64,000 nucleotides of DNA, taken from the sequence record NC_048053.1, one strand, 5' to 3'. The notes below the pieces were generated by a model. That model worked only from the letters and a program-made list of their open reading frames with translations. It was not told the origin of the DNA and made no database searches. A program made the position numbers and the translations under genes. This document shows, piece by piece, positions 1 to 64,000 of the stretch. How positions within the stretch are numbered: position 1 is the stretch's first letter; each line of letters starts with the position of its first letter.

Positions 1-55
1 AATTTCATCCTCTGGAAATCAAACCTGTTGATTCCCGTCTTATGGAGAAAACAAA

Positions 56-505
56 GTGACTCCCGGCTACTGGAAAGTTGTTCCTAACGAACGTTCCACA
101 ACAATCATTCAGGCAATTTGCAGTGCAATTGTTTCTCCGGAAGATCTGGATGACCTGCACGTAACTCTGGCCTACGATAAAAACAATCCGGATAACGATA
201 TTCCGTTAAGCAACGCTGATTTCAAAGCAACGATTTCTGGTGTTGAACTGTTTGGCGCGAACAGTGATATTCTGGTTCTTACTTTGGACTCGGAAGATCT
301 GCAACGCGAACACGCACGCATTCACGAAAATCCTAACGTGAATTTCGATTTCATTCCGTATCGACCGCATATTACTATTGCGAAAAATGCTACGGAAGCA
401 GAACTTGAATGCCTGCACAATATCATTATGTCTCCGAACATTCCTGTGCTATCGATTGTTCTCGGTGACGAATCGCGAGAAGATATTGATGAAAGTAGAG
501 ATTGA
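56..505 (+). CDS. acb1: 2H phosphoesterase, Acb1 / T4 gp57B-like anti-CBASS nuclease
   Basis: Two HxT motifs (LHVTLAY, RPHITIA). Segments LVLTLDSEDLQREH and FDFIPYRPHIT closely match my recollection of T4 57B (LVLVLDSEYLRCRH, HDFDDYTPHIT). Size about 150 aa. Confidence 0.75.
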   Translation: MTPGYWKVVPNERSTTIIQAICSAIVSPEDLDDLHVTLAYDKNNPDNDIPLSNADFKATISGVELFGANSDILVLTLDSEDLQREHARIHENPNVNFDFIPYRPHITIAKNATEAELECLHNIIMSPNIPVLSIVLGDESREDIDESRD

Positions 506-770
506 TCTCGACAAAGAAGACCAGTTAACTCCAAATGCGCAGCGTGCCGAAGATCGTGCGAAAGTACGCCGTCGCATCAAAGAGTATGGTGACACTCCTG
601 ATGATGAAATAGATCAGAAGGAGAAAGAGAAGGAAGATCAGGCGGAAGAAAAACGCAAAACTGATAATCCTCCGCCTCCTGAAAATCTCGGTAAATTCAA
701 ACCGGAAACTTACGAAAGTCTGGATCAACAACTTTCCCATATGGACAGACAAACTTCAAAAAATCTGTAA
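489..770 (+). CDS. hypothetical charged protein (start reassigned to ATG 489)
   Basis: In frame with ORF 378..770. MKVEIDLDKEDQ start overlaps the end of the upstream gene. Confidence 0.6.
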   Translation: MKVEIDLDKEDQLTPNAQRAEDRAKVRRRIKEYGDTPDDEIDQKEKEKEDQAEEKRKTDNPPPPENLGKFKPETYESLDQQLSHMDRQTSKNL

Positions 771-773
771 ATA
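763..773 (+). promoter_or_regulatory. CTGTAAATA motif upstream of the sigma-like gene
   Basis: Recurrent motif. Confidence 0.55.
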
Positions 774-805
774 GTGGGTAGGTTCATTTTTCTTTGGGTG
801 CGATA

Positions 806-1843
806 ATGTCGGACAAGTCCAATCTTACGGGCGGTCAGACTGAGGAAGTTTTAGATACTCTGCTTTATGATTCATTACGCGAGATTGTAGAAAATACAGA
901 CTTGTTTGATGTTCAGCTTGTCTATCTCCTTAGTTTGATCACTTCGAATAAAAAACGTAAGCCGTACAATGCTGAAACTCGCGAGCGTGCTATTAGTCTT
1001 GTGATTAAAACTCTGACTACTCCACGCGAAATGCGAATGCAGTATCTGGTTGAAGTGAAGATGGAGCGCAACTTCATCTACATCTTTTTGGAAAATGTTC
1101 TGAACAAGTATTATCGCACCTATGTTGATTTGTATCGCATGTTCATTTCAACAACGGATAGCGATAAGCGTCAGATATATGCAAAACGTTTGGATGTGAT
1201 TGTTCGTGCTACTGGTGCAAGTTCGCGTTCAAAACTTTTTGTAGCGCTTGTTCGTTTGAATGATATGTTGCCTTTGTTCAAAGACTATTTTCATTCTGTC
1301 GTTGCTGATTTCTATCGCTTGTGTCAAAAACACGCGAAGTTTTATATCGACACGAACAAAGGAAAACAATTTGATAGCAAGGATGTGAATCAAAATTTCC
1401 TCCGCAATGTGTTAATTGCAATAAATAAATACGATAGTGCTAAAGGCGCAATCGTTAGTTATGTTAAGTGGTGGATTCTCAACGCACAAACGTGTAGTAG
1501 TAGCGATCACGAATATGGTATCGCCTACACAATTCCGCAAACGCAGAAGAAACGTTTGGCAACGAAAGAAGACACTACTTCCGTGAATTTTTCTGTCAGT
1601 CTTGATACTCCGACGAATGAAACTTCTGATGAGGGGATGGACGCATCCCTTCACAATAAAATGGGCAGCGAAAACCTTGAAGATTCAGTTAACGGAACGA
1701 GACAGGCAGAGAAACTTGGCCTGTTGGTGAAACGTGTTGATCCATTCGGAATCGCTCGCCTGACTATGGATATTCGGGAAGCATTCGAAAAGGAAGAATT
1801 GGATTTCATGCAAGCCTACATGCGCCGACAAGACTTGTCGTAA
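806..1843 (+). CDS. phage RNA polymerase sigma-factor-like protein
   Basis: AINKYDSAKGAIVSYVKWWILNA resembles sigma70 region 2.3-2.4 (KFD..RG..FSTYA.WWI.QA). SLDTP resembles region 3.2. No clear region-4 HTH. ATG 806 preferred over TTG 794. Confidence 0.65.
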   Translation: MSDKSNLTGGQTEEVLDTLLYDSLREIVENTDLFDVQLVYLLSLITSNKKRKPYNAETRERAISLVIKTLTTPREMRMQYLVEVKMERNFIYIFLENVLNKYYRTYVDLYRMFISTTDSDKRQIYAKRLDVIVRATGASSRSKLFVALVRLNDMLPLFKDYFHSVVADFYRLCQKHAKFYIDTNKGKQFDSKDVNQNFLRNVLIAINKYDSAKGAIVSYVKWWILNAQTCSSSDHEYGIAYTIPQTQKKRLATKEDTTSVNFSVSLDTPTNETSDEGMDASLHNKMGSENLEDSVNGTRQAEKLGLLVKRVDPFGIARLTMDIREAFEKEELDFMQAYMRRQDLS

Positions 1844-1854
1844 AACTAACACGA

Positions 1855-1865
1855 ATCTGTAAACG
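1855..1865 (+). promoter_or_regulatory. CTGTAAA motif upstream of the SSB-uvsX operon
   Basis: Intergenic AATCTGTAAAC. Confidence 0.55.
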
Positions 1866-1903
1866 TTAAGTATACCGATTCAACTCAATATTGAGGATTA
1901 AAC

Positions 1904-3088
<1,185 letters not shown>

Positions 3089-3102
3089 GTAGGTAATCCC
3101 AT

Positions 3103-3129
3103 AGGGCGGCATTAGTCGCCCTTTCTTTT
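3103..3129 (+). terminator. intrinsic terminator/attenuator between SSB and uvsX
   Basis: AGGGCGGC-ATTA-GTCGCCCT followed by a T-rich tail. Confidence 0.65.
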
Positions 3130-3142
3130 CAGGAATCCAGTA

Positions 3143-4648
3143 ATGGCTAAAACCAAAACTAAAGAGAAGGTTGCAAAGAAATCAAAAGCCGTTGAAGGTG
3201 GAGATCTCGTTGTAGCCAAAGCGAAGAAATCAGTTGTCGAAGCGCTTGAGCCGAAAGCGTTTGGCATTGATATGAACGCATATCTTGACAGCATCATTGA
3301 AGTTGTTGAGAAGAAAACGAAAATCAGTTCTCAGAACATGATGCGTTATGCGACTCGTATCTCAACTGGTATTCTCGCGCTCGATATGTATCTGGACGGC
3401 GGTATTGTTCCGGGCGGCTGGTACACATTTGCAGGCGGCGAACAAAGTTGTAAATCAACTCTCGCTATGTGTATCGCGGCAGCACTGATCAAACAAAACT
3501 TCCGTGGCACCACAAGTTATTTCGACTATGAAGGTTCGGCAGATGAACAGTATGCTGCAAACCAGTTGAAAACTCTCGGTGTTAAAATCGATCCGAAAGA
3601 AATCTTTGGCGTTAAAGATGATGAAACTGGCGAATGGCTGGTTCGTCCTCGTATCCGTTATTATGCGCCGGACAACGGAGAGAAATTCTTCGATTACATG
3701 TCTGGTATTCGCCGCCGTCTCCCGGATAAGATCGTAGAGAAAAACGGTGAAGCATTCTTTATTTTCGAAAACACGAAAGAAAATAAAAAGCTCGTCGGCA
3801 ATAACTACGATAAAAAATGGTTCAGCTCACACAACCAATTCAAAGTTCCTGCTCCTGACGCGCACATGCAAAGCCTTACGCTTGTCGATTCTTATCCTGC
3901 TATGATGCCGGATCAAGTTGATGATGACGAAGGCAGTAAAGCGATGGCGTTGCAGGCGCGTATGTTCTCGGACGGAATCAAACGTTTCCGTGGCGGTATG
4001 CGTCGTAAGATGATGACCGTTGTTGGCATTAACCAATTGCGTCAAAAACCTGCGACGATGTTTGGCAGTCCTGAATATGAACCGTGTGGCGATGCACTGA
4101 AATTTTATTCTGACGTTCGTTTGCGTATGGCGAGCCGTGCTGTTCCGCAAGGTTGGCCTCAGTTGAAAGATGCGCCGGGTATTGTTGGTGAGGATAGCGT
4201 GACAGTAGAAGGCGGCATTGACCGTTATCGCTTCATTGCAATTCGCACAACGAAAAACAAAATGGGCGGCATTCCAAACCAAACAACGTGGGTTCGTTTG
4301 TGGGAGTCCGATGGCAACGGTGAAGCGCGTGGTTTCGATCCTGTGTTCGATACGTGGCATTACATGAAAACTATCGGCCTGATCAATGGAACTCGCAACC
4401 GCATCAAGTTCAATGATCCGTGTCCTCTCGCAAGCAAAGTTGCAATCGACTGGCAGGAATTCCGTACTCTGATCAATGGTAACAAAGAACAGATTACGAA
4501 AATCTGCAAGAAGATGGGCGTTAAGCCTAACTCTCTGCGTGCGTGGTGTTTCAAATTCATCACAACTCCGAAAGGAAAAGATTTGCTGCGTAAGAGTATT
4601 ATTGCAAAAGGCAAATCATCTTCTGACGATGATGGTGATGATGAGTAA
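3143..4648 (+). CDS. uvsX: RecA/UvsX-like recombinase
   Basis: ISTGILALDMYLDGG, Walker A variant GGEQSCKST, Walker B LTLVDS, ALQARMFS, INQLRQK..MFGSPEYEPCGDALKFYSDVRL. Confidence 0.9.
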   Translation: MAKTKTKEKVAKKSKAVEGGDLVVAKAKKSVVEALEPKAFGIDMNAYLDSIIEVVEKKTKISSQNMMRYATRISTGILALDMYLDGGIVPGGWYTFAGGEQSCKSTLAMCIAAALIKQNFRGTTSYFDYEGSADEQYAANQLKTLGVKIDPKEIFGVKDDETGEWLVRPRIRYYAPDNGEKFFDYMSGIRRRLPDKIVEKNGEAFFIFENTKENKKLVGNNYDKKWFSSHNQFKVPAPDAHMQSLTLVDSYPAMMPDQVDDDEGSKAMALQARMFSDGIKRFRGGMRRKMMTVVGINQLRQKPATMFGSPEYEPCGDALKFYSDVRLRMASRAVPQGWPQLKDAPGIVGEDSVTVEGGIDRYRFIAIRTTKNKMGGIPNQTTWVRLWESDGNGEARGFDPVFDTWHYMKTIGLINGTRNRIKFNDPCPLASKVAIDWQEFRTLINGNKEQITKICKKMGVKPNSLRAWCFKFITTPKGKDLLRKSIIAKGKSSSDDDGDDE

Positions 4649-4654
4649 TTCTTT

Positions 4655-4678
4655 GGCGGGGAAACCCGCCTTAGTTTC
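4655..4678 (+). terminator. hairpin after uvsX
   Basis: GGCGGG-GAAA-CCCGCC with a weak T tail. Confidence 0.55.
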
Positions 4679-4689
4679 AGGAGAAAGTA

Positions 4690-5091
4690 ATGTCTGATTT
4701 TCTTCCATCCGATATTCGTCCCGGAACGATGTTTGATAATCCGGTAGAATATGTTCCGGAACTTTCGCTCGCTCTTTTCAATCGCCTGTTGGTCGAAGTC
4801 AAAAAGAACTCAGTAACAAACAATCGCTTTGCATTTATGGTTGGCGATGCACTGCGGGAAAGTTTTGATGACTGTCGCCGTGGCGCAAGTGAAATGCGGT
4901 TATCGTTGTATTTTGATCCGTACATGAAAGAACTTCCCAAAGAATATTTGGGTGTCATTCTCGGTACTCCAATTTTCGCGAACTCTGGTTTAAATCCGTA
5001 TGCGCTTATTGCTGTAAGTTTCGCTGAATCTCGCGACGGCAAATATGATGCACAATATCAGACTGGTGTTGATCTCACACCAAATCTGTAA
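4690..5091 (+). CDS. hypothetical protein
   Basis: ORF with AGGAG Shine-Dalgarno. Confidence 0.7.
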   Translation: MSDFLPSDIRPGTMFDNPVEYVPELSLALFNRLLVEVKKNSVTNNRFAFMVGDALRESFDDCRRGASEMRLSLYFDPYMKELPKEYLGVILGTPIFANSGLNPYALIAVSFAESRDGKYDAQYQTGVDLTPNL

Positions 5092-5144
5092 ATAGGTATT
5101 GAAGAATTGCTGTGTGTAGTCTTGCTCTCATAAAGAGCATTTTC

Positions 5145-5171
5145 GGGGCGCTTCGGTGCCCCATTTTTTTT
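5145..5171 (+). terminator. intrinsic terminator
   Basis: GGGGCGC-TTCG-GTGCCCC followed by a poly-T run. Confidence 0.8.
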
Positions 5172-5208
5172 AACTCTCGATAGCCCAATGCGGGCAGGAG
5201 AAAATCAA

Positions 5209-5988
5209 ATGTCAAACTTCATTGAAGTGACCGTTATTCGCGATACTCAGGTATTGGACGGAATCATTCATGGCGCATACCGCCGCAATCGTGACGCAAT
5301 GAAATCCGTTAAGGAAGCGTCAAAATTTAATAACTCGCAAGAAGTCGAATCTCTCAAGATGATGGTAAATCAAAACTTCTTCGCGTATGTCGATGTTACG
5401 AAAAAAGCTGCGGAGTCTGCAATCTTCTCTGCGCTCAAACGTGATGACTCAGGTTTCATTACTACCGGTATTCATGTTTGCCAAAATGATTTTCGTGGAA
5501 GATCTGCGCAAAGTCCTTCCATTATTTTCTCTGATAATCTCGAAGTAATTTCAGATCAGGATTTATCCTCGGCACTGCGTTTGATGTTTATAACGCTTTT
5601 TCGAAGTGGCGCAACATTCAAAAAGGCTTTCCGTTTTTATTGTTCCGGAAACTTCTCAGAGAAATTCTGCCGCTGTTTAGCCGAAGCATATTACAATTTT
5701 AAAATCGACGGTGTGGGTCATATCCATCCGTACACCGGAACGAAGTCGATGCCTATTCCGGCGCAAGATCTTCACTCGCTGTTCATTGAGAATCGTACAC
5801 CAAATAAAGAACTGGATAGTGCGAAATATATTGTTGTTGGCGAAGACCACGCAATTTATTATTCAGACCAGTTGATTGATCGTCTGATTCGATACTGCAC
5901 TTCTCGCGATATTCCTTTGTACATTCCGGAACAGCGCTATCGTCAATTCGTGATTGGAACTCAAATTCATTTTGGAGTAATCGCGTGA
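5209..5988 (+). CDS. hypothetical protein (start ATG 5209)
   Basis: Long ORF with AGGAG Shine-Dalgarno before ATG 5209. Confidence 0.7.
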   Translation: MSNFIEVTVIRDTQVLDGIIHGAYRRNRDAMKSVKEASKFNNSQEVESLKMMVNQNFFAYVDVTKKAAESAIFSALKRDDSGFITTGIHVCQNDFRGRSAQSPSIIFSDNLEVISDQDLSSALRLMFITLFRSGATFKKAFRFYCSGNFSEKFCRCLAEAYYNFKIDGVGHIHPYTGTKSMPIPAQDLHSLFIENRTPNKELDSAKYIVVGEDHAIYYSDQLIDRLIRYCTSRDIPLYIPEQRYRQFVIGTQIHFGVIA

Positions 5989-6563
5989 AAATAAATTTTG
6001 TGAACGACACAAACCCTAAAGCGTATCGTGTCGGTCTGTCTGTGTTTAGCGATTCTCCGGAAATGGAAAAACGCATTACGGACAATTTTAACAAGCAGCC
6101 CGAAAAGTTGCATTATTCTCGTCTTACTCAAATCGTTCGTGATCGCCTGTGTGAGTTTGGCGTCAATATTCCTTTTGAGTGCGGCGCTGTTTTAAATCCT
6201 GTTTATGTGATTGCATTTCGTAGCAGCTTTCTTGCCGTGCCTCTTCGCTTAGTTCAATTTATTGCGGAAGCGCATAGAGAAGTCTACGATCAGGCAGAGG
6301 CTTTTGCTGGTTGTCCTCGGCAAGAACTTGCGGCCTCTGTTACTGCAACGCTTCAAGTTCGCGCCATAGAGCTTGGATATTTGAATCTTGATTTCCGCAT
6401 TAGCGATTCTATGGATCTGAATATTCTGGCTGGATCGTATTCGGTGCATGTTGATTTTTCCAATCAGGTTTTGGAAATCACGCACGAAAAAGTTCGCCAT
6501 GTCGGAACGATCGATTATATTCTGTTGGATTTATTTGGAGAACATCATGACTGTAGCCACTGA
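5985..6563 (+). CDS. hypothetical protein
   Basis: ORF with GTGA overlap to the upstream stop. Confidence 0.65.
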   Translation: MKINFVNDTNPKAYRVGLSVFSDSPEMEKRITDNFNKQPEKLHYSRLTQIVRDRLCEFGVNIPFECGAVLNPVYVIAFRSSFLAVPLRLVQFIAEAHREVYDQAEAFAGCPRQELAASVTATLQVRAIELGYLNLDFRISDSMDLNILAGSYSVHVDFSNQVLEITHEKVRHVGTIDYILLDLFGEHHDCSH

Positions 6564-7080
6564 AATCGTTCAAAATTTTATTTCGCATATCTCCGAAAAA
6601 CTTAACGGCACTCCTGATTATAGCAACACCGATCAGGGCGTCATGGTTCAAGTTGAAATCAAAGCGTCGCAGAATCTATCGGGGAAAATTGATCTGTCTA
6701 TCGCGAATGAAGACGAAATCAAAAAATCTTATCCGCATGGTTTTCATATTCTGCGCGTCTTCGATACGCAATCGTTCCTGATCGCTTCCGGTTATGGCCG
6801 ACCTGAGCATATGTATGTTTTGCAATTTGAAGTTTTGGCAAAGCAAGAAAATGAAATGTCGGCAGAAGAAAAAGCCGATGAGAAAGAGCGTATTAAAAAT
6901 CTCAAAGCGCAGCAACAAGTTGAGGCAGATTCTCTGGTTCTTACTTCTCTGGAAAATGGAATCGTCGATCTGATTCGTGCCAGTGATGATAAAATTCAGG
7001 CGTATGATGAAATGACGGATGCGAAAAAGAAAGTAATCCGCTCTCATTTGAACACCTTGCTGGCGCTGATGCGTTTGTAA
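6547..7080 (+). CDS. hypothetical protein (start ATG 6547)
   Basis: GGAG Shine-Dalgarno before ATG 6547, in frame with ORF 6448..7080. Confidence 0.7.
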   Translation: MTVATEIVQNFISHISEKLNGTPDYSNTDQGVMVQVEIKASQNLSGKIDLSIANEDEIKKSYPHGFHILRVFDTQSFLIASGYGRPEHMYVLQFEVLAKQENEMSAEEKADEKERIKNLKAQQQVEADSLVLTSLENGIVDLIRASDDKIQAYDEMTDAKKKVIRSHLNTLLALMRL

Positions 7081-7160
7081 AAACTTAGCCCACTAACGAT
7101 TTCCTCCATAATTTATTTTGGTAGCATAGATTTGTTACTACAATAATAAGAGGACACGTT

Positions 7161-7409
7161 ATGGCGAATCGCGGTGAAATTAGACTCGCATATAATCAGC
7201 GTCGTGATCAGTGGTTCTCTAAGGAGGAAGAAATTTCTTCTGCGAAAACCGTTGCATTCGTTGACTGCCGTATGTTTGTCCAATGCACATCTGATTGTGT
7301 TTCCGAACAATCCACCGATAAGAAAGTAATTTCTTACTACCGTGAGAATGCGCTTGTTGGTCAAGTCGTGTGGGTCGAAGAGGAAGTTCACTTTCGACTT
7401 ATGATCTAA
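7161..7409 (+). CDS. hypothetical small protein
   Basis: GAGG Shine-Dalgarno, followed by a terminator hairpin. Confidence 0.65.
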   Translation: MANRGEIRLAYNQRRDQWFSKEEEISSAKTVAFVDCRMFVQCTSDCVSEQSTDKKVISYYRENALVGQVVWVEEEVHFRLMI

Positions 7410-7416
7410 AAACCAC

Positions 7417-7458
7417 AAAGGCTACTTTTTCTCTGGGGAAAGTGGCCTTTTTTATTTT
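7417..7458 (+). terminator. intrinsic terminator
   Basis: AAAGGCTACTTT...AAAGTGGCCTTT followed by Ts. Confidence 0.7.
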
Positions 7459-7474
7459 TCCGTGAGGATTCTAT

Positions 7475-9292
7475 ATGTCTACTATTTCTTTGTCGCAGAA
7501 GAGTCAAGAGATTGCCTCTCTGTCGGCATCTGTTGCGCAAAAGGAAGCTGCAAAGTTTCTTTTTGGCAAAAACTATTTGAAGATCCTTGAGACAATCGAG
7601 AAACTTGCGAAGTCGAAAGTGGTTGTATCGCCTCAATTGCGTGGTCTGCTTCTGATGATGCGCGATGCGGAAGACGCAGAGATCATTAAGTTTCAGAAAT
7701 CCGTGCCGGGTAAAGCAACAATCAAAGCCGCGCAGGATCTGCTTAAAGCAAAAACTCTGGATGCAAGTTTGAAAGCATTTCGAGGGATTAAGGTTGCGAA
7801 GAAATGGACGCAAGAGGCAAGCCAAACAAAAGACGTGACGAAGCCCGTTCCGAAAGTTAAACCTGCTCGCCAGCCTAAACCTGCGCCGGAAGAAAAACCT
7901 GTTCTGAAAGTTGGTGAACAAGTTAAGTCTGCACCGAAAATTGGAACGCCTCAAATTCCCGATCTCACCAATAAACCAAATCCGGATACCAAATTCGGCA
8001 AACTGGTTAATGACACCGTTCGCGTTATCGTGAATGCTGCATACCTGATCGATGATTCGATGATCATGCTGACCAAAAACGGCGGCTATCAAATTCGTAT
8101 CTATCCAAAAGTTACTGACAACCCGCGTGAAGATCTCGCTTATGGGATCATTGTTCATAAAGACGAAACTTTCAGTTACGGTGTTTATGACAAAAACGGT
8201 ATCGGTAAAACTGTTGGCAGTGATACCAACATGCGCAAAGCAGTGTCGCATATTATTCACGAAATCGAAACCAACAACCCGACCAATGCTAACGCGTTTC
8301 AGGTTGCTTTCGGCAAAGGCAAAGCAAAAGACGATCATAAATCTGAAACCGTTCTGGTTGATGAAATTTCTGATGTGTTGCCGCAAACTCTGGATAAAAA
8401 GTTTGAGAACTATACCGATCACGTTAAAGCGATTGGCGATAACCTCAAACGAAATATTCCCGGCCTGAAAACTAAATTGCTTCCTCGCGGTCTGGAATTG
8501 ATCATGGGGCAGGATGAATTCGGCACGCTGAAATTCGGTGATGGGCGTTGGTTACTCACGCCATATAAACGCGTACACAAGACGGTTGATATCGGGCAGA
8601 ACTATGACGCAGGCTACGTGATTCAAACACTGAAAGATATGTTTGAGGCTGATCGTAAACGCGCTGCGCGTAAAGAAAAAACTCATGGCGTAACAGATAA
8701 CCTGATGTTGAAATACAAACAGGATATGATGAGCGCACTGGCAAGTAGCGATCTGAAACTGTTCGACGAAGTTCATAACGGAAAAGAAACCAACGACGAT
8801 AATCTTGTTTGGGATATGTCGTATCGTATGCCCGAAACTGGAATCTCGTTGCCCGTTTCTATTCGCTATAATCGCCGTCGTGGTTACAGCTTTGGATTGA
8901 ATGGCGCACCTTACACGATGATTCAACCGGGCGTAGCTCAGAACATTGGTAAGTTTGTTCGCGCTCTCAAATCCACTATTGCCGCTGTTGTGAAAAGTAG
9001 CAGTAAAAAATATGCGCTTGTTGATGGGCGTCCGTTTACTCCGGGAACTGGCGTGCTGCACGCGAAAGCGAAAGCGGTTGATATTCGCTGCACGCAAACA
9101 GCAATTTTCCTTACTGGTAATCCTGCGGCGGTTTCGACTTTGTTCGACGGAAGTTTCAAACAGCCTCTGCTGGATTCTAAAGGCACGGCAACCGTGAACC
9201 GTGCGGCACCGAACAACTATCGCATTCTCTGCAATAATGAGGAAGTGCGTGATCAAATCCTGATGGGTGCAAACATCATCCGGAAACTGTAA
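7475..9292 (+). CDS. large hypothetical protein with Lys/Pro-rich linker
   Basis: 605 aa ORF with GAGG Shine-Dalgarno, flanked by terminators. Confidence 0.75.
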   Translation: MSTISLSQKSQEIASLSASVAQKEAAKFLFGKNYLKILETIEKLAKSKVVVSPQLRGLLLMMRDAEDAEIIKFQKSVPGKATIKAAQDLLKAKTLDASLKAFRGIKVAKKWTQEASQTKDVTKPVPKVKPARQPKPAPEEKPVLKVGEQVKSAPKIGTPQIPDLTNKPNPDTKFGKLVNDTVRVIVNAAYLIDDSMIMLTKNGGYQIRIYPKVTDNPREDLAYGIIVHKDETFSYGVYDKNGIGKTVGSDTNMRKAVSHIIHEIETNNPTNANAFQVAFGKGKAKDDHKSETVLVDEISDVLPQTLDKKFENYTDHVKAIGDNLKRNIPGLKTKLLPRGLELIMGQDEFGTLKFGDGRWLLTPYKRVHKTVDIGQNYDAGYVIQTLKDMFEADRKRAARKEKTHGVTDNLMLKYKQDMMSALASSDLKLFDEVHNGKETNDDNLVWDMSYRMPETGISLPVSIRYNRRRGYSFGLNGAPYTMIQPGVAQNIGKFVRALKSTIAAVVKSSSKKYALVDGRPFTPGTGVLHAKAKAVDIRCTQTAIFLTGNPAAVSTLFDGSFKQPLLDSKGTATVNRAAPNNYRILCNNEEVRDQILMGANIIRKL

Positions 9293-9296
9293 ATAT

Positions 9297-9327
9297 TAGG
9301 GAGTGGGCGAAAGCTCATTCCCTTTTT
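9297..9327 (+). terminator. intrinsic terminator, identical to 19111..19140
   Basis: GGGAGTGGGC-GAAA-GCTCATTCCC-TTTTT. Confidence 0.85.
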
Positions 9328-9344
9328 CAATTCTGGAGCCAAAA

Positions 9345-9938
9345 ATGTCCTCTGTTTCATGTCTGGTGATTCGCTGTAATCAAAAACAATTCGAAGCGAA
9401 AGAAATCTTTTCGTATCTTCGAATCAAAGCAAAACTTTCTACCGTCTCTGCTGTTATGCTTGCTGTCGAAGACGCAGGACGCTATTCGTTTTATATTCTG
9501 CGCGATCTGTTTTATTTCCGCAACGTGTCGAAATCGAAAACTGACAAGCCGTTTACTATCAAGTGGACAGAACATCCGGAACCGGTAACGCAAAACCAAT
9601 TGCTTGATGGCAACCGCTGGCACCTGACGCAGTTTTTTAATTCCGACCGTGGTTTGGATTCCGGATATATGGTTTCAGAATTGCAGACCGCAACCAATGT
9701 TAGCCTGACGCATTGCCAACGTTTCTTTGTTGATCCGGAAACCACTGTTCCGCGCAATCGCGTTAAGCGTGTTGTTGAGCGCAATCCGTTTTTGAAATCT
9801 GCTACGGTTGGTGAAATCATTCGCGAAATGAATCGCCGTGGTTATGAAATGACTTACGCACCGAAAGAGAACAGCAATGAAAAAGATGGGAACGGTAACG
9901 GTTCTGTCGTTGAAGGACAAAGCGCCGAAGAACGTTGA
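9345..9938 (+). CDS. hypothetical protein (start ATG 9345)
   Basis: GGAG Shine-Dalgarno, in frame with ORF 9303..9938. Confidence 0.65.
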   Translation: MSSVSCLVIRCNQKQFEAKEIFSYLRIKAKLSTVSAVMLAVEDAGRYSFYILRDLFYFRNVSKSKTDKPFTIKWTEHPEPVTQNQLLDGNRWHLTQFFNSDRGLDSGYMVSELQTATNVSLTHCQRFFVDPETTVPRNRVKRVVERNPFLKSATVGEIIREMNRRGYEMTYAPKENSNEKDGNGNGSVVEGQSAEER

Positions 9939-10518
9939 TTTGGATATCACGCCAGTTTCTACTGATGACGAGTGGGGCGCGTTAAGTCCTTTTAAACTTG
10001 GCCCTTGTCGAACGGCAGGCGGTACTTTGTTTTTCAATTTCGAAAATCTCTGGCAGTACAGTAAAGTTTATCCGGAACATCTGGAATCCGATAACGATCT
10101 TCTTTGCGGCGAAGTTGCTGCGGAGTGGTTCCGCTGGCATATGAGCGGCGCACGCGAAAGAAGAGGCATTCGCTATCCTATGGGGAAAGGAGCAAAAGCA
10201 AAATTCTCCGTTTGGGGAAACCTGCGCCTTTCCTATATCTCAGCACGTAAAATGATTTACGTTCCTGAATATTCAAAACTGCTTTTGGCTAACACGAAGT
10301 TCCGAAAACTTTTAAGGCAGTACAATAAAGGCGCTAACATTGTCATTCGTGATTACGATACTTACGATGCTTTGAAAGCGTATGCGAATAAAAAAGAACA
10401 TCATCCGTTTCTTTATGCGTTGAATAATCCTGATAAGAAATTCGGTCACGGTTTCGTTATTGGCATGGCGCTGATGTTGAACCCTGTTCCCGGATGGTAT
10501 GATCAATGGGTGCTGTAA
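9877..10518 (+). CDS. DUF6939-like protein, possibly NADAR-related
   Basis: Motifs LSPF, ENLWQYSKVY, LSYISARKMIYVPEY, IVIRDYD and NPDKKFGH match my recollection of the DUF6939 family. Confidence 0.5.
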   Translation: MKKMGTVTVLSLKDKAPKNVDLDITPVSTDDEWGALSPFKLGPCRTAGGTLFFNFENLWQYSKVYPEHLESDNDLLCGEVAAEWFRWHMSGARERRGIRYPMGKGAKAKFSVWGNLRLSYISARKMIYVPEYSKLLLANTKFRKLLRQYNKGANIVIRDYDTYDALKAYANKKEHHPFLYALNNPDKKFGHGFVIGMALMLNPVPGWYDQWVL

Positions 10519-11207
10519 TGTATAACGTAAACGAACCTCTAAGCCCAATGTTGAGAAATATAAAAATGCGCTCAATGCCTATGAAAACTTTATTTATCAG
10601 CGTCACCGATTCTCAGTTTGGTTCTCATGCCGCTCGTATCACTAATGAACTGGCTAAAGTTCTCCTTGCTGATCCGGTTGAGTCCGTTTGTGTTCTACGC
10701 AAAACCAATTCTAATCTGCACGTTTTCGAAATCTATTTTTGCAAATCTGCGGAGATTGATTTCAACGGCGCAGAATACCACGTTCGTTTTGTTCCTCTTT
10801 CGCGTCCGGTAGCAACTTATCCCGGCACCGGAATGTTCGATCCGTCGATTCTGAATAGCGCTATTGAAAACGGTTCGCTGCTGAACGATCAGCTTTTCAC
10901 TTCTGAAATGCAACGTGCTTCCAGACAAACGCTCTCGCCTGTTGTGATGAATGCCTCTGTTCGTCACCGCATCGGTGATTACTCTGCGCATCTGACTGCG
11001 AAAGATAACACGATTAAGGCGCTCAACGACGAACTGAATTTACATCGCGCCGTTCTGCGTAAAGACTATTGGATTTGGGAGGACGATTTTAAATCTAATG
11101 GTTTGGACTCATTGAACTGCCCAATCTTAATTTCTCCGGAACAGTTACGCAGTCTGATTCTCGCTGCAACGCGAAGTTCAGAACTTGCTTTGGAGATTAG
11201 TGAGTAA
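10518..11207 (+). CDS. hypothetical protein
   Basis: TAATG overlap with the upstream gene. Confidence 0.65.
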   Translation: MYNVNEPLSPMLRNIKMRSMPMKTLFISVTDSQFGSHAARITNELAKVLLADPVESVCVLRKTNSNLHVFEIYFCKSAEIDFNGAEYHVRFVPLSRPVATYPGTGMFDPSILNSAIENGSLLNDQLFTSEMQRASRQTLSPVVMNASVRHRIGDYSAHLTAKDNTIKALNDELNLHRAVLRKDYWIWEDDFKSNGLDSLNCPILISPEQLRSLILAATRSSELALEISE

Positions 11208-11524
11208 TGTTCAGCACAATGATGTTTATTCGTGTCTTCGGATCTAGTTACATGATCAATCCTACTCTGATTGATGCCGGACGAAAAACTGTCGTAGTAG
11301 ATCCGAAAGATTTTGTTCCACTGATTCCCGGCTTTGTTGTCGGTGCGCCTTACGCTATTTGCCCGTTGCCTAAAATCTTGAAAAAGGTTGGGTGTGATTG
11401 GCGAGTAAAATCTTTCGAGCGCCTCGAATCGGGCAAATGGCGCTACTTGTTTCATTACCTTAATACGGAATGGACAGTAGAAATGATCGTGGGAAAAGAT
11501 TATGGGAAAGTTATCAAAGGCTGA
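11207..11524 (+). CDS. hypothetical protein
   Basis: TAATG overlap. Confidence 0.6.
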   Translation: MFSTMMFIRVFGSSYMINPTLIDAGRKTVVVDPKDFVPLIPGFVVGAPYAICPLPKILKKVGCDWRVKSFERLESGKWRYLFHYLNTEWTVEMIVGKDYGKVIKG

Positions 11525-12671
11525 TCAGATTCGTCATGCGCAGGCGATGGATCTAATCAATAGTGATAAACCTCTCACGTTCGATCAGAAACTTTTTGTG
11601 TATGAAAACTATTTCGAAAGCGCTACCAGTAACGTGCGTGAACTCGGAAGTTTTCATACACCTCTTTCTTACGCGTGGGATTTTGAATTAGATATTCAAG
11701 GATATGGATCGCTCGTTGACCTGTGCGCAGGCACGGGCATTTTGTCGTTCTGCTACAGACACCGCATGAAATACTATCATCCGGATGAAGTGCCTACGAT
11801 TGTTTGTGTGGAAATAAATAAAGAATACTGCGACATAGGCAAGAGACTTTTGCCCGAAGCAATTTGGGTAAACGATGATGCGTTGACTCACGATGTTTTG
11901 CAGTATCTTGATCCGTGTACGAAATTTAAGAATGCGATAAGTAATCCACCATTCGGATATTTGAAAACGTCCGAACATATGGGAAAATATCGCGGCAAGG
12001 ATTTTGAATTTCGAATCATAGAGCGTGCGTCTCAAGTCGCGGAATATGGTTCGTTCATTATCCCACAACAAAGCGCCCCGTTCACATATTCTGGAACGAG
12101 ACACTATCAGGAACGAGATAGCAAAAAATATATCAACTTCCACAAAGATACTGGCATCGAATTAACGGCTGGTATCGGCGTAGATAGTTCCGTCTACAAA
12201 GATGAATGGAAAAATACTTCGATACTCTGCGAAGATGTACAAGCAGACTTCACGAAGGAGCCAAACAGAATGAAGCAACGATTGAAATTGATGCACGGCG
12301 ACACGCTGGAAAAAATCAGAACGATTCCTGATACCAGTGTTGACTTGGTAGTGTTCAGTACCGTTAATAAACGTTGGACAGATCCGATTCAAATGCAGGA
12401 ACTCTATGAAGAGTTTATGCGCGTGAAAACTGATAACGGAATCATCATCGTTACAACCGGGCATCGTTTAGATCCTAAAACGTATCATGCGCTGATCAAA
12501 AAGCACTGTCCTAAAAATGGAGTGGTGTTAGATCCTTATATGCTGCGCGGATACACCGGATACATTTGCGCGAAACTCCAACTCAAATACATAGGCATAG
12601 AGCAAGATCCTCTGTACTATTCGATTTGTAAAAGTTTCATTGTTGATGCGTATAAAAAGTTCAGTCAATAA
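11502..12671 (+). CDS. DNA adenine (N6) methyltransferase with a degenerate second MTase-like C-terminal domain
   Basis: SAM motif VDLCAGTG followed by catalytic NPPF (gamma-type order). C-terminal LMHGDTLEKIRTIPDTSVDLVVFST...VLDPYMLRGYTG resembles an N4/N6 MTase lacking DPPY. Confidence 0.8.
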   Translation: MGKLSKADQIRHAQAMDLINSDKPLTFDQKLFVYENYFESATSNVRELGSFHTPLSYAWDFELDIQGYGSLVDLCAGTGILSFCYRHRMKYYHPDEVPTIVCVEINKEYCDIGKRLLPEAIWVNDDALTHDVLQYLDPCTKFKNAISNPPFGYLKTSEHMGKYRGKDFEFRIIERASQVAEYGSFIIPQQSAPFTYSGTRHYQERDSKKYINFHKDTGIELTAGIGVDSSVYKDEWKNTSILCEDVQADFTKEPNRMKQRLKLMHGDTLEKIRTIPDTSVDLVVFSTVNKRWTDPIQMQELYEEFMRVKTDNGIIIVTTGHRLDPKTYHALIKKHCPKNGVVLDPYMLRGYTGYICAKLQLKYIGIEQDPLYYSICKSFIVDAYKKFSQ

Positions 12672-12684
12672 TTAAAGGGAACGT

Positions 12685-12885
12685 ATGAGGAAAACTCCGG
12701 TTGCTGTTTGTATAAATTCTGCGTTGCTTCGTGGAGCAACACTTGCCACATATTCTCCGTTTCAGGAAGAAACTTATAACTGGCATTACGTTCCTATTTC
12801 TGATGAGGAATTTCTACGTCGCGTGTTGGCAAACGGCAAGTCTGTTATATTAAAGGATCGACGATGGGTAAGCTCAAAGTTTTAG
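12685..12885 (+). CDS. hypothetical small protein
   Basis: ORF between the two MTase genes. Confidence 0.55.
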   Translation: MRKTPVAVCINSALLRGATLATYSPFQEETYNWHYVPISDEEFLRRVLANGKSVILKDRRWVSSKF

Positions 12886-14087
12886 TTGGCGATTGCAAAA
12901 AGAGTTTAAAAAAGATTCCCGACGCCAGTGTTCAAATGTGTGTGACAAGCCCTCCTTACTACGGTCTGCGTGATTATGGAAATCCCGCGCAGATCGGATT
13001 AGAGGAAACTCCGGAACAGTACATTGAATCTTTGGTAGAAGTTTTTCGCGAAGTGAAACGCACTCTTAAAGATGACGGCGTGTTGTGGTTAAACATTGGC
13101 GATAGCTACTACAATCCTTCGAGAAAGAAACACAAAAATCTCAAAGGAAAAGATTTGATTGGCATTCCGTGGATGCTTGCTTTTGCTTTGCGTCAGGATG
13201 GCTGGTATTTACGTCAGGACATTATCTGGCAGAAAACATCGCCTATGCCTGAAAGCGTTCGTGACCGCTGCACCGGAAGCCACGAATACATGTTTCTTCT
13301 CGCTAAGTCTCCGAAATATTATTTCGATAACGAGGCGATCAAAACTCCTGTTAAGCAGGATTGGGGAACACGTAATCGCAAGGATGGGAAGTATCACAAC
13401 GAAGGAACCGGATTGCAGCCACATTCCGGATTAGAAAAAAGTTATTCCAAAGCGAACAAGCGAAGTGTTTGGACGCTCGCGCCTCAGCCGTTCAAAGGCG
13501 CACACTTTGCAGTCTATCCACCGGATTTAATTCTGCCTTGTATTCTCGCAGGATCGAGAAAAGGCGATACTGTTTTAGATCCGTTTGGCGGTTCCGGAAC
13601 AACGGCGGCAGTAGCGAAATATTTAAATCGCAATGCAATTCTTTGCGAACTGAATCCGGAATACGCAAAAATAATGCCGCAGCGTGTCGAGAGTGTTCTC
13701 GCAAACTACGCTGCAAAGAAAAAATCCCCACTTACTTTATTACGCAAGCCAAAAAATTTGCGAAAAGTTAAGAAGGGAAGTGCCGATCTTGTTCTCGTAG
13801 AAAAATACGATCTGCCTATCTCTGAAATCTCACGAATCAAATCTGACAATGGTTCTGCTTTTGTCTTGGATAGAAAACTTTCAGTAAAAGAACTCACTGA
13901 ACTTATTCTGTCGAACACAACGGAAGGACAAACAGTTTTCTCACCAAACATTCGAAAAGGAAGAATCGGTGTTGTGTGCGCTAAACTGAATCGTCGTCTG
14001 ATTGGAATCGGTCATAAGCATTATGATGAGGCCAAAGAGAAGATCGTTAAGAGCTATCGCAGGCACTATAAAGAACAATCCGCGTAA
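12864..14087 (+). CDS. beta-class N4-cytosine/N6-adenine DNA methyltransferase with degenerate C-terminal MTase-like domain
   Basis: Catalytic TSPPYYGLRDY precedes SAM motif VLDPFGGSGTT. C-terminal KKGSADLVLVEKY...GQTVFSPNIRKGRIG. Confidence 0.88.
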   Translation: MGKLKVLVGDCKKSLKKIPDASVQMCVTSPPYYGLRDYGNPAQIGLEETPEQYIESLVEVFREVKRTLKDDGVLWLNIGDSYYNPSRKKHKNLKGKDLIGIPWMLAFALRQDGWYLRQDIIWQKTSPMPESVRDRCTGSHEYMFLLAKSPKYYFDNEAIKTPVKQDWGTRNRKDGKYHNEGTGLQPHSGLEKSYSKANKRSVWTLAPQPFKGAHFAVYPPDLILPCILAGSRKGDTVLDPFGGSGTTAAVAKYLNRNAILCELNPEYAKIMPQRVESVLANYAAKKKSPLTLLRKPKNLRKVKKGSADLVLVEKYDLPISEISRIKSDNGSAFVLDRKLSVKELTELILSNTTEGQTVFSPNIRKGRIGVVCAKLNRRLIGIGHKHYDEAKEKIVKSYRRHYKEQSA

Positions 14088-14142
14088 GTCTCCCGGCGGG
14101 GAAAAGGAATGCCCCGCAAAACTCCCTTCTATCTGGCCTTTC

Positions 14143-14201
14143 AGGTCTGCAAATTGCTGTCCAAAATACCGCTCGAAACTCTCCCTTTTTCTTGATATCC
14201 T
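14143..14201 (+). promoter_or_regulatory. box-type promoter (GCAAA 14149, -10 TATCCT 14196)
   Basis: Member of the 10-copy family with fixed spacing. Confidence 0.75.
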
Positions 14202-14264
14202 AAACCCTCTAGGGCGCATTGCGTCCACATACTGTCAATAACCCATATAGAAGGATTCTCCGCT

Positions 14265-14600
14265 ATGTCTACTATTTCTGACGTGAAAGGTATTGTTGCT
14301 TGCGTGCTGACTAATCCGGTTACGCTTCCTCTAACTGTTGCGTTTGGAAGCGCCTACGTCGATCCGGAATATCAACTCGAAATCTCCGAACGTGATATGC
14401 AGGATGTAACGCCGCTCGATCTGGAAGAACAAACTGTTTTGCTTAATGCGAAGATCGATGCAAACAAAAATGTGCGTTACATTTTAATCGGTGAATGGAA
14501 TGCGCTTGAATCTTTCATGAAAGAAAATTTCCGTGTGGGAAGTTATCATTCCTATATGCAGAAACTGGAAGCCGAAGATAAATACCGCAACAAAATCTAA
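14265..14600 (+). CDS. hypothetical protein
   Basis: ORF downstream of the conserved promoter box. Confidence 0.65.
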   Translation: MSTISDVKGIVACVLTNPVTLPLTVAFGSAYVDPEYQLEISERDMQDVTPLDLEEQTVLLNAKIDANKNVRYILIGEWNALESFMKENFRVGSYHSYMQKLEAEDKYRNKI

Positions 14601-14660
14601 ATTGCTCTGTGCGCTCAATAGTGGGCGCACTTCTCAAACACTGTTTAAGGATAAATTTTT

Positions 14661-15140
14661 ATGTACTCATTAAATGAAATCGTTCAGAAGATCATTAACC
14701 GTTTGCCCGATGTTGCTGAAATCAGCAATCTCGAATTCGTTCACAAAAGTGGTTGTGATTATGTTTACTTCCAACTGCACGGCATTACTTATCGTGTTGA
14801 TGCTGGCTTGTTTGTAGAAGAGAAAGAAGGTTCGTTTTTAGTTTCTTCTAGTGCTGCTCGCAATGTTCAGGCTGTTCTTCGCGGTGAGCGTGAGACTCTG
14901 ATCAATGTTGAAGCGCGAAACAAAGCAGTGGATGCTATCGTCAACAACGCATCACACATCGAATTGCAGGAAGTTTTGATTGGTATCGGCGAACCGGAAG
15001 AAGGTACGTTAGAAGAATTGCAAAAAGCTGTGCGCGACTGGCTGCATGGTGACAGCAAATTGTTGATCGAAAAAATGGAAATCGTCTGGCTGTTCTTTGG
15101 TCACGATAAAGCTACGGCATTCAATGAGGCGTTTCGCTAA
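14661..15140 (+). CDS. hypothetical protein
   Basis: AAGGA Shine-Dalgarno. Confidence 0.65.
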   Translation: MYSLNEIVQKIINRLPDVAEISNLEFVHKSGCDYVYFQLHGITYRVDAGLFVEEKEGSFLVSSSAARNVQAVLRGERETLINVEARNKAVDAIVNNASHIELQEVLIGIGEPEEGTLEELQKAVRDWLHGDSKLLIEKMEIVWLFFGHDKATAFNEAFR

Positions 15141-15655
15141 TGAACATCGAAACCATTTTGAAACACACGCCGGATCAGTACAAAGAAAAAGTAATTGCTT
15201 GCCTGAACAAGTACGCGCCGATTGTTGAGAAATTTCAGGAAGAGATTTTCATTCGTTTAGTAGAAGTGTCCAACAAGCCTTATATAACTTCTGCTTCTGA
15301 ATATCTCTTTCCGGTGAAAGGCATTTCTATTTATATGCGCTATGGGGCGGGGCGTTGTGGTCGTTATGGTCACAATACTTTGTGCATTGCAAACATCGAA
15401 GTGCCAAAACGTATGGAACACAAAGGCTTCTTCACGGCGCTAATCTTTTCTTTGATTGCCGAATGTCAGGAACGCAAAATCATTCTTATGGTGGAGAATC
15501 CTCTTGAGAGATTCTTTCAGGATTTTCTTTTGCGCATTGGCTTTATTTGTCCGAACAGAAACGGTTTAGGTATTGGCACGTTTCATCGTCCGATTGATGA
15601 AGGCCAGATCAGTCTTTACCCGTTCTACAATATGGATATCGAACATGCAGAATAA
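15140..15655 (+). CDS. GNAT-fold acetyltransferase-like protein
   Basis: LCIANIEVPKRMEHKGFFTALI resembles GNAT motif A (V...R.KG). ENP...FLLRIGF resembles motif B. Confidence 0.55.
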   Translation: MNIETILKHTPDQYKEKVIACLNKYAPIVEKFQEEIFIRLVEVSNKPYITSASEYLFPVKGISIYMRYGAGRCGRYGHNTLCIANIEVPKRMEHKGFFTALIFSLIAECQERKIILMVENPLERFFQDFLLRIGFICPNRNGLGIGTFHRPIDEGQISLYPFYNMDIEHAE

Positions 15656-16070
15656 CTACGCTGTTAATATGGTCGCTGGTTTCATTCGTGAAATAGCGCG
15701 AGCGCCGCATAGAATCTTTAACGAAGTTCCAATTCGTTTTGGTTCTGGTGAAACTGTTGTATCAGTCGAGAAAGAATCTCACGCGATTGTTGCAACGATG
15801 GTTGATTGTCCTATCGAATCGCACGAAGAACTTTTAGCTTTCGTGAACGCAACATTCAAACAGCTTTCCGGCTATCGTGTTACGTTGCGTTTTCTTGGCG
15901 GTCTGGATCTGAATCAATATGCCGATGATCATTTGCATGAAATTGCCGAACACTGGCAATGCAAATACGACATGGTGCGAACTAACTATTATTCTTTGGA
16001 AGTGTTTCGTTGTCTTCCATACAAAGAGGGGCGAAAAGTTGAAATTTCGCAAACTACTGACCCGCAATAA
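15645..16070 (+). CDS. hypothetical protein (start ATG 15645)
   Basis: In frame with ORF 15573..16070. Confidence 0.55.
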   Translation: MQNNYAVNMVAGFIREIARAPHRIFNEVPIRFGSGETVVSVEKESHAIVATMVDCPIESHEELLAFVNATFKQLSGYRVTLRFLGGLDLNQYADDHLHEIAEHWQCKYDMVRTNYYSLEVFRCLPYKEGRKVEISQTTDPQ

Positions 16071-16314
16071 AAACAGACGCTCCATTTCTGCAAGCTGTTT
16101 TATTGGACGTTTGTTTTTGGAAATTGGCGTAGGGCGTGAACTGTGGTACTTCACGCGCTTTGGTAAAAATAACGATCATCGCATTTATCATTTGATTCAC
16201 GTAGGTGTTACGCGTCTGGTGAATCCTAGCGGCGAAGCGCATACTGATATGCTGGTGATCTCATTCCTCCTGCTAAATATTAAATTTGGTTGGATGACAA
16301 TTAAGGATAAGTAA
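16039..16314 (+). CDS. hypothetical protein (probable TTG start)
   Basis: Fills the gap between genes. GAGGG precedes TTG 16039. In frame with ORF 15919..16314. Confidence 0.35.
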   Translation: MKFRKLLTRNKNRRSISASCFIGRLFLEIGVGRELWYFTRFGKNNDHRIYHLIHVGVTRLVNPSGEAHTDMLVISFLLLNIKFGWMTIKDK

Positions 16315-16532
16315 TGGCTGACTATACCAAAGAAGCACTTGAGCAAATGGACATTGCTCAATTGACAGACGTTGCTGATGAGTTTCGTTTGTATGAGGAT
16401 ATGAGCGACGATGATGACGCTCCGGATCAATCTGAAATGATCGAAGATATTCTGGCAGAGCAAGAACGCTTGAATCGAGCTAATGAATATGCTTTGAACC
16501 GTTTGAAAAATTCTATCTTCACGCGAGATTAA
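16314..16532 (+). CDS. small acidic Rho-N/HeH-like protein
   Basis: LEQMDIAQLTDVADEFRL...QSEMIEDILAEQ has the helix-loop-helix pattern of Rho N-terminal modules. Confidence 0.55.
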   Translation: MADYTKEALEQMDIAQLTDVADEFRLYEDMSDDDDAPDQSEMIEDILAEQERLNRANEYALNRLKNSIFTRD

Positions 16533-16534
16533 AA

Positions 16535-17293
16535 ATGCCGAAACTCAAAAAAGAAACTCTGTTCGATTCGCTGCACGCTAAATTCTTCACAAAGAATCCG
16601 TGCGCACAAATGCAAGATATTTTGCGCATCGTCGTAGTGAAGCCTGTTAACTCTCTTCACTTTAAACTGGTCATGCGTCCTGCTGCGTGGAATCAGCACG
16701 AAGAAAACTTTCGTGAGATTTCTATCCGACGTGCCGAACTTCATTACGTTGATATAATCTGCACGCAGGGAACTTTCGCAGATAGCACGCACGCCGAAAC
16801 AATGGAACAGGCGATGGATGCAATCTATAAGTATCTTTCTGCCAGAAGCATAACGCGCACGAAACTTTTTGATGCTGCTGCTGTTTATGCTCATACGTTG
16901 AAAAATAGTAGTGCTGCTGGCGTTTCGGTTTCTGATTGTATTGACCGGATCATCATTCGTGATTTATCTGTAAACTACTCTACAGAACTGCATATAACGC
17001 AGAACAGCAATGGCAGAATTAAAATGTCGTTGTACGCGAACGGCGAACTTTCATTCTGCACCGAACCTCAAACGGAACAGCAACTGATAGACAAAGCAAC
17101 TTATGTTTTGTTTGGCGGTGGCCCTGTTGAAGACGCGTTGCCGAAACTGCTTCGCCACGAAGTTAAAGCTGTGACTCAAATGTTGGAGAAATACAATGTC
17201 AATCTCAACGAGGACACAATCACTTTTAAGAAGGAAGATTTTTTCTCCTTTGTTGGCGATCTTGTTCAGCACAAAACGCCGGGCAAGAATTAG
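16535..17293 (+). CDS. hypothetical protein
   Basis: 252 aa ORF. Confidence 0.7.
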   Translation: MPKLKKETLFDSLHAKFFTKNPCAQMQDILRIVVVKPVNSLHFKLVMRPAAWNQHEENFREISIRRAELHYVDIICTQGTFADSTHAETMEQAMDAIYKYLSARSITRTKLFDAAAVYAHTLKNSSAAGVSVSDCIDRIIIRDLSVNYSTELHITQNSNGRIKMSLYANGELSFCTEPQTEQQLIDKATYVLFGGGPVEDALPKLLRHEVKAVTQMLEKYNVNLNEDTITFKKEDFFSFVGDLVQHKTPGKN

Positions 17294-17449
17294 TTTAGCT
17301 GTATCGTTTGTCCTGTACATCTGTTTTATTTTGTTTGACGCTTTCGTTTATCACGTCTCACAACCTGTTCGTTTGGTGGTTATATTTTTCGCGAGCATGT
17401 TTTTCGGACACGCTTTGTTTAAGGCTTTTCCGATCAGGAGTCGTCCCCA

Positions 17450-17545
17450 ATGATTGAGTACGGCGAAATAAAATTCCATATGTCAAGCCGTCGATTCTGG
17501 TTCTGGATTGCGGTTGCATTATTTCTTATAATCTCTCTTAACTGA
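17450..17545 (+). CDS. small membrane peptide (MIEYGEIKFHMSSRRFWFWIAVALFLIISLN)
   Basis: AGGAG Shine-Dalgarno before ATG 17450, one hydrophobic helix. Below the ORF-track cutoff. Confidence 0.45.
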   Translation: MIEYGEIKFHMSSRRFWFWIAVALFLIISLN

Positions 17546-17559
17546 GGAAAGGTACTAAA

Positions 17560-18153
17560 ATGAAAAACTTCTTTGCAAAATTCTTCGATCTTCGCGCTTA
17601 CGACAATTGGAATCTCGGCGCGTTTTTCATTCTCTTCATTGTCTACGCTGTTATGGATGTTTTCATTCCGGACGGTTACGAGACTCTGTATCTGATTCTC
17701 GCAATCGGGCTTAACATTGCAGTGCTTGTTTTCGATCAGAATGAATTGCGTAAAGCCGAAGCCAATGTTCCGTCTGCGTGGTGGATTCTTTTGATGCCTG
17801 TTTACGTTTACATGCGTGAGAAAAAGAATTCTAAAAAGAATCTGCGTGTAGCTCATGCGTATCTTGTGCTTATGATTGCCTCTATGCTTTTCGGTTTCAG
17901 TGCGGATAATTCTCGCAATCCGGAACGTGTTGCTTCTGATGTGTGTCCAATCGTTGACACGATTGATTTGTATCGCAACGCTCATGTTACTTGCACGCGT
18001 GCATACAATTTCACTGAACAGTATGACGGTTTCTGGAAAGGGCGTGTCCATCTTTCAAATAACATGATTGTATCTGTTACTGCCGATTACAATCAGAAAG
18101 AAGGTTCTGTTTACGTTCAGACGCAGGGGTTATCAGATGACGCAGGCTACTAA
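17560..18153 (+). CDS. membrane protein with C-terminal extracytoplasmic domain
   Basis: Several hydrophobic helices, then a Cys-containing soluble domain. Confidence 0.7.
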   Translation: MKNFFAKFFDLRAYDNWNLGAFFILFIVYAVMDVFIPDGYETLYLILAIGLNIAVLVFDQNELRKAEANVPSAWWILLMPVYVYMREKKNSKKNLRVAHAYLVLMIASMLFGFSADNSRNPERVASDVCPIVDTIDLYRNAHVTCTRAYNFTEQYDGFWKGRVHLSNNMIVSVTADYNQKEGSVYVQTQGLSDDAGY

Positions 18154-18487
18154 GAAACGCTACTGCCCCGAAACGGGCGTTGAGTTGCGCGAGGCAATCG
18201 GAATTCCGTGTATCGTGATCGTATGTCATGTGATCGAACGCGAGCGCGGAGTGGGTAAACGTCCTGATGGTTTCGTTTACTGCGAATGCAAAGAAAACTT
18301 GGAGAAGTTCAAAGAATTTCTCCAACAACAAAAATCCTCTTCGCGAGGTGAGTGTTATTCCGAAATCACCAACACTGAGTTAGTTCAGGTAAGCGAAGAG
18401 TTTGTCAAAGAACTTTCCAAACACCGAAACGATCTTCATCGTCCGTGGATTTGGGAAAATTCAAGCAAACACAATTCTATTGTGTGA
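18137..18487 (+). CDS. hypothetical protein (start ATG 18137)
   Basis: AGGGG Shine-Dalgarno, in frame with ORF 18068..18487. Confidence 0.6.
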   Translation: MTQATKKRYCPETGVELREAIGIPCIVIVCHVIERERGVGKRPDGFVYCECKENLEKFKEFLQQQKSSSRGECYSEITNTELVQVSEEFVKELSKHRNDLHRPWIWENSSKHNSIV

Positions 18488-18495
18488 GGTGAGCC

Positions 18496-18846
18496 ATGAA
18501 AATTGACAGCACCGTGATTCGAGAACTTGTATTGAAACAACACGAATTCCGCTCCGTGCTATCCAATGCCGATGCGTTGTTTTGTGTTTCTCAATTTGCG
18601 GCGTTGGCGTCAACTGGTTTTCCTGTTGTCGCTGGTTTTACTCTGGAAGAAGTTCCAGATGGTCAACGCGGAATACAAGTTGTATTTCCTGAATATCAAA
18701 TCCTATCGCAAGTCACTAAAGAAGATATGCGCGAAGTTGAGAAGCGTTTTGTCGCAGACTACGATTGGGGAAGTGCTGTAATTGAACGCGGAAGTTTTTA
18801 TAACGGATTTAAAGGCCGTTCCTTCCGTTTAATTCTCCTTTACTGA
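18496..18846 (+). CDS. hypothetical protein
   Basis: GAGGTGA Shine-Dalgarno. Confidence 0.65.
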   Translation: MKIDSTVIRELVLKQHEFRSVLSNADALFCVSQFAALASTGFPVVAGFTLEEVPDGQRGIQVVFPEYQILSQVTKEDMREVEKRFVADYDWGSAVIERGSFYNGFKGRSFRLILLY

Positions 18847-18856
18847 GGAAATAAAA

Positions 18857-19105
18857 ATGCCAATGTCATTTCCGGATTTTGATTCATTAAAACGTCGCGC
18901 ACATCAACGCAATTTTCGTCAGCCGAAAGATGGCGAAACTGAACAAGAGTTCCGCACTGCTTTTGCTGATTTCATGCTGGAAGTTGATCGTGTTGAAAGC
19001 GCGGAAATCCGAAGCGGAAAAGGTTGGGATGAAATGCAACATGATCCTGCGGCTATGTTACGCATGATGGGATTTGGCGATGTTGTAGATTCTATCCGTA
19101 AGTAA
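18857..19105 (+). CDS. hypothetical protein
   Basis: GAGG Shine-Dalgarno, followed by a terminator. Confidence 0.65.
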   Translation: MPMSFPDFDSLKRRAHQRNFRQPKDGETEQEFRTAFADFMLEVDRVESAEIRSGKGWDEMQHDPAAMLRMMGFGDVVDSIRK

Positions 19106-19110
19106 AATAA

Positions 19111-19141
19111 TAGGGAGTGGGCGAAAGCTCATTCCCTTTTG
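19111..19141 (+). terminator. intrinsic terminator, identical to 9297..9326
   Basis: Same 30-bp sequence. Confidence 0.85.
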
Positions 19142-19177
19142 CGTTTCCTTGCCTAAATCTCTGGAGTCTGACCTAAC

Positions 19178-19236
19178 AAGTCGGCAAATCCTTGTCCGAA
19201 AATTCGCTGGTTTTGGCTCTCTTTTTCAGGCATACT
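19178..19236 (+). promoter_or_regulatory. box-type promoter (GCAAA 19184, -10 CATACT 19231)
   Basis: Member of the 10-copy family. Confidence 0.75.
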
Positions 19237-19267
19237 AAAAGGGCACCAATTACACCAATATAAGGAA

Positions 19268-19546
19268 ATGAATATGACCACTTTAACCCCGCTTGACCGT
19301 AAAAACGTACAGACCGTGTTGACCGTTCTTTTTGACGAAAAAGAGGCCGAACGTAAAAGAAAGAACTTGCGCGTGAGCACAAGACAATTTCTGAAATTGG
19401 CACGAATTCCTTCTGCCAGAAAATCAGAAGCGCTTGACCTGATTAAAACCGTTTCTCGATCTGCAAAATTCAGATCAACTTTCGGTAAATGGATCATGAC
19501 AATCGATCAGGCAAACACGGATAGCATTTTATTCATGCAGCCTTAA
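19268..19546 (+). CDS. hypothetical basic protein
   Basis: First gene after the conserved promoter box. AAGGA Shine-Dalgarno. Confidence 0.65.
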   Translation: MNMTTLTPLDRKNVQTVLTVLFDEKEAERKRKNLRVSTRQFLKLARIPSARKSEALDLIKTVSRSAKFRSTFGKWIMTIDQANTDSILFMQP

Positions 19547-19548
19547 AC

Positions 19549-19584
19549 ATTGTGAAGGGCATTCGAAAGAGTGTCCTTTGAAAT
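19549..19584 (+). repeat. 36-bp leader hairpin cassette, copy 1
   Basis: ATTGTGAAGGGCATTCGAAAGAGTGTCCTTTGAAAT is identical at 20022..20057. Confidence 0.9.
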
Positions 19585-19607
19585 GTCACCACAATACGGA
19601 AATAGTT

Positions 19608-20021
19608 ATGGACAATCTACCAAAGAAAGGCGCTGTTTTTTCTCTCATCGAAGTTGCGAAAATCTCCAAAGAAAGTAATCGTGATGTTTATTTGGGATTC
19701 GTTCCTCCGGTACGCACCGAAAAGTGTCAGTATAAATTTCTGAAACCCTCTGTTGTTGAATATCAACATATTGGATTGGATGCTTTGCTCTTAATTCCCG
19801 GATGGGCTGAAACAAAATGGCGCTTCCTTCATTTCTCACCGATAGGTTTTAATGCCTGTTTTGCCGCAATAGATAGTGAGGAAATTTCTGCTCTTTGTGA
19901 ATATCAACCGCACACATTCGATCTTCTTGTGGATAGCGTGTGTTCGTTTCCGCTTAACACTGATTTCAAACAATCGCCTCCGTATGATCCTGCGATTCAT
20001 GGTCGATTGATTCCACAATAA
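19608..20021 (+). CDS. hypothetical protein (start ATG 19608)
   Basis: Leader GGAAATAGTTATG is identical to that of the next gene. Confidence 0.65.
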   Translation: MDNLPKKGAVFSLIEVAKISKESNRDVYLGFVPPVRTEKCQYKFLKPSVVEYQHIGLDALLLIPGWAETKWRFLHFSPIGFNACFAAIDSEEISALCEYQPHTFDLLVDSVCSFPLNTDFKQSPPYDPAIHGRLIPQ

Positions 20022-20057
20022 ATTGTGAAGGGCATTCGAAAGAGTGTCCTTTGAAAT
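20022..20057 (+). repeat. 36-bp leader hairpin cassette, copy 2
   Basis: Identical to 19549..19584. Confidence 0.9.
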
Positions 20058-20084
20058 TTTACCAAACCCAATAAGGAAATAGTT

Positions 20085-20429
20085 ATGTCTTCTACCACTC
20101 AAATCAATTTCGTTTTTCCTTCTCTGCATTCGTTTGAAGTAACACTCGGTTCCGGCGCTGTTGCAAATTTCTTCGGCGTTCGTGAGAACGAACAGCATTC
20201 CTTCTACGGGGAAGACGCGCTCCGCACAATGCAGAATTCAAATCTGATTGGTGCGCTGCCTCCGTTTGATCAGGCGATTGTGAATCTGCTGATCTCAAAT
20301 CAGGTTCAACGCGACGAACTTATCTATGAGCGTGCGCGTCCTCAAGTTCATTACTTCGAAGTTGAATCTGATGAACCGAATCATAATAAGCATGAAGGCG
20401 TGCTTCTTGTAATTCACCACTTCCGTTAA
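20085..20429 (+). CDS. hypothetical protein
   Basis: AAGGA Shine-Dalgarno. Confidence 0.65.
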   Translation: MSSTTQINFVFPSLHSFEVTLGSGAVANFFGVRENEQHSFYGEDALRTMQNSNLIGALPPFDQAIVNLLISNQVQRDELIYERARPQVHYFEVESDEPNHNKHEGVLLVIHHFR

Positions 20430-20510
20430 TATCGATGTGGTTGTTAAGGGCGTTCTTCTGAGCGCTCTTAGAAACCAATATCTTTTAACCCAAACACAAG
20501 GAAAAGTAAT

Positions 20511-20924
20511 ATGACATTCCCAACTCGCGGCAAAACCTACACCTTCGAACAACTCAATGATATGGAACTGCGCGATTCTCCTTTCCTGCGCTTCCGTACC
20601 AAAAACATTAATGGTGAAGATGTTATTGCCGTTATCCAAACATCGCATGTGACCGACGAACAGCTTGCATCTATTCCCGGTTTCTCTGAATCGCTTTGGA
20701 CGTTTCAGTATGAAACTGATGAGTGGATTCCTCTGTTCATGTTTGCTGAGAAATCTCCTATCGAAGATCTGGTTGATTGTGAAGAAGCAATTGATCCGTA
20801 CCGATGGGAGGAAGTTGGTGTTTATGCAACGCCGAAAGGTTTTCCGTGCGAGCAATATTATTATCGCGACGAGCACGGTGTAATTCGTCGCCGTCATGAT
20901 GGCAAACGCCACGACGAATATTAA
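20511..20924 (+). CDS. hypothetical protein
   Basis: AAGGA Shine-Dalgarno. Confidence 0.65.
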   Translation: MTFPTRGKTYTFEQLNDMELRDSPFLRFRTKNINGEDVIAVIQTSHVTDEQLASIPGFSESLWTFQYETDEWIPLFMFAEKSPIEDLVDCEEAIDPYRWEEVGVYATPKGFPCEQYYYRDEHGVIRRRHDGKRHDEY

Positions 20925-20969
20925 TCTTCTTGCCGCTCGAAAGGGCGGCATCCATTTAAGGATAAAGAA

Positions 20970-21260
20970 ATGTCTATTAGTGAAGATATGGCAAAGAACA
21001 ACGGTTCATTTACTCGCACTGAAAGCAGTACGCATTGTTGTTCACTGTGGCACATTCCGGGAATGTGTGAATATCATCGCGCAAAATCTGTTGTCGTGTT
21101 CTTCAACAACGAACAGGATGCAGAAAACTTTTGCCGTCCTAATTCAATGCCTCCGGAAATGTGCGAGGTTTACGATCTTTCAAATAAGATTTGGAACGAT
21201 CATTTTTCTATGGCTAAATACGACGAGAATGGTATCTTCTCGGATGAAAATCACTGTTAA
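20970..21260 (+). CDS. hypothetical protein
   Basis: AAGGA Shine-Dalgarno. Confidence 0.6.
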   Translation: MSISEDMAKNNGSFTRTESSTHCCSLWHIPGMCEYHRAKSVVVFFNNEQDAENFCRPNSMPPEMCEVYDLSNKIWNDHFSMAKYDENGIFSDENHC

Positions 21261-21269
21261 GGAATTGCT

Positions 21270-22061
21270 ATGAACAGCAAACTTGCTCTCATTGCCGCTA
21301 TCTGTATTGAAGCGTTTACCACGAACGAAACAGATAACATCGCCACCATTACCATTCGTGCTTTGCTGCACTCGGCAAACATCACAATCACGCCGACCAC
21401 AATCACTTTTGAAAGTGAAGATTTTTCAGATGACTGTGTTATCACTGCTGAACTTTCTTGTGCTGACGAAAACATTCGAATTCACTCTAAGGTATCTGAT
21501 GAATTCGCAGATGATTTTGAAAGCGATGATGAACGCACTGTTGTTTTTGCCGAAGCAACACACGCACTTCAATTTGTGTGTTCGCAGTTGGCAGGTTTAA
21601 CTCTCGATCCTGAATTCAGTATTGTTCCTCTGGAAGATTCTCGGATAAGTGGCATGAGAACTTCCGGCGACTCGCTTTCCGAAGATAGCGAAGAAGATGC
21701 TTATGAAAACATGTTTGATCAAATCGGCGGATCTGATTTTCTTCAAACAAAACGCACAAGTTTCTTGGATAAGCATTTTGGTTCTGCTGCTTTTATCAAA
21801 ATGTGCAGTGAACTCGAAGTGCCTCCGTTCGAAAACAAGCAGGCTGCGTTGGCTTACTTTGAACTCAAGGAGAATGATCCTGAATTGCAGGAGAGCGTTG
21901 TTGATACATTCGAAATGTACATGGAATTGGATACTTCCAGCTACGCTTGGGATGACTATTACGATTTGATGGAATCTATCATTGAAGAGATAGATAAAAA
22001 GCTCAAAGCAAAAAGTGATCGTAAATGTCTGCTGCGTCGCATAGGGGAATGGTTATCATGA
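21270..22061 (+). CDS. hypothetical acidic protein
   Basis: 263 aa ORF with AAGGA Shine-Dalgarno. Confidence 0.7.
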   Translation: MNSKLALIAAICIEAFTTNETDNIATITIRALLHSANITITPTTITFESEDFSDDCVITAELSCADENIRIHSKVSDEFADDFESDDERTVVFAEATHALQFVCSQLAGLTLDPEFSIVPLEDSRISGMRTSGDSLSEDSEEDAYENMFDQIGGSDFLQTKRTSFLDKHFGSAAFIKMCSELEVPPFENKQAALAYFELKENDPELQESVVDTFEMYMELDTSSYAWDDYYDLMESIIEEIDKKLKAKSDRKCLLRRIGEWLS

Positions 22062-22375
22062 ATAGTTTCAATGATTATCTCGTTGCACTTACCTGTCTGA
22101 TTGCCGCAATAACGGTGATTAATATAATCAATCCAGAAGTGCGCTACGGCTTGTTGCGTTTCTTTACTGGGGATTCTACTGACGCAATCCAGAAAGATTT
22201 TTGGGATCATGCCTTGAATGTCCCTATAGGAATGCGCTGGGGCGCACTCTGTGAACAGGTTGAGGAAGGAAGGCTTTCTTTCCCGGTAAAAATCAATCCT
22301 ATCTACATTGATAAAAATCTTGAATCCGTTCCTCAAGAAGTTGTTGATAGGATTAACGCGAGAAAGCTGCAATAA
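22058..22375 (+). CDS. hypothetical protein with N-terminal TM helix
   Basis: ATGA overlap with the upstream stop. Hydrophobic N-terminus. Confidence 0.6.
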   Translation: MNSFNDYLVALTCLIAAITVINIINPEVRYGLLRFFTGDSTDAIQKDFWDHALNVPIGMRWGALCEQVEEGRLSFPVKINPIYIDKNLESVPQEVVDRINARKLQ

Positions 22376-22489
22376 AGAAACAAAGCGTATTCCTGTGATG
22401 CACTGACTGCGCAGAAGATCCTGAACAAAGAAAGATTGATTAAAACTGCGCAGGTTTCGGCCTGCGTAAAACTGAAATGGAGATTTGTT

Positions 22490-23161
22490 ATGATTCCTGC
22501 TACTCGCGTACCAACAACCGAAGGCAAATTCTTTAACATCGACAATCGCTGGCAAGAGCGCTATATTTTCGTTCTGCCAGTTAAAATTCTCAAGGAAGGT
22601 TCTGAGCCTAAACCTATCTTTATTTTAGTGCAAGCCGACAAAGATACGCCCCGCGCAATTCATGAATATGTGTTTCCTTCTTTGCATGTTCATTATTCTG
22701 ATGAAGGAATTGCAAGTATCGAAGCTGTCCGTTTGGCGGTTCGTGCTCGTCTGTTTTTCCCGTTACCTTATGTAACCAGTCCTTTTGCATACATGGGTAT
22801 GCTTCCGGATGTACGCGCAGCAAGAGAAGGAGAACATTTTCTTGTTCCTTTTCTGTGTGAACAGGATGGATTATTTTCTCATAAAAATGCAGCGCGTCCG
22901 GCAATTAAGGTTTTAGCGGATTCAAACACACGTCTGTATTCGCCGGAAGTTGATCGTTTCTACTCTGAGACTCTTCCTTTATGGGAAGATCCTGTCGATA
23001 GTTCGTGGACGGATATCTGTAAATCTATTTCTGAGGGACGCATTGAATTAGATTTCAATTGTCCTGTTCCTTCCGAATTTCTGCAAATGGAAAGCGATAT
23101 AATTCCGCAAGAACTTGTCCACCACGTTTTAACTGAGCGCCGGAAAAGGAACATGTTATGA
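22490..23161 (+). CDS. hypothetical protein (start ATG 22490)
   Basis: GGAG Shine-Dalgarno, in frame with ORF 22436..23161. Confidence 0.65.
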   Translation: MIPATRVPTTEGKFFNIDNRWQERYIFVLPVKILKEGSEPKPIFILVQADKDTPRAIHEYVFPSLHVHYSDEGIASIEAVRLAVRARLFFPLPYVTSPFAYMGMLPDVRAAREGEHFLVPFLCEQDGLFSHKNAARPAIKVLADSNTRLYSPEVDRFYSETLPLWEDPVDSSWTDICKSISEGRIELDFNCPVPSEFLQMESDIIPQELVHHVLTERRKRNML

Positions 23162-23376
23162 ATCCATTACATGCCAGTCAAACCGCGTTCTACGTTCTTG
23201 GTTCAATCACGCTGCTGGCGCATCTTTTCTCTCTTGTGTATCGGTATATGAAGATTGTTGAAATGCGTCAGAAGCGTCGTGCAAAAATTGCAAAACAGAA
23301 AACGCCTCTTGATAAACTTCGCTCTCGCTTGAAGCAGGCGAAACGTGAGGCGTACTATCGACCGAAGAAACTCTAA
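23158..23376 (+). CDS. small membrane-anchored basic protein
   Basis: N-terminal TM helix, K/R-rich tail, ATGA overlap. Confidence 0.6.
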   Translation: MNPLHASQTAFYVLGSITLLAHLFSLVYRYMKIVEMRQKRRAKIAKQKTPLDKLRSRLKQAKREAYYRPKKL

Positions 23377-23385
23377 GGATAAATA

Positions 23386-23592
23386 ATGAGAACAAGTTTG
23401 TCTGTTGCGATCATGGCGATTCTAGCTGATCACCTTAACGTCAAAGTAGTGTGTCCACAAAGCGATGAAGAAGCGACGTGCGGTTGGTTCGAGCGTGAGG
23501 ATAATAAAAGACCTGCACCACACTGGCAGACGCGAGCGCAATACAAGAAACTTGTCTTACCTAAGAGGTCACGTAAATCTAAACGGAGATAA
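23386..23592 (+). CDS. hypothetical small protein
   Basis: AAGGA Shine-Dalgarno. Confidence 0.6.
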   Translation: MRTSLSVAIMAILADHLNVKVVCPQSDEEATCGWFEREDNKRPAPHWQTRAQYKKLVLPKRSRKSKRR

Positions 23593-23594
23593 CC

Positions 23595-23801
23595 ATGAAA
23601 CAGTACGGAGAAAAAATTCTCGGATTACTTTGGTTTTTCGCTGCTCTTGCTGCTGGATTATTTTTTATTTTCTGGCTGAAAGAAAATCCCCCTGTTCGCA
23701 CCGCTCGCTATGTTGCGATCTGTGTAGGCTTTATCGCGCTCTTGGTTATGACAAGCCAGCGCTCTTATTTCTATTTCAGAAAAGAGAGAAATCGCAGATG
23801 A
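23595..23801 (+). CDS. small two-TM membrane protein
   Basis: GGAG Shine-Dalgarno, two hydrophobic segments. Confidence 0.6.
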   Translation: MKQYGEKILGLLWFFAALAAGLFFIFWLKENPPVRTARYVAICVGFIALLVMTSQRSYFYFRKERNRR

Positions 23802-24298
23802 ATACTTTGGCAACTCTGCTTTCAAGCATGGCTGAAATTGTCGCTAATCATGAAACCATGAGCGAAGATGAAGCACGCAATTTGTATTTCCGCCGCATTG
23901 CAAATGTGCGTGCCAAACTGTCTCGCAATTTAGATAGCACTTGGGATGATGACTCGCGTTCCTTGTTCGAGAGTTTGGAATCTGCTCGCACTCTTTCTGA
24001 GAACATAAAAGATTTTATCGCGTATCGAATCATTTTCTTTTGCGAAAAACGATTCAAAGATTTTGATTGGTCTTCAATGTCTGTAAGAGATCTACAGGCA
24101 TGGGGTTTTGTTCCCGCTGGCTTTACGCAGAACTCAAACTTTCCTATGCTGCGCATTCCTCTCTATCTGGTTCCTGTTTTTCCAAAAGGCGTTGTGGTCA
24201 TGAAAGAATCTATGGACGTTGGTTATCCGTGGACAGGCCGCGAGGACTTCACTTATTCAAACGGCACCATTGATTATCGTCTGGTGTTAAGGAATTAA
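23798..24298 (+). CDS. hypothetical protein (start ATG 23798)
   Basis: ATGA overlap. The upstream part of ORF 23465 overlaps two other genes. Confidence 0.65.
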   Translation: MNTLATLLSSMAEIVANHETMSEDEARNLYFRRIANVRAKLSRNLDSTWDDDSRSLFESLESARTLSENIKDFIAYRIIFFCEKRFKDFDWSSMSVRDLQAWGFVPAGFTQNSNFPMLRIPLYLVPVFPKGVVVMKESMDVGYPWTGREDFTYSNGTIDYRLVLRN

Positions 24299-24299
24299 A

Positions 24300-25016
24300 A
24301 TGGCAAACCTTCTTAAACAGTGTGAACGAAAATTTATCTTTGCAGCCAACGCGGAATCCATGTCTGCAATGAGCTACACGATCCATACTGCTGAAAAATT
24401 GGATTGTGGTAAGAAAGAAATTTACGTTGGCCTGCATTTCCAGCACGAAACAAAAGTGACTATTCATAACGAGGCCGCAATTCCTTTGAATGGTTTCGTT
24501 CGCAAACTGCGACTTCTGCATACCAAACTGATTGAGATTGTTGACGCAATGCGCGATGAGAAGCCCGTTTGTTTCCGCGTGTGGCTCGATCAGGATGTGA
24601 AATATTTCACATCCTCTATTTGTGCAATGATTGGAGATAATGGATACGGTTTTGTTGAATTGTCTTCTTGCACAAAGACAATTCGTTTCAATCTGGACGA
24701 GCACGAAGAAATGCGTATCGGCTTTATCAACATGGCACTCTTCATTGCTGATCTTATCGGATTGTTGCAGACTCGCTACAGTAAATATTTTATTGACGTA
24801 GAAAAACTGCGTAAAAGTATTCCTAGATTGAAGCGTGTTTTCGCCGAACATGTTTCTGTCTATAACGTGAAAACCAAAGATGAATTCGAAAAAGCACTGG
24901 AGAAATTCATCTTAAAAGAATCGCGCGGCGACAATGATGCTACTTCTCTTCTGTACGAAGAGTTGGAACAGTACGCCGAAGAACTTCGAATTGAAAACGA
25001 AAATTGGGAACTCTGA
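24300..25016 (+). CDS. hypothetical protein
   Basis: AAGGA Shine-Dalgarno, 238 aa. Confidence 0.7.
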   Translation: MANLLKQCERKFIFAANAESMSAMSYTIHTAEKLDCGKKEIYVGLHFQHETKVTIHNEAAIPLNGFVRKLRLLHTKLIEIVDAMRDEKPVCFRVWLDQDVKYFTSSICAMIGDNGYGFVELSSCTKTIRFNLDEHEEMRIGFINMALFIADLIGLLQTRYSKYFIDVEKLRKSIPRLKRVFAEHVSVYNVKTKDEFEKALEKFILKESRGDNDATSLLYEELEQYAEELRIENENWEL

Positions 25017-25258
25017 TGGACAGACACTGCCGTGCTTTTGATCTAATCGTTCAGGAACTCAAGCGGGAATTACGCAGTGAAAATATTTCCCCTGAGAAGT
25101 TCGCTCGTATCGAAAAAGCTCTTACTGACCTGCGCGATCTGCATATCTATCAGGCGGTAGAGTCTGGACTTGATCATAAAAATATCGCGCTTGGTTACAG
25201 CATGAGTACAGGGCGCGTTACTCAAACTCACAATTCAATGAAAAGGAAGTTCCCTTGA
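25016..25258 (+). CDS. small protein with possible C-terminal HTH
   Basis: GLDHKNIALGYSMSTGRVTQ has an HTH-like pattern. Confidence 0.45.
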   Translation: MDRHCRAFDLIVQELKRELRSENISPEKFARIEKALTDLRDLHIYQAVESGLDHKNIALGYSMSTGRVTQTHNSMKRKFP

Positions 25259-25716
25259 ACACTTTTCTAATGTTACCTACTGAACATAATCTGGCTTACG
25301 CTTTTGGACACAAACAATTCAATAAGACAGATTCTGATTTAAATTTCTGGCGAGCGCATTTTAGTTCGCCTCGACTTATGGATGTTCGTTCCCATAAAAG
25401 TTTAGGCGCTCCGCAAGTTGGTTATTCTTTTATGAGCGATCATTCTATGCTCTGCGATAACCGATTTAAAACTGAGGCCATCACATATACAAATATGATG
25501 TGGCACAATTCGCTTGATAGTTTTCGCACTGATGATCCGAACTACCCTTATGTTGTTCAGATCTGGAGTGTGGAACCTAAAGAAATGTCTGAGCGGTTTT
25601 TAGCTGCTGCTGTTATTCTTTCCTTCACGGATTATGATCTCTCTGATCCGCGCACTGGAATTGCTGTCAATGAAATGGCATTGAAGTTTGACCTGCCTTT
25701 AAAACCTTTGGAGTGA
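25255..25716 (+). CDS. hypothetical protein
   Basis: Overlapping start and stop with its neighbours. Confidence 0.6.
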   Translation: MNTFLMLPTEHNLAYAFGHKQFNKTDSDLNFWRAHFSSPRLMDVRSHKSLGAPQVGYSFMSDHSMLCDNRFKTEAITYTNMMWHNSLDSFRTDDPNYPYVVQIWSVEPKEMSERFLAAAVILSFTDYDLSDPRTGIAVNEMALKFDLPLKPLE

Positions 25717-26339
25717 TTATGTCTCATCTGTTCACGCTGACGCACCGTAGACAAAAACAGAAACCATCGAATCACGAACATTACCACGGCGATTTCTGTG
25801 AGAAACAGTATCTGATTGGAATGCGTCTCTCTGCTTATGCAAAAGAACTGCGCAAACAGATCAAGTTTAAACGCAACTCTATCGAAACGCTGCGTAGGCA
25901 TCTTTGCAAAAGCGATAATCACGAACTTTATTGGAAAGAAGTTCGTGACGCCAAAAACAATCCTGTAACTCTTTCTGAGTTACGGGCTGAATTAGCGAAG
26001 ACGGAAGCAATGCTCCGCACGGTTAAAGTTAACTATGAACTTGCCTTCATGGTTTCTCGGTCATTTGACCGCACGCATATTAAGAATAGAATCGTGTGGG
26101 AATCTCATCGCCTCGGAAAGAAAGTTTTCGATGCTGAGTTTCAAACAGATTTGATAATCGGAATTGCAAGCGCTAAAGATTCAGAAATCTCTGCGGTTCA
26201 AACCAAAATTCTGAAAGGTCGTGAAGTTCACTGTTCGAGTGGCGCATTCTTTTCGCTGCCTCCAGAAAATGAATTCGGAAAGCATTTGCAGTTTCCCGTA
26301 ACTCACACAATTCGCATGACAGCTAAAGGTGAAAAATGA
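25713..26339 (+). CDS. hypothetical protein
   Basis: 208 aa ORF. Confidence 0.65.
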   Translation: MIMSHLFTLTHRRQKQKPSNHEHYHGDFCEKQYLIGMRLSAYAKELRKQIKFKRNSIETLRRHLCKSDNHELYWKEVRDAKNNPVTLSELRAELAKTEAMLRTVKVNYELAFMVSRSFDRTHIKNRIVWESHRLGKKVFDAEFQTDLIIGIASAKDSEISAVQTKILKGREVHCSSGAFFSLPPENEFGKHLQFPVTHTIRMTAKGEK

Positions 26340-26878
26340 AAGGCAGAAGTGTTGGCGTAACTTTAACTTATTTTCTTCGACACAATCCTGCGCAGATCGG
26401 ATTGGAAATGGATTCGCAAGGTTGGGTCGATGCTCGCGATTTGGTGAACAAGTGCGATAAGCTGATTGATATGGATCAGCTAATCTCTATTGTGAAAAAT
26501 GACGAGAAACGTCGCTTCGAATTTACAGACGATTTTAAAAAGATTCGTTGCGCACAAGGTCACTCGCTCGACTTCGTGAAAATTGATTATGAGTCTTTAG
26601 TGCCTCCGGATATTCTTTATCACGGAACCAACATCAATAACGTTAACGATATTCTGATTAACGGCGTGCGCAGTATGAATCGAAATCTGGTTCATCTTTC
26701 TCACGATTGGGTAACGGCTGAAAATGTCGGTTCGCGGAAGAAAGCTGTTTGCCGTGTTCTCTACATTAATGCGCGTGCGATGCACGATGCTGGCTATAAG
26801 CTGTATCGCTCAAACAACGGCGTATGGCTAACGGATTTCGTGCCGCCTGAGTTTATCCGGGCAGACAAACCCGCGTAA
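26336..26878 (+). CDS. kptA: RNA 2'-phosphotransferase (Tpt1/KptA family)
   Basis: LRH, DSQGWV, KRRFEF, IRCAQGHS, LYHGT, MNRNLVHLS and NGVWLTDFVPPEFI are canonical Tpt1 motifs. Confidence 0.93.
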   Translation: MKGRSVGVTLTYFLRHNPAQIGLEMDSQGWVDARDLVNKCDKLIDMDQLISIVKNDEKRRFEFTDDFKKIRCAQGHSLDFVKIDYESLVPPDILYHGTNINNVNDILINGVRSMNRNLVHLSHDWVTAENVGSRKKAVCRVLYINARAMHDAGYKLYRSNNGVWLTDFVPPEFIRADKPA

Positions 26879-26935
26879 CTCCGCAAATCCTTGTCCAAAA
26901 ATCCGCTGTCTTTCCCTAAGCCTTTCCTGTATTCT
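26877..26935 (+). promoter_or_regulatory. box-type promoter (GCAAA 26883, -10 TATTCT 26930)
   Basis: Member of the 10-copy family. Confidence 0.8.
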
Positions 26936-26982
26936 ATAGGGGAAGGCTTTTCTCATTTAAACCCCAAATTAAAGGATTACTT

Positions 26983-27813
26983 ATGAAACCGTTAACTACT
27001 CCTGCTGAACTTCCCTCTTTCATGAAAGAGGCGTTTGACGAACTGACAGATGCTGTCGGAACCGTAGTCGAAAAACACGGCCTGACCAATGACGAATTGA
27101 TCGTTTATTTCGGAACTGGTTTTGCTCGTCTGATTGCGGATAACGGTCAAACCGAACACACCGTTATCATGAATACAACTTTGCCCGTTCGTGTTGGTCT
27201 TTTGGATGCCCACGAAGATTCCATTGAAAGAATGGATATGGTTGATCGTGTTGACGATGAAACAATCGCTATCGCAACAAGCAAACTTACGGCGCAGGTT
27301 TTCTCAAAACCGGAAATTGCACGTAACTGGTTAAAGTTTTATCTCTGCACAAATAAAGACGAAGCGTTTCCGAAAAAACCGAACAAAACCGTAGCGCTTC
27401 CGACCGATGTTATTGTGCGTTTACTTTCTGTCGATGCGATTGATATTGAATCTGTCGATATGGCAGTTATGCGTGATTTGCTTGTTGATGTTCTTCCGGA
27501 TCGCAAAGAAGAATTTCCTCGCATGAATCGTATGATGCTTACTGAGGAACTCGTTGAATATCTCAACGGCGTTAAACAGCCTCTGTGTGAGCCGCTGAAT
27601 TTCCATTCTATTGCTCGCACGATTGCGTCTGCGCTCAACATCACTATTAGCTGTGGTCGTGATACGGATCAGTATGATGTGCCTAAACCTGAAATGGTTT
27701 ATGTGTTATCGAAACTTCTTCCGTTCCGTGCTGAACAGCTTACGCACCTGAGCGAAGAACAGTTGAAACGCCTTGTGCGCAATATTGCGATGAGCAATAG
27801 AAATAAAGATTAA
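26983..27813 (+). CDS. hypothetical protein with HeH-like helical repeats
   Basis: First gene after the conserved promoter box. Contains DMAVMRDLLVDVL...MNRMMLTEELVEYL. Confidence 0.65.
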   Translation: MKPLTTPAELPSFMKEAFDELTDAVGTVVEKHGLTNDELIVYFGTGFARLIADNGQTEHTVIMNTTLPVRVGLLDAHEDSIERMDMVDRVDDETIAIATSKLTAQVFSKPEIARNWLKFYLCTNKDEAFPKKPNKTVALPTDVIVRLLSVDAIDIESVDMAVMRDLLVDVLPDRKEEFPRMNRMMLTEELVEYLNGVKQPLCEPLNFHSIARTIASALNITISCGRDTDQYDVPKPEMVYVLSKLLPFRAEQLTHLSEEQLKRLVRNIAMSNRNKD

Positions 27814-27854
27814 ACAATCTGCACGATTCCTCTTGTCCAATGTAAGGAGAAATA

Positions 27855-28112
27855 ATGGCTGTAGGTTTTACAAAAGATGATGGTGTACACGACACTATCG
27901 AAAGCAACACTCAAAATGAAATTGATTTTGCTCGCGCTCAACTTATGGGCGCTGGAAGCAAACATTGTTTGGAGTGTGGGCAAGAAATTCCAGAAGCACG
28001 CCGCAAAGTAATGCCTAACGCAAAATATTGCGTAGCCCATCAAGCGGAGCATGACGGTTCTTCTTACTCGTATTACAATCGTCGTGGAAGCAAAGATTCT
28101 CAACTGAGGTGA
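27855..28112 (+). CDS. ybiI: DksA/TraR-family C4 zinc-finger protein, YbiI-like
   Basis: CLECGQEIPEARR...YCVAH. The C-terminal YNRRGSKDSQLR matches my recollection of E. coli YbiI. Confidence 0.85.
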   Translation: MAVGFTKDDGVHDTIESNTQNEIDFARAQLMGAGSKHCLECGQEIPEARRKVMPNAKYCVAHQAEHDGSSYSYYNRRGSKDSQLR

Positions 28113-28114
28113 TT

Positions 28115-28252
28115 ATGTCTGATCAAGAACAGCCGTATTCTCGCTGCACTGATTGCGGGGAAGATATTGAAGAAGGTGAAGTGTATGGCGAGTGGGATGA
28201 TTTGTGCGAGTCCTGCTACTATCAACGCGAACGAGAAGGAAGGGGATCATAA
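28115..28252 (+). CDS. 45 aa CxxC-CxxC zinc-finger microprotein (MSDQEQPYSRCTDCGEDIEEGEVYGEWDDLCESCYYQREREGRGS)
   Basis: GAGGTGA Shine-Dalgarno. Its TAA overlaps the next ATG. Not in the ORF track. Confidence 0.65.
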   Translation: MSDQEQPYSRCTDCGEDIEEGEVYGEWDDLCESCYYQREREGRGS

Positions 28253-28674
28253 TGTACCATCGAGTAATTGAACAGCCTGAGCCTGTTTCGCCAAAGCAGT
28301 TTCAAGACCTGAAAACGGAACAGAAGAAAGAACAAGAAACTTTTATTCGCAGAGCAATCAAGCGTGCTAATACTTGTCTGCTTGAAATTGCAGGCGGTGA
28401 AACTCCTTCGCCTTACTATGGTCGCGATAAAAACTATCCAAAAGAAATGGCAGAATATGCCGAATGGTTAGAAAGCGACTACGCACAAAAAGAATTCGAT
28501 TTGGTTCCCGGCTTAATTCATCTTGAGTTATGCCACCTTGACTGTATCGATCCTCCCAAAGTTTACGCCGAACTGCGCCAGCGTTTCATCGATGCAGGTT
28601 GGGGCGAAAGCACACGGGTGCATAAACGTGCTGGCCCTGAAAACATGGTATGGGTTAGTTTGGACGAAATCTAA
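28252..28674 (+). CDS. hypothetical protein (start ATG 28252)
   Basis: TAATG overlap. Confidence 0.65.
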   Translation: MYHRVIEQPEPVSPKQFQDLKTEQKKEQETFIRRAIKRANTCLLEIAGGETPSPYYGRDKNYPKEMAEYAEWLESDYAQKEFDLVPGLIHLELCHLDCIDPPKVYAELRQRFIDAGWGESTRVHKRAGPENMVWVSLDEI

Positions 28675-28691
28675 TTGTAGGAATTAGAATA

Positions 28692-29102
28692 ATGGCAGAC
28701 AAGATTATTGTTACAGCCCGCGAACTTAAAATTCTCGGCAGTCAGTACACTATCCTTTTTATGAAGGATGGAATCTATATCGACGTAGAAAAATTCTGGA
28801 AAGAAAACTGCAATATGCGCAGTGATCTTTTCCCGCCGCCTGAATATCAGATTGGCCTTTTAGCTGCTTTCGGTGATGCGATTCAGGAAATTCATATTTG
28901 CCCGCTTGAAAAACTTCACTCCGCTTTGGCATCTATTCCCGGCGGTCATCACGGTTGGCGTGACTACATTTCAAATTCAAAACTTGATCGCATGTTAAAT
29001 ATAGTCGATTCAATTTCCGATCTGGAATGTTTTGGAACAACGGGAACTCTTTATCTGAACTCGGATACAGTCAATAGCGGTTGGGAATACGGATATCTGT
29101 AA
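28692..29102 (+). CDS. hypothetical protein
   Basis: AGGA Shine-Dalgarno. Confidence 0.65.
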   Translation: MADKIIVTARELKILGSQYTILFMKDGIYIDVEKFWKENCNMRSDLFPPPEYQIGLLAAFGDAIQEIHICPLEKLHSALASIPGGHHGWRDYISNSKLDRMLNIVDSISDLECFGTTGTLYLNSDTVNSGWEYGYL

Positions 29103-29105
29103 ATA
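29095..29105 (+). promoter_or_regulatory. CTGTAAATA motif upstream of uvsE
   Basis: Recurrent motif overlapping the upstream stop codon. Confidence 0.5.
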
Positions 29106-29135
29106 GTTATAGAACGTTTTATTCTGAGGTAGTAA

Positions 29136-30098
29136 ATGCGCGTAGGGTTCGCTTGTAAATATATGGGGAAAGATGGCAAACAACCTTTCCCGTCTCGCAC
29201 CGTCACGGCTTCTCGTTTATCGCTTTTGCAGCGCGACGAGCAAATCGAAAAACTGATTGAGATTGGCTTACACAACATTCGTTCCGTTCATGCAATGGCG
29301 CGTATGTTAGCGATCCGTTCAGAAACAAAACGCATGATGCGAATCACAAGCGAACTCCTACCGCTTTTCACTCACAAAGATTTCAGTGCTATTAGTCGCA
29401 AGTATGTTTTGCCTGTGATTGAAAAGCCATTGCGTGAGTTGGGGGATTTTGCTCGACTGCATCGCATTAGACTTTCATTCCATCCGGGTCAGTTTACCGT
29501 GCTTGCTAGTGATAGGCCGGAAGTCGTGGAAAACTCCATTCGCGATCTTGAGTATCACACGTTGATTGCTTCGCTTATGGGTTACGGCAGAAAATTTCAA
29601 GATTTCAAAATCAACATTCATCTAAGCGGCAAACTTGGCGCAGACGGATTCAGAAAGAACTTTAAAAAACTTTCTCCTGAGTGTCGTCGTATGTTGACTG
29701 TTGAGAATGACGAACTAACAAGCCGCGTTGAAGATTGTTTGACTCTATCCGATCTTTGCCCGGTGGTTTTAGATATTCATCATCATTGGGTCATGACGAA
29801 TGAATACATTCAACCAGATGATCCGCGTGTGCAACTTGTTGTAGAGAGTTGGCGCGGTGTTCGTCCGACAATGCACTATTCTATTTCACGTCCTGAATTC
29901 GTTCCTTCTGATGTGTTTCCGGATCAGAACAAACTATCTGTTCCGAAAACCAAGTTGCGTGCGCATTCAGATTATTTCCACAATCAACTTGTAAACGCTT
30001 GGGCGCTGTCTTTTGATGAGTTTGATATCATGTGCGAATCAAAAGCTAAAAACCTAGCGGTAGCTGATTTGTTGCAGAGGCAAAAAGTATGTCCTTAA
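29136..30098 (+). CDS. uvsE: UV damage endonuclease (UvsE/UvdE family)
   Basis: GFACKY, RITSELLP, RLSFHPGQFTVLAS, INIH, LTVENDE, VLDIHHH, MHYS, RAHSD, MCESKAKNLA. Confidence 0.92.
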   Translation: MRVGFACKYMGKDGKQPFPSRTVTASRLSLLQRDEQIEKLIEIGLHNIRSVHAMARMLAIRSETKRMMRITSELLPLFTHKDFSAISRKYVLPVIEKPLRELGDFARLHRIRLSFHPGQFTVLASDRPEVVENSIRDLEYHTLIASLMGYGRKFQDFKINIHLSGKLGADGFRKNFKKLSPECRRMLTVENDELTSRVEDCLTLSDLCPVVLDIHHHWVMTNEYIQPDDPRVQLVVESWRGVRPTMHYSISRPEFVPSDVFPDQNKLSVPKTKLRAHSDYFHNQLVNAWALSFDEFDIMCESKAKNLAVADLLQRQKVCP

Positions 30099-30186
30099 AA
30101 AGTTTTATTCGTTCTGTTCGTTTTCGTTTCAACAACTGGCGTATGCGTCGCCTGCATAAGCAGTGCGATAAGCTAATGACTAAAAA

Positions 30187-31011
30187 GTGAGGCTTACCGT
30201 GAAAAACTATGCGACTCTTTCTGAGTTAGTATCTGGCGTTCGATTCGCTCTTGTGGTTGAACGTATGAACGTCACCGAAATCAATCCGGACTTTGCTAAC
30301 GAGCTGGAAAAAGCAGAGGCCAGCGCCCATCCAAAAGAATTGCAGAACTACGCTATTGCTGCTCTGAAAAACTGTAAATTTTCAGTAACCAAAACTGTTC
30401 TGAATCAGGTTAGCAGTATGGCGGCAGAACATCCGTTGTTTGATCGTCCGTTTGAAATCATTTCAGACGAAGATATTAAACAGTTTCTTGTTTCTCTCCC
30501 TACAGAGAAATTGGTTACTGCGTGCCGTGCATGTAACGTTCTGGTAGATCATGGACACCTTCGCGATAGCGCGGAAGAGTTAGCGCGACTCTCTTCGATT
30601 CGTCTGCTTACTTTCATGCCGTCTGCTGAGTTGTCCGAAGTAGAATCTTTAAATCGAATGGAACTCTTCGCGTTCGCCGTAGAGCATTTTGTTTGGGTTC
30701 GTCACATTCAGAAGATCGACGATTTTTTGAAAACGGCGTTGAGTGAGAGACAGCGCGATGACCTTATGGCGAGTATCGGCGTTGATATTACCGATGAGGA
30801 TTATGAGGCAGATATTGAAGAAAATATTTCTGCTGAATTTGTCGCGACCGGACTCGAAGTATTACAGAATGATGCTGATTGGGTTGACTGGTCTGGATGG
30901 ACTCCAGAAGATCCGACGCTCGATGTTTTCGAAGCATTGAAATTCGCGTATGAAAAACTTACGCCTGAAACAGCAAAGGCAGCGCGTGACGCATTAAAGG
31001 ATATCAACTAA
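30187..31011 (+). CDS. hypothetical acidic helical protein with HeH-like repeats
   Basis: 274 aa. Start may be GTG 30199. Confidence 0.7.
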   Translation: MRLTVKNYATLSELVSGVRFALVVERMNVTEINPDFANELEKAEASAHPKELQNYAIAALKNCKFSVTKTVLNQVSSMAAEHPLFDRPFEIISDEDIKQFLVSLPTEKLVTACRACNVLVDHGHLRDSAEELARLSSIRLLTFMPSAELSEVESLNRMELFAFAVEHFVWVRHIQKIDDFLKTALSERQRDDLMASIGVDITDEDYEADIEENISAEFVATGLEVLQNDADWVDWSGWTPEDPTLDVFEALKFAYEKLTPETAKAARDALKDIN

Positions 31012-31018
31012 GGCAACT

Positions 31019-31630
31019 ATGATGAAAAATATCACTTCCGAAGCAGTAATTAGTCGTTTGCTCAATGAAGGTGAATGGTGGTATGCGCTGGCTTTATTCT
31101 CCGATAAAGATCTGGCGACACTGTTGCAGTCAATGGGAATTGAAAACGCGGCCAATCAACCACGAACTAAAATTGTTCTGGCACTTTCGCAGCGTCTTTC
31201 TGAAAGCGGAAAATACATTGATATGATCCGCGATTATTTCAACGAGCACTTTCTCAAGCCGTTCGAAATCCCTACGCATAAATCTGAACTGTGGTTCAGT
31301 TTTGGCGACTGTGAGGCGTTGATATCGCATCGACTGATTAACAGTGAATACGATATCAATATCGATCCGCAAATTCACAAAGATTTTGTTCTCGACGCTC
31401 TCACCATTGAGCAACTTCGTGAAGTGTATAACATCAACAATATTGCTGATGATGACTACAAAGAAAAAGATCGCGATTGGTTGATTGAACAGATCAACCA
31501 AATCGATTTTGTCGAAGAGTACGATAGCTTCCTTCGTGACTCCGGCGAACTGTCTCATATCAAAACTGAACACGGTGCGATGATTGAATTCTTGTTCGGT
31601 TCCGCAATTGTAGAAGAGGATGAAGAATAA
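31019..31630 (+). CDS. acidic protein with two Rho-N/HeH-like modules
   Basis: LALFSDKDLATLLQSMGIENAANQPRTKIVLAL and LDALTIEQLREVY...DRDWLIEQI. Confidence 0.65.
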   Translation: MMKNITSEAVISRLLNEGEWWYALALFSDKDLATLLQSMGIENAANQPRTKIVLALSQRLSESGKYIDMIRDYFNEHFLKPFEIPTHKSELWFSFGDCEALISHRLINSEYDINIDPQIHKDFVLDALTIEQLREVYNINNIADDDYKEKDRDWLIEQINQIDFVEEYDSFLRDSGELSHIKTEHGAMIEFLFGSAIVEEDEE

Positions 31631-33796
31631 ATGTTAGATTTCAATTTGCAGCTTCCTAAAACTGGTATGCAGCGTCAAAATGCAATCAAACAAATTGCAA
31701 CGCTGTTCGGTTCCCTGATTGCTTCGGAGACTTCTCTTGTGGAAGATCAAACTCCGGAACAGACTATTCACGCATTCATGAAAAAGCAATTGCGTGCGCC
31801 TGAATATCCGATGTTCTTGGCGTGCATTTTTGATGATGGTGAGATTCCGGAAGAGTTTGCAGAATACAATATCATTACGCTGCAAACAGTTTTGGATAAC
31901 GCTACTTCTGGTCGCATGATCGAATTGAACGATCTGTTTGCGCTGGAGTCTGACGAGTCAATGATCAAACTGGCTCGCTCAATCGGCATCAATAATCAAA
32001 TGCGTGCCGCTACACTCCGTATGGATATTCTCAAAACAATCTACAAAGACCTGTATACATTTGAACGATTGTTTTTGACTACTGATGCGTTGATGGAATT
32101 TTTCAGCGTGCGCTACGCATTTGATCGTCAGGCAGAGTCGGTTCGTTGGCTGCAACTTGCCTCCCGCCTGAATGCCTCGCGTATTATCGCCGATAACCGT
32201 TCCATCTATGCGAAATTAAGTAACATGTTTGGTCGCTGGTATAATGAGGCTGTCGAATACCTTGCCTCTATTTTGGGCGTAGAATCGTCTGCCCGATCTC
32301 ATATGCTTGTATCGCGTATGGCGCAAATCGGGCCGCAAGGCATTCTCCAAAAACTTTTTGATCTCGGCCTTCTGTCTCGCGAAAAATTCGATGAATTTGT
32401 TAAATTCGAAAACGTCGAATTCGACGCAGTATTGAAGGCTATCGTGCAAGGTTGGTTGGATGCTTTCGACGGCAAAGAACAGAATATTATTTCTGTTGAC
32501 AGTATGAGCAATGATGCTCGTACTATCATGGAACAGTTTGTATCCCATTATCGTTGTGATGATGAAGACGATGATGAAGACGATGATGAAGACGATGATG
32601 AGGAAGAGGAAGACTTCGAAGAAGAAGAGGATGAGGATGAGGATGAGGATGAAGACGTAACACCTCCTTCTAAAATTCCTCGCGGTAAGCCTTTACCTGA
32701 AGACGATGATGAAGACGATGATGAGGAAGAGGAAGACTTCGAAGAAGAAGAGGATGAGGATGAGGATGAGGATGAAGACGTAACACCTCCTTCTAAAATT
32801 CCTCGCGGTAAGCCTTTACCTGATGATGAGGATGAGGATGATGAGGATGAGGATGATGAGGATGAAGACGTAACACCTCCTTCCAAAGTTCCTCGTCGTA
32901 AGCCTTTACCTGATGACGAAGAGGAAGAGGACGAAGATGACGAAGATGACGATGAAGAGGAATCAGGTTCTGCTTCTCAAAAAGAATTGCTCGCGCTTCT
33001 TCGCAATCATTGCGACTCTGACGATCACTCACTTTCGTATTGGCTCAATGTACGCACCGAAGATGTGCGCCGTGCGCTGATTGACTCCGGCACCATTCCT
33101 GCGCACACTGCAAAAAGTTTGCGCCACTATCAACTGCTGGAAGTCATGGCAGAAGAAACAGATTTGGATATGGATGAAGTTTTTGAGTATTCCGAAATCG
33201 CAAACACTGCATTCAAAAACTGGCTGGAAAACTGGCGCTCCCGTTTCGAATCTTCTGGCTATAAACTGAAAGTGCTTTCTTCTATTGTGCGCGAACTTGT
33301 TTCCGGAATGGAACTTGCAGATTACACGGTTGAGGAAATGGAAAACCAGATCGAAAGTTACATCGAGTGCATCGAATCTGTAGATGGTCTGTATAAGTTT
33401 GCAGATAAGTTTATCTCTGCGGTAGATAAATTTAAGATGCAGGCTGGATTCCATATCGATCCTGTTTCTGATTCTTCCTCTGCACCTGTATCGGAACAAC
33501 ATCGCCTCTTAATGGTTGAGGCTGTTGCGGCAAAGGTAGTTGATCCGTATCGCGCTCGCAATATGAGTGAGTCAGAACTTCGCGCAGCACTGGCAGAAGC
33601 GAAAGCATTAAAAGAATCTCCGGTTGCACTGGTGACGAATGAAAATTTTCGTGAAGTGATTCCTACGCTTTCTCGGCAGCAATTGATTGCAGAACTGGCT
33701 TCCCGTGGATATAGCGATAACAGTCTGCGTAAACTCGGTGCTCCGCGTCTCGCCGAAATGTTCCTGAATGCAATGGAACGTATCGTTAATAAATAA
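31631..33796 (+). CDS. large acidic protein with Asp/Glu tandem repeats and HeH-like modules
   Basis: 721 aa. Central D/E tract punctuated three times by VTPPSK(I/V)PR(G/R)KPLP. Confidence 0.8.
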   Translation: MLDFNLQLPKTGMQRQNAIKQIATLFGSLIASETSLVEDQTPEQTIHAFMKKQLRAPEYPMFLACIFDDGEIPEEFAEYNIITLQTVLDNATSGRMIELNDLFALESDESMIKLARSIGINNQMRAATLRMDILKTIYKDLYTFERLFLTTDALMEFFSVRYAFDRQAESVRWLQLASRLNASRIIADNRSIYAKLSNMFGRWYNEAVEYLASILGVESSARSHMLVSRMAQIGPQGILQKLFDLGLLSREKFDEFVKFENVEFDAVLKAIVQGWLDAFDGKEQNIISVDSMSNDARTIMEQFVSHYRCDDEDDDEDDDEDDDEEEEDFEEEEDEDEDEDEDVTPPSKIPRGKPLPEDDDEDDDEEEEDFEEEEDEDEDEDEDVTPPSKIPRGKPLPDDEDEDDEDEDDEDEDVTPPSKVPRRKPLPDDEEEEDEDDEDDDEEESGSASQKELLALLRNHCDSDDHSLSYWLNVRTEDVRRALIDSGTIPAHTAKSLRHYQLLEVMAEETDLDMDEVFEYSEIANTAFKNWLENWRSRFESSGYKLKVLSSIVRELVSGMELADYTVEEMENQIESYIECIESVDGLYKFADKFISAVDKFKMQAGFHIDPVSDSSSAPVSEQHRLLMVEAVAAKVVDPYRARNMSESELRAALAEAKALKESPVALVTNENFREVIPTLSRQQLIAELASRGYSDNSLRKLGAPRLAEMFLNAMERIVNK
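32575..32823 (+). repeat. 123-bp (41 aa) exact tandem duplication plus a shorter third copy
   Basis: GTAACACCTCC recurs at 32657, 32780 and 32870. Confidence 0.9.
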
Positions 33797-33800
33797 ACTC

Positions 33801-33829
33801 AAGCTGGCCTGTTCATTCAGGCCGCTTTT
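33801..33829 (+). terminator. intrinsic terminator
   Basis: GGCCTG-TTCATT-CAGGCC followed by GCTTTT. Confidence 0.6.
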
Positions 33830-33846
33830 CATTTGAAGAGAGAAAA

Positions 33847-34512
33847 ATGCAAAAAGTTGATCTCGACCTTGCAACCAAACTTGCGATGGTGGATGACGTT
33901 TCTATTGATCGCCTTCATCACCAACTTGGATTTGGATATTCCAATTCTCGTATCGACAAAGTTAAACAGATTCTTCTATTTCCGGCGTGCGAAAAAGTTT
34001 TCGCACTGATGAGAAACTATATCGCAAACTTCGATAAACCTGAAAAGAAAGAAGAGAAAGAAACTTTCGATCCAAACATCGCCACGCAGTACGCCATTCA
34101 TCAATCTCCCGTTCCTCTGATTTTATATCTCCGATCTTATGGATTGAGTACCGAAGAAATTCAAACTCAATTACATAAATATTACGCCAAAGCTGCTGAT
34201 CGAATTCCTGCAATATCGGACATTGCAAATATTGCTTCTTGGAAAGAATATCAGCTTGACGACAAAACCTATAACTGGTCATATACCCAAATTTATCAGG
34301 TGTGTAAAAAATATGGCCTGCACGATTTCCATATTTTCTATGATCCTCTGTACTTCGATCAGTATCATGAATCTCAGGGCGGTTGGGGCGTTACTTTGTC
34401 GGAGAAGGATCGCAATGTATATGGCTATGGTATGATTGGTGGCGATACCATAGAGGACGCTATTCATGCCGTTACCCATACAGTGCGGAAATCCCGGACG
34501 AAGCGGCAATAA
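33847..34512 (+). CDS. hypothetical protein
   Basis: 221 aa ORF. Confidence 0.7.
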   Translation: MQKVDLDLATKLAMVDDVSIDRLHHQLGFGYSNSRIDKVKQILLFPACEKVFALMRNYIANFDKPEKKEEKETFDPNIATQYAIHQSPVPLILYLRSYGLSTEEIQTQLHKYYAKAADRIPAISDIANIASWKEYQLDDKTYNWSYTQIYQVCKKYGLHDFHIFYDPLYFDQYHESQGGWGVTLSEKDRNVYGYGMIGGDTIEDAIHAVTHTVRKSRTKRQ

Positions 34513-34570
34513 ACTCCGCAAATAAGTGTCCAAAATTCCGCTAGAAGTTTCAGTTTTATTCAGGTAGACT
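34512..34570 (+). promoter_or_regulatory. box-type promoter (GCAAA 34518, -10 TAGACT 34565)
   Basis: Member of the 10-copy family. Confidence 0.8.
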
Positions 34571-34660
34571 TTCCAGACGGGCAGGCAATAACGCTTGCCC
34601 GTTGGGAAGCGGCATAGGCGTCTTTCCAAAGTAGGTGGTAACTTTAGAAAGGAGTCTTAC

Positions 34661-34840
34661 ATGGCAATCTCGAATCGGATCGATCCAATTCAGGCTGTAC
34701 GTTATTACGAATCAAATCAGGAAACAGAGTCGGCGAAACGACGCGCCGAAATGACTCAGACTAACTCAAGTTCAGTATCATGCAAAGTTTCTTTTTCCGA
34801 TCTTTATCTCAACGCAATCGATAAACGTAAGGGGGAATAA
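34661..34840 (+). CDS. hypothetical small protein (start ATG 34661)
   Basis: AAGGAG Shine-Dalgarno, first gene after the promoter box. Confidence 0.65.
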   Translation: MAISNRIDPIQAVRYYESNQETESAKRRAEMTQTNSSSVSCKVSFSDLYLNAIDKRKGE

Positions 34841-34843
34841 ATC

Positions 34844-35092
34844 ATGCCACATTTTTCCGTTGTAAACGCTCACGTAGAATATGTTGGAGTGGGATATTCT
34901 GGCCCGTTTATGCGTCAGATTGGACGGCCTCACGAAATTGCATCATATCCAACTTGCGAAGAAGCTATTCGTGTCGCATGTGAATTGAAAACCGCAAGCG
35001 GTGATCAAACTGACTGGAAAGTAGTAAATGAATTCTCTGAACGTGTTATGTATGACACGACCAAACAACCTACGGAAAACATAACGGAGTAG
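34844..35092 (+). CDS. hypothetical protein
   Basis: Shine-Dalgarno plus ORF. Confidence 0.6.
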   Translation: MPHFSVVNAHVEYVGVGYSGPFMRQIGRPHEIASYPTCEEAIRVACELKTASGDQTDWKVVNEFSERVMYDTTKQPTENITE

Positions 35093-35095
35093 TAA

Positions 35096-35554
35096 ATGAA
35101 AGTTTCTAGCATTGTGTTATCAGCAATTATGTTTGCATCGGTACAGCAATCTTATGCTAGTGAGTCTGTTCCCAAAATCTTTACTCAGGATCTAGCGTTG
35201 ACGAAATCTGTTGACGCTCGCTGTCAGAAAACTTATGCAGGTTTTGAGTTTCTGCAAGGCGCTGATTTAGATTTTGGTGTTAGTAGTTCTCGTTATGAAA
35301 CTCGCCCTATGTGGCCTCTGATTTGTTCGCTGTCTGAAAAGGCAGTTTCGACCAAAATCACAAAGGAGTCATATGGGGTGCGTGTTGTTTACGTGCTGGA
35401 AAATGGACGCACGAACGAATACGATTTTGTGAACACAATCGAAAACGCGTTTGAAGTTGCGGCGTTTAACGGCAACATGATGGACAACTATAAATCGCAG
35501 ACTGCTTTGCTTGATGTAATGACTGTTCTGTACAACGAAGTGATGGGGAAATAA
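35096..35554 (+). CDS. putative secreted/periplasmic protein
   Basis: N-terminal signal-peptide-like MKVSSIVLSAIMFASVQQSYA. Confidence 0.6.
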   Translation: MKVSSIVLSAIMFASVQQSYASESVPKIFTQDLALTKSVDARCQKTYAGFEFLQGADLDFGVSSSRYETRPMWPLICSLSEKAVSTKITKESYGVRVVYVLENGRTNEYDFVNTIENAFEVAAFNGNMMDNYKSQTALLDVMTVLYNEVMGK

Positions 35555-35556
35555 TT

Positions 35557-35853
35557 GTGGCAAAGATGAACCGTAAGAAAGCACTGGATGCAATGGTTAA
35601 AGCCCACAACGAAGTACAGTCAAATACTCTCGTTCGTTTTCAAGCCGAAGGCATGGAAAGTTCTGCGCTGTTCCCGCATCGGGAAGAGATCATAGAAAAA
35701 ATTATGCGCGGCGTTGATCCTGCTGTTGCGATTGACGACGCTGTTGGTGCTGCAATTCGTTTGCATCGCATTAGCCTCACCTCAAATACAAAGGTTCCTT
35801 CTTTCCGCGATCTGCTGGCTGCCGAAGACCTCGAACTTTTAAAATCATTGTGA
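35557..35853 (+). CDS. hypothetical protein
   Basis: ORF in an operon. Confidence 0.55.
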   Translation: MAKMNRKKALDAMVKAHNEVQSNTLVRFQAEGMESSALFPHREEIIEKIMRGVDPAVAIDDAVGAAIRLHRISLTSNTKVPSFRDLLAAEDLELLKSL

Positions 35854-35862
35854 GAAAATAAA

Positions 35863-36150
35863 ATGTACCAATCAACTGGAATTCCAACAAAATTGGAATT
35901 GAATAAAATTTGTCTTGAGGCTCTGACTCTTTATGCGCACGGCCTGATAAGTTTAACTGAACTGTCCGGGCGCTTGAGTGTAGAGGATGTTTCAATCTCG
36001 CATGTGACGACAACATTCACAAGCGAGTGCCTCACTATCTCAACTGGCATTAAACAAACCGATCTCTATTTCCATCTGACTAAATTTTCCGGTGAAAAAG
36101 ACGAGCGCGGTTTTCCTATCAACGACGAAGCATGTGTCGTTAATCTGTAA
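35863..36150 (+). CDS. hypothetical protein
   Basis: ORF in an operon. Confidence 0.55.
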   Translation: MYQSTGIPTKLELNKICLEALTLYAHGLISLTELSGRLSVEDVSISHVTTTFTSECLTISTGIKQTDLYFHLTKFSGEKDERGFPINDEACVVNL

Positions 36151-36204
36151 ACAAAATATAGGCGTGGCATGTGCTGCGCCTTTCTACGTTATGGGGAATT
36201 ATTT

Positions 36205-36645
36205 ATGGGCGTTGTTTCCACTGTAGGCTATGACTTCTTTCCGAAACAAAATGAAGAAGCGTTAAACTCTCGCGTGGAGTTTAAAATCCAATTGGCAGAT
36301 AGCACAACCGTAACTTTACGTGGTGTTGTTGTTCGCAGCGATGCTGAATTGCCTTTCCGTGAAATTGTTCGTCTCGACGATGATCTGTTTGATGACGGCA
36401 CTACGCACTATTTTGATTCTCGCACTTTCAAAAACTATCCGGGTGAAGATAGCTTTATGAAAGCCGTTAATCCGGCGGCTTCCTTTGAAGGGAAAAATGC
36501 AGAAGTCTGCTATCGCTATCAAACCGATAATCTGGTTAGCGGGAAAGTTATTTTCGACCGTGGCCCTTTAACGTTGATTCAAATTCTCGAAGGCGCGAAT
36601 ATAAATAAAATTGTTCATGCCAGTGAGTGTCAGTATTCAGTTTAA
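36205..36645 (+). CDS. hypothetical protein (start ATG 36205)
   Basis: GGGG Shine-Dalgarno, in frame with ORF 36169..36645. Confidence 0.6.
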   Translation: MGVVSTVGYDFFPKQNEEALNSRVEFKIQLADSTTVTLRGVVVRSDAELPFREIVRLDDDLFDDGTTHYFDSRTFKNYPGEDSFMKAVNPAASFEGKNAEVCYRYQTDNLVSGKVIFDRGPLTLIQILEGANINKIVHASECQYSV

Positions 36646-36677
36646 CTGATTGAATCCCCACTTGGAAAAGGTTCTCA

Positions 36678-36974
36678 GTGATGAAGAAAACTCGCGGCTC
36701 TAAGTCTACCATGCAATCAATTCCTAAAAATTCCTTGCAGCTTTTAAAAGCTGGTAAAAGTTTTTATGTGAGCATTTCTTCTGGTGACAAGCACGAAGAA
36801 ATCAAAATGACTGACGATTACAAATACGTTAAGTCTTGCATGGTAGCTGTTGCATATATTTCCGGTAATCCAGAAGTGCGCTTGCATTTAGGGCGCAATA
36901 TTATGGATGATTCGCCGGATACCTACATCTTCGAAATCGAAGTTTCAATCAAACGTAAAAAATCAAGGAAGTAA
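36678..36974 (+). CDS. hypothetical protein
   Basis: ORF upstream of dUTPase. Confidence 0.55.
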   Translation: MMKKTRGSKSTMQSIPKNSLQLLKAGKSFYVSISSGDKHEEIKMTDDYKYVKSCMVAVAYISGNPEVRLHLGRNIMDDSPDTYIFEIEVSIKRKKSRK

Positions 36975-36976
36975 AA

Positions 36977-37543
36977 ATGACTCAGATCTTCACTCCGGTA
37001 TCTTCGCAGATTCTGTTCAACATTCTCCCGGATGAAAAATACAAAGCAAATTTCATCCCGCCTTCTTATGGGACTCCGTTCAGCGCCGCGCTGGATGTTA
37101 TAGCGCAGGAAGATTTTTATATTACGCACGAAACACAACTCATTCCGTTAGGTTTCAGCGCAGAATTTCCCGAAGGTACTGCTTGCCTTTTGCTTCCGCG
37201 TTCTGGCTTCGGTGCGAAGTTTGGCGTAGCTCTCGCAAATACTCTCGGCCTTATCGATCCGGATTATCGCGGCCCGTGGATGGCTGCGACTTGGTTGAAC
37301 GGCGGCGGCACAAAAGTTTCGCAAACTCAATTTCCAATTATGGAAGAGTTCGAACAGAACGGACAAACCTACTCGCGTGATACAGGCAACGTTGGTCGCC
37401 GTCTTCATATTCCGCGTGGTGAAGCGTTCGCTCAATTGCTGTTTGTGAAAACCGAACGACCATTACCTAACATTGTCTCAGAATTGTCTGAAACAGTGCG
37501 CGGCGAAGGTGGTTTCGGTAGCACCAACAAGATCGCCAAATAA
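36977..37543 (+). CDS. dut: trimeric dUTPase
   Basis: AALDV, LLPRSGFG, GLIDPDYRG, AQLLF, RGEGGFGST (motifs I-V). About 30 aa insertion between motifs III and IV. Confidence 0.93.
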   Translation: MTQIFTPVSSQILFNILPDEKYKANFIPPSYGTPFSAALDVIAQEDFYITHETQLIPLGFSAEFPEGTACLLLPRSGFGAKFGVALANTLGLIDPDYRGPWMAATWLNGGGTKVSQTQFPIMEEFEQNGQTYSRDTGNVGRRLHIPRGEAFAQLLFVKTERPLPNIVSELSETVRGEGGFGSTNKIAK

Positions 37544-37552
37544 TTTTACTGT

Positions 37553-37834
37553 ATGGGTCGCCACATGAGACGAGACACGCCGCTTAAAAACTTGCGTGCT
37601 GTTCTATTGTATCTGGCTCGCAATGAGTACGAGGCGAACGAGAAATTCTTTCGTCTGCATTGTGAAAAAGCATTGCGTAAAATGCGCAGTGAAAGATTCT
37701 TTCTAGGGCGCTTATATCTCTACAAGATTGGTCGATGGCAAATCCTTTGGATCGATCCATACAATTACGATTGTCTTGTACGTGATAGGAGGGGTATAGC
37801 AAAATACAAAAACCTTTACGGTCTGTTATTATGA
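37553..37834 (+). CDS. hypothetical basic protein
   Basis: ORF. Confidence 0.5.
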   Translation: MGRHMRRDTPLKNLRAVLLYLARNEYEANEKFFRLHCEKALRKMRSERFFLGRLYLYKIGRWQILWIDPYNYDCLVRDRRGIAKYKNLYGLLL

Positions 37835-37872
37835 CGGCCTAGCGCAAAACAACTAGGAGAAAATAAATTCCA

Positions 37873-38439
37873 ATGAACCTAAAACTTATTGAGGTGATCA
37901 AAAGAGGTTCCCTTGCCAGAATGTGCGTGGGACTGATCCTATCTCTAGCAATTCCTTTGACTGTAGATGCTTCCGTTTCATCTTCACAGCATATACAAGG
38001 AGAAGAACTTTTAAAGACTTCCGTTCAGAAAAAATCTGCATCGAAACGTCTGCAAAAGTTGTACGCACATTTACCGCAGCCAGAAGATCTCGGTGACGTG
38101 TTTGATAGCGCCGCTAAAAAACATGGAATTGATACGCGACTTTTGGTTTCGTTATGTGTAACCGAATCCCAACTGCGAAAGAACGTTGTTAATCGTGGTG
38201 CCATTGGTATGTGTCAGGTTGTGCCTCGCTACCATGCTACCACGCGAAAAGAAATGATGAACTATCGCAAAAATGTGGATAAGGCAGCGGAAATCGTAGC
38301 CGACTTAAAAGCGACTTGTCGAAACAATGTTAGGTGCATCGTGCATTCTTACAACGTGGGCAAAACAGCTTACAAGAAAGGCGCTCGTTCTCCGCAGTAT
38401 TACGCTAAGGTTATGAAGCAGTACCATCGAGACGTGTAA
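37873..38439 (+). CDS. SLT-family lytic transglycosylase with N-terminal hydrophobic anchor
   Basis: AAKKHGIDTRLLVSLCVTES (catalytic Glu), GAIGMCQV, SYNVG, YYAKVM. Confidence 0.85.
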   Translation: MNLKLIEVIKRGSLARMCVGLILSLAIPLTVDASVSSSQHIQGEELLKTSVQKKSASKRLQKLYAHLPQPEDLGDVFDSAAKKHGIDTRLLVSLCVTESQLRKNVVNRGAIGMCQVVPRYHATTRKEMMNYRKNVDKAAEIVADLKATCRNNVRCIVHSYNVGKTAYKKGARSPQYYAKVMKQYHRDV

Positions 38440-38443
38440 ACCA

Positions 38444-38485
38444 AAAGGGAACCTGTAGGAATAACTTATAGGTTCCCTTTCGTTT
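38444..38485 (+). terminator. intrinsic terminator after the SLT gene
   Basis: AAAGGGAACCTGTAGG / CTTATAGGTTCCCTTT stem. Confidence 0.7.
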
Positions 38486-38544
38486 ATCTCTGCAAATTTG
38501 TGTCCAAAATAGTGCTTGTTTCTGCCGCTTCGTTAGTTTAAGAT
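38486..38544 (+). promoter_or_regulatory. box-type promoter (GCAAA 38492, -10 TAAGAT 38539)
   Basis: Member of the 10-copy family. Confidence 0.8.
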
Positions 38545-38586
38545 AAGGGCAGGGCGCAGTATACACACATTTGCATAGGTAAACAT

Positions 38587-38883
38587 ATGAGCAAGTTAAG
38601 GACTCAAGCACAAGCGCGTAGACTCTGGTTAGACTTCATCGCGTTTAAACTCGAACTCGACCGCGTTAAAAGACCTAACGCAACCATTACAGAAATGTCT
38701 GACAAGATTTGTGCAATGTATCGTGCGATCATGTCAAATAAATACAAAACTGCTTTAAAACTCGGTGAGGAAGTTTTGGCAGTTAGTATTAAATACAAAG
38801 CGCGTTATGAAAAAGACGCACTCCAATTTTTAAAACTTTGCAATCTCGCGGGAGAAGTTGTACGCGGTCTAAAAATTAAATGA
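38587..38883 (+). CDS. hypothetical protein
   Basis: First gene after the promoter box. Confidence 0.6.
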   Translation: MSKLRTQAQARRLWLDFIAFKLELDRVKRPNATITEMSDKICAMYRAIMSNKYKTALKLGEEVLAVSIKYKARYEKDALQFLKLCNLAGEVVRGLKIK

Positions 38884-38894
38884 GGAAATAGATT

Positions 38895-39407
38895 ATGAAC
38901 GTAAATGCTTTACTTGATTTTCAAAACGAACTGTTAAAGCCTTTCGCTCCGTCTCAGGAATTCGCATTAATAACTCTCATCGTTCCCCACACGGACGAGG
39001 AAACTGTCGTTGAATTCTGTACTGAAATTCAGTATCGCTTTCCGCATGTTGCTTCGCTGTACGATGCCTATGCTATCAAGCGCCCCGAAAATGCGATTCC
39101 TCTCATTGTTCCTGTCGCTGACAAAACAAACGTGCGTGAAGAATTGTTTGAATTGAAAGATGGCACTGTTTGTTTGAGCGAAGATTTTTATCTTCTACTC
39201 TCCACGTTTGTTTCTCGCGTGCCGGAACACGTAAGCTCTCCTGATGAACTGCACTTAGGTGCAAGTGATCGAATTGCGAGATTGACGCTTGAAGATTTAT
39301 CCGCTGCTATCATGCACGGTTTTTATTCTGGCGTACCGCCGATTATTGGCGAAACGAAACGAAAAGGCGCTGGTTTCTGGCGCACACTTTTTCCATCTGC
39401 TGCATAA
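38895..39407 (+). CDS. hypothetical protein
   Basis: GAGG Shine-Dalgarno. Confidence 0.65.
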   Translation: MNVNALLDFQNELLKPFAPSQEFALITLIVPHTDEETVVEFCTEIQYRFPHVASLYDAYAIKRPENAIPLIVPVADKTNVREELFELKDGTVCLSEDFYLLLSTFVSRVPEHVSSPDELHLGASDRIARLTLEDLSAAIMHGFYSGVPPIIGETKRKGAGFWRTLFPSAA

Positions 39408-39413
39408 GGAGAA

Positions 39414-39563
39414 ATGATCATGTCAGAGCGGGAAGAGTTTGAAGTTTGGTTCGCACGAGAAAAAGAGCCGAAGATTGATCCTTCGCAGATATTTCTTATG
39501 CGAGAAATAATGTGGGAAGGCTGGCAAGGGAAAGCCAGCAATCTCGATCCAAATAAAAAGTGA
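39414..39563 (+). CDS. small hypothetical protein (…SEREEFEVWF…MWEGWQGKA…)
   Basis: AAGGAG Shine-Dalgarno. Below the ORF-track cutoff. Confidence 0.55.
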   Translation: MIMSEREEFEVWFAREKEPKIDPSQIFLMREIMWEGWQGKASNLDPNKK

Positions 39564-39605
39564 TCGATGGTGAGCAAAATTCTGTCTCGCCGTTAGGAGA
39601 ATAAA

Positions 39606-40313
39606 ATGGAACTGCTAACCGGTATTGAGTTTGAAGCTCGTTTGAAAAGTTTAACCAGTCAGTACAATCTCGTTGAGTATCACGAATGGATTCAGAAAAA
39701 TAATTCTGTTCGTGGCACCGCATTTTATCATTCGAACCTGCACATGGATGGCGTTGCGATGTTGTGTATGGATCTTCTTCCAGAAGAAGCGCATGATGAT
39801 CGCGATGCAGTTTTTTGTTTGCTCGCTGCTGCTTTGATTCACGATATGGATCATACGCTCGGCGAATATAGCGATAACGTTAATATCCAAAATGCAATTG
39901 CGGCGCTCAGGGATTGGACGTGGGCTTCTCCCGCTGATTCCGATTTCAAACGTCTGTTGCCTGAAATCGAAAAGCTGATCTACATTACGGAATTTCCGTA
40001 TATGCCGGATCGCGAACCTCAAACGGTTTATGAAAAAGTTCTACGTGACTCCGATATTTTGTGGGGAATTTTGCCCGGTCGCGCCGTAACGATTGTGGAA
40101 GGATTACGAACTGAATTGCTGCATTCGTTTCCTCAGTACACAAGCGACGGCTTTCGCTTAGTCAACTTCATCTATGATCGAATCGACTTCCTTCGTTCGC
40201 TGACTTGGGCGACGGAAAAAGGAAAGAAACTTTTTGATCGGTTTATTATCCAACACAAATTGGAAATGTTGGATTATATCAACTCAGTTAAATCCTACGA
40301 GGACAGAAAATAA
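39606..40313 (+). CDS. HD-domain metal-dependent phosphohydrolase
   Basis: FYHSNLH, AALIHDMDH and LRDSDI give the H...HD...D signature. Confidence 0.85.
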   Translation: MELLTGIEFEARLKSLTSQYNLVEYHEWIQKNNSVRGTAFYHSNLHMDGVAMLCMDLLPEEAHDDRDAVFCLLAAALIHDMDHTLGEYSDNVNIQNAIAALRDWTWASPADSDFKRLLPEIEKLIYITEFPYMPDREPQTVYEKVLRDSDILWGILPGRAVTIVEGLRTELLHSFPQYTSDGFRLVNFIYDRIDFLRSLTWATEKGKKLFDRFIIQHKLEMLDYINSVKSYEDRK

Positions 40314-40840
40314 TGTTCCCTATCGTTAGCCTTCACGATGTTCAAAAGTTAGCTGAACTTCAAAACAATCTCGGAGACAAAGCAATTCAACGCGGAGATT
40401 TAAATCATCGCCGCGTAGATTACCGTGTTTTCCGCGTTGAACTTTCTCCTGAACTGAATACAGAAGATGTTATTCGTACTTATTACGGCGAACTGAACTT
40501 CTTCTCTCGAACTGTCGTAACTTCTGTTTCGCGTTACTGCGAGGATGAATTGGTTATTGCTGTTCCGGCAATCGCCTCTTCTATCTCTCCATTCGACTGC
40601 GCCGTTGTTGCTAATGGTGTGCTTATTGGGATGGATATTAACTATCGCGAAATGATCGAAGAGGCAGCGAAGAATGTTCTGGATTCGAAAACTCTAATCG
40701 GCGCAATCGTCGCACATCACTGGCAGCATCAATTAAATGCGCCAGTGTTTAGTGGAGTGATTGAAGGAAGTTTCTTCAAAACGATTCGCGCCAACTTGAA
40801 CCGAATAAGTTGGCCTAAAGCGGCTAAGGAGTCCAAATGA
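40313..40840 (+). CDS. hypothetical protein
   Basis: TAATG overlap. Confidence 0.65.
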   Translation: MFPIVSLHDVQKLAELQNNLGDKAIQRGDLNHRRVDYRVFRVELSPELNTEDVIRTYYGELNFFSRTVVTSVSRYCEDELVIAVPAIASSISPFDCAVVANGVLIGMDINYREMIEEAAKNVLDSKTLIGAIVAHHWQHQLNAPVFSGVIEGSFFKTIRANLNRISWPKAAKESK

Positions 40841-41289
40841 TTTACGATCCTAAAAACGGATTGTTAAACGTAAGCGGCATTGAAATGCGCACTCGTCCGG
40901 TTTTGTTTCAACATAAACTCTGGCAGAACACGGAAGAATTTTTCAAGCAGGCTGAACAAAATTTCATTGGTCGTTATAACGCAGCAAACGGAACCTCCCG
41001 TTCTGTTCTGCCGATTTCTTTTGTGTACGTTATCTCGAAAGGCGGTCATCGAGTCCGTACCTCAACTTTGCTTGAAATGTTTGGCTATGACGGCGATAAA
41101 TTTGACCCGTTAGATCCAGACTATAAATTTTTACTTGGCGAACTTTTTGCTCGCTACTCAAAGTGTTCTCCTGAACAATGTTTTGTGCAAAGTTTTAAAT
41201 TGCCGGAACCCGGTCTGCTGAACACAATCAATTTTCTCATCCTGCCTTGCGAAGATTTCTTCGTAGGCATCGTTAGCTTAGAGGGTTAA
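40837..41289 (+). CDS. hypothetical protein
   Basis: AAGGAG Shine-Dalgarno. Confidence 0.65.
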   Translation: MIYDPKNGLLNVSGIEMRTRPVLFQHKLWQNTEEFFKQAEQNFIGRYNAANGTSRSVLPISFVYVISKGGHRVRTSTLLEMFGYDGDKFDPLDPDYKFLLGELFARYSKCSPEQCFVQSFKLPEPGLLNTINFLILPCEDFFVGIVSLEG

Positions 41290-41496
41290 ATGGAAACGAT
41301 CTCTATTCGTGTAAAACGTGCGGAAGTTCTTGTAGGAAACGGCGAAGATAAAGTTCTGCTGGTTACTGAACTTCCGCTAGGTGTTCATCCCTTCAAAGAT
41401 GAGGGGCAGACACTCGAATTTAAAGTTGCCGCTGGTAAAGGTGCTCTTTATGTCCAGAAGCACTTTAATCTGAATCCAAAAGTCACAAGGGTATAA
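41290..41496 (+). CDS. hypothetical small protein
   Basis: GAGG Shine-Dalgarno. Confidence 0.6.
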   Translation: METISIRVKRAEVLVGNGEDKVLLVTELPLGVHPFKDEGQTLEFKVAAGKGALYVQKHFNLNPKVTRV

Positions 41497-41502
41497 GCGA
41501 TC

Positions 41503-41907
41503 ATGAGTAAGAATAAATCAGTCTATGATGTTCTTCTGCAACGCACAATTTCAAGCCTGTTGAATTTAAGTCAGGCTGATACTGCTACGCAGGTTTCTAT
41601 CACTGTCGCAGGAAATGCGTATAAATTTTCTCTGCCTTTTGAAAAAGAAAAAGTGCTTCGTGTTGTTGTGCGCGTTAGCGATAAAGGCAATCTGAAAATC
41701 AAAGCAACGTTAGATAAACCAGTTAAACGGTTTATCTCTGGCCTTGTTGCTCTTGCCAAAGATAGTATGGTTTCTTCTAACGATGGTCTGCGCGATTACA
41801 CCAAAGTAAAAGACAAACTTTGGAAAGCGTATGTGAAGAAAGCCGAAGCTGAACTGCGTAGTAAGATCATTCGTTCAGCGCTGGCTTCCTACCAGTGGAC
41901 AAAATAA
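41503..41907 (+). CDS. hypothetical basic protein
   Basis: ORF followed by a terminator. Confidence 0.65.
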   Translation: MSKNKSVYDVLLQRTISSLLNLSQADTATQVSITVAGNAYKFSLPFEKEKVLRVVVRVSDKGNLKIKATLDKPVKRFISGLVALAKDSMVSSNDGLRDYTKVKDKLWKAYVKKAEAELRSKIIRSALASYQWTK

Positions 41908-41908
41908 C

Positions 41909-41931
41909 GCGCTCCTGATGGGGCGCTTTTA
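41909..41931 (+). terminator. intrinsic terminator
   Basis: GCGCTCC-TGAT-GGGGCGC-TTTT. Confidence 0.7.
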
Positions 41932-41954
41932 CTTCTCTTTTAGGAATTGCAATC

Positions 41955-42578
41955 ATGCGTTATGAACTGAATCAGTCTTATGTTTTCTTCGCAGCACAAA
42001 GCATTTTTGAAGATGGGCGTATCATTGAAAAGATGCACGCCTACCAATCTACAAATCCGAAAGACAAATTGAAGGATATTCAATTTGTTGTTGGTACGTG
42101 CAAAGAACACCACAAAGTTCCGTGGGATCAAGATCCGAAAGGTGAGAAGAAATACGATGGTTTTATTTTTGAACTGTCGGACGGCATCAAAGCTACGAAC
42201 CAGTATCCTTCTGCAAGTTACGGTCAAATGTCTGATACGGCTGATGGTGTGATTTCTCTTTTGAGTCACTACTACGAAAAATTCGATAAAGACTTTGATC
42301 GAATTTCCGAAGCAGATGTTTATCTCGAATACTTTTCTTTCCAGCGCCATATGGAAAACTTAGAATCAGCTATCTATAAGTTTTCTCCGGAAGGTGATAA
42401 AAACGATCCTGAATATTACGCTATGTTGAATGAGCGCCGCACCTTGTTGATTACTGAACTGGCAAGACAGCTTAATATGGGGATTCGCTTTACTCAGTAC
42501 AGCGTCACAACCAAAGATGGTTCGGTTATTGCTCCTCCCGGATTATATCGCTCAGAGTTGTTTCAACTCTGCAAATAA
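41955..42578 (+). CDS. hypothetical protein
   Basis: AGGA Shine-Dalgarno. Confidence 0.7.
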   Translation: MRYELNQSYVFFAAQSIFEDGRIIEKMHAYQSTNPKDKLKDIQFVVGTCKEHHKVPWDQDPKGEKKYDGFIFELSDGIKATNQYPSASYGQMSDTADGVISLLSHYYEKFDKDFDRISEADVYLEYFSFQRHMENLESAIYKFSPEGDKNDPEYYAMLNERRTLLITELARQLNMGIRFTQYSVTTKDGSVIAPPGLYRSELFQLCK

Positions 42579-42623
42579 GTGCCTGAAATACCGCTGGTAA
42601 CATTTACGCCTTTTCTGTAAACT
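42565..42623 (+). promoter_or_regulatory. box-type promoter (GCAAA 42571, -10 TAAACT 42618)
   Basis: Member of the 10-copy family (TGCCT variant). Confidence 0.75.
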
Positions 42624-42677
42624 GTGGGAAAGGCGTTCCCTATCTTAAATCACATAATAGACTGCAAGGAGTTCTAT

Positions 42678-43283
42678 ATGTTCGCTATCAAAACCGTAAC
42701 CGACCTGAACAACCTGATTGAACTGCAAGACGCGGTATTATCCGAAGTGTTGGGTAAATCCTCTGACATGCGTTTGATTAAGTACCAGTGGAATCTGGAT
42801 CTGTACAAACACAAATGGACAATGATTAAAGTTCCGGTTGAGGTTTACGGTTATCAAGATATCGAAGAAACAAATATGCGTTTGCATTTTGTTCGTCAGT
42901 ATCTGAAAAACTCACATTCGTTTTTGAAAAGTATCGTTTCGCCTCGCCGTATTTCATTATCAGGAAAATGGATTCCTTTCTTCGTTCCGGGTGGTTTTGA
43001 TTTTTCTGATTCCGTCCGTTTGACGAACGATAATGAAAACATTTTGACGGGCGTTTCAAAAGCTGGTCGCGCATTTCTCGAATGCAGTATCAATCCTCTT
43101 TTTCGTACAGAGTGGATGCTGGAAGATATCGTGAGTGCAATCGTGTGGGCGAAAGTTCAATACAACTTAACGCCTGAAAGTTTTAATGTCGATGTGTTTA
43201 GCGCATCGCACGCAATTCTTCATTATGTGCGTAAAGTCCTCTGGTCTTTCGCAAATCCAAAGTTTAAAAAGGCATACGCATGA
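42678..43283 (+). CDS. hypothetical protein (start ATG 42678)
   Basis: AAGGAG Shine-Dalgarno after the promoter box. Confidence 0.7.
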   Translation: MFAIKTVTDLNNLIELQDAVLSEVLGKSSDMRLIKYQWNLDLYKHKWTMIKVPVEVYGYQDIEETNMRLHFVRQYLKNSHSFLKSIVSPRRISLSGKWIPFFVPGGFDFSDSVRLTNDNENILTGVSKAGRAFLECSINPLFRTEWMLEDIVSAIVWAKVQYNLTPESFNVDVFSASHAILHYVRKVLWSFANPKFKKAYA

Positions 43284-43456
43284 GCATTTCGGAAAAACTT
43301 GCTGAACTACTTAAAAATGGCAAGGTAGCGTTTCCAACTGGAATTGATTTAGGTGACTTTGAGTTTGCTGCTCGTATGCGTGGCATTCAATTCACAAAAG
43401 CAAAAGTCGAAACATCCACTCGAACCGTCGTCCGATATAAGGTAACAGCACAATGA
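43280..43456 (+). CDS. small hypothetical protein (MSISEKLAELLKNGK...)
   Basis: ATGA overlaps at both ends. 58 aa, not in the ORF track. Confidence 0.6.
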   Translation: MSISEKLAELLKNGKVAFPTGIDLGDFEFAARMRGIQFTKAKVETSTRTVVRYKVTAQ

Positions 43457-43860
43457 AAGTTTTAGATCTGGATAAGTTTACTGGCAAGTTGGCGCTGTAT
43501 GCGGCTGCTCGTAAAGTCGAAGAAGTTTTCTCGCAAGTTGATCAACATATGCAACGCAATGGTGCTATCGCGTTTCACGTTCCGATGATCGACTTCTACG
43601 CGAATGCAAATGATGTTCGCGCAGTGTTCGGCGACGGCGTGATGGTGGATCATCAATGGGATGAGGCAGAAACAACGGCGTGCATTAATCGTGTGTTGGC
43701 TTCTCCCGAATTCGCCAACTGGTTCGGTGGCTGGATGGTTGCTGATGGGACGGAGTACATGAAGAAACATGCTGTGCTACAGTCGGAAATTCCGGATCAA
43801 AAAATCTTTATCTTCATTCCAGAAATTCCGGTTCTTTCGCTGCAACAAATTTTGAATTGA
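43453..43860 (+). CDS. hypothetical protein
   Basis: ATGA overlap. Confidence 0.65.
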   Translation: MKVLDLDKFTGKLALYAAARKVEEVFSQVDQHMQRNGAIAFHVPMIDFYANANDVRAVFGDGVMVDHQWDEAETTACINRVLASPEFANWFGGWMVADGTEYMKKHAVLQSEIPDQKIFIFIPEIPVLSLQQILN

Positions 43861-43870
43861 GGGAAGTGAA

Positions 43871-44704
43871 ATGTCTGCTGTAACAAGTCAGAATGATTTT
43901 GATGCAGTGCGTACCGCGCTGGAGAGCATTTTAAAAGCCAATGAAGATGCTCGCCGTGGACTGTACGAAAAGGGTGAGTTGTTTAACGACAACTTTTTGA
44001 AGTTTTCCGTTTCTGATTTACATAAAAGTTTGCAGAATACTCCGCGTAGAAAACTGCCTCAGATTGTTGAGAAAGTTTTAGGCGATTTCAACTTTAGAGC
44101 AATTCACGGAGATTGGGCGTTGGTCAAACACGATGCTCCCGATTTCACAATGATTGAATTGCCTCACTCTGCAACGAATGTCGTTGGCGTTACTTTTTCA
44201 AAGAGTGGTTATAAAGGAAAACTGGTAGAATTAGGCGATACTGATTTTGCGGAACCCGTTGAGAAGGAGAAAACAAAATCTCCCGCTAAACGGCAAACAA
44301 AGAAAGTTATTGCTAAGAAGGAAGAAGTAAAAAGTAATTCCGATGTTCAGGAAGATGTTGAACCTGAACATGTAGAGAAAGCGCCTGCCTCTGTATTGGA
44401 AGTCAAAAAGAGAAGGGCGGCGGTTGAAAAACTTTCTCCAGAAGATCGGCGTCAATCTTCTGGTACTTACCAACAATTGAAATTCGTTTTGCTTTCCATG
44501 ACCAAAGAAACGCTAGACGTATTGGCAGAAACATTAAACATTGGCGAGTTGGAACCAACGGTGCGTGGGGCGGTAGAAGATATTCTTCGCTTCATCGATT
44601 TCGAATCTGTTCGCGATGCAGCGGATAACATGGGAATCACTCTGAAAGCTCGCAACAATGCAGACGCAGCACTGTTAGAATTTCTGATCGTCCAATCTAA
44701 ATAA
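43871..44704 (+). CDS. hypothetical protein with C-terminal HeH-like modules
   Basis: LLSMTKETLDVLAETLNIG and ESVRDAADNMGITLK...ALLEFL. Confidence 0.7.
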   Translation: MSAVTSQNDFDAVRTALESILKANEDARRGLYEKGELFNDNFLKFSVSDLHKSLQNTPRRKLPQIVEKVLGDFNFRAIHGDWALVKHDAPDFTMIELPHSATNVVGVTFSKSGYKGKLVELGDTDFAEPVEKEKTKSPAKRQTKKVIAKKEEVKSNSDVQEDVEPEHVEKAPASVLEVKKRRAAVEKLSPEDRRQSSGTYQQLKFVLLSMTKETLDVLAETLNIGELEPTVRGAVEDILRFIDFESVRDAADNMGITLKARNNADAALLEFLIVQSK

Positions 44705-44721
44705 ACCCGTGGAGAAGAATC

Positions 44722-45504
44722 ATGTTAACCATTCAGCGTAAAACCAGTTTCAGCGGCATCACTTTTTCTTTCATGCGCAAAGGCAAACTGATTGCCGCGC
44801 ATGTTTCTGGCCTGCTGCTGTCGCAAGCCATTGCTAAAATGTACGGCAGCGGCATGACCGTTTGTATTCAGTACAAAGACGGACGCGAAGTTGAAGATCA
44901 AGTAATCATGCGTCGCGTTATTCAGGCAGATCCGATGCAGGATTCTGAAAGTTTTATTGATATGTGTCTGTGCCTCGATTTGGGTACGGCCTTCGCCGAA
45001 GTTCCGTTGATTGCTATGCGCAGCAAAACGAAACCGGATGAAAAAGCTGTCAAGCGCGTTATCGTTCGCGATGCTGATCGCATGGAGAAGTTTTTAATAG
45101 AACAGCGTGACGCGATTGAAGCGCAATCGCTCTACGAATTCCTCGTTGATAGCGAACTGCGAAACGTGCGCCATGTTGTTCGCTTCCTCGGCCTCACTGT
45201 TGAGGGTGGCACCGAAGTTGAAGATCATGCAGACGAGATTGTAGAAATTCCTCGTTCTGTTTGGCATGAGCGTTTCATCGAAAACGAATTGAAGTTAGAT
45301 CCGGATGCGCCTCTTGTTTCTCTGGCGCAGGACGCGATTTATTATATGGAAAATAAAAATCGCGTTGACGCGTCTTTGTCGTTTGACGATGAAGACGATT
45401 TCGATTTCGAAGATGAAAAGGAAACCTTCACCGAAGATTTTGATGGTGACAACATCGAAGAAACAATTCTTTCTGACGATAGCGGTCTGGAAGAAGATGC
45501 GTAA
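44722..45504 (+). CDS. hypothetical protein with acidic tail
   Basis: GGAG Shine-Dalgarno, 260 aa. Confidence 0.7.
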   Translation: MLTIQRKTSFSGITFSFMRKGKLIAAHVSGLLLSQAIAKMYGSGMTVCIQYKDGREVEDQVIMRRVIQADPMQDSESFIDMCLCLDLGTAFAEVPLIAMRSKTKPDEKAVKRVIVRDADRMEKFLIEQRDAIEAQSLYEFLVDSELRNVRHVVRFLGLTVEGGTEVEDHADEIVEIPRSVWHERFIENELKLDPDAPLVSLAQDAIYYMENKNRVDASLSFDDEDDFDFEDEKETFTEDFDGDNIEETILSDDSGLEEDA

Positions 45505-45657
45505 GATTTAAGATTGTGCATTTTAGGGCGGATTGCTCTAGGCTTGAATTTGGATTTCCCTGCCGCCACGGAAGGCAGTGTTTAAACTCAAGCCAACTTT
45601 TTATGTTTCTTTGCGAGGGAACATAAACGGTTCAACCACACAAAGAGAGGCTACGCT

Positions 45658-46008
45658 GTGAAAACTATCAAATTCCATTTTGGCGCAAGCCAGTTAAACA
45701 CGCTCACACTTAACCGTGATGCAATCAAATCTGAATCGCAAGTTAAACAGATCCTGAATATCCTGATGTGCCCTGCAAGTGTTTGGGAAGCGATTGTGTC
45801 TAACGACAACGTTAAGCAGGTTACGCTTTTTAACAGCGCCGCAGAAATGGCTCCGTATGTTTCAGCACATCAAGCTATTCATCATTTGGACAGAAACAGC
45901 GATACTTTCACGGAAGAGTTTCGTGCGCTGCTTTCTACGCATAATGCGATCTTCCTGAACGGCACCGATATTCAGATTCTGCCGATTAGTGAAGATGAGA
46001 TCGATTAA
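45658..46008 (+). CDS. hypothetical protein
   Basis: GAGG Shine-Dalgarno, GTG start. Confidence 0.6.
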   Translation: MKTIKFHFGASQLNTLTLNRDAIKSESQVKQILNILMCPASVWEAIVSNDNVKQVTLFNSAAEMAPYVSAHQAIHHLDRNSDTFTEEFRALLSTHNAIFLNGTDIQILPISEDEID

Positions 46009-46065
46009 CTCTGCAAAACAGTGTCCAAAATAGCGATGGAATTTTGGAACACAAATCTGTAAAAT
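46007..46065 (+). promoter_or_regulatory. box-type promoter (GCAAA 46013, -10 TAAAAT 46060)
   Basis: Member of the 10-copy family. Confidence 0.8.
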
Positions 46066-46157
46066 GTAGTCAGAGGCAAGTGCCTCAACAAGCGTGTAAG
46101 GATTTACGGGGTTTTCACCTTACATGCTTTCAACGTAAATCCCAAAGGAAACAAATC

Positions 46158-46895
46158 ATGCCTAACAACAAAACTTCCGTTCCTTCTCGCAAAGAATTCG
46201 CAGCAACTAGAGCGGCGGCAAAAATGAAATCTGCTCCTGCTTCTGTTCGTGCGAAAAATTCAACGAAAGGTGTTGGTCGCGAAACTGATGCTGATCGTTT
46301 GGATAAATTTGTGGTTGCGGTTCTGGAAGAATGGCGTGTAGCCAAAGAGAATAATCTCGAAGGCTCCGATCAAAACATCATCAAAGTTAGTATGCGCGAA
46401 ATCAATTTGCTCATGTCTCGCTCTTTGAAAAACACGCGTGTATCTCGACTGCACGATCTGATTAACGATACGTTATCCGGATTGAACATCGTAGACGTTT
46501 ACGGTTCGTGGGTGTTCGTTGATTGGGATTCTCCAGATTGTTTGTTTATCAAACTGCCGGAAACATCGACCAACGCGCTGCGTGTGAGTATTTCTTTCCC
46601 GAAAGGAAGTTCTGATTACTCGTTTCGCAAATCTACTGAGAAATTGATTGAACATGGTTTCGGTGGTGATGACGAAGACGATGATCAAACAGTAGTTGAT
46701 GATGGCGACATTGATCGTGAATATGATCGCCGTCCTGAGAATGTTCGTAAGACAGAAAAGCAATTGAGGTCTTGGACTCTTGAGCAATTACAAAATTTCG
46801 TAATTGAAAACAAGATTGAGGTCTGGGCCGGTGCTGATTCTAATTACGAGACACTTCTTGTTGCCGTGTTGGACTTCAAAACTAAACAGGCATAA
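46158..46895 (+). CDS. hypothetical protein with C-terminal HeH-like module (start ATG 46158)
   Basis: AAGGA Shine-Dalgarno. C-terminal LRSWTLEQLQNFVIENKI...ETLLVAVL. Confidence 0.7.
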   Translation: MPNNKTSVPSRKEFAATRAAAKMKSAPASVRAKNSTKGVGRETDADRLDKFVVAVLEEWRVAKENNLEGSDQNIIKVSMREINLLMSRSLKNTRVSRLHDLINDTLSGLNIVDVYGSWVFVDWDSPDCLFIKLPETSTNALRVSISFPKGSSDYSFRKSTEKLIEHGFGGDDEDDDQTVVDDGDIDREYDRRPENVRKTEKQLRSWTLEQLQNFVIENKIEVWAGADSNYETLLVAVLDFKTKQA

Positions 46896-46903
46896 TTGAT
46901 TAT

Positions 46904-46930
46904 GGGTGGCACTTCGGTGCTGCCCTTTTT
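46904..46930 (+). terminator. intrinsic terminator
   Basis: GGGTGGCAC-TTCG-GTGCTGCCC-TTTTT. Confidence 0.8.
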
Positions 46931-46962
46931 AACTTTCTGGAGAGATTTTTAATAGGAATAAG

Positions 46963-47343
46963 ATGATGGGCTACATTGATACTCTGGTTGAAAACCACAA
47001 TCTCCATCCTCAAGAGCGTCGTGATAAATATCAAACGTTCTCGCTCAAAACTAAGCCGCGTAAAGCTGGCGGCGTTGTTAGAATTGATTTGCTTCGCGCT
47101 ATGGCTTTTGTTGGTGAGACGAATTTTAGCGAAGAGGCACAATTAAAATTCATTTCAGATTATAATTCGTTTCACTCTGAGGATCTTCATCCTCTGCTCA
47201 TGTATCGTACAACTGAACCTGTCAATTCTCGGCGTGGTTGGAAACACGCAACTTACATTGTTCGTCTGCCGGATCGTGGAGATAAAATCCACGAAGCGAA
47301 AATTGATGACGGTTCAATTATTGTTGGGGAGGCAAGATTCTGA
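46963..47343 (+). CDS. hypothetical protein
   Basis: AGGA Shine-Dalgarno. Confidence 0.6.
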   Translation: MMGYIDTLVENHNLHPQERRDKYQTFSLKTKPRKAGGVVRIDLLRAMAFVGETNFSEEAQLKFISDYNSFHSEDLHPLLMYRTTEPVNSRRGWKHATYIVRLPDRGDKIHEAKIDDGSIIVGEARF

Positions 47344-47708
47344 TGCCTACAATCGAAGAAGTAAAAAACAGCGCAACCATTTATCAATTTCTGCAAAATC
47401 CGTATGGTGTAGTTCGCGCCGGATCGTACAAACCAAATCTTTTGGATTGTTGGGCGTTAGTTGTCGATACGATTCCGAAATGCTTTGTCGCGCTGTGGGG
47501 AAAAATCTGCGAACTTAGTTGGCATATGTCGATTCGTGGTCTGCTTATCTGGCTTTTATTTACGCCGCTCTGGATTTTGATTGTTGTGCCGATGCCGCTA
47601 ACGTTTTGGATTTGGGGAACGTATGTTTATTTCTATATGCGGGGCGAACCAGAACGGCATAAGAGGATTCAGGAACGATTGGACAGAAAACTTGATTCCT
47701 TGATATAG
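47343..47708 (+). CDS. membrane protein
   Basis: TGATG overlap. Trp-rich hydrophobic segments. Confidence 0.65.
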   Translation: MPTIEEVKNSATIYQFLQNPYGVVRAGSYKPNLLDCWALVVDTIPKCFVALWGKICELSWHMSIRGLLIWLLFTPLWILIVVPMPLTFWIWGTYVYFYMRGEPERHKRIQERLDRKLDSLI

Positions 47709-47712
47709 ATAG

Positions 47713-47771
47713 AACTCTGCAAAATAGTGTCCAAAATAGCGGTTGTTTCTGCCGCTTCGTTTTGATACACT
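47713..47771 (+). promoter_or_regulatory. box-type promoter (GCAAA 47719, -10 TACACT 47766)
   Basis: Member of the 10-copy family. Confidence 0.8.
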
Positions 47772-47871
47772 ATTTGGACAGGGCAGCAATGCCCTACAAG
47801 ATTCAACGTGAAGTGGAAACTTTTTGTAGGCAAGGAAGCCTACACTTTTTTGCAAAGTCTCCGATTAAGGG

Positions 47872-47930
47872 AACTCTGCAAAATAGTGTCCGAAATTGCG
47901 ATTGATAATATCGCTACTTTATAGCACTAT
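47872..47930 (+). promoter_or_regulatory. box-type promoter (GCAAA 47878, -35 TTGATA 47902, -10 CACTAT 47925)
   Basis: Member of the 10-copy family. Confidence 0.75.
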
Positions 47931-47995
47931 TTAATCTCACTCGGCGCAGTGCCGAAACAACAAGCCTCAACTAATATTTCTTAGGAGAAATAATC

Positions 47996-49612
47996 ATGGC
48001 AATTGCAACCTCTACCAAACTGATCGGCAAAAACATCGTTCTGCTGGACGGCACCAAAACCAAAATCACTGACGCAATGGCAACTGGTTACAAAGTTGCT
48101 GATCGTTCTGTTCGTGTTGCGTCAAAACAAGTTGCTAAGAAAGGCGCTTGCTATTATGAGATTCCGGTTACGTCTCTGCGTGAACTGATCGATTCCGGTG
48201 AAGGTTACGTTTCTTTCGCTGACAAAGCGATGCAGAAAAAAGTTGGCACTGACGCTTTCCTCGAAAAGCCTGCTAAAACTTCTGGCCGCAAACCGAAAGA
48301 AGAAAAATCTTCCGGTCGCAAACCTAAAGAAGAGAAAACTTCTAACGTGCGTCCGAAACGTGGCAGCAAACCTACCAAAGAAGAAGACGACGCCGAAGAT
48401 AAAGCGTCCCGCCGTGTTAAACGTCGCGGCAATAGCGATGCAGGTTACGGCGCTCTGGCTGAGTTTCTGATCAACGGCGGTAACAGCAAGAAGAAAGTTT
48501 CCCTTGCTGCTATCGATCAGGATCTGGCAACCGTTCTTACTGAACGTCTGGTTAGCACGGTAAAAGAAACTTCGCTGGCGAAATTCGACGGCAACAACGC
48601 AATGATTCAAAACGCATTCGATGTTGGTTACTCAACTGAATTCGATGCTACTGGCGGCGACGTTCGCGTAACACTGAACATCAAATACGCGCTGGAACAG
48701 CCTGAGCCGGAAGAAGTAAACGGTGGTTTCGAAATTTCTCCGGAACTGGCGAAGAAAATCAAAGCGCGTGTTGGTAAAACCGTTGGTAAGAAACTCGCGG
48801 CTGCAATCGCTGAACACCTCGGCGTTGAAGCGTCCGATATGACGGCTGGTACTCTCCTGTCGCGTGAGGGTGAAGATGGTCAGTTTGTTTTCTGTGGCGC
48901 AAGCGGCGAAGACAATAACAAAGCTGTACTGTTTAACACCGAAAGCGAAAAATTCCGCACTGTAGGCGGCGCTTCTCTGGCTAACTACTCTATCGTTGAG
49001 GAAGACGAAGAGGAAGAAGAGTCTGAGGAAGAAGAGGAAGAAGAGATTGAGGAAGAGGAAACCGAAGAAGAGGAAGACGACGCCGAAGGCGAAGACGATT
49101 CCGAAGACGGTGATGACGATTCCGAAGACGGTGACGATGACGCAGAAGGCGAAGATGACGAGGAAGATTCTTTCGAATACGCTTCCGTAAATAAAAAGCA
49201 ACTCGCTAATGTGAACAAAAAAATCACGTCTAAAAATCTGCCGATGCTGTCTAAACTGTGGCGCGTTCCGCAAAGCGCTCTGGTCACTGGCCTGAAACTG
49301 ACTGATGGTGATGATACTTTCATCTTCATTGGTATGGATGATGACGGCGATCTGCTGGTAGTTGAAGAAGGCGCGAAAGAAGTTGTTGCGTTTGACGCTG
49401 ACGATATTCAAAGCCTGTCTGATTACTCTCCGGTTGTTGGTGAAGCAGAAGACGACGCAGAAGGCGAAGACGAAGACTTCGAAGATGACGGCGAAGATTA
49501 CGACGACATGGACATTGAAGAACTGCGCGATGTTGTAGTTCAGAAAGGTCTGGCAAAAGTTCGCGCCGCCGAAAACATGACGGAGAAAAAACTCCGCTCA
49601 CTGCTGAAATAA
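47996..49612 (+). CDS. multidomain acidic protein: N-terminal beta domain, K-rich repeats, duplicated beta domains, D/E tracts, C-terminal HeH-like module
   Basis: AGGAG Shine-Dalgarno, 538 aa, strongly biased codon usage. Confidence 0.8.
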   Translation: MAIATSTKLIGKNIVLLDGTKTKITDAMATGYKVADRSVRVASKQVAKKGACYYEIPVTSLRELIDSGEGYVSFADKAMQKKVGTDAFLEKPAKTSGRKPKEEKSSGRKPKEEKTSNVRPKRGSKPTKEEDDAEDKASRRVKRRGNSDAGYGALAEFLINGGNSKKKVSLAAIDQDLATVLTERLVSTVKETSLAKFDGNNAMIQNAFDVGYSTEFDATGGDVRVTLNIKYALEQPEPEEVNGGFEISPELAKKIKARVGKTVGKKLAAAIAEHLGVEASDMTAGTLLSREGEDGQFVFCGASGEDNNKAVLFNTESEKFRTVGGASLANYSIVEEDEEEEESEEEEEEEIEEEETEEEEDDAEGEDDSEDGDDDSEDGDDDAEGEDDEEDSFEYASVNKKQLANVNKKITSKNLPMLSKLWRVPQSALVTGLKLTDGDDTFIFIGMDDDGDLLVVEEGAKEVVAFDADDIQSLSDYSPVVGEAEDDAEGEDEDFEDDGEDYDDMDIEELRDVVVQKGLAKVRAAENMTEKKLRSLLK

Positions 49613-49678
49613 AAACTAACGGATTGGCGCGGTATTTCTGCCGCGCTTCCTCAACCTCTTTTAAAGATTCAAGGAAAA

Positions 49679-50614
49679 ATGAAAATGGCTATCACTCCTA
49701 ACAAAGATCTGATTAACGTTGTTGTTCGTTTGCTGGATGGTAAAACTTCTCGCATTACTGGTATTACCAAAACCGGTTACACTGTCGAAGGCGTCGATAA
49801 ACAAATTCCGATGACGGAACTTGTGCGCAAAGGCCGCGTGTTGCAGCAAATCGATCCGGCGAAGCTGAAAGATCTTCCGGCTAATCAAACCTATCTGATG
49901 AGCGACGGCTATTTGCATATCCACACTCGCGATGCAATGCGGCGCATCAAGAAAGGCGAAACCGTTGATATCCCGCCGTCAAAAACTGAATGGCAGCGCA
50001 AAACTAAAACGGTGAAAATTGTGAAACCGAAAGGCGAAGTGAAGCCGAAAAAGATTACGCCGAACAAACCTGTTCGTGCTGATGTGTCGAAAGTTAAAAC
50101 CGCTCCAAAGCGTTTGAAAACTGACGCGCAGAAAACGAAAAAGGCTGTCACAAAATCTGTGACTAAATCAACTCCGGTTGATCGTACCGCCGAAACTACT
50201 GAGACGTTGTTCTTAGTTATCGAAAATGCTCGCTCGAATCGCAAAGCGTTCAAAGAGTTTAAAAATATCGTTTCAACTGCAATCGGCGTTACGGCAAAAG
50301 ATCTGCCGGATACTGCAAACGAGATCATCGAAAAATTCGGTGCTGCGAAAGTACGCAAAGGTCTGGCGGCGCTCTCTGAGCATTTTAATCGCCGTCGCGC
50401 AGAATTAAGTCTGCCGCGTAGTCTGAAAGCGTTTATCGCAAGCGGTCGTTTGACTCTGACTCCTGCGCAATTACGTCAGGTGTTGGAAGTGATTGCTCCG
50501 ACAATTCCGAAAGAAGTTGTTGCTGATGTTGTGAAATATTATTTCAGCGGCGAATTCTTTATCGGCAAAACTCCGGATCGCAACACTCCGAAAAAAGTTA
50601 ACGGTGGTAATTAA
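49679..50614 (+). CDS. basic K-rich protein whose N-terminal domain is paralogous to the upstream gene
   Basis: VRLLDGKTSRITGITKTGYTV vs IVLLDGTKTKITDAMATGYKV. Confidence 0.75.
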   Translation: MKMAITPNKDLINVVVRLLDGKTSRITGITKTGYTVEGVDKQIPMTELVRKGRVLQQIDPAKLKDLPANQTYLMSDGYLHIHTRDAMRRIKKGETVDIPPSKTEWQRKTKTVKIVKPKGEVKPKKITPNKPVRADVSKVKTAPKRLKTDAQKTKKAVTKSVTKSTPVDRTAETTETLFLVIENARSNRKAFKEFKNIVSTAIGVTAKDLPDTANEIIEKFGAAKVRKGLAALSEHFNRRRAELSLPRSLKAFIASGRLTLTPAQLRQVLEVIAPTIPKEVVADVVKYYFSGEFFIGKTPDRNTPKKVNGGN

Positions 50615-50988
50615 TGGAAAAATCTGACGTGATCGTTAACGGAATCTTCGGTCAGGTTTATTCTCGGCTTGTTCTCGCCGCAACGCAACGCGTTCTTGTT
50701 TATTACAATGAACTGTGTCCTGTTGTTTTCGGTATTCAGTTTTCAAAAATGAATAAAGAACAGGCCGATGTGATTTGGGATATTCTGATCGAAACAATGC
50801 GTATGGACGCGAAGGCGGGGCGGCTTCCACTTGCCGCTCTTTATATCTCACGCAAATATGAAAAGAAACCCGGCGCAGGCTTTTGGTCTGCATATCACAC
50901 ACTATACGGCACTGCAATCTCGGAAGATGAGTGGTCTGAACTTGTGGAAAAAATCTGGAATTCTTATTCCATGCAGGAACGATCATGA
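50614..50988 (+). CDS. hypothetical protein, possible winged-helix DNA-binding domain
   Basis: VYYNEL...RLPLAALYISRK..KKPGAGFW...EKIW resembles the P.LS..VV......PG.GF wHTH pattern. Confidence 0.45.
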   Translation: MEKSDVIVNGIFGQVYSRLVLAATQRVLVYYNELCPVVFGIQFSKMNKEQADVIWDILIETMRMDAKAGRLPLAALYISRKYEKKPGAGFWSAYHTLYGTAISEDEWSELVEKIWNSYSMQERS

Positions 50989-51461
50989 AAAAGAAATCTG
51001 CTCCGAAAATACCGCGCTCGAAAGTAGTGCCTCCTAGCGAGCGTGCTGAAATGGAACAACTCGTTGCCTACTATCTCTCATCGGTAGGTAACAGCATGAC
51101 GATGGTAACGCAGTTAACGTTTTTCAACGTCACGAACTACTGGCACATGACGGATATACACGATCCCGAAGCGTCCACGCCGAAGAATCACAAACTTCTG
51201 CGTGAGATAACGCAAAAGCTGAACAAATACTGTAAAGATAATGGGAAGCCTCTTTCTTTGCTTCCGTTGCCAGATCAGCCCGGCGTTGAATTAAACGGCG
51301 AAACTGTTGTGGTGCTTCCGTGGGAATTTTTGAATACTGCGGAGTCGCGTCAAGCTGTTGATGCGTTATTTGAAATGGTATCTGCAAATGGTAATACAGA
51401 TCTGGTTGCAGATGCTGATCTGAGGGATAAATATGTTTTTAGGGCACCTACTGACGTTTGA
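50985..51461 (+). CDS. hypothetical protein
   Basis: ATGA overlap. Confidence 0.65.
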   Translation: MKKKSAPKIPRSKVVPPSERAEMEQLVAYYLSSVGNSMTMVTQLTFFNVTNYWHMTDIHDPEASTPKNHKLLREITQKLNKYCKDNGKPLSLLPLPDQPGVELNGETVVVLPWEFLNTAESRQAVDALFEMVSANGNTDLVADADLRDKYVFRAPTDV

Positions 51462-52701
51462 AGATCGTCAAAAGCTGTTAAAACTTTATGGCTGGAAAAT
51501 CATTGATACCTCTCCCAAGTATCTTGAAACTTCCAAAATGGTTTGTGGCGTTCGCCACGTTCGAACCAAGTACGGTGCGCGTGAACAAGTGTACGATGTT
51601 TTGTTTCCGCGCATTCGTGCAAAAACGGTTCTGCGTTTGTTTAAAAACTTGCGCCGTGGTCAACGTGGAATTCTGCTTGAAGAACTTTCAATTCTGTTTG
51701 AGTTGGGATTGGGTGTTCCGAAGCAGAAACAAATCGCCGATTATATCCTGCATCTTAACGATGTGGATGATCCAGAAGTCGGGATTAAGTACATTGGCAA
51801 ACTGATAAAACAGTATATCGCCAATTACAAGTTTTCGATGGATGATCATGATTACATGTACTGCGCTCAATTCACTGAGCAATTGTTGCTGATGAAGAAA
51901 TTCATCGGGAAGACGAAACAGAATGTGAAGAAATCTGTGCGCGTTCCGGAAGGAAAGCCGTGTGTCATGGTTTACTCACTAACTGATTTCAACGGTGCGA
52001 AATTCAGTTTGGTAGATGCTTACGCTTTCTCATCAAACGGTTTTCCGATACCGATTTCAACATCTGTGATGCGAAAAGAGTTTGGTGCTGTTCCGCGCCA
52101 GTTTAACAGCTACGCGTTGAAGTCGCACGGACAGTATATGTTGGTTTTCGGCATTCTGTATTGGAACGAAGACGGCGAAGAAAACTTCCAGCACATGCAG
52201 ACGCTGGACGATGATGAATACGAAGTTCTGGTTGACCATTACGATAAGTATTGTTCGAAAGAACTTCTTGCGGCTCGCAAGTACCGCAACGTTGATCGTG
52301 AAGTGCATAACGCTCATCGTCACGCAATCGAAGTTCTGGCAGTGAAAGAAGACGCAACCAAAAAAGAAAGGCGTTTGGTGCGCGAAGCGGAAACCTATTT
52401 CGCTGAACGTGATAAAGCTGTAAAGCAACTATCACGATTGGAACGAAAGGCCGCAAGCAAACTTGCTGAATCTGGTCCGGTTGCTTCTGCTAAGTTCTTT
52501 GCTCTCGATATCGGGGCAATTGGAATTAGTCGTAAGCTGCGTACATTGGTTAGCACTCCGCCGGAAGTCCTCGCGAAAAGTTTAAACGCTTGGGGATTCA
52601 CAACGGCGCTGTCTGCGAATCATAAATGTCTATCGTCTCGGATCTATTACGGCGTAACTTCTACGCGCCGTAGCTGGCAAATTGAAACGGAGAAAAAATA
52701 A
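51433..52701 (+). CDS. hypothetical protein
   Basis: GAGG Shine-Dalgarno, 422 aa. Confidence 0.7.
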   Translation: MFLGHLLTFEDRQKLLKLYGWKIIDTSPKYLETSKMVCGVRHVRTKYGAREQVYDVLFPRIRAKTVLRLFKNLRRGQRGILLEELSILFELGLGVPKQKQIADYILHLNDVDDPEVGIKYIGKLIKQYIANYKFSMDDHDYMYCAQFTEQLLLMKKFIGKTKQNVKKSVRVPEGKPCVMVYSLTDFNGAKFSLVDAYAFSSNGFPIPISTSVMRKEFGAVPRQFNSYALKSHGQYMLVFGILYWNEDGEENFQHMQTLDDDEYEVLVDHYDKYCSKELLAARKYRNVDREVHNAHRHAIEVLAVKEDATKKERRLVREAETYFAERDKAVKQLSRLERKAASKLAESGPVASAKFFALDIGAIGISRKLRTLVSTPPEVLAKSLNAWGFTTALSANHKCLSSRIYYGVTSTRRSWQIETEKK

Positions 52702-55661
52702 TGAATTCCTCTCAAACTTTTGGAACGGCGTCGCACACTGCATCTGTTACCGATCAGAATCTGAATGCAGGTTCTCCGGCAACTAAAAGCACGGTAATTG
52801 TGGTGCTGTGTCCGACTGTAAACGGCAACCAAATTTTCCGTGCGGAAAATAACGGTAATGTTTCTCAAACTGTCGCGCAGGGTAAAGCTCTCAATCGTCT
52901 GACAGATCTTCTGTCGATGGCGGGGGATAACGCTGGTCATGAACTGATGAGCGCTGCCGCTTCTATTGATGAGCGCTGCAAGCTGAAAGACAGTGCTGCG
53001 ATGATTCTCCGCTATACTGTAAATGGTAGTGTAGAGCGTCTCCAGAAAACTCTGTCTGAGGCGTTGTTTAAGGTCGGCGAAAAAGCTGCAAATGATAATA
53101 CTACGTTAGCGTCGTATGCCAGTCGTTTTGGTGTTCATGCAATCGCAGTATCTGCGGAAAGTAATTCTTACGCAGTCGTTACAGCGATTCGTGATCAACT
53201 GGAAGCGTTCGACCGCAACGAAAGCAATTTTGTTGTTGCGCAGAAAGCAAGTGTTGAGCAAATCAATGCTCCGGTTATCGACTGGTCTGCAACTTCCGCA
53301 AATGTTGTTCTGGAAGGTGCTGCGTTAAGTTTTGTAGTTCGCTCGGAAAAAACCCGCGTGAATTTCCTGATTAATCCTATTAAGGGGAATAATGTTGTGA
53401 GTAACGATCAGAAAGCTCTGTCTGTTTTCAGCCGCGAGAATCAGGCTTCCGTAACTATGGAAGAAAAAGTCGCTGCACTTGAAGCACTCGGTTACGATCT
53501 CGGCGCTATGCCGGATGAAGAGATCGCGCTGTCTTATGATAGCGAGCGTGTTGATTTTCTGGAAGGCGCAGGTGTTGAAGTGAATTCCAGCGACGAAGGC
53601 GAAACTGACGACGCCGAAGAAGGTGAAGAAGAATCCGAAGAAGGTGAAGAGGAAGAGGAAGAAGAAGACGAAGAAGAATTCTCCGCTTCTGAAACTCTGG
53701 CAGAAATTCTGACTAACGCCCAACTGGATCGCGCTCAACTGAAAAAGCTGGTGTTCCTCGCAGGTGGTAAAGTGTTTACCACTGACACCGAAGAAAGTCT
53801 GACGGTGAAACTGCTGGAACTGGTCGAAGAAAAAGACTACAGCGAATTCTTCCAGTTTGCGCTGGACGCTAACGAACGTCTCGGCGGCGTTGATGGCTTT
53901 GCTGACTTCCTGCACGCGGAAAGCGTTCTGGCTACCGACGAAGATGAGGACGACGAAGGCGAAGAAGGCGAAGAAGGCGAAGACGAGGATGATTCTGATG
54001 AAGATGATTCCGAAGACGAAGACGAAGATGATTCTGGCGAAGACGAAGGTGAAGACGAAGATGATTCCGAAGAAGATCTTTCTTTCAACGCTGTGGTAGA
54101 ATTCATCGAACTTATCGGCGGCGATCTGAATCGCGAAGTAATTCGCGCAATTGCTCGCTCCGAAAGTTTCGGCCTGAAAACTTACAAGAACGAAGACGCT
54201 GCTGCGATTTTCGAACGTGTAGTTGAAGTGCTGAACAACAACGAAATCTCTCCGGAAGATTTCGAACAACTGATTCACGATCTGGCGCAGATTGAAGTTG
54301 TTGCCGATGCGTATCCGGAATGGGCTGAGTACGAAGTCAATCCGACGGACTACACTGAACTGTTTGCCTACGAAGGCGGTTCTCTGACTCACGAACAGCG
54401 CGTTGCAGCGCTGGAAGCTGCCGGAAACGATCTCGAAGGTATGGGCATGGTTGCCGTGCTGAAACTTTTCGAAGACTATCGCCGTGAAAATGGTTACGGT
54501 CAGGAAAGTGAAGAAGCCGAAGACGAAACCTATGCGCTGGATTCCGGTGAAGGTGAAACCGACGACGAAGGCGAAGAAGCTGGCGACGAAGAATCCGAAG
54601 AGTCGGAAGAAGAATCTGAGGAAGAAGAATCCGAAGACGAAAACGACGAAGCGTTTGTTTCTGAATCTTCTGAAAACGATCTCGGTACTTTCCTGCGTGT
54701 GCGTCAGGAACAAATGCTGTTGGTCAACTTCGCGCTGACTGATCGCAGTACCTTCGAAGATCTCGCCGAAGAACTTCGCGACCAGAACGGTGTTGATTAT
54801 CGTGTACCAATCAACATGAACGACGAAGCAGAAGGTTCTATGTACCTGCCGCTGACTGTCGCGAGCGATTTGCTGTCCGGTTCCGCTGCGCTTCCGTTTA
54901 TGTCTGATCGCAAAACTTTCAACGTAGAAGATTACGCTGAAAAAATGGCTAACACTATGCGCGGTCAAATCTCGGCGCTGCTGTATGAAGGCCGTCTGGA
55001 AGCTGGACAAGATCCGTATACTAGCGGTTTAGTCCTCGGTGATTTCGTCGAAGATGAAGACGAAGATCTGAATGAGGATGAACTGAGTTCGGAATATCTG
55101 AGCGAACTGGTTGGCGATCATATTCCGATGGCTTCTCTGTATAACGCACATGTTGGCGTGCGTCCGGTTGTTGTCGATACCGAAAGCACTGTTTTGAACA
55201 CTATCGTTCTTAACATTGCAATGCCTTGCATTTGGGGCATCGGCAAGAAGAAAGTAAAAGATCTGGTAATCAGCACTTACAATCGTGTGCTTGCGCACAT
55301 CGGCGAAACTGATATTAAAGTCTATGTCGGTTTCACCCTGAATGCTGGTTCTCTGGTTTCTGATGAAAACCTGCAATCGGTTGTTCGCTCTGTCGGCGAA
55401 ATGGCGAGTGAAGAAATCGCTGTTCACTCCTTCACTACCAACGATGTTCAACGCATCGAAGAAAGTGAAGATCTGGTTGAAGCTGCGCATTCTGTCGGCA
55501 CTGAAAATCTGCCGCTGGCGCTGTTGTCCTCCGGTATCGCTGACGCTGCATTTGCGAACGGCGGTGATCTGATTGTTATCCTGTCTCCTGTTGGTGACAG
55601 TGACGACGAAGATGATTCTGACTCTGATGAAGATGAAGATGAAGACGAGTCCGAAGAGTAA
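52701..55661 (+). CDS. very large acidic protein with repeated helical modules and D/E tracts
   Basis: 986 aa. Repeats EEKVAALEALGYDL / EQRVAALEAAGNDL, plus HeH-like LDRAQLKKLV and LNREVIRAIA segments. Confidence 0.8.
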   Translation: MNSSQTFGTASHTASVTDQNLNAGSPATKSTVIVVLCPTVNGNQIFRAENNGNVSQTVAQGKALNRLTDLLSMAGDNAGHELMSAAASIDERCKLKDSAAMILRYTVNGSVERLQKTLSEALFKVGEKAANDNTTLASYASRFGVHAIAVSAESNSYAVVTAIRDQLEAFDRNESNFVVAQKASVEQINAPVIDWSATSANVVLEGAALSFVVRSEKTRVNFLINPIKGNNVVSNDQKALSVFSRENQASVTMEEKVAALEALGYDLGAMPDEEIALSYDSERVDFLEGAGVEVNSSDEGETDDAEEGEEESEEGEEEEEEEDEEEFSASETLAEILTNAQLDRAQLKKLVFLAGGKVFTTDTEESLTVKLLELVEEKDYSEFFQFALDANERLGGVDGFADFLHAESVLATDEDEDDEGEEGEEGEDEDDSDEDDSEDEDEDDSGEDEGEDEDDSEEDLSFNAVVEFIELIGGDLNREVIRAIARSESFGLKTYKNEDAAAIFERVVEVLNNNEISPEDFEQLIHDLAQIEVVADAYPEWAEYEVNPTDYTELFAYEGGSLTHEQRVAALEAAGNDLEGMGMVAVLKLFEDYRRENGYGQESEEAEDETYALDSGEGETDDEGEEAGDEESEESEEESEEEESEDENDEAFVSESSENDLGTFLRVRQEQMLLVNFALTDRSTFEDLAEELRDQNGVDYRVPINMNDEAEGSMYLPLTVASDLLSGSAALPFMSDRKTFNVEDYAEKMANTMRGQISALLYEGRLEAGQDPYTSGLVLGDFVEDEDEDLNEDELSSEYLSELVGDHIPMASLYNAHVGVRPVVVDTESTVLNTIVLNIAMPCIWGIGKKKVKDLVISTYNRVLAHIGETDIKVYVGFTLNAGSLVSDENLQSVVRSVGEMASEEIAVHSFTTNDVQRIEESEDLVEAAHSVGTENLPLALLSSGIADAAFANGGDLIVILSPVGDSDDEDDSDSDEDEDEDESEE

Positions 55662-55671
55662 TCTGTAAATA
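55661..55671 (+). promoter_or_regulatory. CTGTAAATA motif upstream of the coiled-coil gene
   Basis: Intergenic, immediately after a stop codon. Confidence 0.55.
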
Positions 55672-55716
55672 AATGGTGTAGGGCGAAATGCCTTGCACCA
55701 TTTTTAAGGATTCCCA

Positions 55717-56469
55717 ATGTCTGATACGCAACTTGAAGTTTTACATCGGACACTATTTTCAACGCGTCAGTCACTTGATGATAATATCATGGCACGTCGC
55801 GCAACCGAAAAGGTGTTGGATGAGCGCCTGAGTGAATTAGGCCGTTGTCAGGTTCAACTGAGTATTGCTCAAGAGCGAATTCTGAATCTCCAGACTGAAT
55901 ATAATAATGTTGTGGAGAATTCGGAAATCAAAGCGAAGGCTATGGAAGAAACTTTCCGTACCTCCGAAGCAAAACTGAAAGAAGAAATAGTAATTCTGAA
56001 CGACAAGATTTCGGAACTGCGTGCGCTCTGCCGTGATATGCCGGAAACTCCTGCGGAACATTTGCTGGAAAACGTACTGCATAAAACTATGGCGCATCTG
56101 CATTCAACTGTGGTCTATTTCGCTGCCCTCACGTTGAATTCCAATCCGCAATCTCTGGCTGGTAAAGAGTTGCTCGCGCTGACGAAAAAGCAAACGCTGA
56201 ATCCGGGCAAATTGTTTTCTCTATCTGTAAAGGAAAAGCAGATAGTTCTCGAAAACATTCGTTCGTTTGTGCAAGCAGAACTTGATAATTCTGAATACAC
56301 AAACATCCGTGCGGTAATTAATGCAATGACCGCCTCGGACAAATCGTGGAAGACGTTTCGCGATTGCCTGAAAAATTCTAAGGTGCTTTATTCCCTCGCA
56401 TCTGACAAACTGGAGTTTGACTCTGCGGTAAACGCGGTCGTTGAATTCATTCTTGAACAATTGAAGTAA
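55717..56469 (+). CDS. coiled-coil protein
   Basis: Heptad-rich N-terminal half. AAGGA Shine-Dalgarno. Confidence 0.7.
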   Translation: MSDTQLEVLHRTLFSTRQSLDDNIMARRATEKVLDERLSELGRCQVQLSIAQERILNLQTEYNNVVENSEIKAKAMEETFRTSEAKLKEEIVILNDKISELRALCRDMPETPAEHLLENVLHKTMAHLHSTVVYFAALTLNSNPQSLAGKELLALTKKQTLNPGKLFSLSVKEKQIVLENIRSFVQAELDNSEYTNIRAVINAMTASDKSWKTFRDCLKNSKVLYSLASDKLEFDSAVNAVVEFILEQLK

Positions 56470-56491
56470 TGAACTGGAGTTCGAAATAATC

Positions 56492-57067
56492 ATGGCTAAA
56501 TCCAAGTCCACCTCACTGGTTCCGAAACGTATTGACCGCATCACGAAAAAAGCTGGCGCGATTGCGCAGGTCAAATCTAAACAAACTGATCTGGCTCACG
56601 ATATCGAAATCTCGACTCGTGGCGCACACGAAGTTTCAGGTTTCGTAATCGAAACTACTGCTGACGGTAGCGTAACCATTCGCCACAAAAAAGGCGCTGG
56701 TAGCTCCAAACAGATCGTAAGCACGTTCACCAAAAACCAAATCATTAGCTTTATCGGTGAAGCTGGTGAAATGGGTCAACTGCTGGTTGACGCATACATG
56801 GTTGTTCAGGTGATTCGCGGTCAAACTGTAAAAGTTAAAGACGATGTGATTGTTGCAACTGATATTCAGACTGGCGAAGTCACTCGCATTGCAACCAACA
56901 TTCCGGGCTACGACGTTCGTGCAATTGTTGACGAGGCTGTTGCTTCTAAAAAGTACGGCACTCCGGTTGCATCCGAAAAGAAAAAAGGCGCTAAGGCAGA
57001 AAAAATTGCCAAAGGCGGCAAAGATAAGTCCGGTAAAAAGAAAAAGAAGTCTGACGAAAACTTCTAA
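56492..57067 (+). CDS. basic beta-rich protein with Lys-rich tail (possible nucleic-acid binder)
   Basis: GGAG Shine-Dalgarno, strongly biased codon usage, K-rich C-terminus. Confidence 0.7.
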   Translation: MAKSKSTSLVPKRIDRITKKAGAIAQVKSKQTDLAHDIEISTRGAHEVSGFVIETTADGSVTIRHKKGAGSSKQIVSTFTKNQIISFIGEAGEMGQLLVDAYMVVQVIRGQTVKVKDDVIVATDIQTGEVTRIATNIPGYDVRAIVDEAVASKKYGTPVASEKKKGAKAEKIAKGGKDKSGKKKKKSDENF

Positions 57068-57083
57068 TTCGGTTCCGGCCTGA

Positions 57084-57220
57084 ATCTGTAAAGTAACGTT
57101 GAAGGACAGAATCTGTAAATCAATTCTGTCAGACAGAAACTGTAAACAGTGAATGTCAAACGCCACTGATTAATTTCGGTGGCGTCAGTTAAAAACATTT
57201 TTCTCTTAATCTGTAAATAG
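57084..57220 (+). promoter_or_regulatory. array of four CTGTAAA motifs (57086, 57113, 57140, 57211)
   Basis: First three are spaced exactly 27 bp apart. Confidence 0.65.
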
Positions 57221-57272
57221 TAATTGAACAAAGCGTTCATTACTGAACTTTCCTAAAAGGATAAAATGAATC

Positions 57273-58073
57273 ATGGCTAAAGCAAAGAAAACCTCTAACG
57301 TGGCAATGGAAACTCTGGCTAAAATGGCTGGCCTGCTGGTTGAAGCGGCTGCCGATGCAGAAGTTGCAGAACTTCTCTCCGAAGCTGGTCTGACTGTTGC
57401 CGCTAAAGGTAAAGGCAAAGCTAAAGCTAAAGCTGAACCGAAAGCAAAAGGCGGCAAGAAAAAGAAAGTGACTGCCGCACAAATCGTTGAAGCCATCGAA
57501 GATGGTGAGTCCATCGAACTCGAAGGCACTGACGAAAAAGTTCTGCGCGAGGCCGTGGTCAAAGCAAAACTGACCAGTAAGAAAAAAGCGGAGAGCCTCG
57601 ATGAAGAGGAACTGCTGGAACTGATTCAGGAAGCGTTTGGTTCGTCTGACGAAGATGAAGACGACGAAGACGAGGATGATTCTTATGAAGATGATTCCGA
57701 TGATGAAGACGGCGACGACGAAGACGACGAGGATGATGAAGACTCGGACGACGACGAAGACGGCGACGACGAAGACGACGAAGACGGCGACGACGAAGAC
57801 GACGAAGACGACGACGAAGACGACGAAGATGATGAGGACGACGAAGACGAGGACGAAGATGAAGATCGTGATCTGGAAGACCTCGACGAAGACGAACTCC
57901 GCGCGTTAGCCATCGAAGAAGGCGTGTTCACCAAAGCGCAGGCCAAAAAGAAAGATGAAGATGCACTCCGCGAAGCACTGGAAGCGCACTTCGCTGGTGA
58001 CGACGATGAAGACGAAGACGAAGACGACGAAGACTTCGACGACGAAGACGAAGACGACGAAGACGACGAGTAA
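57273..58073 (+). CDS. extremely acidic protein with two HeH-like modules (nucleoplasmin/chaperone-like composition)
   Basis: DEKVLREAVVKAKLTSKKKAESLDEEELLELIQ and DEDELRALAIEEGVFTKAQAKKKDEDALREALE, separated by ~65 D/E-rich residues. Confidence 0.75.
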   Translation: MAKAKKTSNVAMETLAKMAGLLVEAAADAEVAELLSEAGLTVAAKGKGKAKAKAEPKAKGGKKKKVTAAQIVEAIEDGESIELEGTDEKVLREAVVKAKLTSKKKAESLDEEELLELIQEAFGSSDEDEDDEDEDDSYEDDSDDEDGDDEDDEDDEDSDDDEDGDDEDDEDGDDEDDEDDDEDDEDDEDDEDEDEDEDRDLEDLDEDELRALAIEEGVFTKAQAKKKDEDALREALEAHFAGDDDEDEDEDDEDFDDEDEDDEDDE

Positions 58074-58244
58074 TTAATCATCGACGGCACGCCCCGCTAA
58101 GTTAAATGACGAGCGCGGGGCAAAAAATCTTCAAAGATTTTTGAAGAAAATTTTGTAGAAGTATGTTGAACATGCTAATGTACTTCTACGCAGAAAACGA
58201 ATTTCTGTTTTTCTCCACAACGAATTTTTATACTGAGGTATATC

Positions 58245-58766
58245 ATGACTAAGAAAGTTATTTCCGGCCTGAACAAACAAATCAAATCCATCGAAAAATC
58301 CGATGCCGCTCTGGTGAAGACCATCGAAGGTTTGCAGAAACAGCGTGAAAATCTGGCGTCTACCAAAGACGGTCTGAACGAACAGGTTGCTGCGCTGTCG
58401 GGCGAAGCTGCTCCGGTTAAAGGTAAAGCTAAGGCTGAACCGAAAGCTGCTAAAGGTAAAGCTAAAGCTGAACCGAAAGCTGCTAAAGGCAAAAAAGCTG
58501 CCGAAGAAAAACCGGCTAAAGTGAAAAAAGAAAAAGCCGCTAAAACTGAAAAGCCTGCTAAGGCTGACAAGAAAGCTGCGAAAGGCGAAGGCAAAAAAGC
58601 CAAAGCTGAAAAGCCTGCCAAAGCTGATAAGAAAGCTGCGAAAGGCGAAGGCAAAAAAGCCAAAGCTGAAAAGCCTGCTAAGGGCAAAAAAGTGAAAGGC
58701 GAAAAAGCCAGCAAGAAAAAAGGCAAAAACGCCGACGCAGGTTTTGAATTCGAACTGGACGATTAA
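58245..58766 (+). CDS. histone H1-like Lys/Ala-rich repeat protein (AlgP/Hc2-like composition)
   Basis: N-terminal coiled coil, then KGKAKAEPKAA x2 and EKPAKADKKAAKGEGKKAKA x2, ending in a short acidic tail FEFELDD. Confidence 0.7.
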   Translation: MTKKVISGLNKQIKSIEKSDAALVKTIEGLQKQRENLASTKDGLNEQVAALSGEAAPVKGKAKAEPKAAKGKAKAEPKAAKGKKAAEEKPAKVKKEKAAKTEKPAKADKKAAKGEGKKAKAEKPAKADKKAAKGEGKKAKAEKPAKGKKVKGEKASKKKGKNADAGFEFELDD

Positions 58767-58792
58767 TAGTTCCCTGCGCTGATTAAGTTGAT

Positions 58793-58826
58793 ACGGGTTA
58801 GGGATTTCTCCCTAGCCCGTTTTTCG
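58793..58826 (+). terminator. intrinsic terminator after the H1-like gene
   Basis: ACGGGTTAGGGA-TTTC-TCCCTAGCCCGT-TTTT. Confidence 0.85.
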
Positions 58827-58858
58827 TTTCTGACCGATTTTTCTCGATAGGTTTCTAA

Positions 58859-59200
58859 ATGGATCTTCACTCACGTTTCAAAAAACTTAACGATGATTTG
58901 CTCGAACTTCAAAATGCTGTTCATCGCGTAGTTCGTATCTCTCCAACAAAATTCGCCGTTTGTTTTTATGATCGTCATGAGCAATCGCTGCGAACCAACG
59001 TTATTGACTCTCGTTCAGCACACGAAATAAAACTCATTCAAGAAATGTCCGGTGCTGAGTTGCAGGCATACGGCAATTTCGTTTCTGCCATTCAGGAATG
59101 GTGTGAAGCTGAATCCCCCGGTGATTTTCCTATCACGTATGACAAAGCAGACTCTGACAGCTACCGCACGCTGATTGATGCTATGACCGTTCGGGAATAG
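58859..59200 (+). CDS. hypothetical protein
   Basis: ORF between a terminator and the topoisomerase promoter. Confidence 0.6.
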   Translation: MDLHSRFKKLNDDLLELQNAVHRVVRISPTKFAVCFYDRHEQSLRTNVIDSRSAHEIKLIQEMSGAELQAYGNFVSAIQEWCEAESPGDFPITYDKADSDSYRTLIDAMTVRE

Positions 59201-59201
59201 C

Positions 59202-59260
59202 AACTCTGCAAATCTGTGTCCAAAACGTCGATAGCTTATCTAATACTTTAGTGCTAGAAT
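59202..59260 (+). promoter_or_regulatory. box-type promoter of the topoisomerase operon (GCAAA 59208, -10 TAGAAT 59255)
   Basis: Member of the 10-copy family. Confidence 0.8.
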
Positions 59261-59319
59261 AGGCGGCGGGGAAGTCCGTATATGTAGACGTGTGAGGGAA
59301 TCACGTTCGGAGAAAAATC

Positions 59320-61395
59320 ATGGCAAAGAAAGCCGAAAAAATAACTGTTCTGAAAAAGAAACCTGTTTCTAAAGCAGTAGCGAAAGAAGTTAAGAGCAAG
59401 AAGAATGCTCAAGACGGATTCACCGCGCTTTCTGCTATGGAAGGGTTGCGTAAAAACGCTGGCATGTATCTCGGCGAACCGGGCGAGGACATGGCGTATC
59501 GTAGCGTTAAAGAAGTTGTAGATAACGCATACGATGAAGCAGTAGCAGGACGAAATAAATTAATCGAAGTCATCTTCAATGAAGACAAAGATATTTATAT
59601 CGTCGCTGATGGCGCTGGCGGTATTCCAACAACGCTGAAAAAACTTTATGACGGTACAACCGAAGCGATCATGACTTCCGCATTTACGCGTGTTCACGCT
59701 GGCGGTAAATTTGATAATGACGCATACAAAACTTCTGCGGGTACTCACGGTGTAGGTGTTACTGCCGTTAACGCCGTATCCGAAAGAATTCGTGTGTGGT
59801 CAAACTTCGATAAGAAAACAAAAGGCATGGAATATTCCAAAGGTGAGTGCGTAACTGCAATCAAGAATTGGGAAGTCGATGCCGATGTAATGAAGCTGCT
59901 ACAAGATCCGGCGAAGAAATACGGAACGATTGTTGCGTGGACACTTGATCAAACTGTTGTGAGTGTTGATGCGCGTCGTGGTAAGAAACTGCCGAAGGAT
60001 TACACTCACGCAAAACTTAATGTTGAGCGCACGCGTAATTGGCTGCAAGCAATGTCGGATCTTAATCCGGGATTGGAAATTCGCTTCACGCATATCAAAG
60101 ATAAAAAAGGTAAGCGTCAAGTTTTCCTGAATAAGAAAACTATGGGCGACGTTATCAAACGTATCGCCGAAGAACGCGAATTAGAACTGGACGGAAAGCC
60201 GTTTGAGTTGAAAACTGATTTCGTTAGTCTCGCGATCAGTTGGGCTGACTATCCGGATTCTGATCTTCTGCAAACGTTCGTCAACACATCGCCGACTATT
60301 GATCACGGTTGGCACGTAACAGGATTCCGTAGCGCACTGGAAGCCGCGCTTAAACCTTTCCTGCCTACACCGAAGAAAGGAAGCAAAGCAAAACCAAAAT
60401 CATTTACCGCCAGCGATTTGTTAGTTGGCGCGATTGGTATGTTCGACTGGCGAATGCACGGCGCACAATATACTTCGCAGGTGAAAGATAAACTTGCAAG
60501 TCGTGTTGAAAAAGAAGTTCAAGCGATTGTTGAAAAGCCGTTGACTGAATTCTTTGCTAAGAATAAATCTCTTGCGAAGAAAATCATTAAACGCGCAGAA
60601 GCAATGATGAAAGGTCGTGATGAATTGAGCGCTGTTATTCGTTCAATGGCAGACACGAAGAAGAAAGTTGCAGGTAACTCGCTTCCTTCTTTCCTCGAAG
60701 CTGCGCCTCGCTGTAAACCGTTTGAGCGTGAATTAGTTGTGGTGGAAGGTGATTCCGCTGGCGGTACTGGTAAGAACGCTCGCGATCCTTTCTATCAAGA
60801 AATCATGAAAGCAGGCGGTAAACCTCTTAACGGTTTGAAAGCTCCGCTGGCAAAAGTTCTTGTGCATAAACAGGTGCAAGGTTTGTTGGTGAGTATCGGC
60901 GCGGATTTAAAAACGCTCGATCCAAAAGCAGAAGCGCCAACGTTGAGCACGGAAAAATTGCGTATCGGCAATCTGTTGTTCCTCGCAGATGCTGACCCGG
61001 ATGGCAGTCACATTAACACGCTGTTCCTTGCTGTTATTTATCGACTGTTGCCGGATATGATGCGCGAAGGCCGTGTGTGGGTTGTTGATGCTCCGCTATA
61101 TAATGTGATGTACAAAGGCAAACACTATGGCGGCATGACGTTTGAAGAATGTCGTGCGATTGCACCTAGCGCGGTAAAAGATAGTGAGATCGTTCGTGCA
61201 AAAGGTTGGGGTGAAGTTAACCCTGATGTTCTGCGTGCGATTGCTTTCGATCCGGAAACGCGCCGACTCATTCGAATCAATCCGTTTGAGAATGCAGAGC
61301 AAGAACGTTTCTTCCGTGGTGTTGTTGCGGAGGATGCGATCTATCGCCGCCGTCTGTTAGGTCTGGTTGAAGTAAATGCAGGGGATGATGAATAA
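59320..61395 (+). CDS. gyrB: type IIA DNA topoisomerase, GyrB/ParE-like subunit
   Basis: [47 protein letters not shown], Toprim VEGDSA and [14 protein letters not shown]. Confidence 0.93.
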
Positions 61396-63077
61396 TGGCA
61401 ACCATTAAGCCGAAGAAAAACGCGAAGCCAGAAAAAACGAAAGTTAAACCTGCTGCGAAATCGAAAGCCGTTGCGAAAAAATCAAAAGGCATTGAAGTTG
61501 CTGATATCAAGACGGGCAAAAAACTCAAGAAGAAAACTAATACTGCAATCAGCACTGTAGTAGAAAGTAAGTATCCGCTCAAAGGACAGAAGCAAGAAAA
61601 CATTCGCGATGAAGGTTTGGCTGCTTTTACTGAGCGTGAGTTGCGTAAGTACGGATCTTACGTTGTTGAAGATCGTGCCATTCCAGATTTTCGCGATGGG
61701 TTGAAACCTGTTCACCGTGCGATCATTTGGGCAATGTCAGATCTCAACCTGTTACCTTCTGGTGGGTATAAAAAGAGTGCGCGTGTTGTTGGTGATGCTC
61801 TCGGTAAATATCATCCTCATGGTGATAGCGCGTGTTATGGCGCAATGGTTACGGTCGCTAACACCGTGCCTCCTGCGGTAGACGGTCAGGGCAATTGGGG
61901 TACACCAACTGATCCGTTCGCTGCGATGCGTTATACCGAAGCAAAACAAAGTCGTTTCACGCAAATGTTTTTGCTGGATAAAAACTATTTGCAAGTTACA
62001 CCGATGGTAAGCAACTTCTCAAACGATATGAAGTTGCCGCTGCATCTTCCTGCGCTGCTGCCTTTCATGCTGTTTGCTGGCACCGTTCCCGCTCCGGCCT
62101 ATGGTGTGAAGTGTGGGAACCCAACGTTCACTTTTGCTAGTGTTGCGCGTGTTGTGATTGATATGCTTAACGGTGTTGAATACGATCACAAAAAACTCGC
62201 GAAGACGTTAGTTATTCAGCATGAGTTTGGTTGTAAAAATATTACTTCCAGTAGCGAAATGTTGAACCTGATGCGAACCGGGCGCGGCAAAGTAACATAC
62301 GAACCGGAAATGAAAATCGATCTGAAACGCAAAACGATTGTGATTCAGACTTTCGTTCCGCTCGGTTTCGCGTCGGAAGATGGCATTGAAAAAATGCTGA
62401 TGAAGTTCTCAACCATTCAGGGCGTATCAACTGCGCATTCTGTTGGCGGTGAGCGAAACCCGGACGCGGGAACTTATGGTTGTGCTGTTGAAGTTGTTGC
62501 TGCGCGTGGCGTCGATGAAGATCGATTCTACGAAATCGCGCAAGAAGTTCAAAAGCTAGTTACCAAATCTGTTTCGTATATTCTCGGTGTTACTGTTCGT
62601 CACGGCGACAAGCCGAACAGCTTTAAGTATCTCGATTATCTCTCATACTTCAAAGCATGGGTGACGTATCGCAAGAAACTTGAAGTGCGTATGCTGGATT
62701 GGTTGATAGCGCGTGCGCAAAAAGAACTTCACTTACAGGAGGTTTATTTATTCGCGGTAGAGAACAAAGACAAGTTGCTTAAAGCACTGCCTAAAGTTCT
62801 GTCCTCGAAGACTCCAGATGAAGCTCTTGCAAAAGCAATCAAACTCCCGGTTGAAGATGCAAAAATAATTTTGGATCGTCAAGTGCGTAAGTTGGCAACA
62901 CTTGAAAAAGCCGATCTGGTTGCGAAGATTAAAGCGTTGAAAGCAGATATCGCAGGCTGGCAGAAAGGGCTGAAAGCTCCGGGCAAGTATGCAGCGAAAG
63001 ACACCGAAGATCGTGTTGTTCGTTACTTGAAAAATCCGGATGCTAATAAGCCTAAACTCGGCTACGGAAAACTGTAA
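61395..63077 (+). CDS. gyrA: type IIA DNA topoisomerase, GyrA/ParC-like subunit lacking the C-terminal beta-pinwheel
   Basis: [46 protein letters not shown] (catalytic Tyr). Confidence 0.93.
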
Positions 63078-63158
63078 ATACTAATTGGGATCTGTAGACT
63101 AGGAATATTCCTAATACTGTAAATAATAGTAATTAGGAACTGTAAACAGATCCCTTTT
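63070..63158 (+). promoter_or_regulatory. CTGTA(A/G)A array with nested inverted repeats
   Basis: Copies at 63072, 63092, 63117, 63140. GGGATCTGT...ACAGATCCC inverted repeat. Confidence 0.6.
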
Positions 63159-63226
63159 CCGCATATCAATGTTCTGATATGCTTAGAGTCAAAGACGGCT
63201 CTCACTCTCGTTACGAGGTTATTTGA

Positions 63227-64000
63227 ATGAACTCTCCAGTTGTTGCACTACGCAACCGTATTGATGATGTTGTTGAAGCATTAACTCTCATCAAGAATGG
63301 CTCCCTGTTGAAGCGCTCCGATGTTGTCGGTGCGTTGCATGAAGCTGATGTTGAATCAGCAAAGGTTGTCAAAGAGGTGCGTAGTAGTGTCTATAAATCC
63401 TATCCTGATGTGCTCGAATGTAAAAGCGGATTCACTGCCGCGCTTACAACCTGCGTATCGCTGGCGGGAATGCTGAAATCAAAATCAATTTCACGTCCTG
63501 CTTTCTTGAAGAAAATTTCTTCGGTACTCGAAAATCTGCGCGGTATTCGCATCGACGTTGAGCGTGCGTTAACCTATCTGCCGGAAGACGAGAACAGCGA
63601 TGTAGAAGACCGGGCAATCTCTCGACGTGAAGCGCGTGAGCGTGCGGCATCGTCAAAAACTTCCCGACTGTTAGAACAAATGCACGCGAAATATTCGCAC
63701 AAAGTTCCGACCAAACTGAAAGGCGCGATCTATCTGACCACGCTTCCTCTTATGGCACGGTTTGGAACGTTTTCGATGAATCCGGACAATCTCTCAAAGC
63801 TCGGCTTTAAAGTTCACAACGCTGGCCTGCATTCGGCTCCTAGTTCCGATCTTGGAATCGTGCTAGAAGAACAGCTTGTGATGTTTTTTCGCATGAGCGA
63901 CGCGCTAGAGAATTCAGAAGAGACTTCGAAGAAATTTAAATCAGGCGGCGTAAACAAAGAGCGAACTGATTTGCAGAAACGACGCAATTCAGAACGCCGT
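63227..64000 (+). CDS. hypothetical protein, truncated by the window end
   Basis: GAGGT Shine-Dalgarno, ATG 63227 (MNSPVVALRNRIDD...), open to the end of the window. Confidence 0.65.
   Translation, partial: MNSPVVALRNRIDDVVEALTLIKNGSLLKRSDVVGALHEADVESAKVVKEVRSSVYKSYPDVLECKSGFTAALTTCVSLAGMLKSKSISRPAFLKKISSVLENLRGIRIDVERALTYLPEDENSDVEDRAISRREARERAASSKTSRLLEQMHAKYSHKVPTKLKGAIYLTTLPLMARFGTFSMNPDNLSKLGFKVHNAGLHSAPSSDLGIVLEEQLVMFFRMSDALENSEETSKKFKSGGVNKERTDLQKRRNSERR

Follow-up and report, generated by a model that had tools for sequence, protein, structure and literature searches.

What does the short gene gp220 of the Dickeya phage vB_DsoM_JA29 encode: an enzyme that destroys the cyclic-nucleotide messengers of bacterial immunity, or a phosphodiesterase that acts on RNA ends? 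The public records offer two labels for one and the same protein, namely 'putative cyclic phosphodiesterase' in GenBank and 'RNA ligase' in RefSeq. The phage (MH460461 / NC_048053; 253,323 bp; genus Salmondvirus) infects Dickeya solani MK10, and the stretch analysed here, referred to as the window, comprises 64,000 nucleotides starting at position 186001 of the JA29 genome, to which its first 6 kb show 100% identity. We consider it probable, with a rough probability of 0.7, that gp220 belongs to the Acb1 family and acts as a small 2H phosphodiesterase that needs no metal and destroys cyclic-nucleotide immune messengers. The gene lies at the very beginning of the window:

43 to 46, plus strand: GGAG ribosome-binding site of gp220, read from the sequence, 9 nt before the GTG start codon
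56 to 505, plus strand: gp220, predicted Acb1-family 2H phosphodiesterase of 149 aa, with GTG start and TGA stop at 503 to 505

The same coding sequence is present in the RefSeq and GenBank records (protein accession YP_009811334), and orthologues from related phages and metagenomes share the identical start position. The start codon overlaps the TGA stop codon of the upstream gene gp219 in the sequence GTGA. When gp220 was compared with three orthologues at 95, 81 and 71% identity, dN/dS ratios of 0.06, 0.11 and 0.16, respectively, were obtained (Nei-Gojobori), which identifies gp220 as a constrained protein-coding gene. The common start of the orthologues, the low dN/dS and the database coding sequences together establish that the frame is not a chance open reading frame. 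It is under purifying selection, which is strong on catalytic and cleft residues. The original prediction, made from the DNA letters, had placed an open reading frame at 56 to 505, and this frame agrees with both the orthologues and the annotated coding sequence. Its two HxT motifs are present as H35-V-T37 and H105-I-T107, and the two segments it had quoted correspond to residues 73-86 (LVLTLDSEDLQREH) and 98-107 (DFIPYRPHIT). It was likewise right in assigning the DNA to a jumbo phage outside the T-even group, as the 253-kb genome attests, and in describing a sigma/replication neighbourhood: immediately downstream are the genes for a sigma factor, SSB and RecA/UvsX, and a primase gene is found 5 kb upstream.

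Which 2H family does the protein belong to? The top Pfam family is PF23474, 'Anti-CBASS protein Acb1', with 52.1 bits (E 7.5e-14) against a cut-off of 27. The sister 2H models PF13563 (34.7 bits) and LigT_PEase, PF02834 (24.2 bits), also exceed their cut-offs, while the NCBIfam equivalog for ThpR, TIGR02258, gives 28.3 bits and stays below its cut-off of 65.7. Among the PHROGs, gp220 matches phrog_755 with 96.7 bits over residues 2-145, and T4 gp57B/Acb1 falls into the same group (228 bits). The RefSeq name 'RNA ligase' is misleading because it is carried by phrog_755, the PHROG of T4 Acb1; T4 57B itself bears the same product name. Pairwise BLASTP of gp220 with T4 Acb1 returned 32% identity over 84 residues, and hhalign of the jumbo-phage clade against T4-like sequences gave 96.4% probability over the catalytic core, with the alignment ending at residue 117. 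In a single-sequence phmmer search of the PDB, the sole significant relative of gp220 was FBB1 Acb1 (7T26, E 9e-5). A profile built from the clade recovered FBB1 Acb1 (E 2.6e-6), the BCSR5 phosphodiesterase 9Q2G (E 1.4e-4) and the 2H domain of the Pam3 portal protein, and no LigT/ThpR structure at E<1. BCSR5 PDE-9 reaches 56 bits on the PF23474 model, about level with gp220. All clade members checked, including those from Yoloswag and the Erwinia homologues, score 43-61 bits on PF23474, and Acb1 is the top family in every case. When 185,579 species genomes were scanned with patterns derived from the clade alignment, the patterns used matched no bacterial homologue.

The match to the Pam3 protein concerns the C-terminal domain of the portal protein of this cyanophage (8HDS chain A, residues 499-593), which is hit by the jumbo-phage Acb1 profile with E 2.7e-4 and displays an HVT...H.S pattern. 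Among the 2H fold matches there are, in addition, several large phage 'structural proteins'. These matches suggest that 2H phosphodiesterase domains are part of some virions.

Structure prediction led to the same family. The AlphaFold2 model of gp220, computed from a 26-sequence alignment, has a mean pLDDT of 87.3 and a pTM of 0.83. It was compared with 48,161 PDB representatives using VIA, a fold search that is independent of Foldseek. The best match was 9Q2Y, i.e., BCSR5 PDE-9 (Z 15.9, rmsd 2.7, 141 aligned residues), followed by 7T27, FBB1 Acb1 with cGAMP product (Z 15.2, rmsd 2.6, 135 aligned residues). A clear gap separates these Acb1-type enzymes from other 2H proteins such as the Arabidopsis CPDase (Z 11.6) and E. 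coli LigT 4QAK (Z 11.4). Foldseek ranks the matches in the same order. As modelled, the fold of gp220 is nearest to Acb1-type enzymes. An Acb1-like phosphodiesterase, diverged from its T4 counterpart, is what had originally been proposed, together with HMM and fold comparisons as the means of checking it and a closer match to LigT/ThpR as the outcome that would speak against it. Both comparisons came out on the side of Acb1: PF23474 ranks first with 52 bits compared with 35 for PF13563 and 24 for LigT, solved Acb1-type enzymes head the fold list with Z scores of 15.9 and 15.2 while LigT/ThpR stays at 11.4, and the identity to T4 Acb1 of about 25% justifies the term 'diverged'.

These rankings bear directly on a competing explanation, according to which gp220 is a ThpR/LigT-like RNA 2',3'-cyclic phosphodiesterase that heals RNA ends, e.g., after attack by a host anticodon nuclease, or scavenges 2',3'-cNMPs. 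The two database labels are in line with this idea, as are the scores above cut-off for PF13563 and PF02834. In addition, the chemistry is common to all 2H enzymes, and the reaction of Acb1 likewise proceeds via a 2',3'-cyclic phosphate intermediate (PMC9117128). However, the label 'RNA ligase' derives from the PHROG of the T4 Acb1 family, the equivalog score for ThpR amounts to 28 bits where 65.7 are demanded, LigT/ThpR structures reach Z 11.4 compared with 15-16 for the Acb1 type, and the clade profile retrieves no LigT from the PDB at E<1. Furthermore, the phage lacks the enzymes that would complete a repair pathway. Rnl1 (PF09511), Rnl2 (PF09414) and RtcB (PF01139) are all absent from the complete 253-kb genome, with T4 serving as the positive control for PF09511, and gp220 is the only 2H protein encoded by JA29. 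Without an RNA ligase in JA29, an RNA-repair role for gp220 finds no support. Given the missing ligase and the rankings by sequence and fold, a ThpR-like healing function is unlikely, and the ThpR/LigT reading as a whole appears distinctly improbable to us.

If gp220 is an Acb1-family enzyme, its active site should be recognizable from FBB1/T4 Acb1, for which a catalytic tetrad of H44, T46, H113 and T115, base-stacking residues Y12, W74, F107 and W147 and a glutamate, E141, that reads the N6 of adenine have been described (PMC9117128). The counterparts in gp220 are encoded as follows:

71 to 73, plus strand: codon of W6, part of an invariant G-x-W in strand 1, aligned with base-stacking Y12 of T4/FBB1 Acb1
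158 to 166, plus strand: first catalytic HxT, H35-V-T37, aligned with H44/T46 of Acb1
251 to 253, plus strand: codon of F66, aligned with base-stacking W74 of Acb1
350 to 352, plus strand: codon of F99, aligned with base-stacking F107 of Acb1; F or H in the jumbo-phage clade
368 to 376, plus strand: second catalytic HxT, H105-I-T107, aligned with H113/T115 of Acb1

H35, T37 and H105 are invariant over both the jumbo-phage and the T4 clade, and T107 is at least 90% conserved. As read from the joint alignments, the catalytic tetrad of gp220 is intact, and three of the four stacking aromatics of Acb1 are kept alongside it. Note that these contact residues were assigned by sequence alignment alone and not from model coordinates. 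The assignment for the column of Glu141 depends on the method: MAFFT places E142 of JA29 there, and a lysine in the Erwinia Y3-like subclade, L-INS-i yields a different register, and hhalign leaves the C-terminal third unaligned.

The fourth stacking residue, Trp147, resides in a C-terminal lid formed by residues 145-152 of FBB1/T4 Acb1 (PMC9117128). In its place gp220 has the following element:

485 to 502, plus strand: short acidic C-terminal tail, residues 144-149, modelled with low confidence

The last 12 residues of JA29 gp220 contain no aromatic residue, and only one member of the clade (P0012) has one there. The tail is unconserved and of variable length throughout the clade and is missing in some members. 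At the opposite end, three residues precede G4-Y5-W6, and the structural alignment with PDE-9 begins at residue 15 of the latter. gp220 is therefore devoid of both the Trp-bearing C-terminal lid of the T4/FBB1 type and the N-terminal lid of the BCSR5 type; it is a member of the Acb1 Pfam family outside both lid subtypes studied to date. It does possess an extra helix in the second lobe (residues 114-124), which is shared with PDE-9 and absent from T4 Acb1.

What the absence of a lid would mean for activity can be judged from a preprint on related phage enzymes (10.1101/2025.08.21.671373). There, a lid-less version of T4 Acb1 did not activate Panoptes, and the authors took this to mean that catalysis requires the lid. 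PDE-9 deprived of its lid still degraded 3'3'-cGAMP, its specificity residing in the core. Intact PDE-9 cleaves 3'3'-cGAMP and spares 2'3'-c-di-AMP. Since PDE-9 is active without its lid and has its specificity in the core, lid-less gp220 can plausibly be active, perhaps on fewer substrates. As both known lid types are missing, the substrate range of gp220 may differ from that of the enzymes studied; it is probably narrower than that of T4 Acb1 or simply different. The absence of a lid thereby lends some support to the original suggestion that the substrate specificity is possibly a different one.

Two further explanations have to be weighed here. According to the first, gp220 is an Acb1-family enzyme that has been retargeted, either to the cyclic oligoadenylates of type III CRISPR systems or to a restricted subset of CBASS messengers that spares 2'3'-c-di-AMP and thereby avoids Panoptes-type guards. 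gp220 lacks the Trp lid at the C-terminus as well as the 15-residue lid that PDE-9 has at its N-terminus, its core has the extra second-lobe helix that is present in PDE-9 and absent from T4 Acb1, PDE-9 spares 2'3'-c-di-AMP with the core governing specificity, and substrate ranges differ sharply between the structural groups of phage 2H enzymes (10.1101/2025.08.21.671373), all of which would fit. Yet the argument is a purely structural one, and it has to contend with the retention of three of the four stacking residues and of the entire catalytic tetrad. We regard such retargeting as unlikely. The second explanation holds that gp220 looks catalytically competent, is inactive on the known messengers and has another substrate or a binding role. 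Precedents exist, as two structural groups of phage 2H enzymes were inactive on all 18 messengers tested and as lid-less T4 Acb1 appeared, in the reading of the authors, to have lost catalysis (10.1101/2025.08.21.671373). Against this stand the strong purifying selection to which the residues of the catalytic centre and cleft of gp220 are subject, the fact that its closest structural neighbours are broadly active group-3 enzymes, and the tolerance of PDE-9 to lid deletion with 3'3'-cGAMP as the substrate (10.1101/2025.08.21.671373). A gp220 that is inactive on the known messengers is very improbable indeed.

Based on the preferred reading of gp220 as a messenger-destroying Acb1-family enzyme, its mode of action can be outlined by homology with FBB1/T4 Acb1 and BCSR5 PDE-9. 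H35/T37 and H105/T107 would face each other across the cleft of a U-shaped beta-sheet. One of the histidines would activate a ribose 2'-OH for attack on the neighbouring 3'-5' phosphodiester bond in a cyclic di- or trinucleotide, and the ring would be opened via a 2',3'-cyclic phosphate intermediate that is then hydrolysed, with W6, F66 and F99 probably stacking on the bases of the substrate. The protein would be made in the infected Dickeya cell from the run of overlapping small genes upstream of the sigma, SSB and recombinase genes and would destroy the messengers of CBASS, and possibly those of type III CRISPR or related systems as well, so early that the effectors of abortive infection are not activated. 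Substrate, timing of expression and biological effect are thus aspects that we only infer. A promoter scan returned no convincing sigma-70 promoter for the gene run containing gp220, and the only 'RNA' runs in which a portion of the stretch occurs consist of metagenome contigs from wastewater or seeds, which are unable to show transcription.

Does the genomic context point to a partner or a regulatory setting? Eight small genes, gp214-gp221, abut or overlap one another, and gp220 is number seven among them; most of the eight are without known function. This run is followed directly by the genes for the sigma-like factor, SSB and RecA/UvsX. The immediate neighbours are:

1 to 59, plus strand: 3' end of gp219 (172 aa; whole gene at genome positions 185541-186059), whose TGA overlaps the GTG of gp220
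489 to 770, plus strand: gp221, 93 aa, highly charged, without family match, the last gene of the run gp214-gp221
806 to 1843, plus strand: phage sigma-like factor (phrog_17569), a downstream neighbour conserved in all related loci

The first 17 nt of gp221 are shared with the 3' end of gp220, and a gp221 homologue was detected in four of 15 related IMG/VR loci. The order gp218 - gp219 - Acb1 - sigma, on the other hand, is found in all 15 of these loci, and the order gp219 - Acb1 - sigma is also kept in Yoloswag. Altogether, gp219 is located directly upstream of acb1 in 16 of 17 related jumbo-phage loci; in Yersinia phage fHe-Yen9-02 its position is taken by an unrelated gene. The overlap of the gp219 stop with the acb1 start recurs in the related loci examined, and from this arrangement gp219 is predicted to be translationally coupled to gp220. 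In Erwinia Y3-like loci, identity is 37-42% for Acb1 and 24-26% for gp219, compared with about 70% for the sigma factor and 48-72% for gp218. Acb1 and gp219 hence diverge much faster than the sigma factor and mostly faster than gp218, a pattern that is common for host-facing genes but is no proof of such a role.

gp219 contains the invariant residues C127, H130-P-E, C143, C146 and H156, which make up a zinc-type motif C-x2-H-P-E ... C-x2-C ... H, and its AlphaFold model is confident (pLDDT 87). Searches with gp219 yielded no Pfam family, no lead in the ESM Atlas and only weak PHROG matches to groups without known function, and comparison of its fold with the PDB found nothing significant (best Z 8.1, to designed ferredoxin-like proteins; Foldseek E > 0.03). 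Combining these features with the lid architecture, one could picture the Dickeya/Erwinia jumbo-phage clade as a third, lid-less Acb1 subtype with a substrate range unlike that of T4 Acb1, for example an enzyme that spares 2'3'-c-di-AMP and so escapes Panoptes-type guards, or a specialist for cyclic oligoadenylates, with the coupled and co-varying gp219 as a possible accessory or lid-substituting partner. We put this forward tentatively, as a possibility that is unlikely in its full form.

Our analysis also yielded insight into further features of the surrounding DNA. The 9-mer CTGTAAATA occurs on the plus strand at window positions 765-773, 5086-5094 and 9287-9295, i.e., three copies in 18 kb where 0.06 are expected. 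The two copies that were checked, at 765 and 5086, span a gene stop codon just before the next gene, and the one at 765 precedes the sigma-factor gene. The 9-mer may be a phage promoter or a processing motif. Between gp213 and gp214, about 2.1-2.6 kb upstream of the window, there is an 'intergenic' gap of 450 nt (L001:3431-3885). It is covered by a long, protein-like open frame on the plus strand (3232-3969), which may be an unannotated gene. Also upstream of the window (L001:2006-3022) is gp212, which bears the label 'CRISPR/Cas system associated'. Pfam and PHROG identify it as a PD-(D/E)XK (Cas4-like) nuclease, and it sits between the primase gene and the run of small genes that includes acb1. 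The SSB gene (window 1904-3088, plus strand) encodes a tail of ~130 residues composed of alternating poly-Asp and poly-Lys/Ser runs; in the JA29 genome paper, the SSB protein is reported to have 32 differences from that of JA11.

How much of this is new? The top match of the gp220 model in a library of viral protein models is UniProt A0A384ZXI9, which is gp220 itself and is named 'Anti-CBASS protein Acb1 [Dickeya phage vB_DsoM_JA29]'. The name 'Anti-CBASS protein Acb1' is attached to several other jumbo-phage models among the matches, and UniRef uses it for the JA33 orthologue as well. The assignment of gp220 to Acb1 is thus already known in public annotation, and our work adds nothing on this point. 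A DefenseFinder-based pangenome paper from 2026 lists acb1 in 61 of 227 Erwinia phage genomes (PMC13480210), a count that fits the 55 Erwinia phage records in which we found a gp220 homologue. JA29 and the Erwinia and Dickeya phages are absent from the text supplements of Hobbs et al. 2022 (PMC9117128). The table of 75 phage 2H enzymes in Doherty et al. 2025 contains the related phage PaBG and not JA29, and no member of the clade was among the purified enzymes (10.1101/2025.08.21.671373). gp220 is not discussed in the original JA29 genome paper, and our literature search retrieved no statement on CBASS in Dickeya solani. A 2026 review names a single anti-defence protein described to date from jumbo phages, namely the sponge Tad1 of phiKZ. 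The residual interest is modest and lies in the lid-less architecture of gp220 and in its coupled zinc-motif neighbour gp219. If gp220 is active, a jumbo phage of a potato pathogen could overcome cyclic-nucleotide immunity such as CBASS, and such anti-immunity activity, if true, bears on the choice of phages for biocontrol. A question of broader significance is in what way a core of the Acb1 type operates when both known lids are missing, and whether this alters the set of messengers that are cut.

A comparison with the characterized 2H enzymes puts these features into perspective. The E. coli LigT (ThpR/LigT; 4QAK/5LDI) and the plant CPDase (1FSI) resemble gp220 in belonging to the 2H superfamily, in having two HxT motifs and in sharing the same chemistry (Z 11-12). 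They are larger (170-190 aa), and gp220 remains below the NCBIfam equivalog cut-off.

T4 gp57B and FBB1 Acb1 (7T26, 7T27; Hobbs et al. 2022, PMC9117128) have PF23474 and phrog_755 in common with gp220. They are of almost the same length (152 versus 149 aa) and adopt the same compact 2H fold (Z 15.2) with an HxT/HxT tetrad. Of the aromatic residues, Y12 corresponds to W6 in the G-x-aromatic of strand 1, W74 to F66 and F107 to F99, while the histidine of the central helix, H95, is kept as H86. The identity between the T4 protein and gp220 is only ~25%, and tblastn with T4 Acb1 at 1e-3 misses the jumbo-phage clade. T4/FBB1 Acb1 has the lid residue Trp147, which gp220 lacks, whereas gp220 has an extra second-lobe helix of ~9 residues. 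The neighbours differ as well, with 57A/ipI flanking acb1 in T4 and the zinc-motif protein and the sigma factor flanking gp220, and the phages carrying the two genes are unrelated.

BCSR5 PDE-9 (9Q2G, 9Q2Y; Doherty et al., 10.1101/2025.08.21.671373) is the best structural match of gp220, with an identity of about 21%. It alone has the 15-residue N-terminal lid ahead of its G-L-Y strand, where gp220 has three residues, and it carries an asparagine in the column of H86, which is occupied by histidine in the JA29 and T4 clades. The two enzymes are alike in possessing the second-lobe helix, in lacking a Trp-bearing C-terminal lid and in being encoded by phages with genomes of >200 kb.

Follow-up and report, generated by a model that had tools for sequence, protein, structure and literature searches.

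Most jumbo phages lack an RNA polymerase of their own, and the assumption is that their sigma factors redirect the host enzyme. Phage-specific promoters made of a -10 element only are classical. The T4 late promoter, TATAAATA, is read by gp55 together with gp33 and the sliding clamp gp45, and gp36 of phiEco32 and gp28 and gp33/34 of SPO1 are phage sigmas with -10-like promoters. In T4 and SPO1 the usual cascade is a middle-gene product turning on the late genes, and at T4 middle promoters MotA and AsiA re-target the host sigma70 holoenzyme. Pseudomonas phage Lu11 was reportedly studied by Adriaenssens et al. (2012, J Virol 86:6369). Its GenBank record (JQ768459.1) labels the same 16-mer that is described here as 'putative middle/late promoter'; we found no experimental test of this label, which is a prediction in a database record. 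A 2026 review says of jumbo phage sigma factors only that they 'likely' act at phage-specific promoters (PMC13282480).

The window analysed here is a stretch of 64,000 nucleotides, bases 186001-250000 of the jumbo Dickeya phage vB_DsoM_JA29 (JA29). Public runs with JA29 sequence gave metagenome contigs only, probably DNA. The exact word CTGTAAAYA (CTGTAAATA box) was found 11 times in the window and always on the plus strand, starting at 765, 5086, 9287, 29097, 36145, 55663, 57140, 57211, 63072, 63117 and 63140. The mean of shuffled windows was 0.70, and a count of 11 was never attained in them. The original prediction had listed 14 copies of the nine-base word; 11 of them are exact, and the other three carry the heptamer CTGTAAA but depart from the word at positions 8-9 (1857, CTGTAAACG; 57086, CTGTAAAGT; 57113, CTGTAAATC). 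Two more intergenic copies of the heptamer, absent from that list, were found at 42615 (CTGTAAACT) and 46057 (CTGTAAAAT). The division of the 14 copies into six that supply Leu-CTG plus the TAA stop of the upstream gene (gp221, gp225, gp230, gp268, gp279 and gp313) and eight that are purely intergenic was correct. Genes are tightly packed, so that the A/T-rich box often coincides with the 3' end of the gene before it, whose stop it supplies. As proposed, the box lies ahead of replication genes (SSB, polymerases, primase, clamp loader, ligase and the operon after topoisomerase II), while the downstream genes called 'nucleoid' have no recognisable function. Positions are given in Table 1.

Table 1. 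Class-B boxes and the candidate reader gene in the JA29 window (window coordinates).
Feature	Position	Strand	Context
Class-B box aatCTGTAAATA	765..773	+	CTG-TAA is last codon and stop of gp221; box end 32 nt ahead of annotated sigma gene start (806); kept in JA11
gp222, sigma70-family, 345 aa, candidate box reader	806..1843	+	
Class-B box aatCTGTAAACG	1857..1865	+	Intergenic; box start 47 nt before SSB gene (1904)
Class-B box	5086..5094	+	Gives gp225 stop; upstream of gp226 (5209)
Class-B box	9287..9295	+	Gives gp230 stop; upstream of gp231 (9345); GC hairpin and T-run from 4 nt past box; predicted start 9302 within 5' arm
Class-B box	29097..29105	+	Gives gp268 stop; upstream of UvsE-like endonuclease gp269 (29163); JA29/JA11 alignment stops short of this box
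Class-B box (CTGTAAACA)	36145..36153	+	Gives gp279 stop; upstream of gp280 (36205); hairpin after
Weaker class-B copy tttCTGTAAACT	42615..42623	+	Intergenic; upstream of gp292 (42678); kept in JA11
Weaker class-B copy aatCTGTAAAAT	46057..46065	+	Intergenic; upstream of gp298 (46158)
Class-B box	55663..55671	+	One base past gp306 TAA stop; upstream of gp307 (55717); terminator hairpin directly after box; predicted start 55678 within 5' arm
Four-box array (57086, 57113, 57140, 57211)	57086..57219	+	In 205-nt gap before gp309 (57273); first three boxes spaced 27 nt; all four identical in JA11
Three-box array (63072, 63117, 63140)	63072..63148	+	First box gives stop of topoisomerase II gp313; heads gene run gp314-gp318, including sigma2-like gp317 just past window

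In the whole JA29 genome there were 24 CTGTAAAYA copies: 12 intergenic, eight overlapping a stop codon, three coding-sense and one antisense. The intergenic share of the genome is 5.2%, and 20 of the 24 copies lie in it or at its edge. The 12 pure intergenic sense copies compare with 0.1-0.5 expected from Markov models of orders 1-3, with no antisense copy, and CTGTAAA is the top enriched intergenic heptamer when Shine-Dalgarno and terminator words are set aside. There were 12 gene ends of the type CTG-TAA against 4.4 expected (P = 0.002). Among them, nine run on into A[TC] and eight have AA[AT] before, so the surplus is the motif copies themselves and not codon usage. The promoter reading of the original prediction is thus favoured by an intergenic excess that remains strong after control for CTG-TAA codons, and also by gene co-orientation, start-codon spacing, a pyrimidine-purine (Y-R) step, the replication genes downstream and a sigma70-fold protein encoded beside one copy.

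The site logo gave the extended motif AAW-CTGTAAAT-A and carried no information at -35. In five genomes the next start codon most often follows the box at about 40-60 nt. Across 305 sites from nine genomes, a purine stands at motif position 16 in 252 (P = 3e-32) and a pyrimidine at position 15 in 198, and judged by sequence this Y-R step at fixed offset (15/16) seems to behave like a transcription start site. Of the JA29 sites, 31/38 have a purine at position 16, G14 and T15 are only weakly preferred, and the Lu11 logo reads G14-T15-A16. The best hexamer register is TAAATA, in which T-12 and A-11 are present; in each genome 19-29 of 31-40 sites have A at position -7 and not the T of the sigma70 TAnnnT, and the TG abuts TAAATA instead of standing one base upstream of the hexamer as in an extended -10. 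It means that the box is neither a textbook sigma70 -10 nor a textbook extended -10.

We consider it very likely that the box is a real promoter element of the JA29 DNA-replication genes. The whole explanation, which we regard as probable, is that the box forms the -10-type core of a phage-specific middle-gene promoter class, most likely read by gp222; its basis is the non-random occurrence, orientation and spacing of the box, the conservation of sites and regulon, and the sigma fold, all observed in silico. AAW-CTGTAAAT-A would be the core (-10-type) element with no -35 element, and the class would drive the replication, recombination and nucleotide-metabolism ('middle') genes of JA29. With motif position 16 taken as the predicted start, CTG would cover -15 to -13 and TAAATA -12 to -7. 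Transcripts would start 6 nt past the box and have 5' leaders of about 25-45 nt, and the host core RNA polymerase would be brought to the box by a sigma of the phage itself, for which the sigma70-like gp222 is the most likely candidate. We infer the transcription start at the box, the reading factor and the timing from these features.

The box was conserved in ten sigma-bearing phage genomes, with sigma identity as low as 23%. All ten genomes examined have the sigma and a box enriched 9-27 fold upstream of genes, and they represent few independent lineages. Between JA29 and JA11 the heptamer was intact in 32/33 alignable sites at a flank divergence of 6.9%; at the box at 55663, 12/12 box bases were kept and the flanks differed at 23/79. 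Orthologues retained the box in pEa_SNUABM_32 (odds ratio 21, P = 1.5e-8), Lu11 (odds ratio 145, P = 6e-7) and HRDY3 (P = 9e-4). The conserved box-bearing genes include SSB, DNA polymerase I, gp154, primase, clamp loader, recombination endonuclease, ligase, thymidylate synthase and topoisomerase, and the same regulon pattern was found in Xanthomonas, Vibrio and P. putida phages. The site upstream of SSB (orthologue of that at 1857) was kept exactly or with one mismatch in 15/15 sigma-SSB-RecA loci.

The best candidate reader of the box is gp222, which belongs to PHROG 17569. Its profile match covered RpoD regions 1.2-2.4 (E = 6e-5), the AF2 model had a pLDDT of 81, and the best 50 Foldseek matches were all sigma70/SigA with probability 1.00. 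Region 2 spans about residues 140-235; after it come a disordered linker and a small C-terminal domain of three helices. Phages of Enterobacterales, Pseudomonas, Xanthomonas and Vibrio all keep the same box, which points to a phage-borne reader. We hold the chances that this sigma and this box form a pair to be evenly balanced. The box may also be a promoter with a different reader, namely a host sigma70 holoenzyme retargeted by an early phage protein, or gp317, a second phage protein with a sigma2-like domain, while gp222 would read the late TAATTT. In JA29 and pEa_SNUABM_32 a box stands directly before the sigma gene itself, as for a middle gene that switches on late genes, and this fits equally well a cascade in which the sigma is made from the box class and reads TAATTT. 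TAATTT, the other motif of the phage, lies 30-40 nt before the tail sheath, endolysin and other late genes; structural genes carry it rather than the box, and it matches the TAnnnT of a sigma70-family -10 better than TAAATA does. However, only seven genomes show strand-biased TAATTT enrichment, and a gp317 homologue is detectable in just these seven, while the CTGTAAAT box and gp222 homologues occur in 10/10, and Xanthomonas phage PhiXhv-12 keeps the box with almost no TAATTT sites. We consider this alternative rather unlikely.

Starting from gp222 as reader of the box, we tentatively put forward, as possible but somewhat doubtful, a two-sigma cascade in a widespread clade of jumbo phages without RNA polymerase, with hosts among Dickeya, Erwinia, Yersinia, Pseudomonas, Xanthomonas, Vibrio and marine bacteria. 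The gp222 family would read the T4-late-like TGTAAATA box and the gp317 family, later, the TAATTT late promoters. The replication regulon fired from TGTAAATA would include the gp317-family factor, extremely diverged and containing a sigma2 domain, and the middle promoters of the JA lineage would be terminator-nested, with read-through halted and transcription restarted at one spot.

A short conserved word ahead of a functional gene set, in arrays of three and four copies before gp314 and gp309, could also be an operator for a phage DNA-binding regulator (repressor or activator) that is not a sigma, and not a promoter core. However, no dyad symmetry was found in the box, and it is strictly strand-specific, with 9-25 sense against 0-4 antisense copies upstream of genes in the ten genomes; the Y-R step stands at a fixed offset from it. 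The lone minus-strand primase gene has a box 55 nt before its start within a 65-nt divergent gap, and Lu11, NCTB and GR7B have a like arrangement in divergent gaps of 60-67 nt, which leave no space upstream for a separate promoter. The box is the sole conserved element ahead of the gene in these gaps, so it would have to be the promoter itself. Because of the missing dyad, the strand specificity and the divergent gaps, we judge the operator improbable.

At several JA29 sites the box is nested within the 5' shoulder of an intrinsic terminator. A GC hairpin with U-run was present at 6/38 JA29 sites, which is not a constant association as for a terminator accessory element, versus one site each in pEa_SNUABM_32, Lu11 and HRDY3, and the nested arrangement was seen in the JA lineage only. 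Read-through transcripts would stop at the nested terminator, while transcripts started at the box would lack the hairpin base and continue, a proposed bypass. The box might also act in RNA, as an intercistronic cleavage or processing site, an upstream terminator element or a strong stop-codon context: it is always on the sense strand at or just past stops, often with a hairpin next in JA29, and eight genes take their stop from its TAA. But stop overlap concerns only 8 of about 34 JA29 copies, and the hairpin association is absent in the three relatives above. The box is also present ahead of genes that open divergent units and have no transcript reaching them from upstream, and its distance to the downstream start is constrained while that to the upstream stop varies. 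We therefore regard a role in RNA as highly improbable. That the box is a by-product of chance or codon usage (Leu-CTG plus TAA) is refuted by the enrichment, footprint and orthology tests, although CTGTAAA also occurs 37 times in coding sense.

With the promoter reading, the idea of jumbo-phage sigma factors becomes concrete and testable for one large clade: there is a defined box, a start predicted to a single base, a conserved replication regulon and two candidate readers. For annotation, this reading provides a straightforward guide to transcription units in about 80 related phage genomes, and some of the related phages are candidates for Dickeya and Erwinia biocontrol.

Compared with known systems, the proposed reading resembles phiEco32 and SPO1 in that a phage sigma redirects the host core polymerase to a short phage-specific word, but their promoter sequences are unrelated to the JA29 box. 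The sigma70 extended -10 (TGnTATAAT) likewise has a TG just upstream of an A/T hexamer beginning with TA and does not need a -35, but in JA29 the TG directly touches the hexamer, whose last base is A and not the near-invariant T at -7. Compared with the T4 late promoter, TGTAAATA and TATAAATA match at 7/8 positions (G for A at position 2), and both are -10-only without -35. The start, predicted in JA29, lies a few bases further on, and the host core polymerase works with a sigma-family protein of the phage, which in JA29 is a candidate only. The JA29 box differs in that it has an extra conserved C and the AAW flank and serves replication, recombination and nucleotide-metabolism genes, not structural ones; virion and lysis genes were not found to be served by it. 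The candidate sigma is also not gp55-sized: it is sigma70-like, has 345 aa, and combines a helical N-terminal region with a small C-terminal domain. Lu11 and JA29 are members of one phage group and have in common the core CTGTAAAT, the A-rich 5' flank, the placement ahead of homologues such as the SSB gene, homologous sigmas (35% identity) and the sigma-SSB-RecA synteny. The Lu11 16-mer ends in a clear GTA while JA29 retains just the purine at position 16, and the JA29 box is often fused with a stop codon and terminator. The finding is unsurprising in kind, given that -10-only phage promoters have long been known and that Lu11's record had flagged this word before: the box is very probably an ordinary promoter class, well supported but not new.

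The box CTGTAAAYA occurred 11 times in the window, all on the plus strand, against 0.70 expected from shuffled sequences. The original prediction had placed 14 copies there; 11 of them are exact, and those at 1857, 57086 and 57113 have only the heptamer CTGTAAA, with deviations at positions 8-9. Two further intergenic heptamers, at 42615 and 46057, had been overlooked. According to the gene annotation, six copies provide the final Leu codon and stop of the gene before them, and the other eight lie wholly between genes, just as claimed. The observation itself is confirmed.

There are 24 exact copies in the whole JA29 genome, of which 12 are intergenic, 8 lie over a stop codon, 3 are within coding sequence in sense and 1 is antisense; the intergenic share of this genome is only 5.2%. 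The 12 purely intergenic sense copies compare with 0.1-0.5 expected from Markov models trained on the JA29 intergenic DNA itself, and the antisense count was 0. When Shine-Dalgarno and terminator words were set aside, CTGTAAA was the top enriched intergenic heptamer. Genes end within the box because the A/T-rich word contains TAA in one frame. CTG-TAA gene ends numbered 12 against 4.4 expected, and since A(T/C) came next in 9 and AA(A/T) came before in 8, the excess of such ends represents motif copies; the intergenic enrichment survives this codon control. A T before the box, in the AAW flank, gives TAA in a second frame (TAA-T-CTGTAAATA).

The window matches, without a difference, bases 186001-250000 of Dickeya phage vB_DsoM_JA29 (JA29; NC_048053.1, 253,323 bp, genus Salmondvirus), and all its annotated genes are on the plus strand. 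Plus strand genes of JA29 run from 175.8 kb through the origin to 41.5 kb and include many small genes and replication genes, and minus strand genes (41.5 to 175.6 kb) include virion, lysis and further replication genes. JA29 lacks RNA polymerase genes, and a search of its whole genome yielded no tRNA. Relatives of window 55001-61000 with 90-99% identity were present in metagenome assemblies from wastewater, soil and freshwater; the runs labelled RNA-Seq that match this segment are probably DNA, and no point at which ends pile up was seen in the matching reads.

Aligned sites of JA29, Erwinia phage pEa_SNUABM_32 and Pseudomonas phages Lu11 and HRDY3 gave the consensus AAW-CTGTAAAT-A. There was no -35 element in these four phages, with zero information across the 25 bases upstream. 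Transcription typically starts at a pyrimidine-purine step at a fixed offset. Motif position 16 was a purine in 252/305 sites from nine genomes (P = 3e-32), with a sharp peak in each genome, and position 15 was a pyrimidine in 198/305; Lu11 sites read G14-T15-A16. With position 16 as the predicted +1, TAAATA would occupy -12 to -7 and CTG -15 to -13. In each of the five genomes so analysed, the next same-strand start codon was most often 40-60 nt from the box, which implies leaders of about 25-45 nt.

The sites are conserved well beyond their surroundings. JA11 is about 91% identical to JA29; of the 33 sites that could be aligned, 32 retained the whole heptamer, against 174 differences in 2505 positions of the flanks (40 nt on each side). 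At window 55663, all 12 bases of the box were identical and 23 of 79 flanking positions differed. Two chance-looking JA29 copies, at genome 47485 (antisense) and 87079 (within a gene), had no JA11 counterpart. The box was enriched 9-27 fold upstream of genes, with strong strand bias, in all ten genomes examined (JA29, JA11, pEa_SNUABM_32, NCTB, HRDY3, Lu11, PaBG, Vibrio phage GR7B, Xanthomonas phage PhiXhv-12 and P. putida phage Voja-6), among which the identity of the sigma homologue falls to 23-26%. The box itself hardly varies.

Boxes were kept before orthologues of boxed JA29 genes, with odds ratios of 21 in pEa_SNUABM_32 and 145 in Lu11, and P = 9e-4 in HRDY3. The conserved boxed genes are SSB, DNA polymerase I, the polymerase-like gp154, primase, clamp loader, recombination endonuclease, NAD-dependent ligase and thymidylate synthase; the presence of polymerase, primase and SSB in this set bears out the claim that the box stands ahead of replication genes. 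The three genomes most distant from JA29 again had the box before DNA polymerase I, primase, clamp loader, SSB, topoisomerase II, exonuclease and ligase. Upstream of SSB in the sigma-SSB-RecA block, aaaCTGTAAA(T/C/A) was found 35-62 nt before the start codon in 11 of 15 loci, six metagenome contigs being among the 15, and the other four had one-mismatch forms (CTGTCAAT, CTGTTAAT twice and GTGTAAAG). Outside the box, this spacer was unalignable across loci.

Two metagenome relatives showed further features at this block. In one (L140) the RecA gene beside SSB is enlarged and has a LAGLIDADG match, and in the other (L139) a gene upstream of sigma has an intein-splicing match, which suggests inteins in the conserved block. 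In JA29, two 'putative thymidylate synthase' CDS with an endonuclease gene between them (gp025, gp026 and gp027) appear to be one gene interrupted by a homing-endonuclease element.

The primase gene gp210 stands alone on the minus strand within a plus strand block and must therefore have a promoter to itself. Its upstream gap is 65 nt and contains aatCTGTAAATT at 55 nt before the start codon; another phage motif in this gap, TAATTT, is on the opposite strand, oriented for the neighbouring gene. The arrangement recurs in divergent gaps just as short, of 60 nt in Lu11, 67 nt in NCTB and 62 nt in GR7B, where two boxes stand back to back; in this divergent-gap test the 'none' count is inflated by residual small spurious ORFs, especially in HRDY3 and PaBG. 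Gaps this short could not hold another promoter ahead of the box, and a divergent gap offers no upstream transcript on which an RNA-processing signal could act. Together with the strict strand specificity and the absence of dyad symmetry in the box, they speak against the box being an operator and equally against its being an RNA signal. The original reading as a promoter was supported by every sequence-level test available. The box is supported as a promoter of replication genes, with a candidate reader and a predicted start point.

Several JA29 boxes are directly followed by a GC hairpin and T-run, 6 of 38 sites by a strict rule. In 4 of these 6 the 5' arm of the hairpin begins at motif positions 7-12, so the predicted start falls within the 5' arm. 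Transcripts started at the box would then lack the hairpin base beside the U-run and escape termination, and read-through transcripts from upstream would stop at the terminator; we infer that box-started transcripts could bypass it. The arrangement is lineage-specific, with one site in each of three relatives, and 'motif plus terminator' as a general unit was rejected because relatives are without it.

Coordinates of the features discussed in the text (window or JA29 genome numbering)
Feature	Numbering	Position	Strand	Remark
Box, then GC hairpin + T-run	window	9287, 55663
Box, then GC hairpin + T-run	genome	14446, 24888, 30882
TAA-T-CTGTAAATA	window	55663		three more sites elsewhere in JA29 genome
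TAATTT	genome	95757	-	before tail sheath gp126
TAATTT	genome	159770	-	before endolysin gp184
TAATTT	genome	76435	-	before PAAR gp105
TAATTT	window	7109	+	before gp229
gp222	window	806-1843		annotated 'RNA polymerase sigma factor'
Triple box	window	63072-63148		heads gene run with gp317
gp317	genome	251822-252955		just past window end; homologue of PaBG gene 112
aaCTCTGCAAA-N4-TGTCCAAAA	window	14149, 19184, 26883, 34518, 38492, 46013, 47719, 47878, 59208	+
gp265	window	27855-28112	+	DksA/TraR-type zinc-finger
Repeats before gp309	window	57086-57148
Gene-free 1 kb	genome	77407-78409	-	outside window; CTGTAAA at 78402, 78296, 78088
gp025, gp026, gp027	genome	17275-19504		outside window

The candidate reader of the box is gp222. 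It had no match in Pfam or NCBIfam, and its single-sequence PDB search was only marginal, so that it was recognised as a sigma only via profile and fold searches. A profile of 43 homologues matched RpoD regions 1.2-2.4 (E = 6e-5), and the best 50 Foldseek matches of its AlphaFold model (pLDDT 81) were all sigma70/SigA with probability 1.00. Judged from the profile match and predicted fold, gp222 is a sigma70-family protein.

Late genes, among them those for tail sheath, endolysin, PAAR and tail fibre, have a second phage-specific conserved motif, (C/G)TAATTT(T/A), 30-40 nt ahead of them, and in many cases a terminator directly precedes it. This motif was conserved in pEa_SNUABM_32, Lu11, HRDY3, NCTB and PaBG, and no strand-biased enrichment was found in GR7B, PhiXhv-12 and Voja-6. 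It is probably a late promoter class. Another candidate factor is gp317, whose PaBG homologue was called a possible second sigma (PMC7412058). No significant match was found for gp317 with the gp222 family (hhalign), with the PDB by profile or with Foldseek. In VIA-align, its residues 148-240 superposed on the sigma2 domain of the ECF sigma RpoE (1.9 A over 79 residues, Z = 9.6) and likewise on V. cholerae sigma70 (Z = 5.7); every unrelated row scored lower. This superposition is no more than suggestive of a second, very diverged sigma.

Homologues of gp222 and the CTGTAAAT box were present in 10/10 genomes; homologues of gp317 could be detected in only 7/10, the very seven to which strand-biased enrichment of TAATTT is confined. 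This phyletic pattern, drawn from few independent lineages, favours gp222 as reader of the box and gp317 as reader of TAATTT. Alternatively, gp222 may be a product of the box class and read TAATTT: the latter has a TAnnnT pattern better suited to sigma70-type recognition, and the sigma gene itself is preceded by a box in JA29 and pEa_SNUABM_32. The gene run behind the triple box includes gp317, an order that would suit a cascade.

Other possible regulatory features were observed. The motif aaCTCTGCAAA-N4-TGTCCAAAA had nine copies in larger gaps ahead of small-gene clusters and was absent from pEa_SNUABM_32, Lu11, NCTB and PaBG; this lineage-specific motif may correspond to the first class of the original prediction, as an early promoter or regulator class. 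DksA/TraR-type factors bind the secondary channel of RNA polymerase; gp265 (Pfam PF01258, E = 6.5e-10), with homologues in pEa_SNUABM_32, HRDY3 and PhiXhv-12, may modulate host polymerase during infection. Before gp309, the first three boxes form 27-nt direct repeats (acagaaWCTGTAAA) interleaved with a CTGTCAGACAG palindrome, and may act as an array of tandem promoters or as a further site for a regulator. A gene-free region of 1 kb has three CTGTAAA boxes and no Rfam family.

The box word is already flagged, as a prediction, in the Lu11 record JQ768459.1, where 16-mers such as CTGTAAATACATAGTA are labelled 'putative middle/late promoter' and sigma70-like 'early' promoters are also labelled; 5/5 inspected 'putative middle/late promoter' features coincide with box copies. 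In the literature searched, there was neither a description of the motif nor transcript mapping for this clade. The box can help annotation and offers experiments a starting point; its kind is known and was predicted, and it is not surprising. It is one base apart from the T4 late promoter TATAAATA, and both have a -10-only architecture. However, the box serves replication genes and its candidate sigma is sigma70-like, whereas the T4 promoter serves late genes and its sigma is gp55. It also departs from the textbook extended -10, in that TG directly adjoins the hexamer and A occupies -7.

Follow-up and report, generated by a model that had tools for sequence, protein, structure and literature searches.

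Ten promoters of one family head nine operons and one candidate small RNA of Dickeya phage vB_DsoM_JA29 (NC_048053.1), which together amount to a 45-kb accessory island and the topoisomerase II genes. The sequence data support a single family, in which a 33-bp upstream box is followed at an invariant distance by a sigma-70-type -10, the -35 being weak. In our preferred reading, to which we assign a probability of about 0.5, these are rightward sigma-70-type promoters whose box is read by a putative, most likely phage-encoded protein. The window analysed is a stretch of 64,000 nucleotides (record positions 186001–250000); positions below refer to it. Our analysis demonstrates the family, its spacing, conservation and strand, and the sigma-70-type core of its members.

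The box and the core promoter

A weight-matrix scan of both strands of the 253,323 bp JA29 genome gives ten boxes with scores of 35.7–52.8 bits; the range from 8 to 35.7 bits is empty. This full-genome scan, proposed in a first-pass annotation of the same DNA, retrieves only the ten boxes listed there, and a pattern search also finds all ten. They are all located inside the window, ahead of plus-strand genes, and on the plus strand, as had been claimed. Allowing at most one mismatch, the pattern GCAAA-N4-TGNCCNAAA has 11 plus-strand matches against 0.71 expected, a number reached in 0 of 100 shuffles. The eleventh of these, at 15055, falls within a CDS; its score on the weight matrix of the family is below 8 bits, and we regard it as a chance occurrence. 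The family consensus is AACTCtGCAAAt..gTGTCCaAAAt..CGcT.G; the core pattern of the first-pass annotation stands, while the consensus extends about 4 bp further 3' than was written.

When the hexamer is taken as -12 to -7, the bipartite box spans approximately -65 to -33 and contains A-tracts at about -57 to -54 and -45 to -42. It is asymmetric, without a dyad, and its strongest conservation is at G/C-containing positions (CTCTGC, GTGTCC and CGC), reaching to -65. The -30 region of the ten promoters is not conserved. Sequence conservation falls steeply at +27 (counted, like other offsets, from GCAAA), while the position of the -10 stays fixed.

In all ten JA29 copies, the -10 hexamer begins exactly 47 bp after GCAAA, in agreement with the earlier observation. 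Together, the ten hexamers have 41 of 60 matches to TATAAT, compared to 16.9 ± 3.3 in sets of ten positions drawn at random (z of about 7); eight are of the form TAnnnT and all ten contain A2 and T6. No other offset between +20 and +99 comes close in its likeness to TATAAT. The degenerate -35 described at a 17-bp spacer is also confirmed: offset +24 gives 29 of 60 matches, the best of all offsets yet weak (mean 2.9 of 6), with T1 in 10/10 and TxG in 9/10. None of the ten promoters passes a generic sigma-70 scan of JA29. Six genomes together provide 47 copies, those from the relatives having been partly chosen by demanding a -10 within ±1 bp. All 47 have A2 and T6 in the hexamer at +47, 39 have T at -17 and 21 a TGn extended -10 (binomial p = 1.3e-13); only 5 of the 24 Salmondvirus copies have TGn. 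When the Yersinia phage is listed without this filter, two of its ten to eleven box sites deviate, one having its hexamer at +48 and one being unclear. The 45 nt downstream fold better than shuffled sequences (mean z = -1.2, p = 1e-6, n = 43), with a hairpin in about two thirds of the copies.

Promoters and operons

P1 (14143..14201, plus strand like all the others, 42.4 bits) contains the box AGGTCTGCAAATTGCTGTCCAAAATACCGCTCG, a weak -35 TCGAAA and TGa followed by the -10 TATCCT. It heads JA29_238-248, and its orthologue is present in JA13. P2 (19178..19236, +, 35.7 bits; box, -35 TGGTTT, -10 CATACT) is preceded by a strong terminator at 19112-19137 and heads JA29_249-263, which include an RNA 2'-phosphotransferase. 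P3 (26877..26935, +, 39.5 bits) has a box, -35 TGTCTT and -10 TATTCT, and is followed by JA29_264-274, with a DksA/TraR-like protein and the UvsE endonuclease. P4 (34512..34570, +, 48.3 bits; box, -35 TAGAAG, -10 TAGACT) precedes a strong 5' hairpin (-26 kcal/mol, z = -5) and heads JA29_275-283, which encode a dUTPase and a transglycosylase, among others. Upstream of P5 (38486..38544, +, 47.2 bits; box, -35 TTGTTT, -10 TAAGAT, operon JA29_284-291), a terminator with a 16-bp stem is located at 38444-38480.

The box of P6 (42565..42623, +, 45.5 bits; second half TGCCTGAAA, -10 TAAACT, operon JA29_292-297) overlaps the stop codon of JA29_291. P7 (46007..46065, +, 52.8 bits; box, -35 TGGAAT, -10 TAAAAT) heads JA29_298-300; its -10 region, AAATCTGTAAAATG, is also a near-match (13.9 bits) to the class-2 motif, described below. 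P8 (47713..47771, +, 50.9 bits; box, -35 TTGTTT, TGa and -10 TACACT) and P9 (47872..47930, +, 46.9 bits; box, -35 TTGATA, matching at 5/6, -10 CACTAT) form a tandem pair. The P9 operon, JA29_301-308, is a cluster that all four box-bearing lineages have kept. P10 (59202..59260, +, 44.0 bits; box, -35 TAGCTT, TGc and -10 TAGAAT) heads the topoisomerase II subunits JA29_312 and JA29_313; the Yersinia phage and Yoloswag, too, have boxes ahead of their topoisomerase gene. The family thus heads accessory island and topoisomerase genes, as the first-pass annotation had it, and its placing of the copies at gene starts holds for nine of them, the copy at 47719 (P8) having no ORF before the next box.

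Since P8 is followed by a terminator without an intervening ORF, it appears to form a self-contained transcription unit. Its product would be a candidate small RNA of about 75 nt (47778..47852, +; the start coordinate is predicted), consisting of a 5' hairpin GGGCAGCAATGCCC, a single-stranded stretch and a terminator TGTAGGCAAGGAAGCCTACA followed by CTTTTTT, and ending just upstream of the P9 box. The tandem pair is kept in JA13, contigs B and C, Yoloswag and the Yersinia phage. In JA13 the candidate RNA differs at one stem-loop base, while in contig B the hairpin is retained via compensatory changes; a comparison with Rfam gives no family match.

At +55 to +62, P8 alone also carries the second half-box (TTTGGACA) in inverted orientation, an arrangement that could permit looping. 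This bears on the idea that the box serves negative control, as an operator to which a phage protein binds later in infection to shut the promoters off, for example by blocking alpha contacts or by trapping the polymerase. Lineage-specific conservation of the box (see below) would suit any sequence-specific binder. However, the box is located upstream of the core promoter, where activator sites usually are, the poor -35 suggests promoters in need of help rather than restraint, and the inverted half-site is confined to one copy, so we consider this idea improbable.

Distribution and variation among relatives

All ten copies have orthologues in JA13, and the relatives, a comparison also suggested by the first-pass annotation, carry the same architecture: besides JA13, it is found in the same island of three metagenomic jumbo-phage contigs and of three other phage lineages, Yersinia fHe-Yen9-02, Erwinia Yoloswag and Erwinia pEa_SNUABM_13. 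Neither island nor box was found in PaBG, a more distant relative. Among 2.9 million viral contigs, the exact pattern is present only in JA29, JA11-like phages and three related metagenomic jumbo contigs, each time with several copies per genome or contig. In 596 Gb of bacterial genomes it has only scattered matches in unrelated taxa, with one contig containing two copies, and no Dickeya contigs among the matches listed. As far as genome comparison can tell, the relatives show that the promoter family is functional.

Between JA29 and JA13 orthologues, 7% of box sites, 5% of -10 sites and 15.5% of spacer sites differ, and no pair has an indel between -6 and +65, which means that the spacer between box and -10 is constant in length but not in sequence. 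These data bear on whether conservation comes mainly from recombination cassettes, through concerted evolution and modular gene exchange, without any protein reading the box. The elements are repeated promoters with stem-loops in a variable small-ORF island, like the PeSLs and PmSLs of T4-type phages (PMC4122927), JA29/JA13 upstream homology stops at the box for 19184, 34518 and 47719, and one gene replacement begins 130 bp past P3. However, most blastn break points between the two phages lie away from boxes, gene conversion would have homogenised the spacer as well, instead of letting conservation drop at +27 with the -10 in place, and recombination would not keep the 47-bp register across four lineages. 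As the main cause, recombination is quite improbable; a secondary role is compatible with our preferred reading.

Each lineage has its own variant of the second half-box, with the +47 spacing shared. Salmondvirus has TGTCCAAAA, the Yersinia phage CGGCTAAAA, Yoloswag TGGTCAAAA and pEa_SNUABM_13 TGGACAAAA; Erwinia amylovora is the host of both Yoloswag and pEa_SNUABM_13. The G/C positions are fixed within a lineage and differ between lineages, even between these two phages of one host. Because the box positions are lineage-specific and differ between phages of the same host, the putative reader is most likely phage-encoded; the half-box variants, which apart from the scattered matches noted above are also missing from bacterial genomes, favour such a protein.

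The variants also bear on the minus-strand reading of the box, in which the reverse complement TGGACA-N4-TTTGCA provides the -24 and -12 elements of sigma-54 promoters (consensus TGGCACG-N4-TTGCW). GG and GC are at the canonical spacing and the letters TGG...TTGCA match in the ten JA29 copies. However, transcription would then enter the 3' ends of plus-strand genes in antisense direction, in a window without minus-strand genes. The essential GG is missing in Yersinia (TTTTAGCCG), Yoloswag (TTTTGACCA) and pEa_SNUABM_13 (TTTTGTCCA), while the plus-strand -10 stays fixed, and this reading is refuted.

Candidate readers of the box

Pfam and PHROGs screens of about 180 JA29 plus-strand proteins (for Pfam, 93 from the window and 89 further ones) reveal no credible DNA-binding domain among the matches listed, and neither do those of the conserved island proteins and 110 small island proteins of the Yersinia phage and Yoloswag. 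The MotA and AsiA families are absent from the Pfam matches listed. The sole lead is a sub-threshold match to Mor in JA29_260 (E = 0.05), a protein confined to Salmondvirus. The earlier proposal was that a phage activator or modified RNA polymerase reads the box; the lineage-specific half-boxes argue indirectly for a phage-encoded reader, while no credible candidate emerges among the Pfam or PHROGs matches listed.

The phage encodes two sigma-like proteins (PMC7412058). Were the box the recognition element of one of these (JA29_222 or JA29_317), transcription would start in or just past it and the hexamer would be secondary. The first half-box, AACTCTGCAAAT, is similar to the class-2 motif aAAtCTGTAAATa and falls in the top 0.01-0.3% of genome positions with the class-2 matrix. 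However, true class-2 sites score 16.3-22.4 bits and the half-sites of the box only -2.7 to 11 bits, all ten boxes have C in place of the T that is invariant in class 2, and the resemblance is gone in Yoloswag. The strictly placed -10, the TGn and the T at -17 would be left unexplained, and both sigma homologues are shared with box-less PaBG. We regard this reading as very improbable.

A serious rival, possible though somewhat unlikely in our judgement, is that these are activator-independent early promoters: the unmodified host sigma-70 holoenzyme would use the (extended) -10, its alpha C-terminal domains would read the two phased A-tracts as a UP-like element, a dedicated protein would be unneeded, and the additional conserved positions would reflect fine-tuning or shared ancestry. 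The UP consensus is nnAAAWWTWTTTTnnnAAAnnn, and extended -10 promoters do not need a -35. The A-tracts are in register with the UP consensus and could by themselves give UP-type stimulation, TGn and T at -17 are enriched, and the hexamers of the Yersinia and Erwinia phages are close to TATAAT. A scan of the JA29 genome found no other class of sigma-70-like promoters, which makes an early-promoter reading possible, since some box promoters may need to function with the unmodified polymerase of the host at time zero. The better fit of both phage sigma homologues to the two other motif classes and their presence in PaBG, which lacks the box, as well as the domain screens, which gave no transcription factor among the matches listed, also fit. 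The box promoters could therefore be phage early promoters rather than an activator-dependent regulon. However, the top conserved positions contain G/C and extend to -65, beyond what alpha C-terminal domains read, TGn is scarce in Salmondvirus and the -35 is poor. As the G/C positions, fixed per genome, differ between two phages of one host species, the host alpha subunit is not the explanation for them.

Comparison with known promoters and proposed mechanism

The JA29 promoters resemble the T4 middle promoters (MotA/AsiA) in having a sigma-70 -10 (TAnnnT), no good -35 and a phage-specific box at a fixed distance, and in driving genes of nucleotide and DNA metabolism, topoisomerase among them. 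The T4 MotA box is 9 bp long, is centred at -30 and replaces the -35, whereas the JA29 box is 33 bp long, bipartite and overlaps the alpha C-terminal domain/UP zone, a difference the first-pass annotation had correctly pointed out. A poor -35 with a good -10 is also found in the Mu Pm and late promoters (Mor, C), the P2/P4 late promoters (Ogr/Delta) and the lambda CII promoters, which have a protein site at about -30 to -65 touching the alpha C-terminal domain and/or sigma region 4. The Mor, C and Ogr sites are dyads and the CII site consists of TTGC-N6-TTGC repeats flanking the -35; the JA29 box is unlike either. Its A-tracts fall in register with both subsites, distal and proximal, of UP elements of the rrnB P1 type, but UP elements are A/T-rich throughout and not lineage-specific, while JA29 conservation peaks at positions that change between phage lineages. 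The enrichment of TGn and T at -17 is shared with enterobacterial extended -10 promoters, in which the -35 is dispensable.

The composite promoter-stem-loop repeats of T4-type phages (PeSL/PmSL; PMC2839356, PMC4122927) are similar in forming many near-identical promoter and stem-loop cassettes in a variable small-ORF region, with a lineage-specific consensus. In PeSLs, the -35/-10 core and the stem-loop are conserved and no upstream box is needed; in JA29, conservation is loose in the core and resides in the upstream box, the hairpin is not universal and boxes are weakly linked to recombination break points.

In the mechanism that we propose, the ten promoters would be used by a sigma-70-type holoenzyme, most likely that of the host, contacting the -10 hexamer (+47 to +52), often after T at -17 and TGn, and a poor -35 (T-W-G) at 17-bp spacing. 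The start is predicted about 6–8 nt past the hexamer, usually at a G-rich stretch, from where the transcript would often run on into a short 5' stem-loop. The box would compensate for the poor -35: its A-tracts are placed where alpha C-terminal domains bind UP elements and may be contacted by them, while the G/C positions between and around them would be the site for a sequence-specific protein that recruits or stabilises the polymerase. This putative reader would be made very early or delivered with the DNA. An ordinary bacterial -10 together with an upstream phage-specific box at a fixed distance is a previously undescribed promoter type.

Architecture of the box promoters

The promoter family consists of ten copies (P1 to P10), in which the GCAAA of a bipartite upstream element, the box, is located at window positions 14149, 19184, 26883, 34518, 38492, 42571, 46013, 47719, 47878 and 59208. 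With at most one mismatch, the core box pattern matches the plus strand of the window 11 times, where 0.71 matches are expected. At 46000–52000 the window is 100% identical to Dickeya phage vB_DsoM_JA29 (MH460461.1, genus Salmondvirus, 253,323 bp) at 232000–238000, and the window as a whole corresponds to record positions 186001–250000. A weight matrix trained on 24 Salmondvirus-type box copies was used to scan both strands of the whole genome of Dickeya phage vB_DsoM_JA29 (record NC_048053.1). It recovered the ten boxes, at 35.7 to 52.8 bits, and no further site above 8 bits, the range from 8 to 35.7 bits being empty on both strands. Because of this sharp gap, the family is taken to have exactly ten members, all of them inside record positions 200149–245208; the eleventh pattern match, at 15055, is a chance one according to the matrix scan.

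In the numbering used here, offsets are counted from the GCAAA and the -10 hexamer occupies -12 to -7, so that the box spans -65 to -33. Alignment of the ten copies on this anchor yields AACTCtGCAAAt..gTGTCCaAAAt..CGcT.G as consensus; a stretch of variable sequence comes next, and after it gTA.acT. The hexamers at offset +47 agree with TATAAT in 41 of 60 letters, compared with 16.9 ± 3.3 (maximum 30) for random ten-position sets; eight of them read TAnnnT and all ten have A2 and T6. An extended -10 (TGn, at -15/-14) is present in three of the ten. The best offset for a -35-like element is +24, which leaves a 17-bp spacer; the match to TTGACA is weak (29 of 60 letters), with T1 in all ten copies and G3 in nine. 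All ten fail a generic sigma-70 scan. The feature described in the first-pass annotation, ten boxes with a -10 at +47 and a weak -35 located 17 bp before it, was thus borne out.

T4 middle promoters have the MotA box TGCTTtA centred at about -30. In the JA29 promoters, offsets +27 to +46 (-32 to -13) are the least conserved and the box is farther upstream, at -65 to -33. A MotA-dependent middle promoter was accordingly rejected, and the earlier claim that the architecture differs from that of T4 holds. Promoters of the Mu Mor/C type contain a site with dyad symmetry between about -51 and -33; no dyad is present in the box, and this type was rejected as well. Sites for sigma-E, IHF, marbox, Pho box and lambda CII, compared by eye using their consensus sequences, misfit in spacing or letters. 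A sigma-54-like spacing on the minus strand does fit the JA29 copies, but a minus-strand sigma-54 promoter, with its invariant GG at -24 and GC at -12, is refuted: three related lineages lack the GG, and the window contains no minus-strand gene.

Predicted transcription units

All genes annotated in the window are encoded on the plus strand, and the box promoters are upstream of both ribosome-binding sites and start codons, with 90–145 bp from GCAAA to this region. Rightward transcription, predicted to begin about 6–8 nt after the hexamer, is indicated by this location, by the strand and by a -10 of sigma-70 type with TGn. Strong terminators are located upstream of P2, P5 and P9. The first 45 nt past the hexamer are more stably folded than shuffled sequences (mean z = -1.2, p = 1e-6, n = 43), and about two thirds of the copies have a short hairpin after the -10, the sequence of which varies from copy to copy.

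P8 (47719) is followed by no ORF. Instead, there is a 5' hairpin, then about 25 unpaired nucleotides and an intrinsic terminator (47825–47844 plus a T-run), which is directly succeeded by the P9 box. The tandem promoters P8 and P9 thus enclose a candidate ORF-less small RNA of about 75 nt (47778–47852). Together with the hairpins after the -10, this unit lends indirect support to the predicted start. The unit is kept in the related phage JA13 and in the metagenomic jumbo-phage contigs B and C, with compensatory changes in the hairpin, and Erwinia phage Yoloswag contains a longer analogue. An Rfam search of the window, this small RNA included, returned no family. Just past the -10 of P8, and of P8 alone, TTTGGACA (47773–47781) repeats the second half-box TGTCCAAA in inverted orientation.

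When topoisomerase subunit B (window 59320–59410) is aligned by tblastn with its relatives, every alignment starts at residues 29–31, even that with JA11, which is 94% identical. The start codon may have been annotated too far upstream; alternatively, the lysine-rich amino-terminal tail may be lineage-specific.

Conservation in related phages

The box and -10 architecture recurs in JA13, in metagenomic contigs and in three further lineages, as revealed by motif scans of relatives. JA13, which is 88–89% identical to JA29, has ten orthologous box promoters. Differences per site between the two phages amount to 7% in the box and 5% in the -10, compared with 15.5% in the spacer, and no promoter pair contains any indel from -6 to +65. 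Gene conversion is an unlikely source of box letters that are fixed within a genome and differ between lineages, because conservation breaks off at +27 and the spacer is free to vary. The ten promoter and stem-loop repeats, located in a 45-kb island of accessory genes with mostly small ORFs, resemble the PeSL/PmSL cassettes (promoter-stem-loop repeats) of T4-type phages. Modular exchange of the PeSL kind is a possible but weakly supported secondary property of the box elements. Three of the ten upstream flanks diverge between JA29 and JA13 at the box, although the majority of blastn break points fall away from the boxes.

Among 2.9 million viral contigs, the exact box pattern occurs only in JA29, a JA11-type genome and three metagenomic jumbo contigs, with 5–8 copies apiece, every one of them with a -10 at +47. 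Three farther lineages have the same architecture in a syntenic island preceding the topoisomerase genes, each with its own second half-box. These are Yersinia phage fHe-Yen9-02 (GCAAAT-N3-CGGCTAAAAT, about ten copies), Yoloswag (GCAAAT-N3-TGGTCAAAA, eleven copies, every one at +47) and Erwinia phage pEa_SNUABM_13 (variant GCATAAATCTGGACAAAAT). Over six genomes, A2 and T6 at +47 are kept in 47 of 47 copies, those from the Yersinia phage, Yoloswag and pEa_SNUABM_13 having been selected in part by a hexamer within 1 bp of its expected place; the unfiltered Yersinia list contains one site with the hexamer at +48 and one ambiguous site. In the same set, TGn is present in 21 of 47 copies (p = 1.3e-13) and a T at -17 in 39.

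In the more distant Pseudomonas phage PaBG, the 52 kb surrounding the topoisomerase and sigma genes contain no box, and the island is likewise missing. A scan against 185,579 bacterial genomes (one per species) gave, among the matches listed, stray ones in unrelated taxa, with two box copies on one contig and with no Dickeya contig. A host regulon was rejected on the basis of this scatter over unrelated taxa, among the matches listed.

Other promoter classes and sigma factor homologues

A second motif family of JA29 (class 2, aAAtCTGTAAATa) has about 28 sites in both strand blocks, oriented with the downstream gene; in the window these are at 765–777, 5086, 9287, 29097, 30372, 55663, 57113, 57211 and 63072. 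The TAA of the motif is often the stop codon of the preceding gene. Class-2 sites are located upstream of genes for replication and recombination (those encoding DNA polymerase, helicase, ligase, clamp loader and primase) and also upstream of JA29_222. The motif is similar to the T4 late promoter TATAAATA, without a -35. The first half-box is similar to the class-2 motif but does not belong to this class, scoring -2.7 to 11.0 bits versus 16.3–22.4 bits for the 28 class-2 sites. The -10 regions of P7 (AAATCTGTAAAATG, 46053–46066) and P6 (TTCTGTAAACTG, 42611–42624) are near-matches to the class-2 motif, that of P7 reaching 13.9 bits on the class-2 matrix, which exceeds the genome-wide 99.99th percentile; P6 and P7 could be readable by two holoenzymes. 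A third motif, CTAATTTTAA, is found 25–35 nt before the sheath, baseplate and other structural genes of the virion, on the minus strand at 50–175 kb of the JA29 record (loci L004–L006), often just past a terminator, and is likely a late promoter class.

Two unannotated JA29 proteins are homologous to PaBG proteins. JA29_222 (window 806–1843) is 33% identical (E = 2e-63) to PaBG gp118, assigned to the sigma-70 family by its authors using HHpred (PMC7412058). JA29_317 (record 251822–252955) is 28% identical (E = 5e-27) to PaBG gp112, a possible second sigma factor. Pfam detects neither JA29_222 nor JA29_317. In an alignment read by eye, JA29_222 appears to stop after a stretch resembling region 4.1, without the helix-turn-helix of region 4.2. 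As both proteins are shared with PaBG, which lacks the box, they are a better fit to the other two motif classes.

Recognition of the box

The box class is probably read by host sigma-70, and this brings up a rival explanation, in which the promoters are early ones and depend on no new phage protein. In its favour, the genome has no set of consensus sigma-70 early promoters, matches genome-wide being scattered and mostly intragenic. The composition of the box bears on the same question. UP elements, the target of the alpha carboxy-terminal domain, have the A/T-rich consensus nnAAAWWTWTTTTnnnAAAnnn at -59 to -38. The A-tracts of the box, at -57 to -54 and -45 to -42, sit in register with the distal and proximal UP subsites, but the central T-tract is replaced by a conserved GTGTCC. 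The best-conserved letters of the box contain G and C (CTCTGC, GTGTCC and CGC), and the G/C-containing positions are invariant within each genome and different across lineages, even between two lineages infecting Erwinia amylovora. Neither a host protein nor the host alpha subunit accounts for such differences. Early promoters without a new phage protein are a less likely but still serious alternative.

It is most economical to assume that a sequence-specific reader encoded by the phage works with the polymerase on promoters with too weak a -35, and an activator is plausible for these promoters; that the box would instead mediate negative control is improbable. In its full form, to which we assign a tentative probability of about 0.35, the proposal is that the box would be the docking site of a novel phage transcription factor, of a fold missed by the family libraries and maybe delivered with the DNA. 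Together with the alpha carboxy-terminal domains, this factor would replace recognition of the -35 and switch on the whole accessory island of the PaBG-like enterobacterial jumbo phages, its specificity having diversified into at least four variants.

Searches with Pfam and PHROGs yielded no credible DNA-binding domain in the 93 window proteins and none in 110 small proteins encoded by the Yersinia phage and Yoloswag islands, nor was there one among the matches listed for 89 further plus-strand proteins. The MotA and AsiA Pfam families are likewise absent from the 93 window proteins and from the matches listed for the other 89. The sole lead is JA29_260 (window 25016–25258, 80 amino acids), which matches the Mor-activator family of Pfam with E = 0.05 and 14 bits, versus a cut-off of 24.9, and has a carboxy-terminal stretch resembling a helix-turn-helix. 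Its homologues are confined to JA11-like phages (Salmondvirus) and are missing from the other box-bearing lineages. Common to all box-bearing lineages are the DksA/TraR-like JA29_265, the cluster JA29_301–308, and JA29_310 and JA29_311; the cluster is missing from the PaBG regions examined. Sequence searches of the PDB with JA29_222, JA29_305 and JA29_308 gave no match, and an AlphaFold model of the conserved, basic JA29_308 (mean pLDDT 68.9) had no Foldseek match better than E = 0.05.

The adjacent JA29_301 and JA29_302 (window 47996–50614), one acidic and the other very basic, share an amino-terminal domain of about 60 residues (E = 3e-6). The large acidic proteins JA29_273, JA29_306 and JA29_309 contain Asp/Glu-rich repeats encoded by long runs of GAC, GAA and GAT codons (window 32500–33000, 53600–55700 and 57640–58070). 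JA29_220 (window 56–505), annotated as a cyclic phosphodiesterase, matches the anti-CBASS Acb1 family of Pfam (7.5e-14) and also 2H phosphoesterase families, and is likely an anti-defence nuclease for cyclic nucleotides. Among the plus-strand proteins annotated as hypothetical at record positions 1–41, 176–186 or 249–253 kb, one contains a Tad2-like Thoeris anti-defence domain (2e-14); a GNAT acetyltransferase match was likewise obtained among hypothetical plus-strand proteins.

Implications

Phage promoters combining a -10 and a weak -35 with an upstream box are a known type; the anatomy of the JA29 box promoters is new. They are a lineage-specific promoter class of the PaBG-like enterobacterial jumbo phages, a clade without an RNA polymerase of its own. 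The paper describing JA29 nowhere mentions promoters, and a literature search for the JA29 motifs gave no relevant match and nothing published on the transcription signals of the clade. The three classes, sigma-70-type with upstream box, T4-late-like and structural-gene, make up a first regulatory map. It places the 45-kb island, whose roughly 75 genes mostly lack a known function, and the topoisomerase under common regulation, predicts ten transcription starts and includes a candidate small RNA absent from the annotation. A dedicated reader, should there be one, would represent a novel type of phage activator whose specificities have diversified in nature, and the variants, at least four, would be a natural set of orthogonal promoter/activator pairs, with parts usable as orthogonal promoters.
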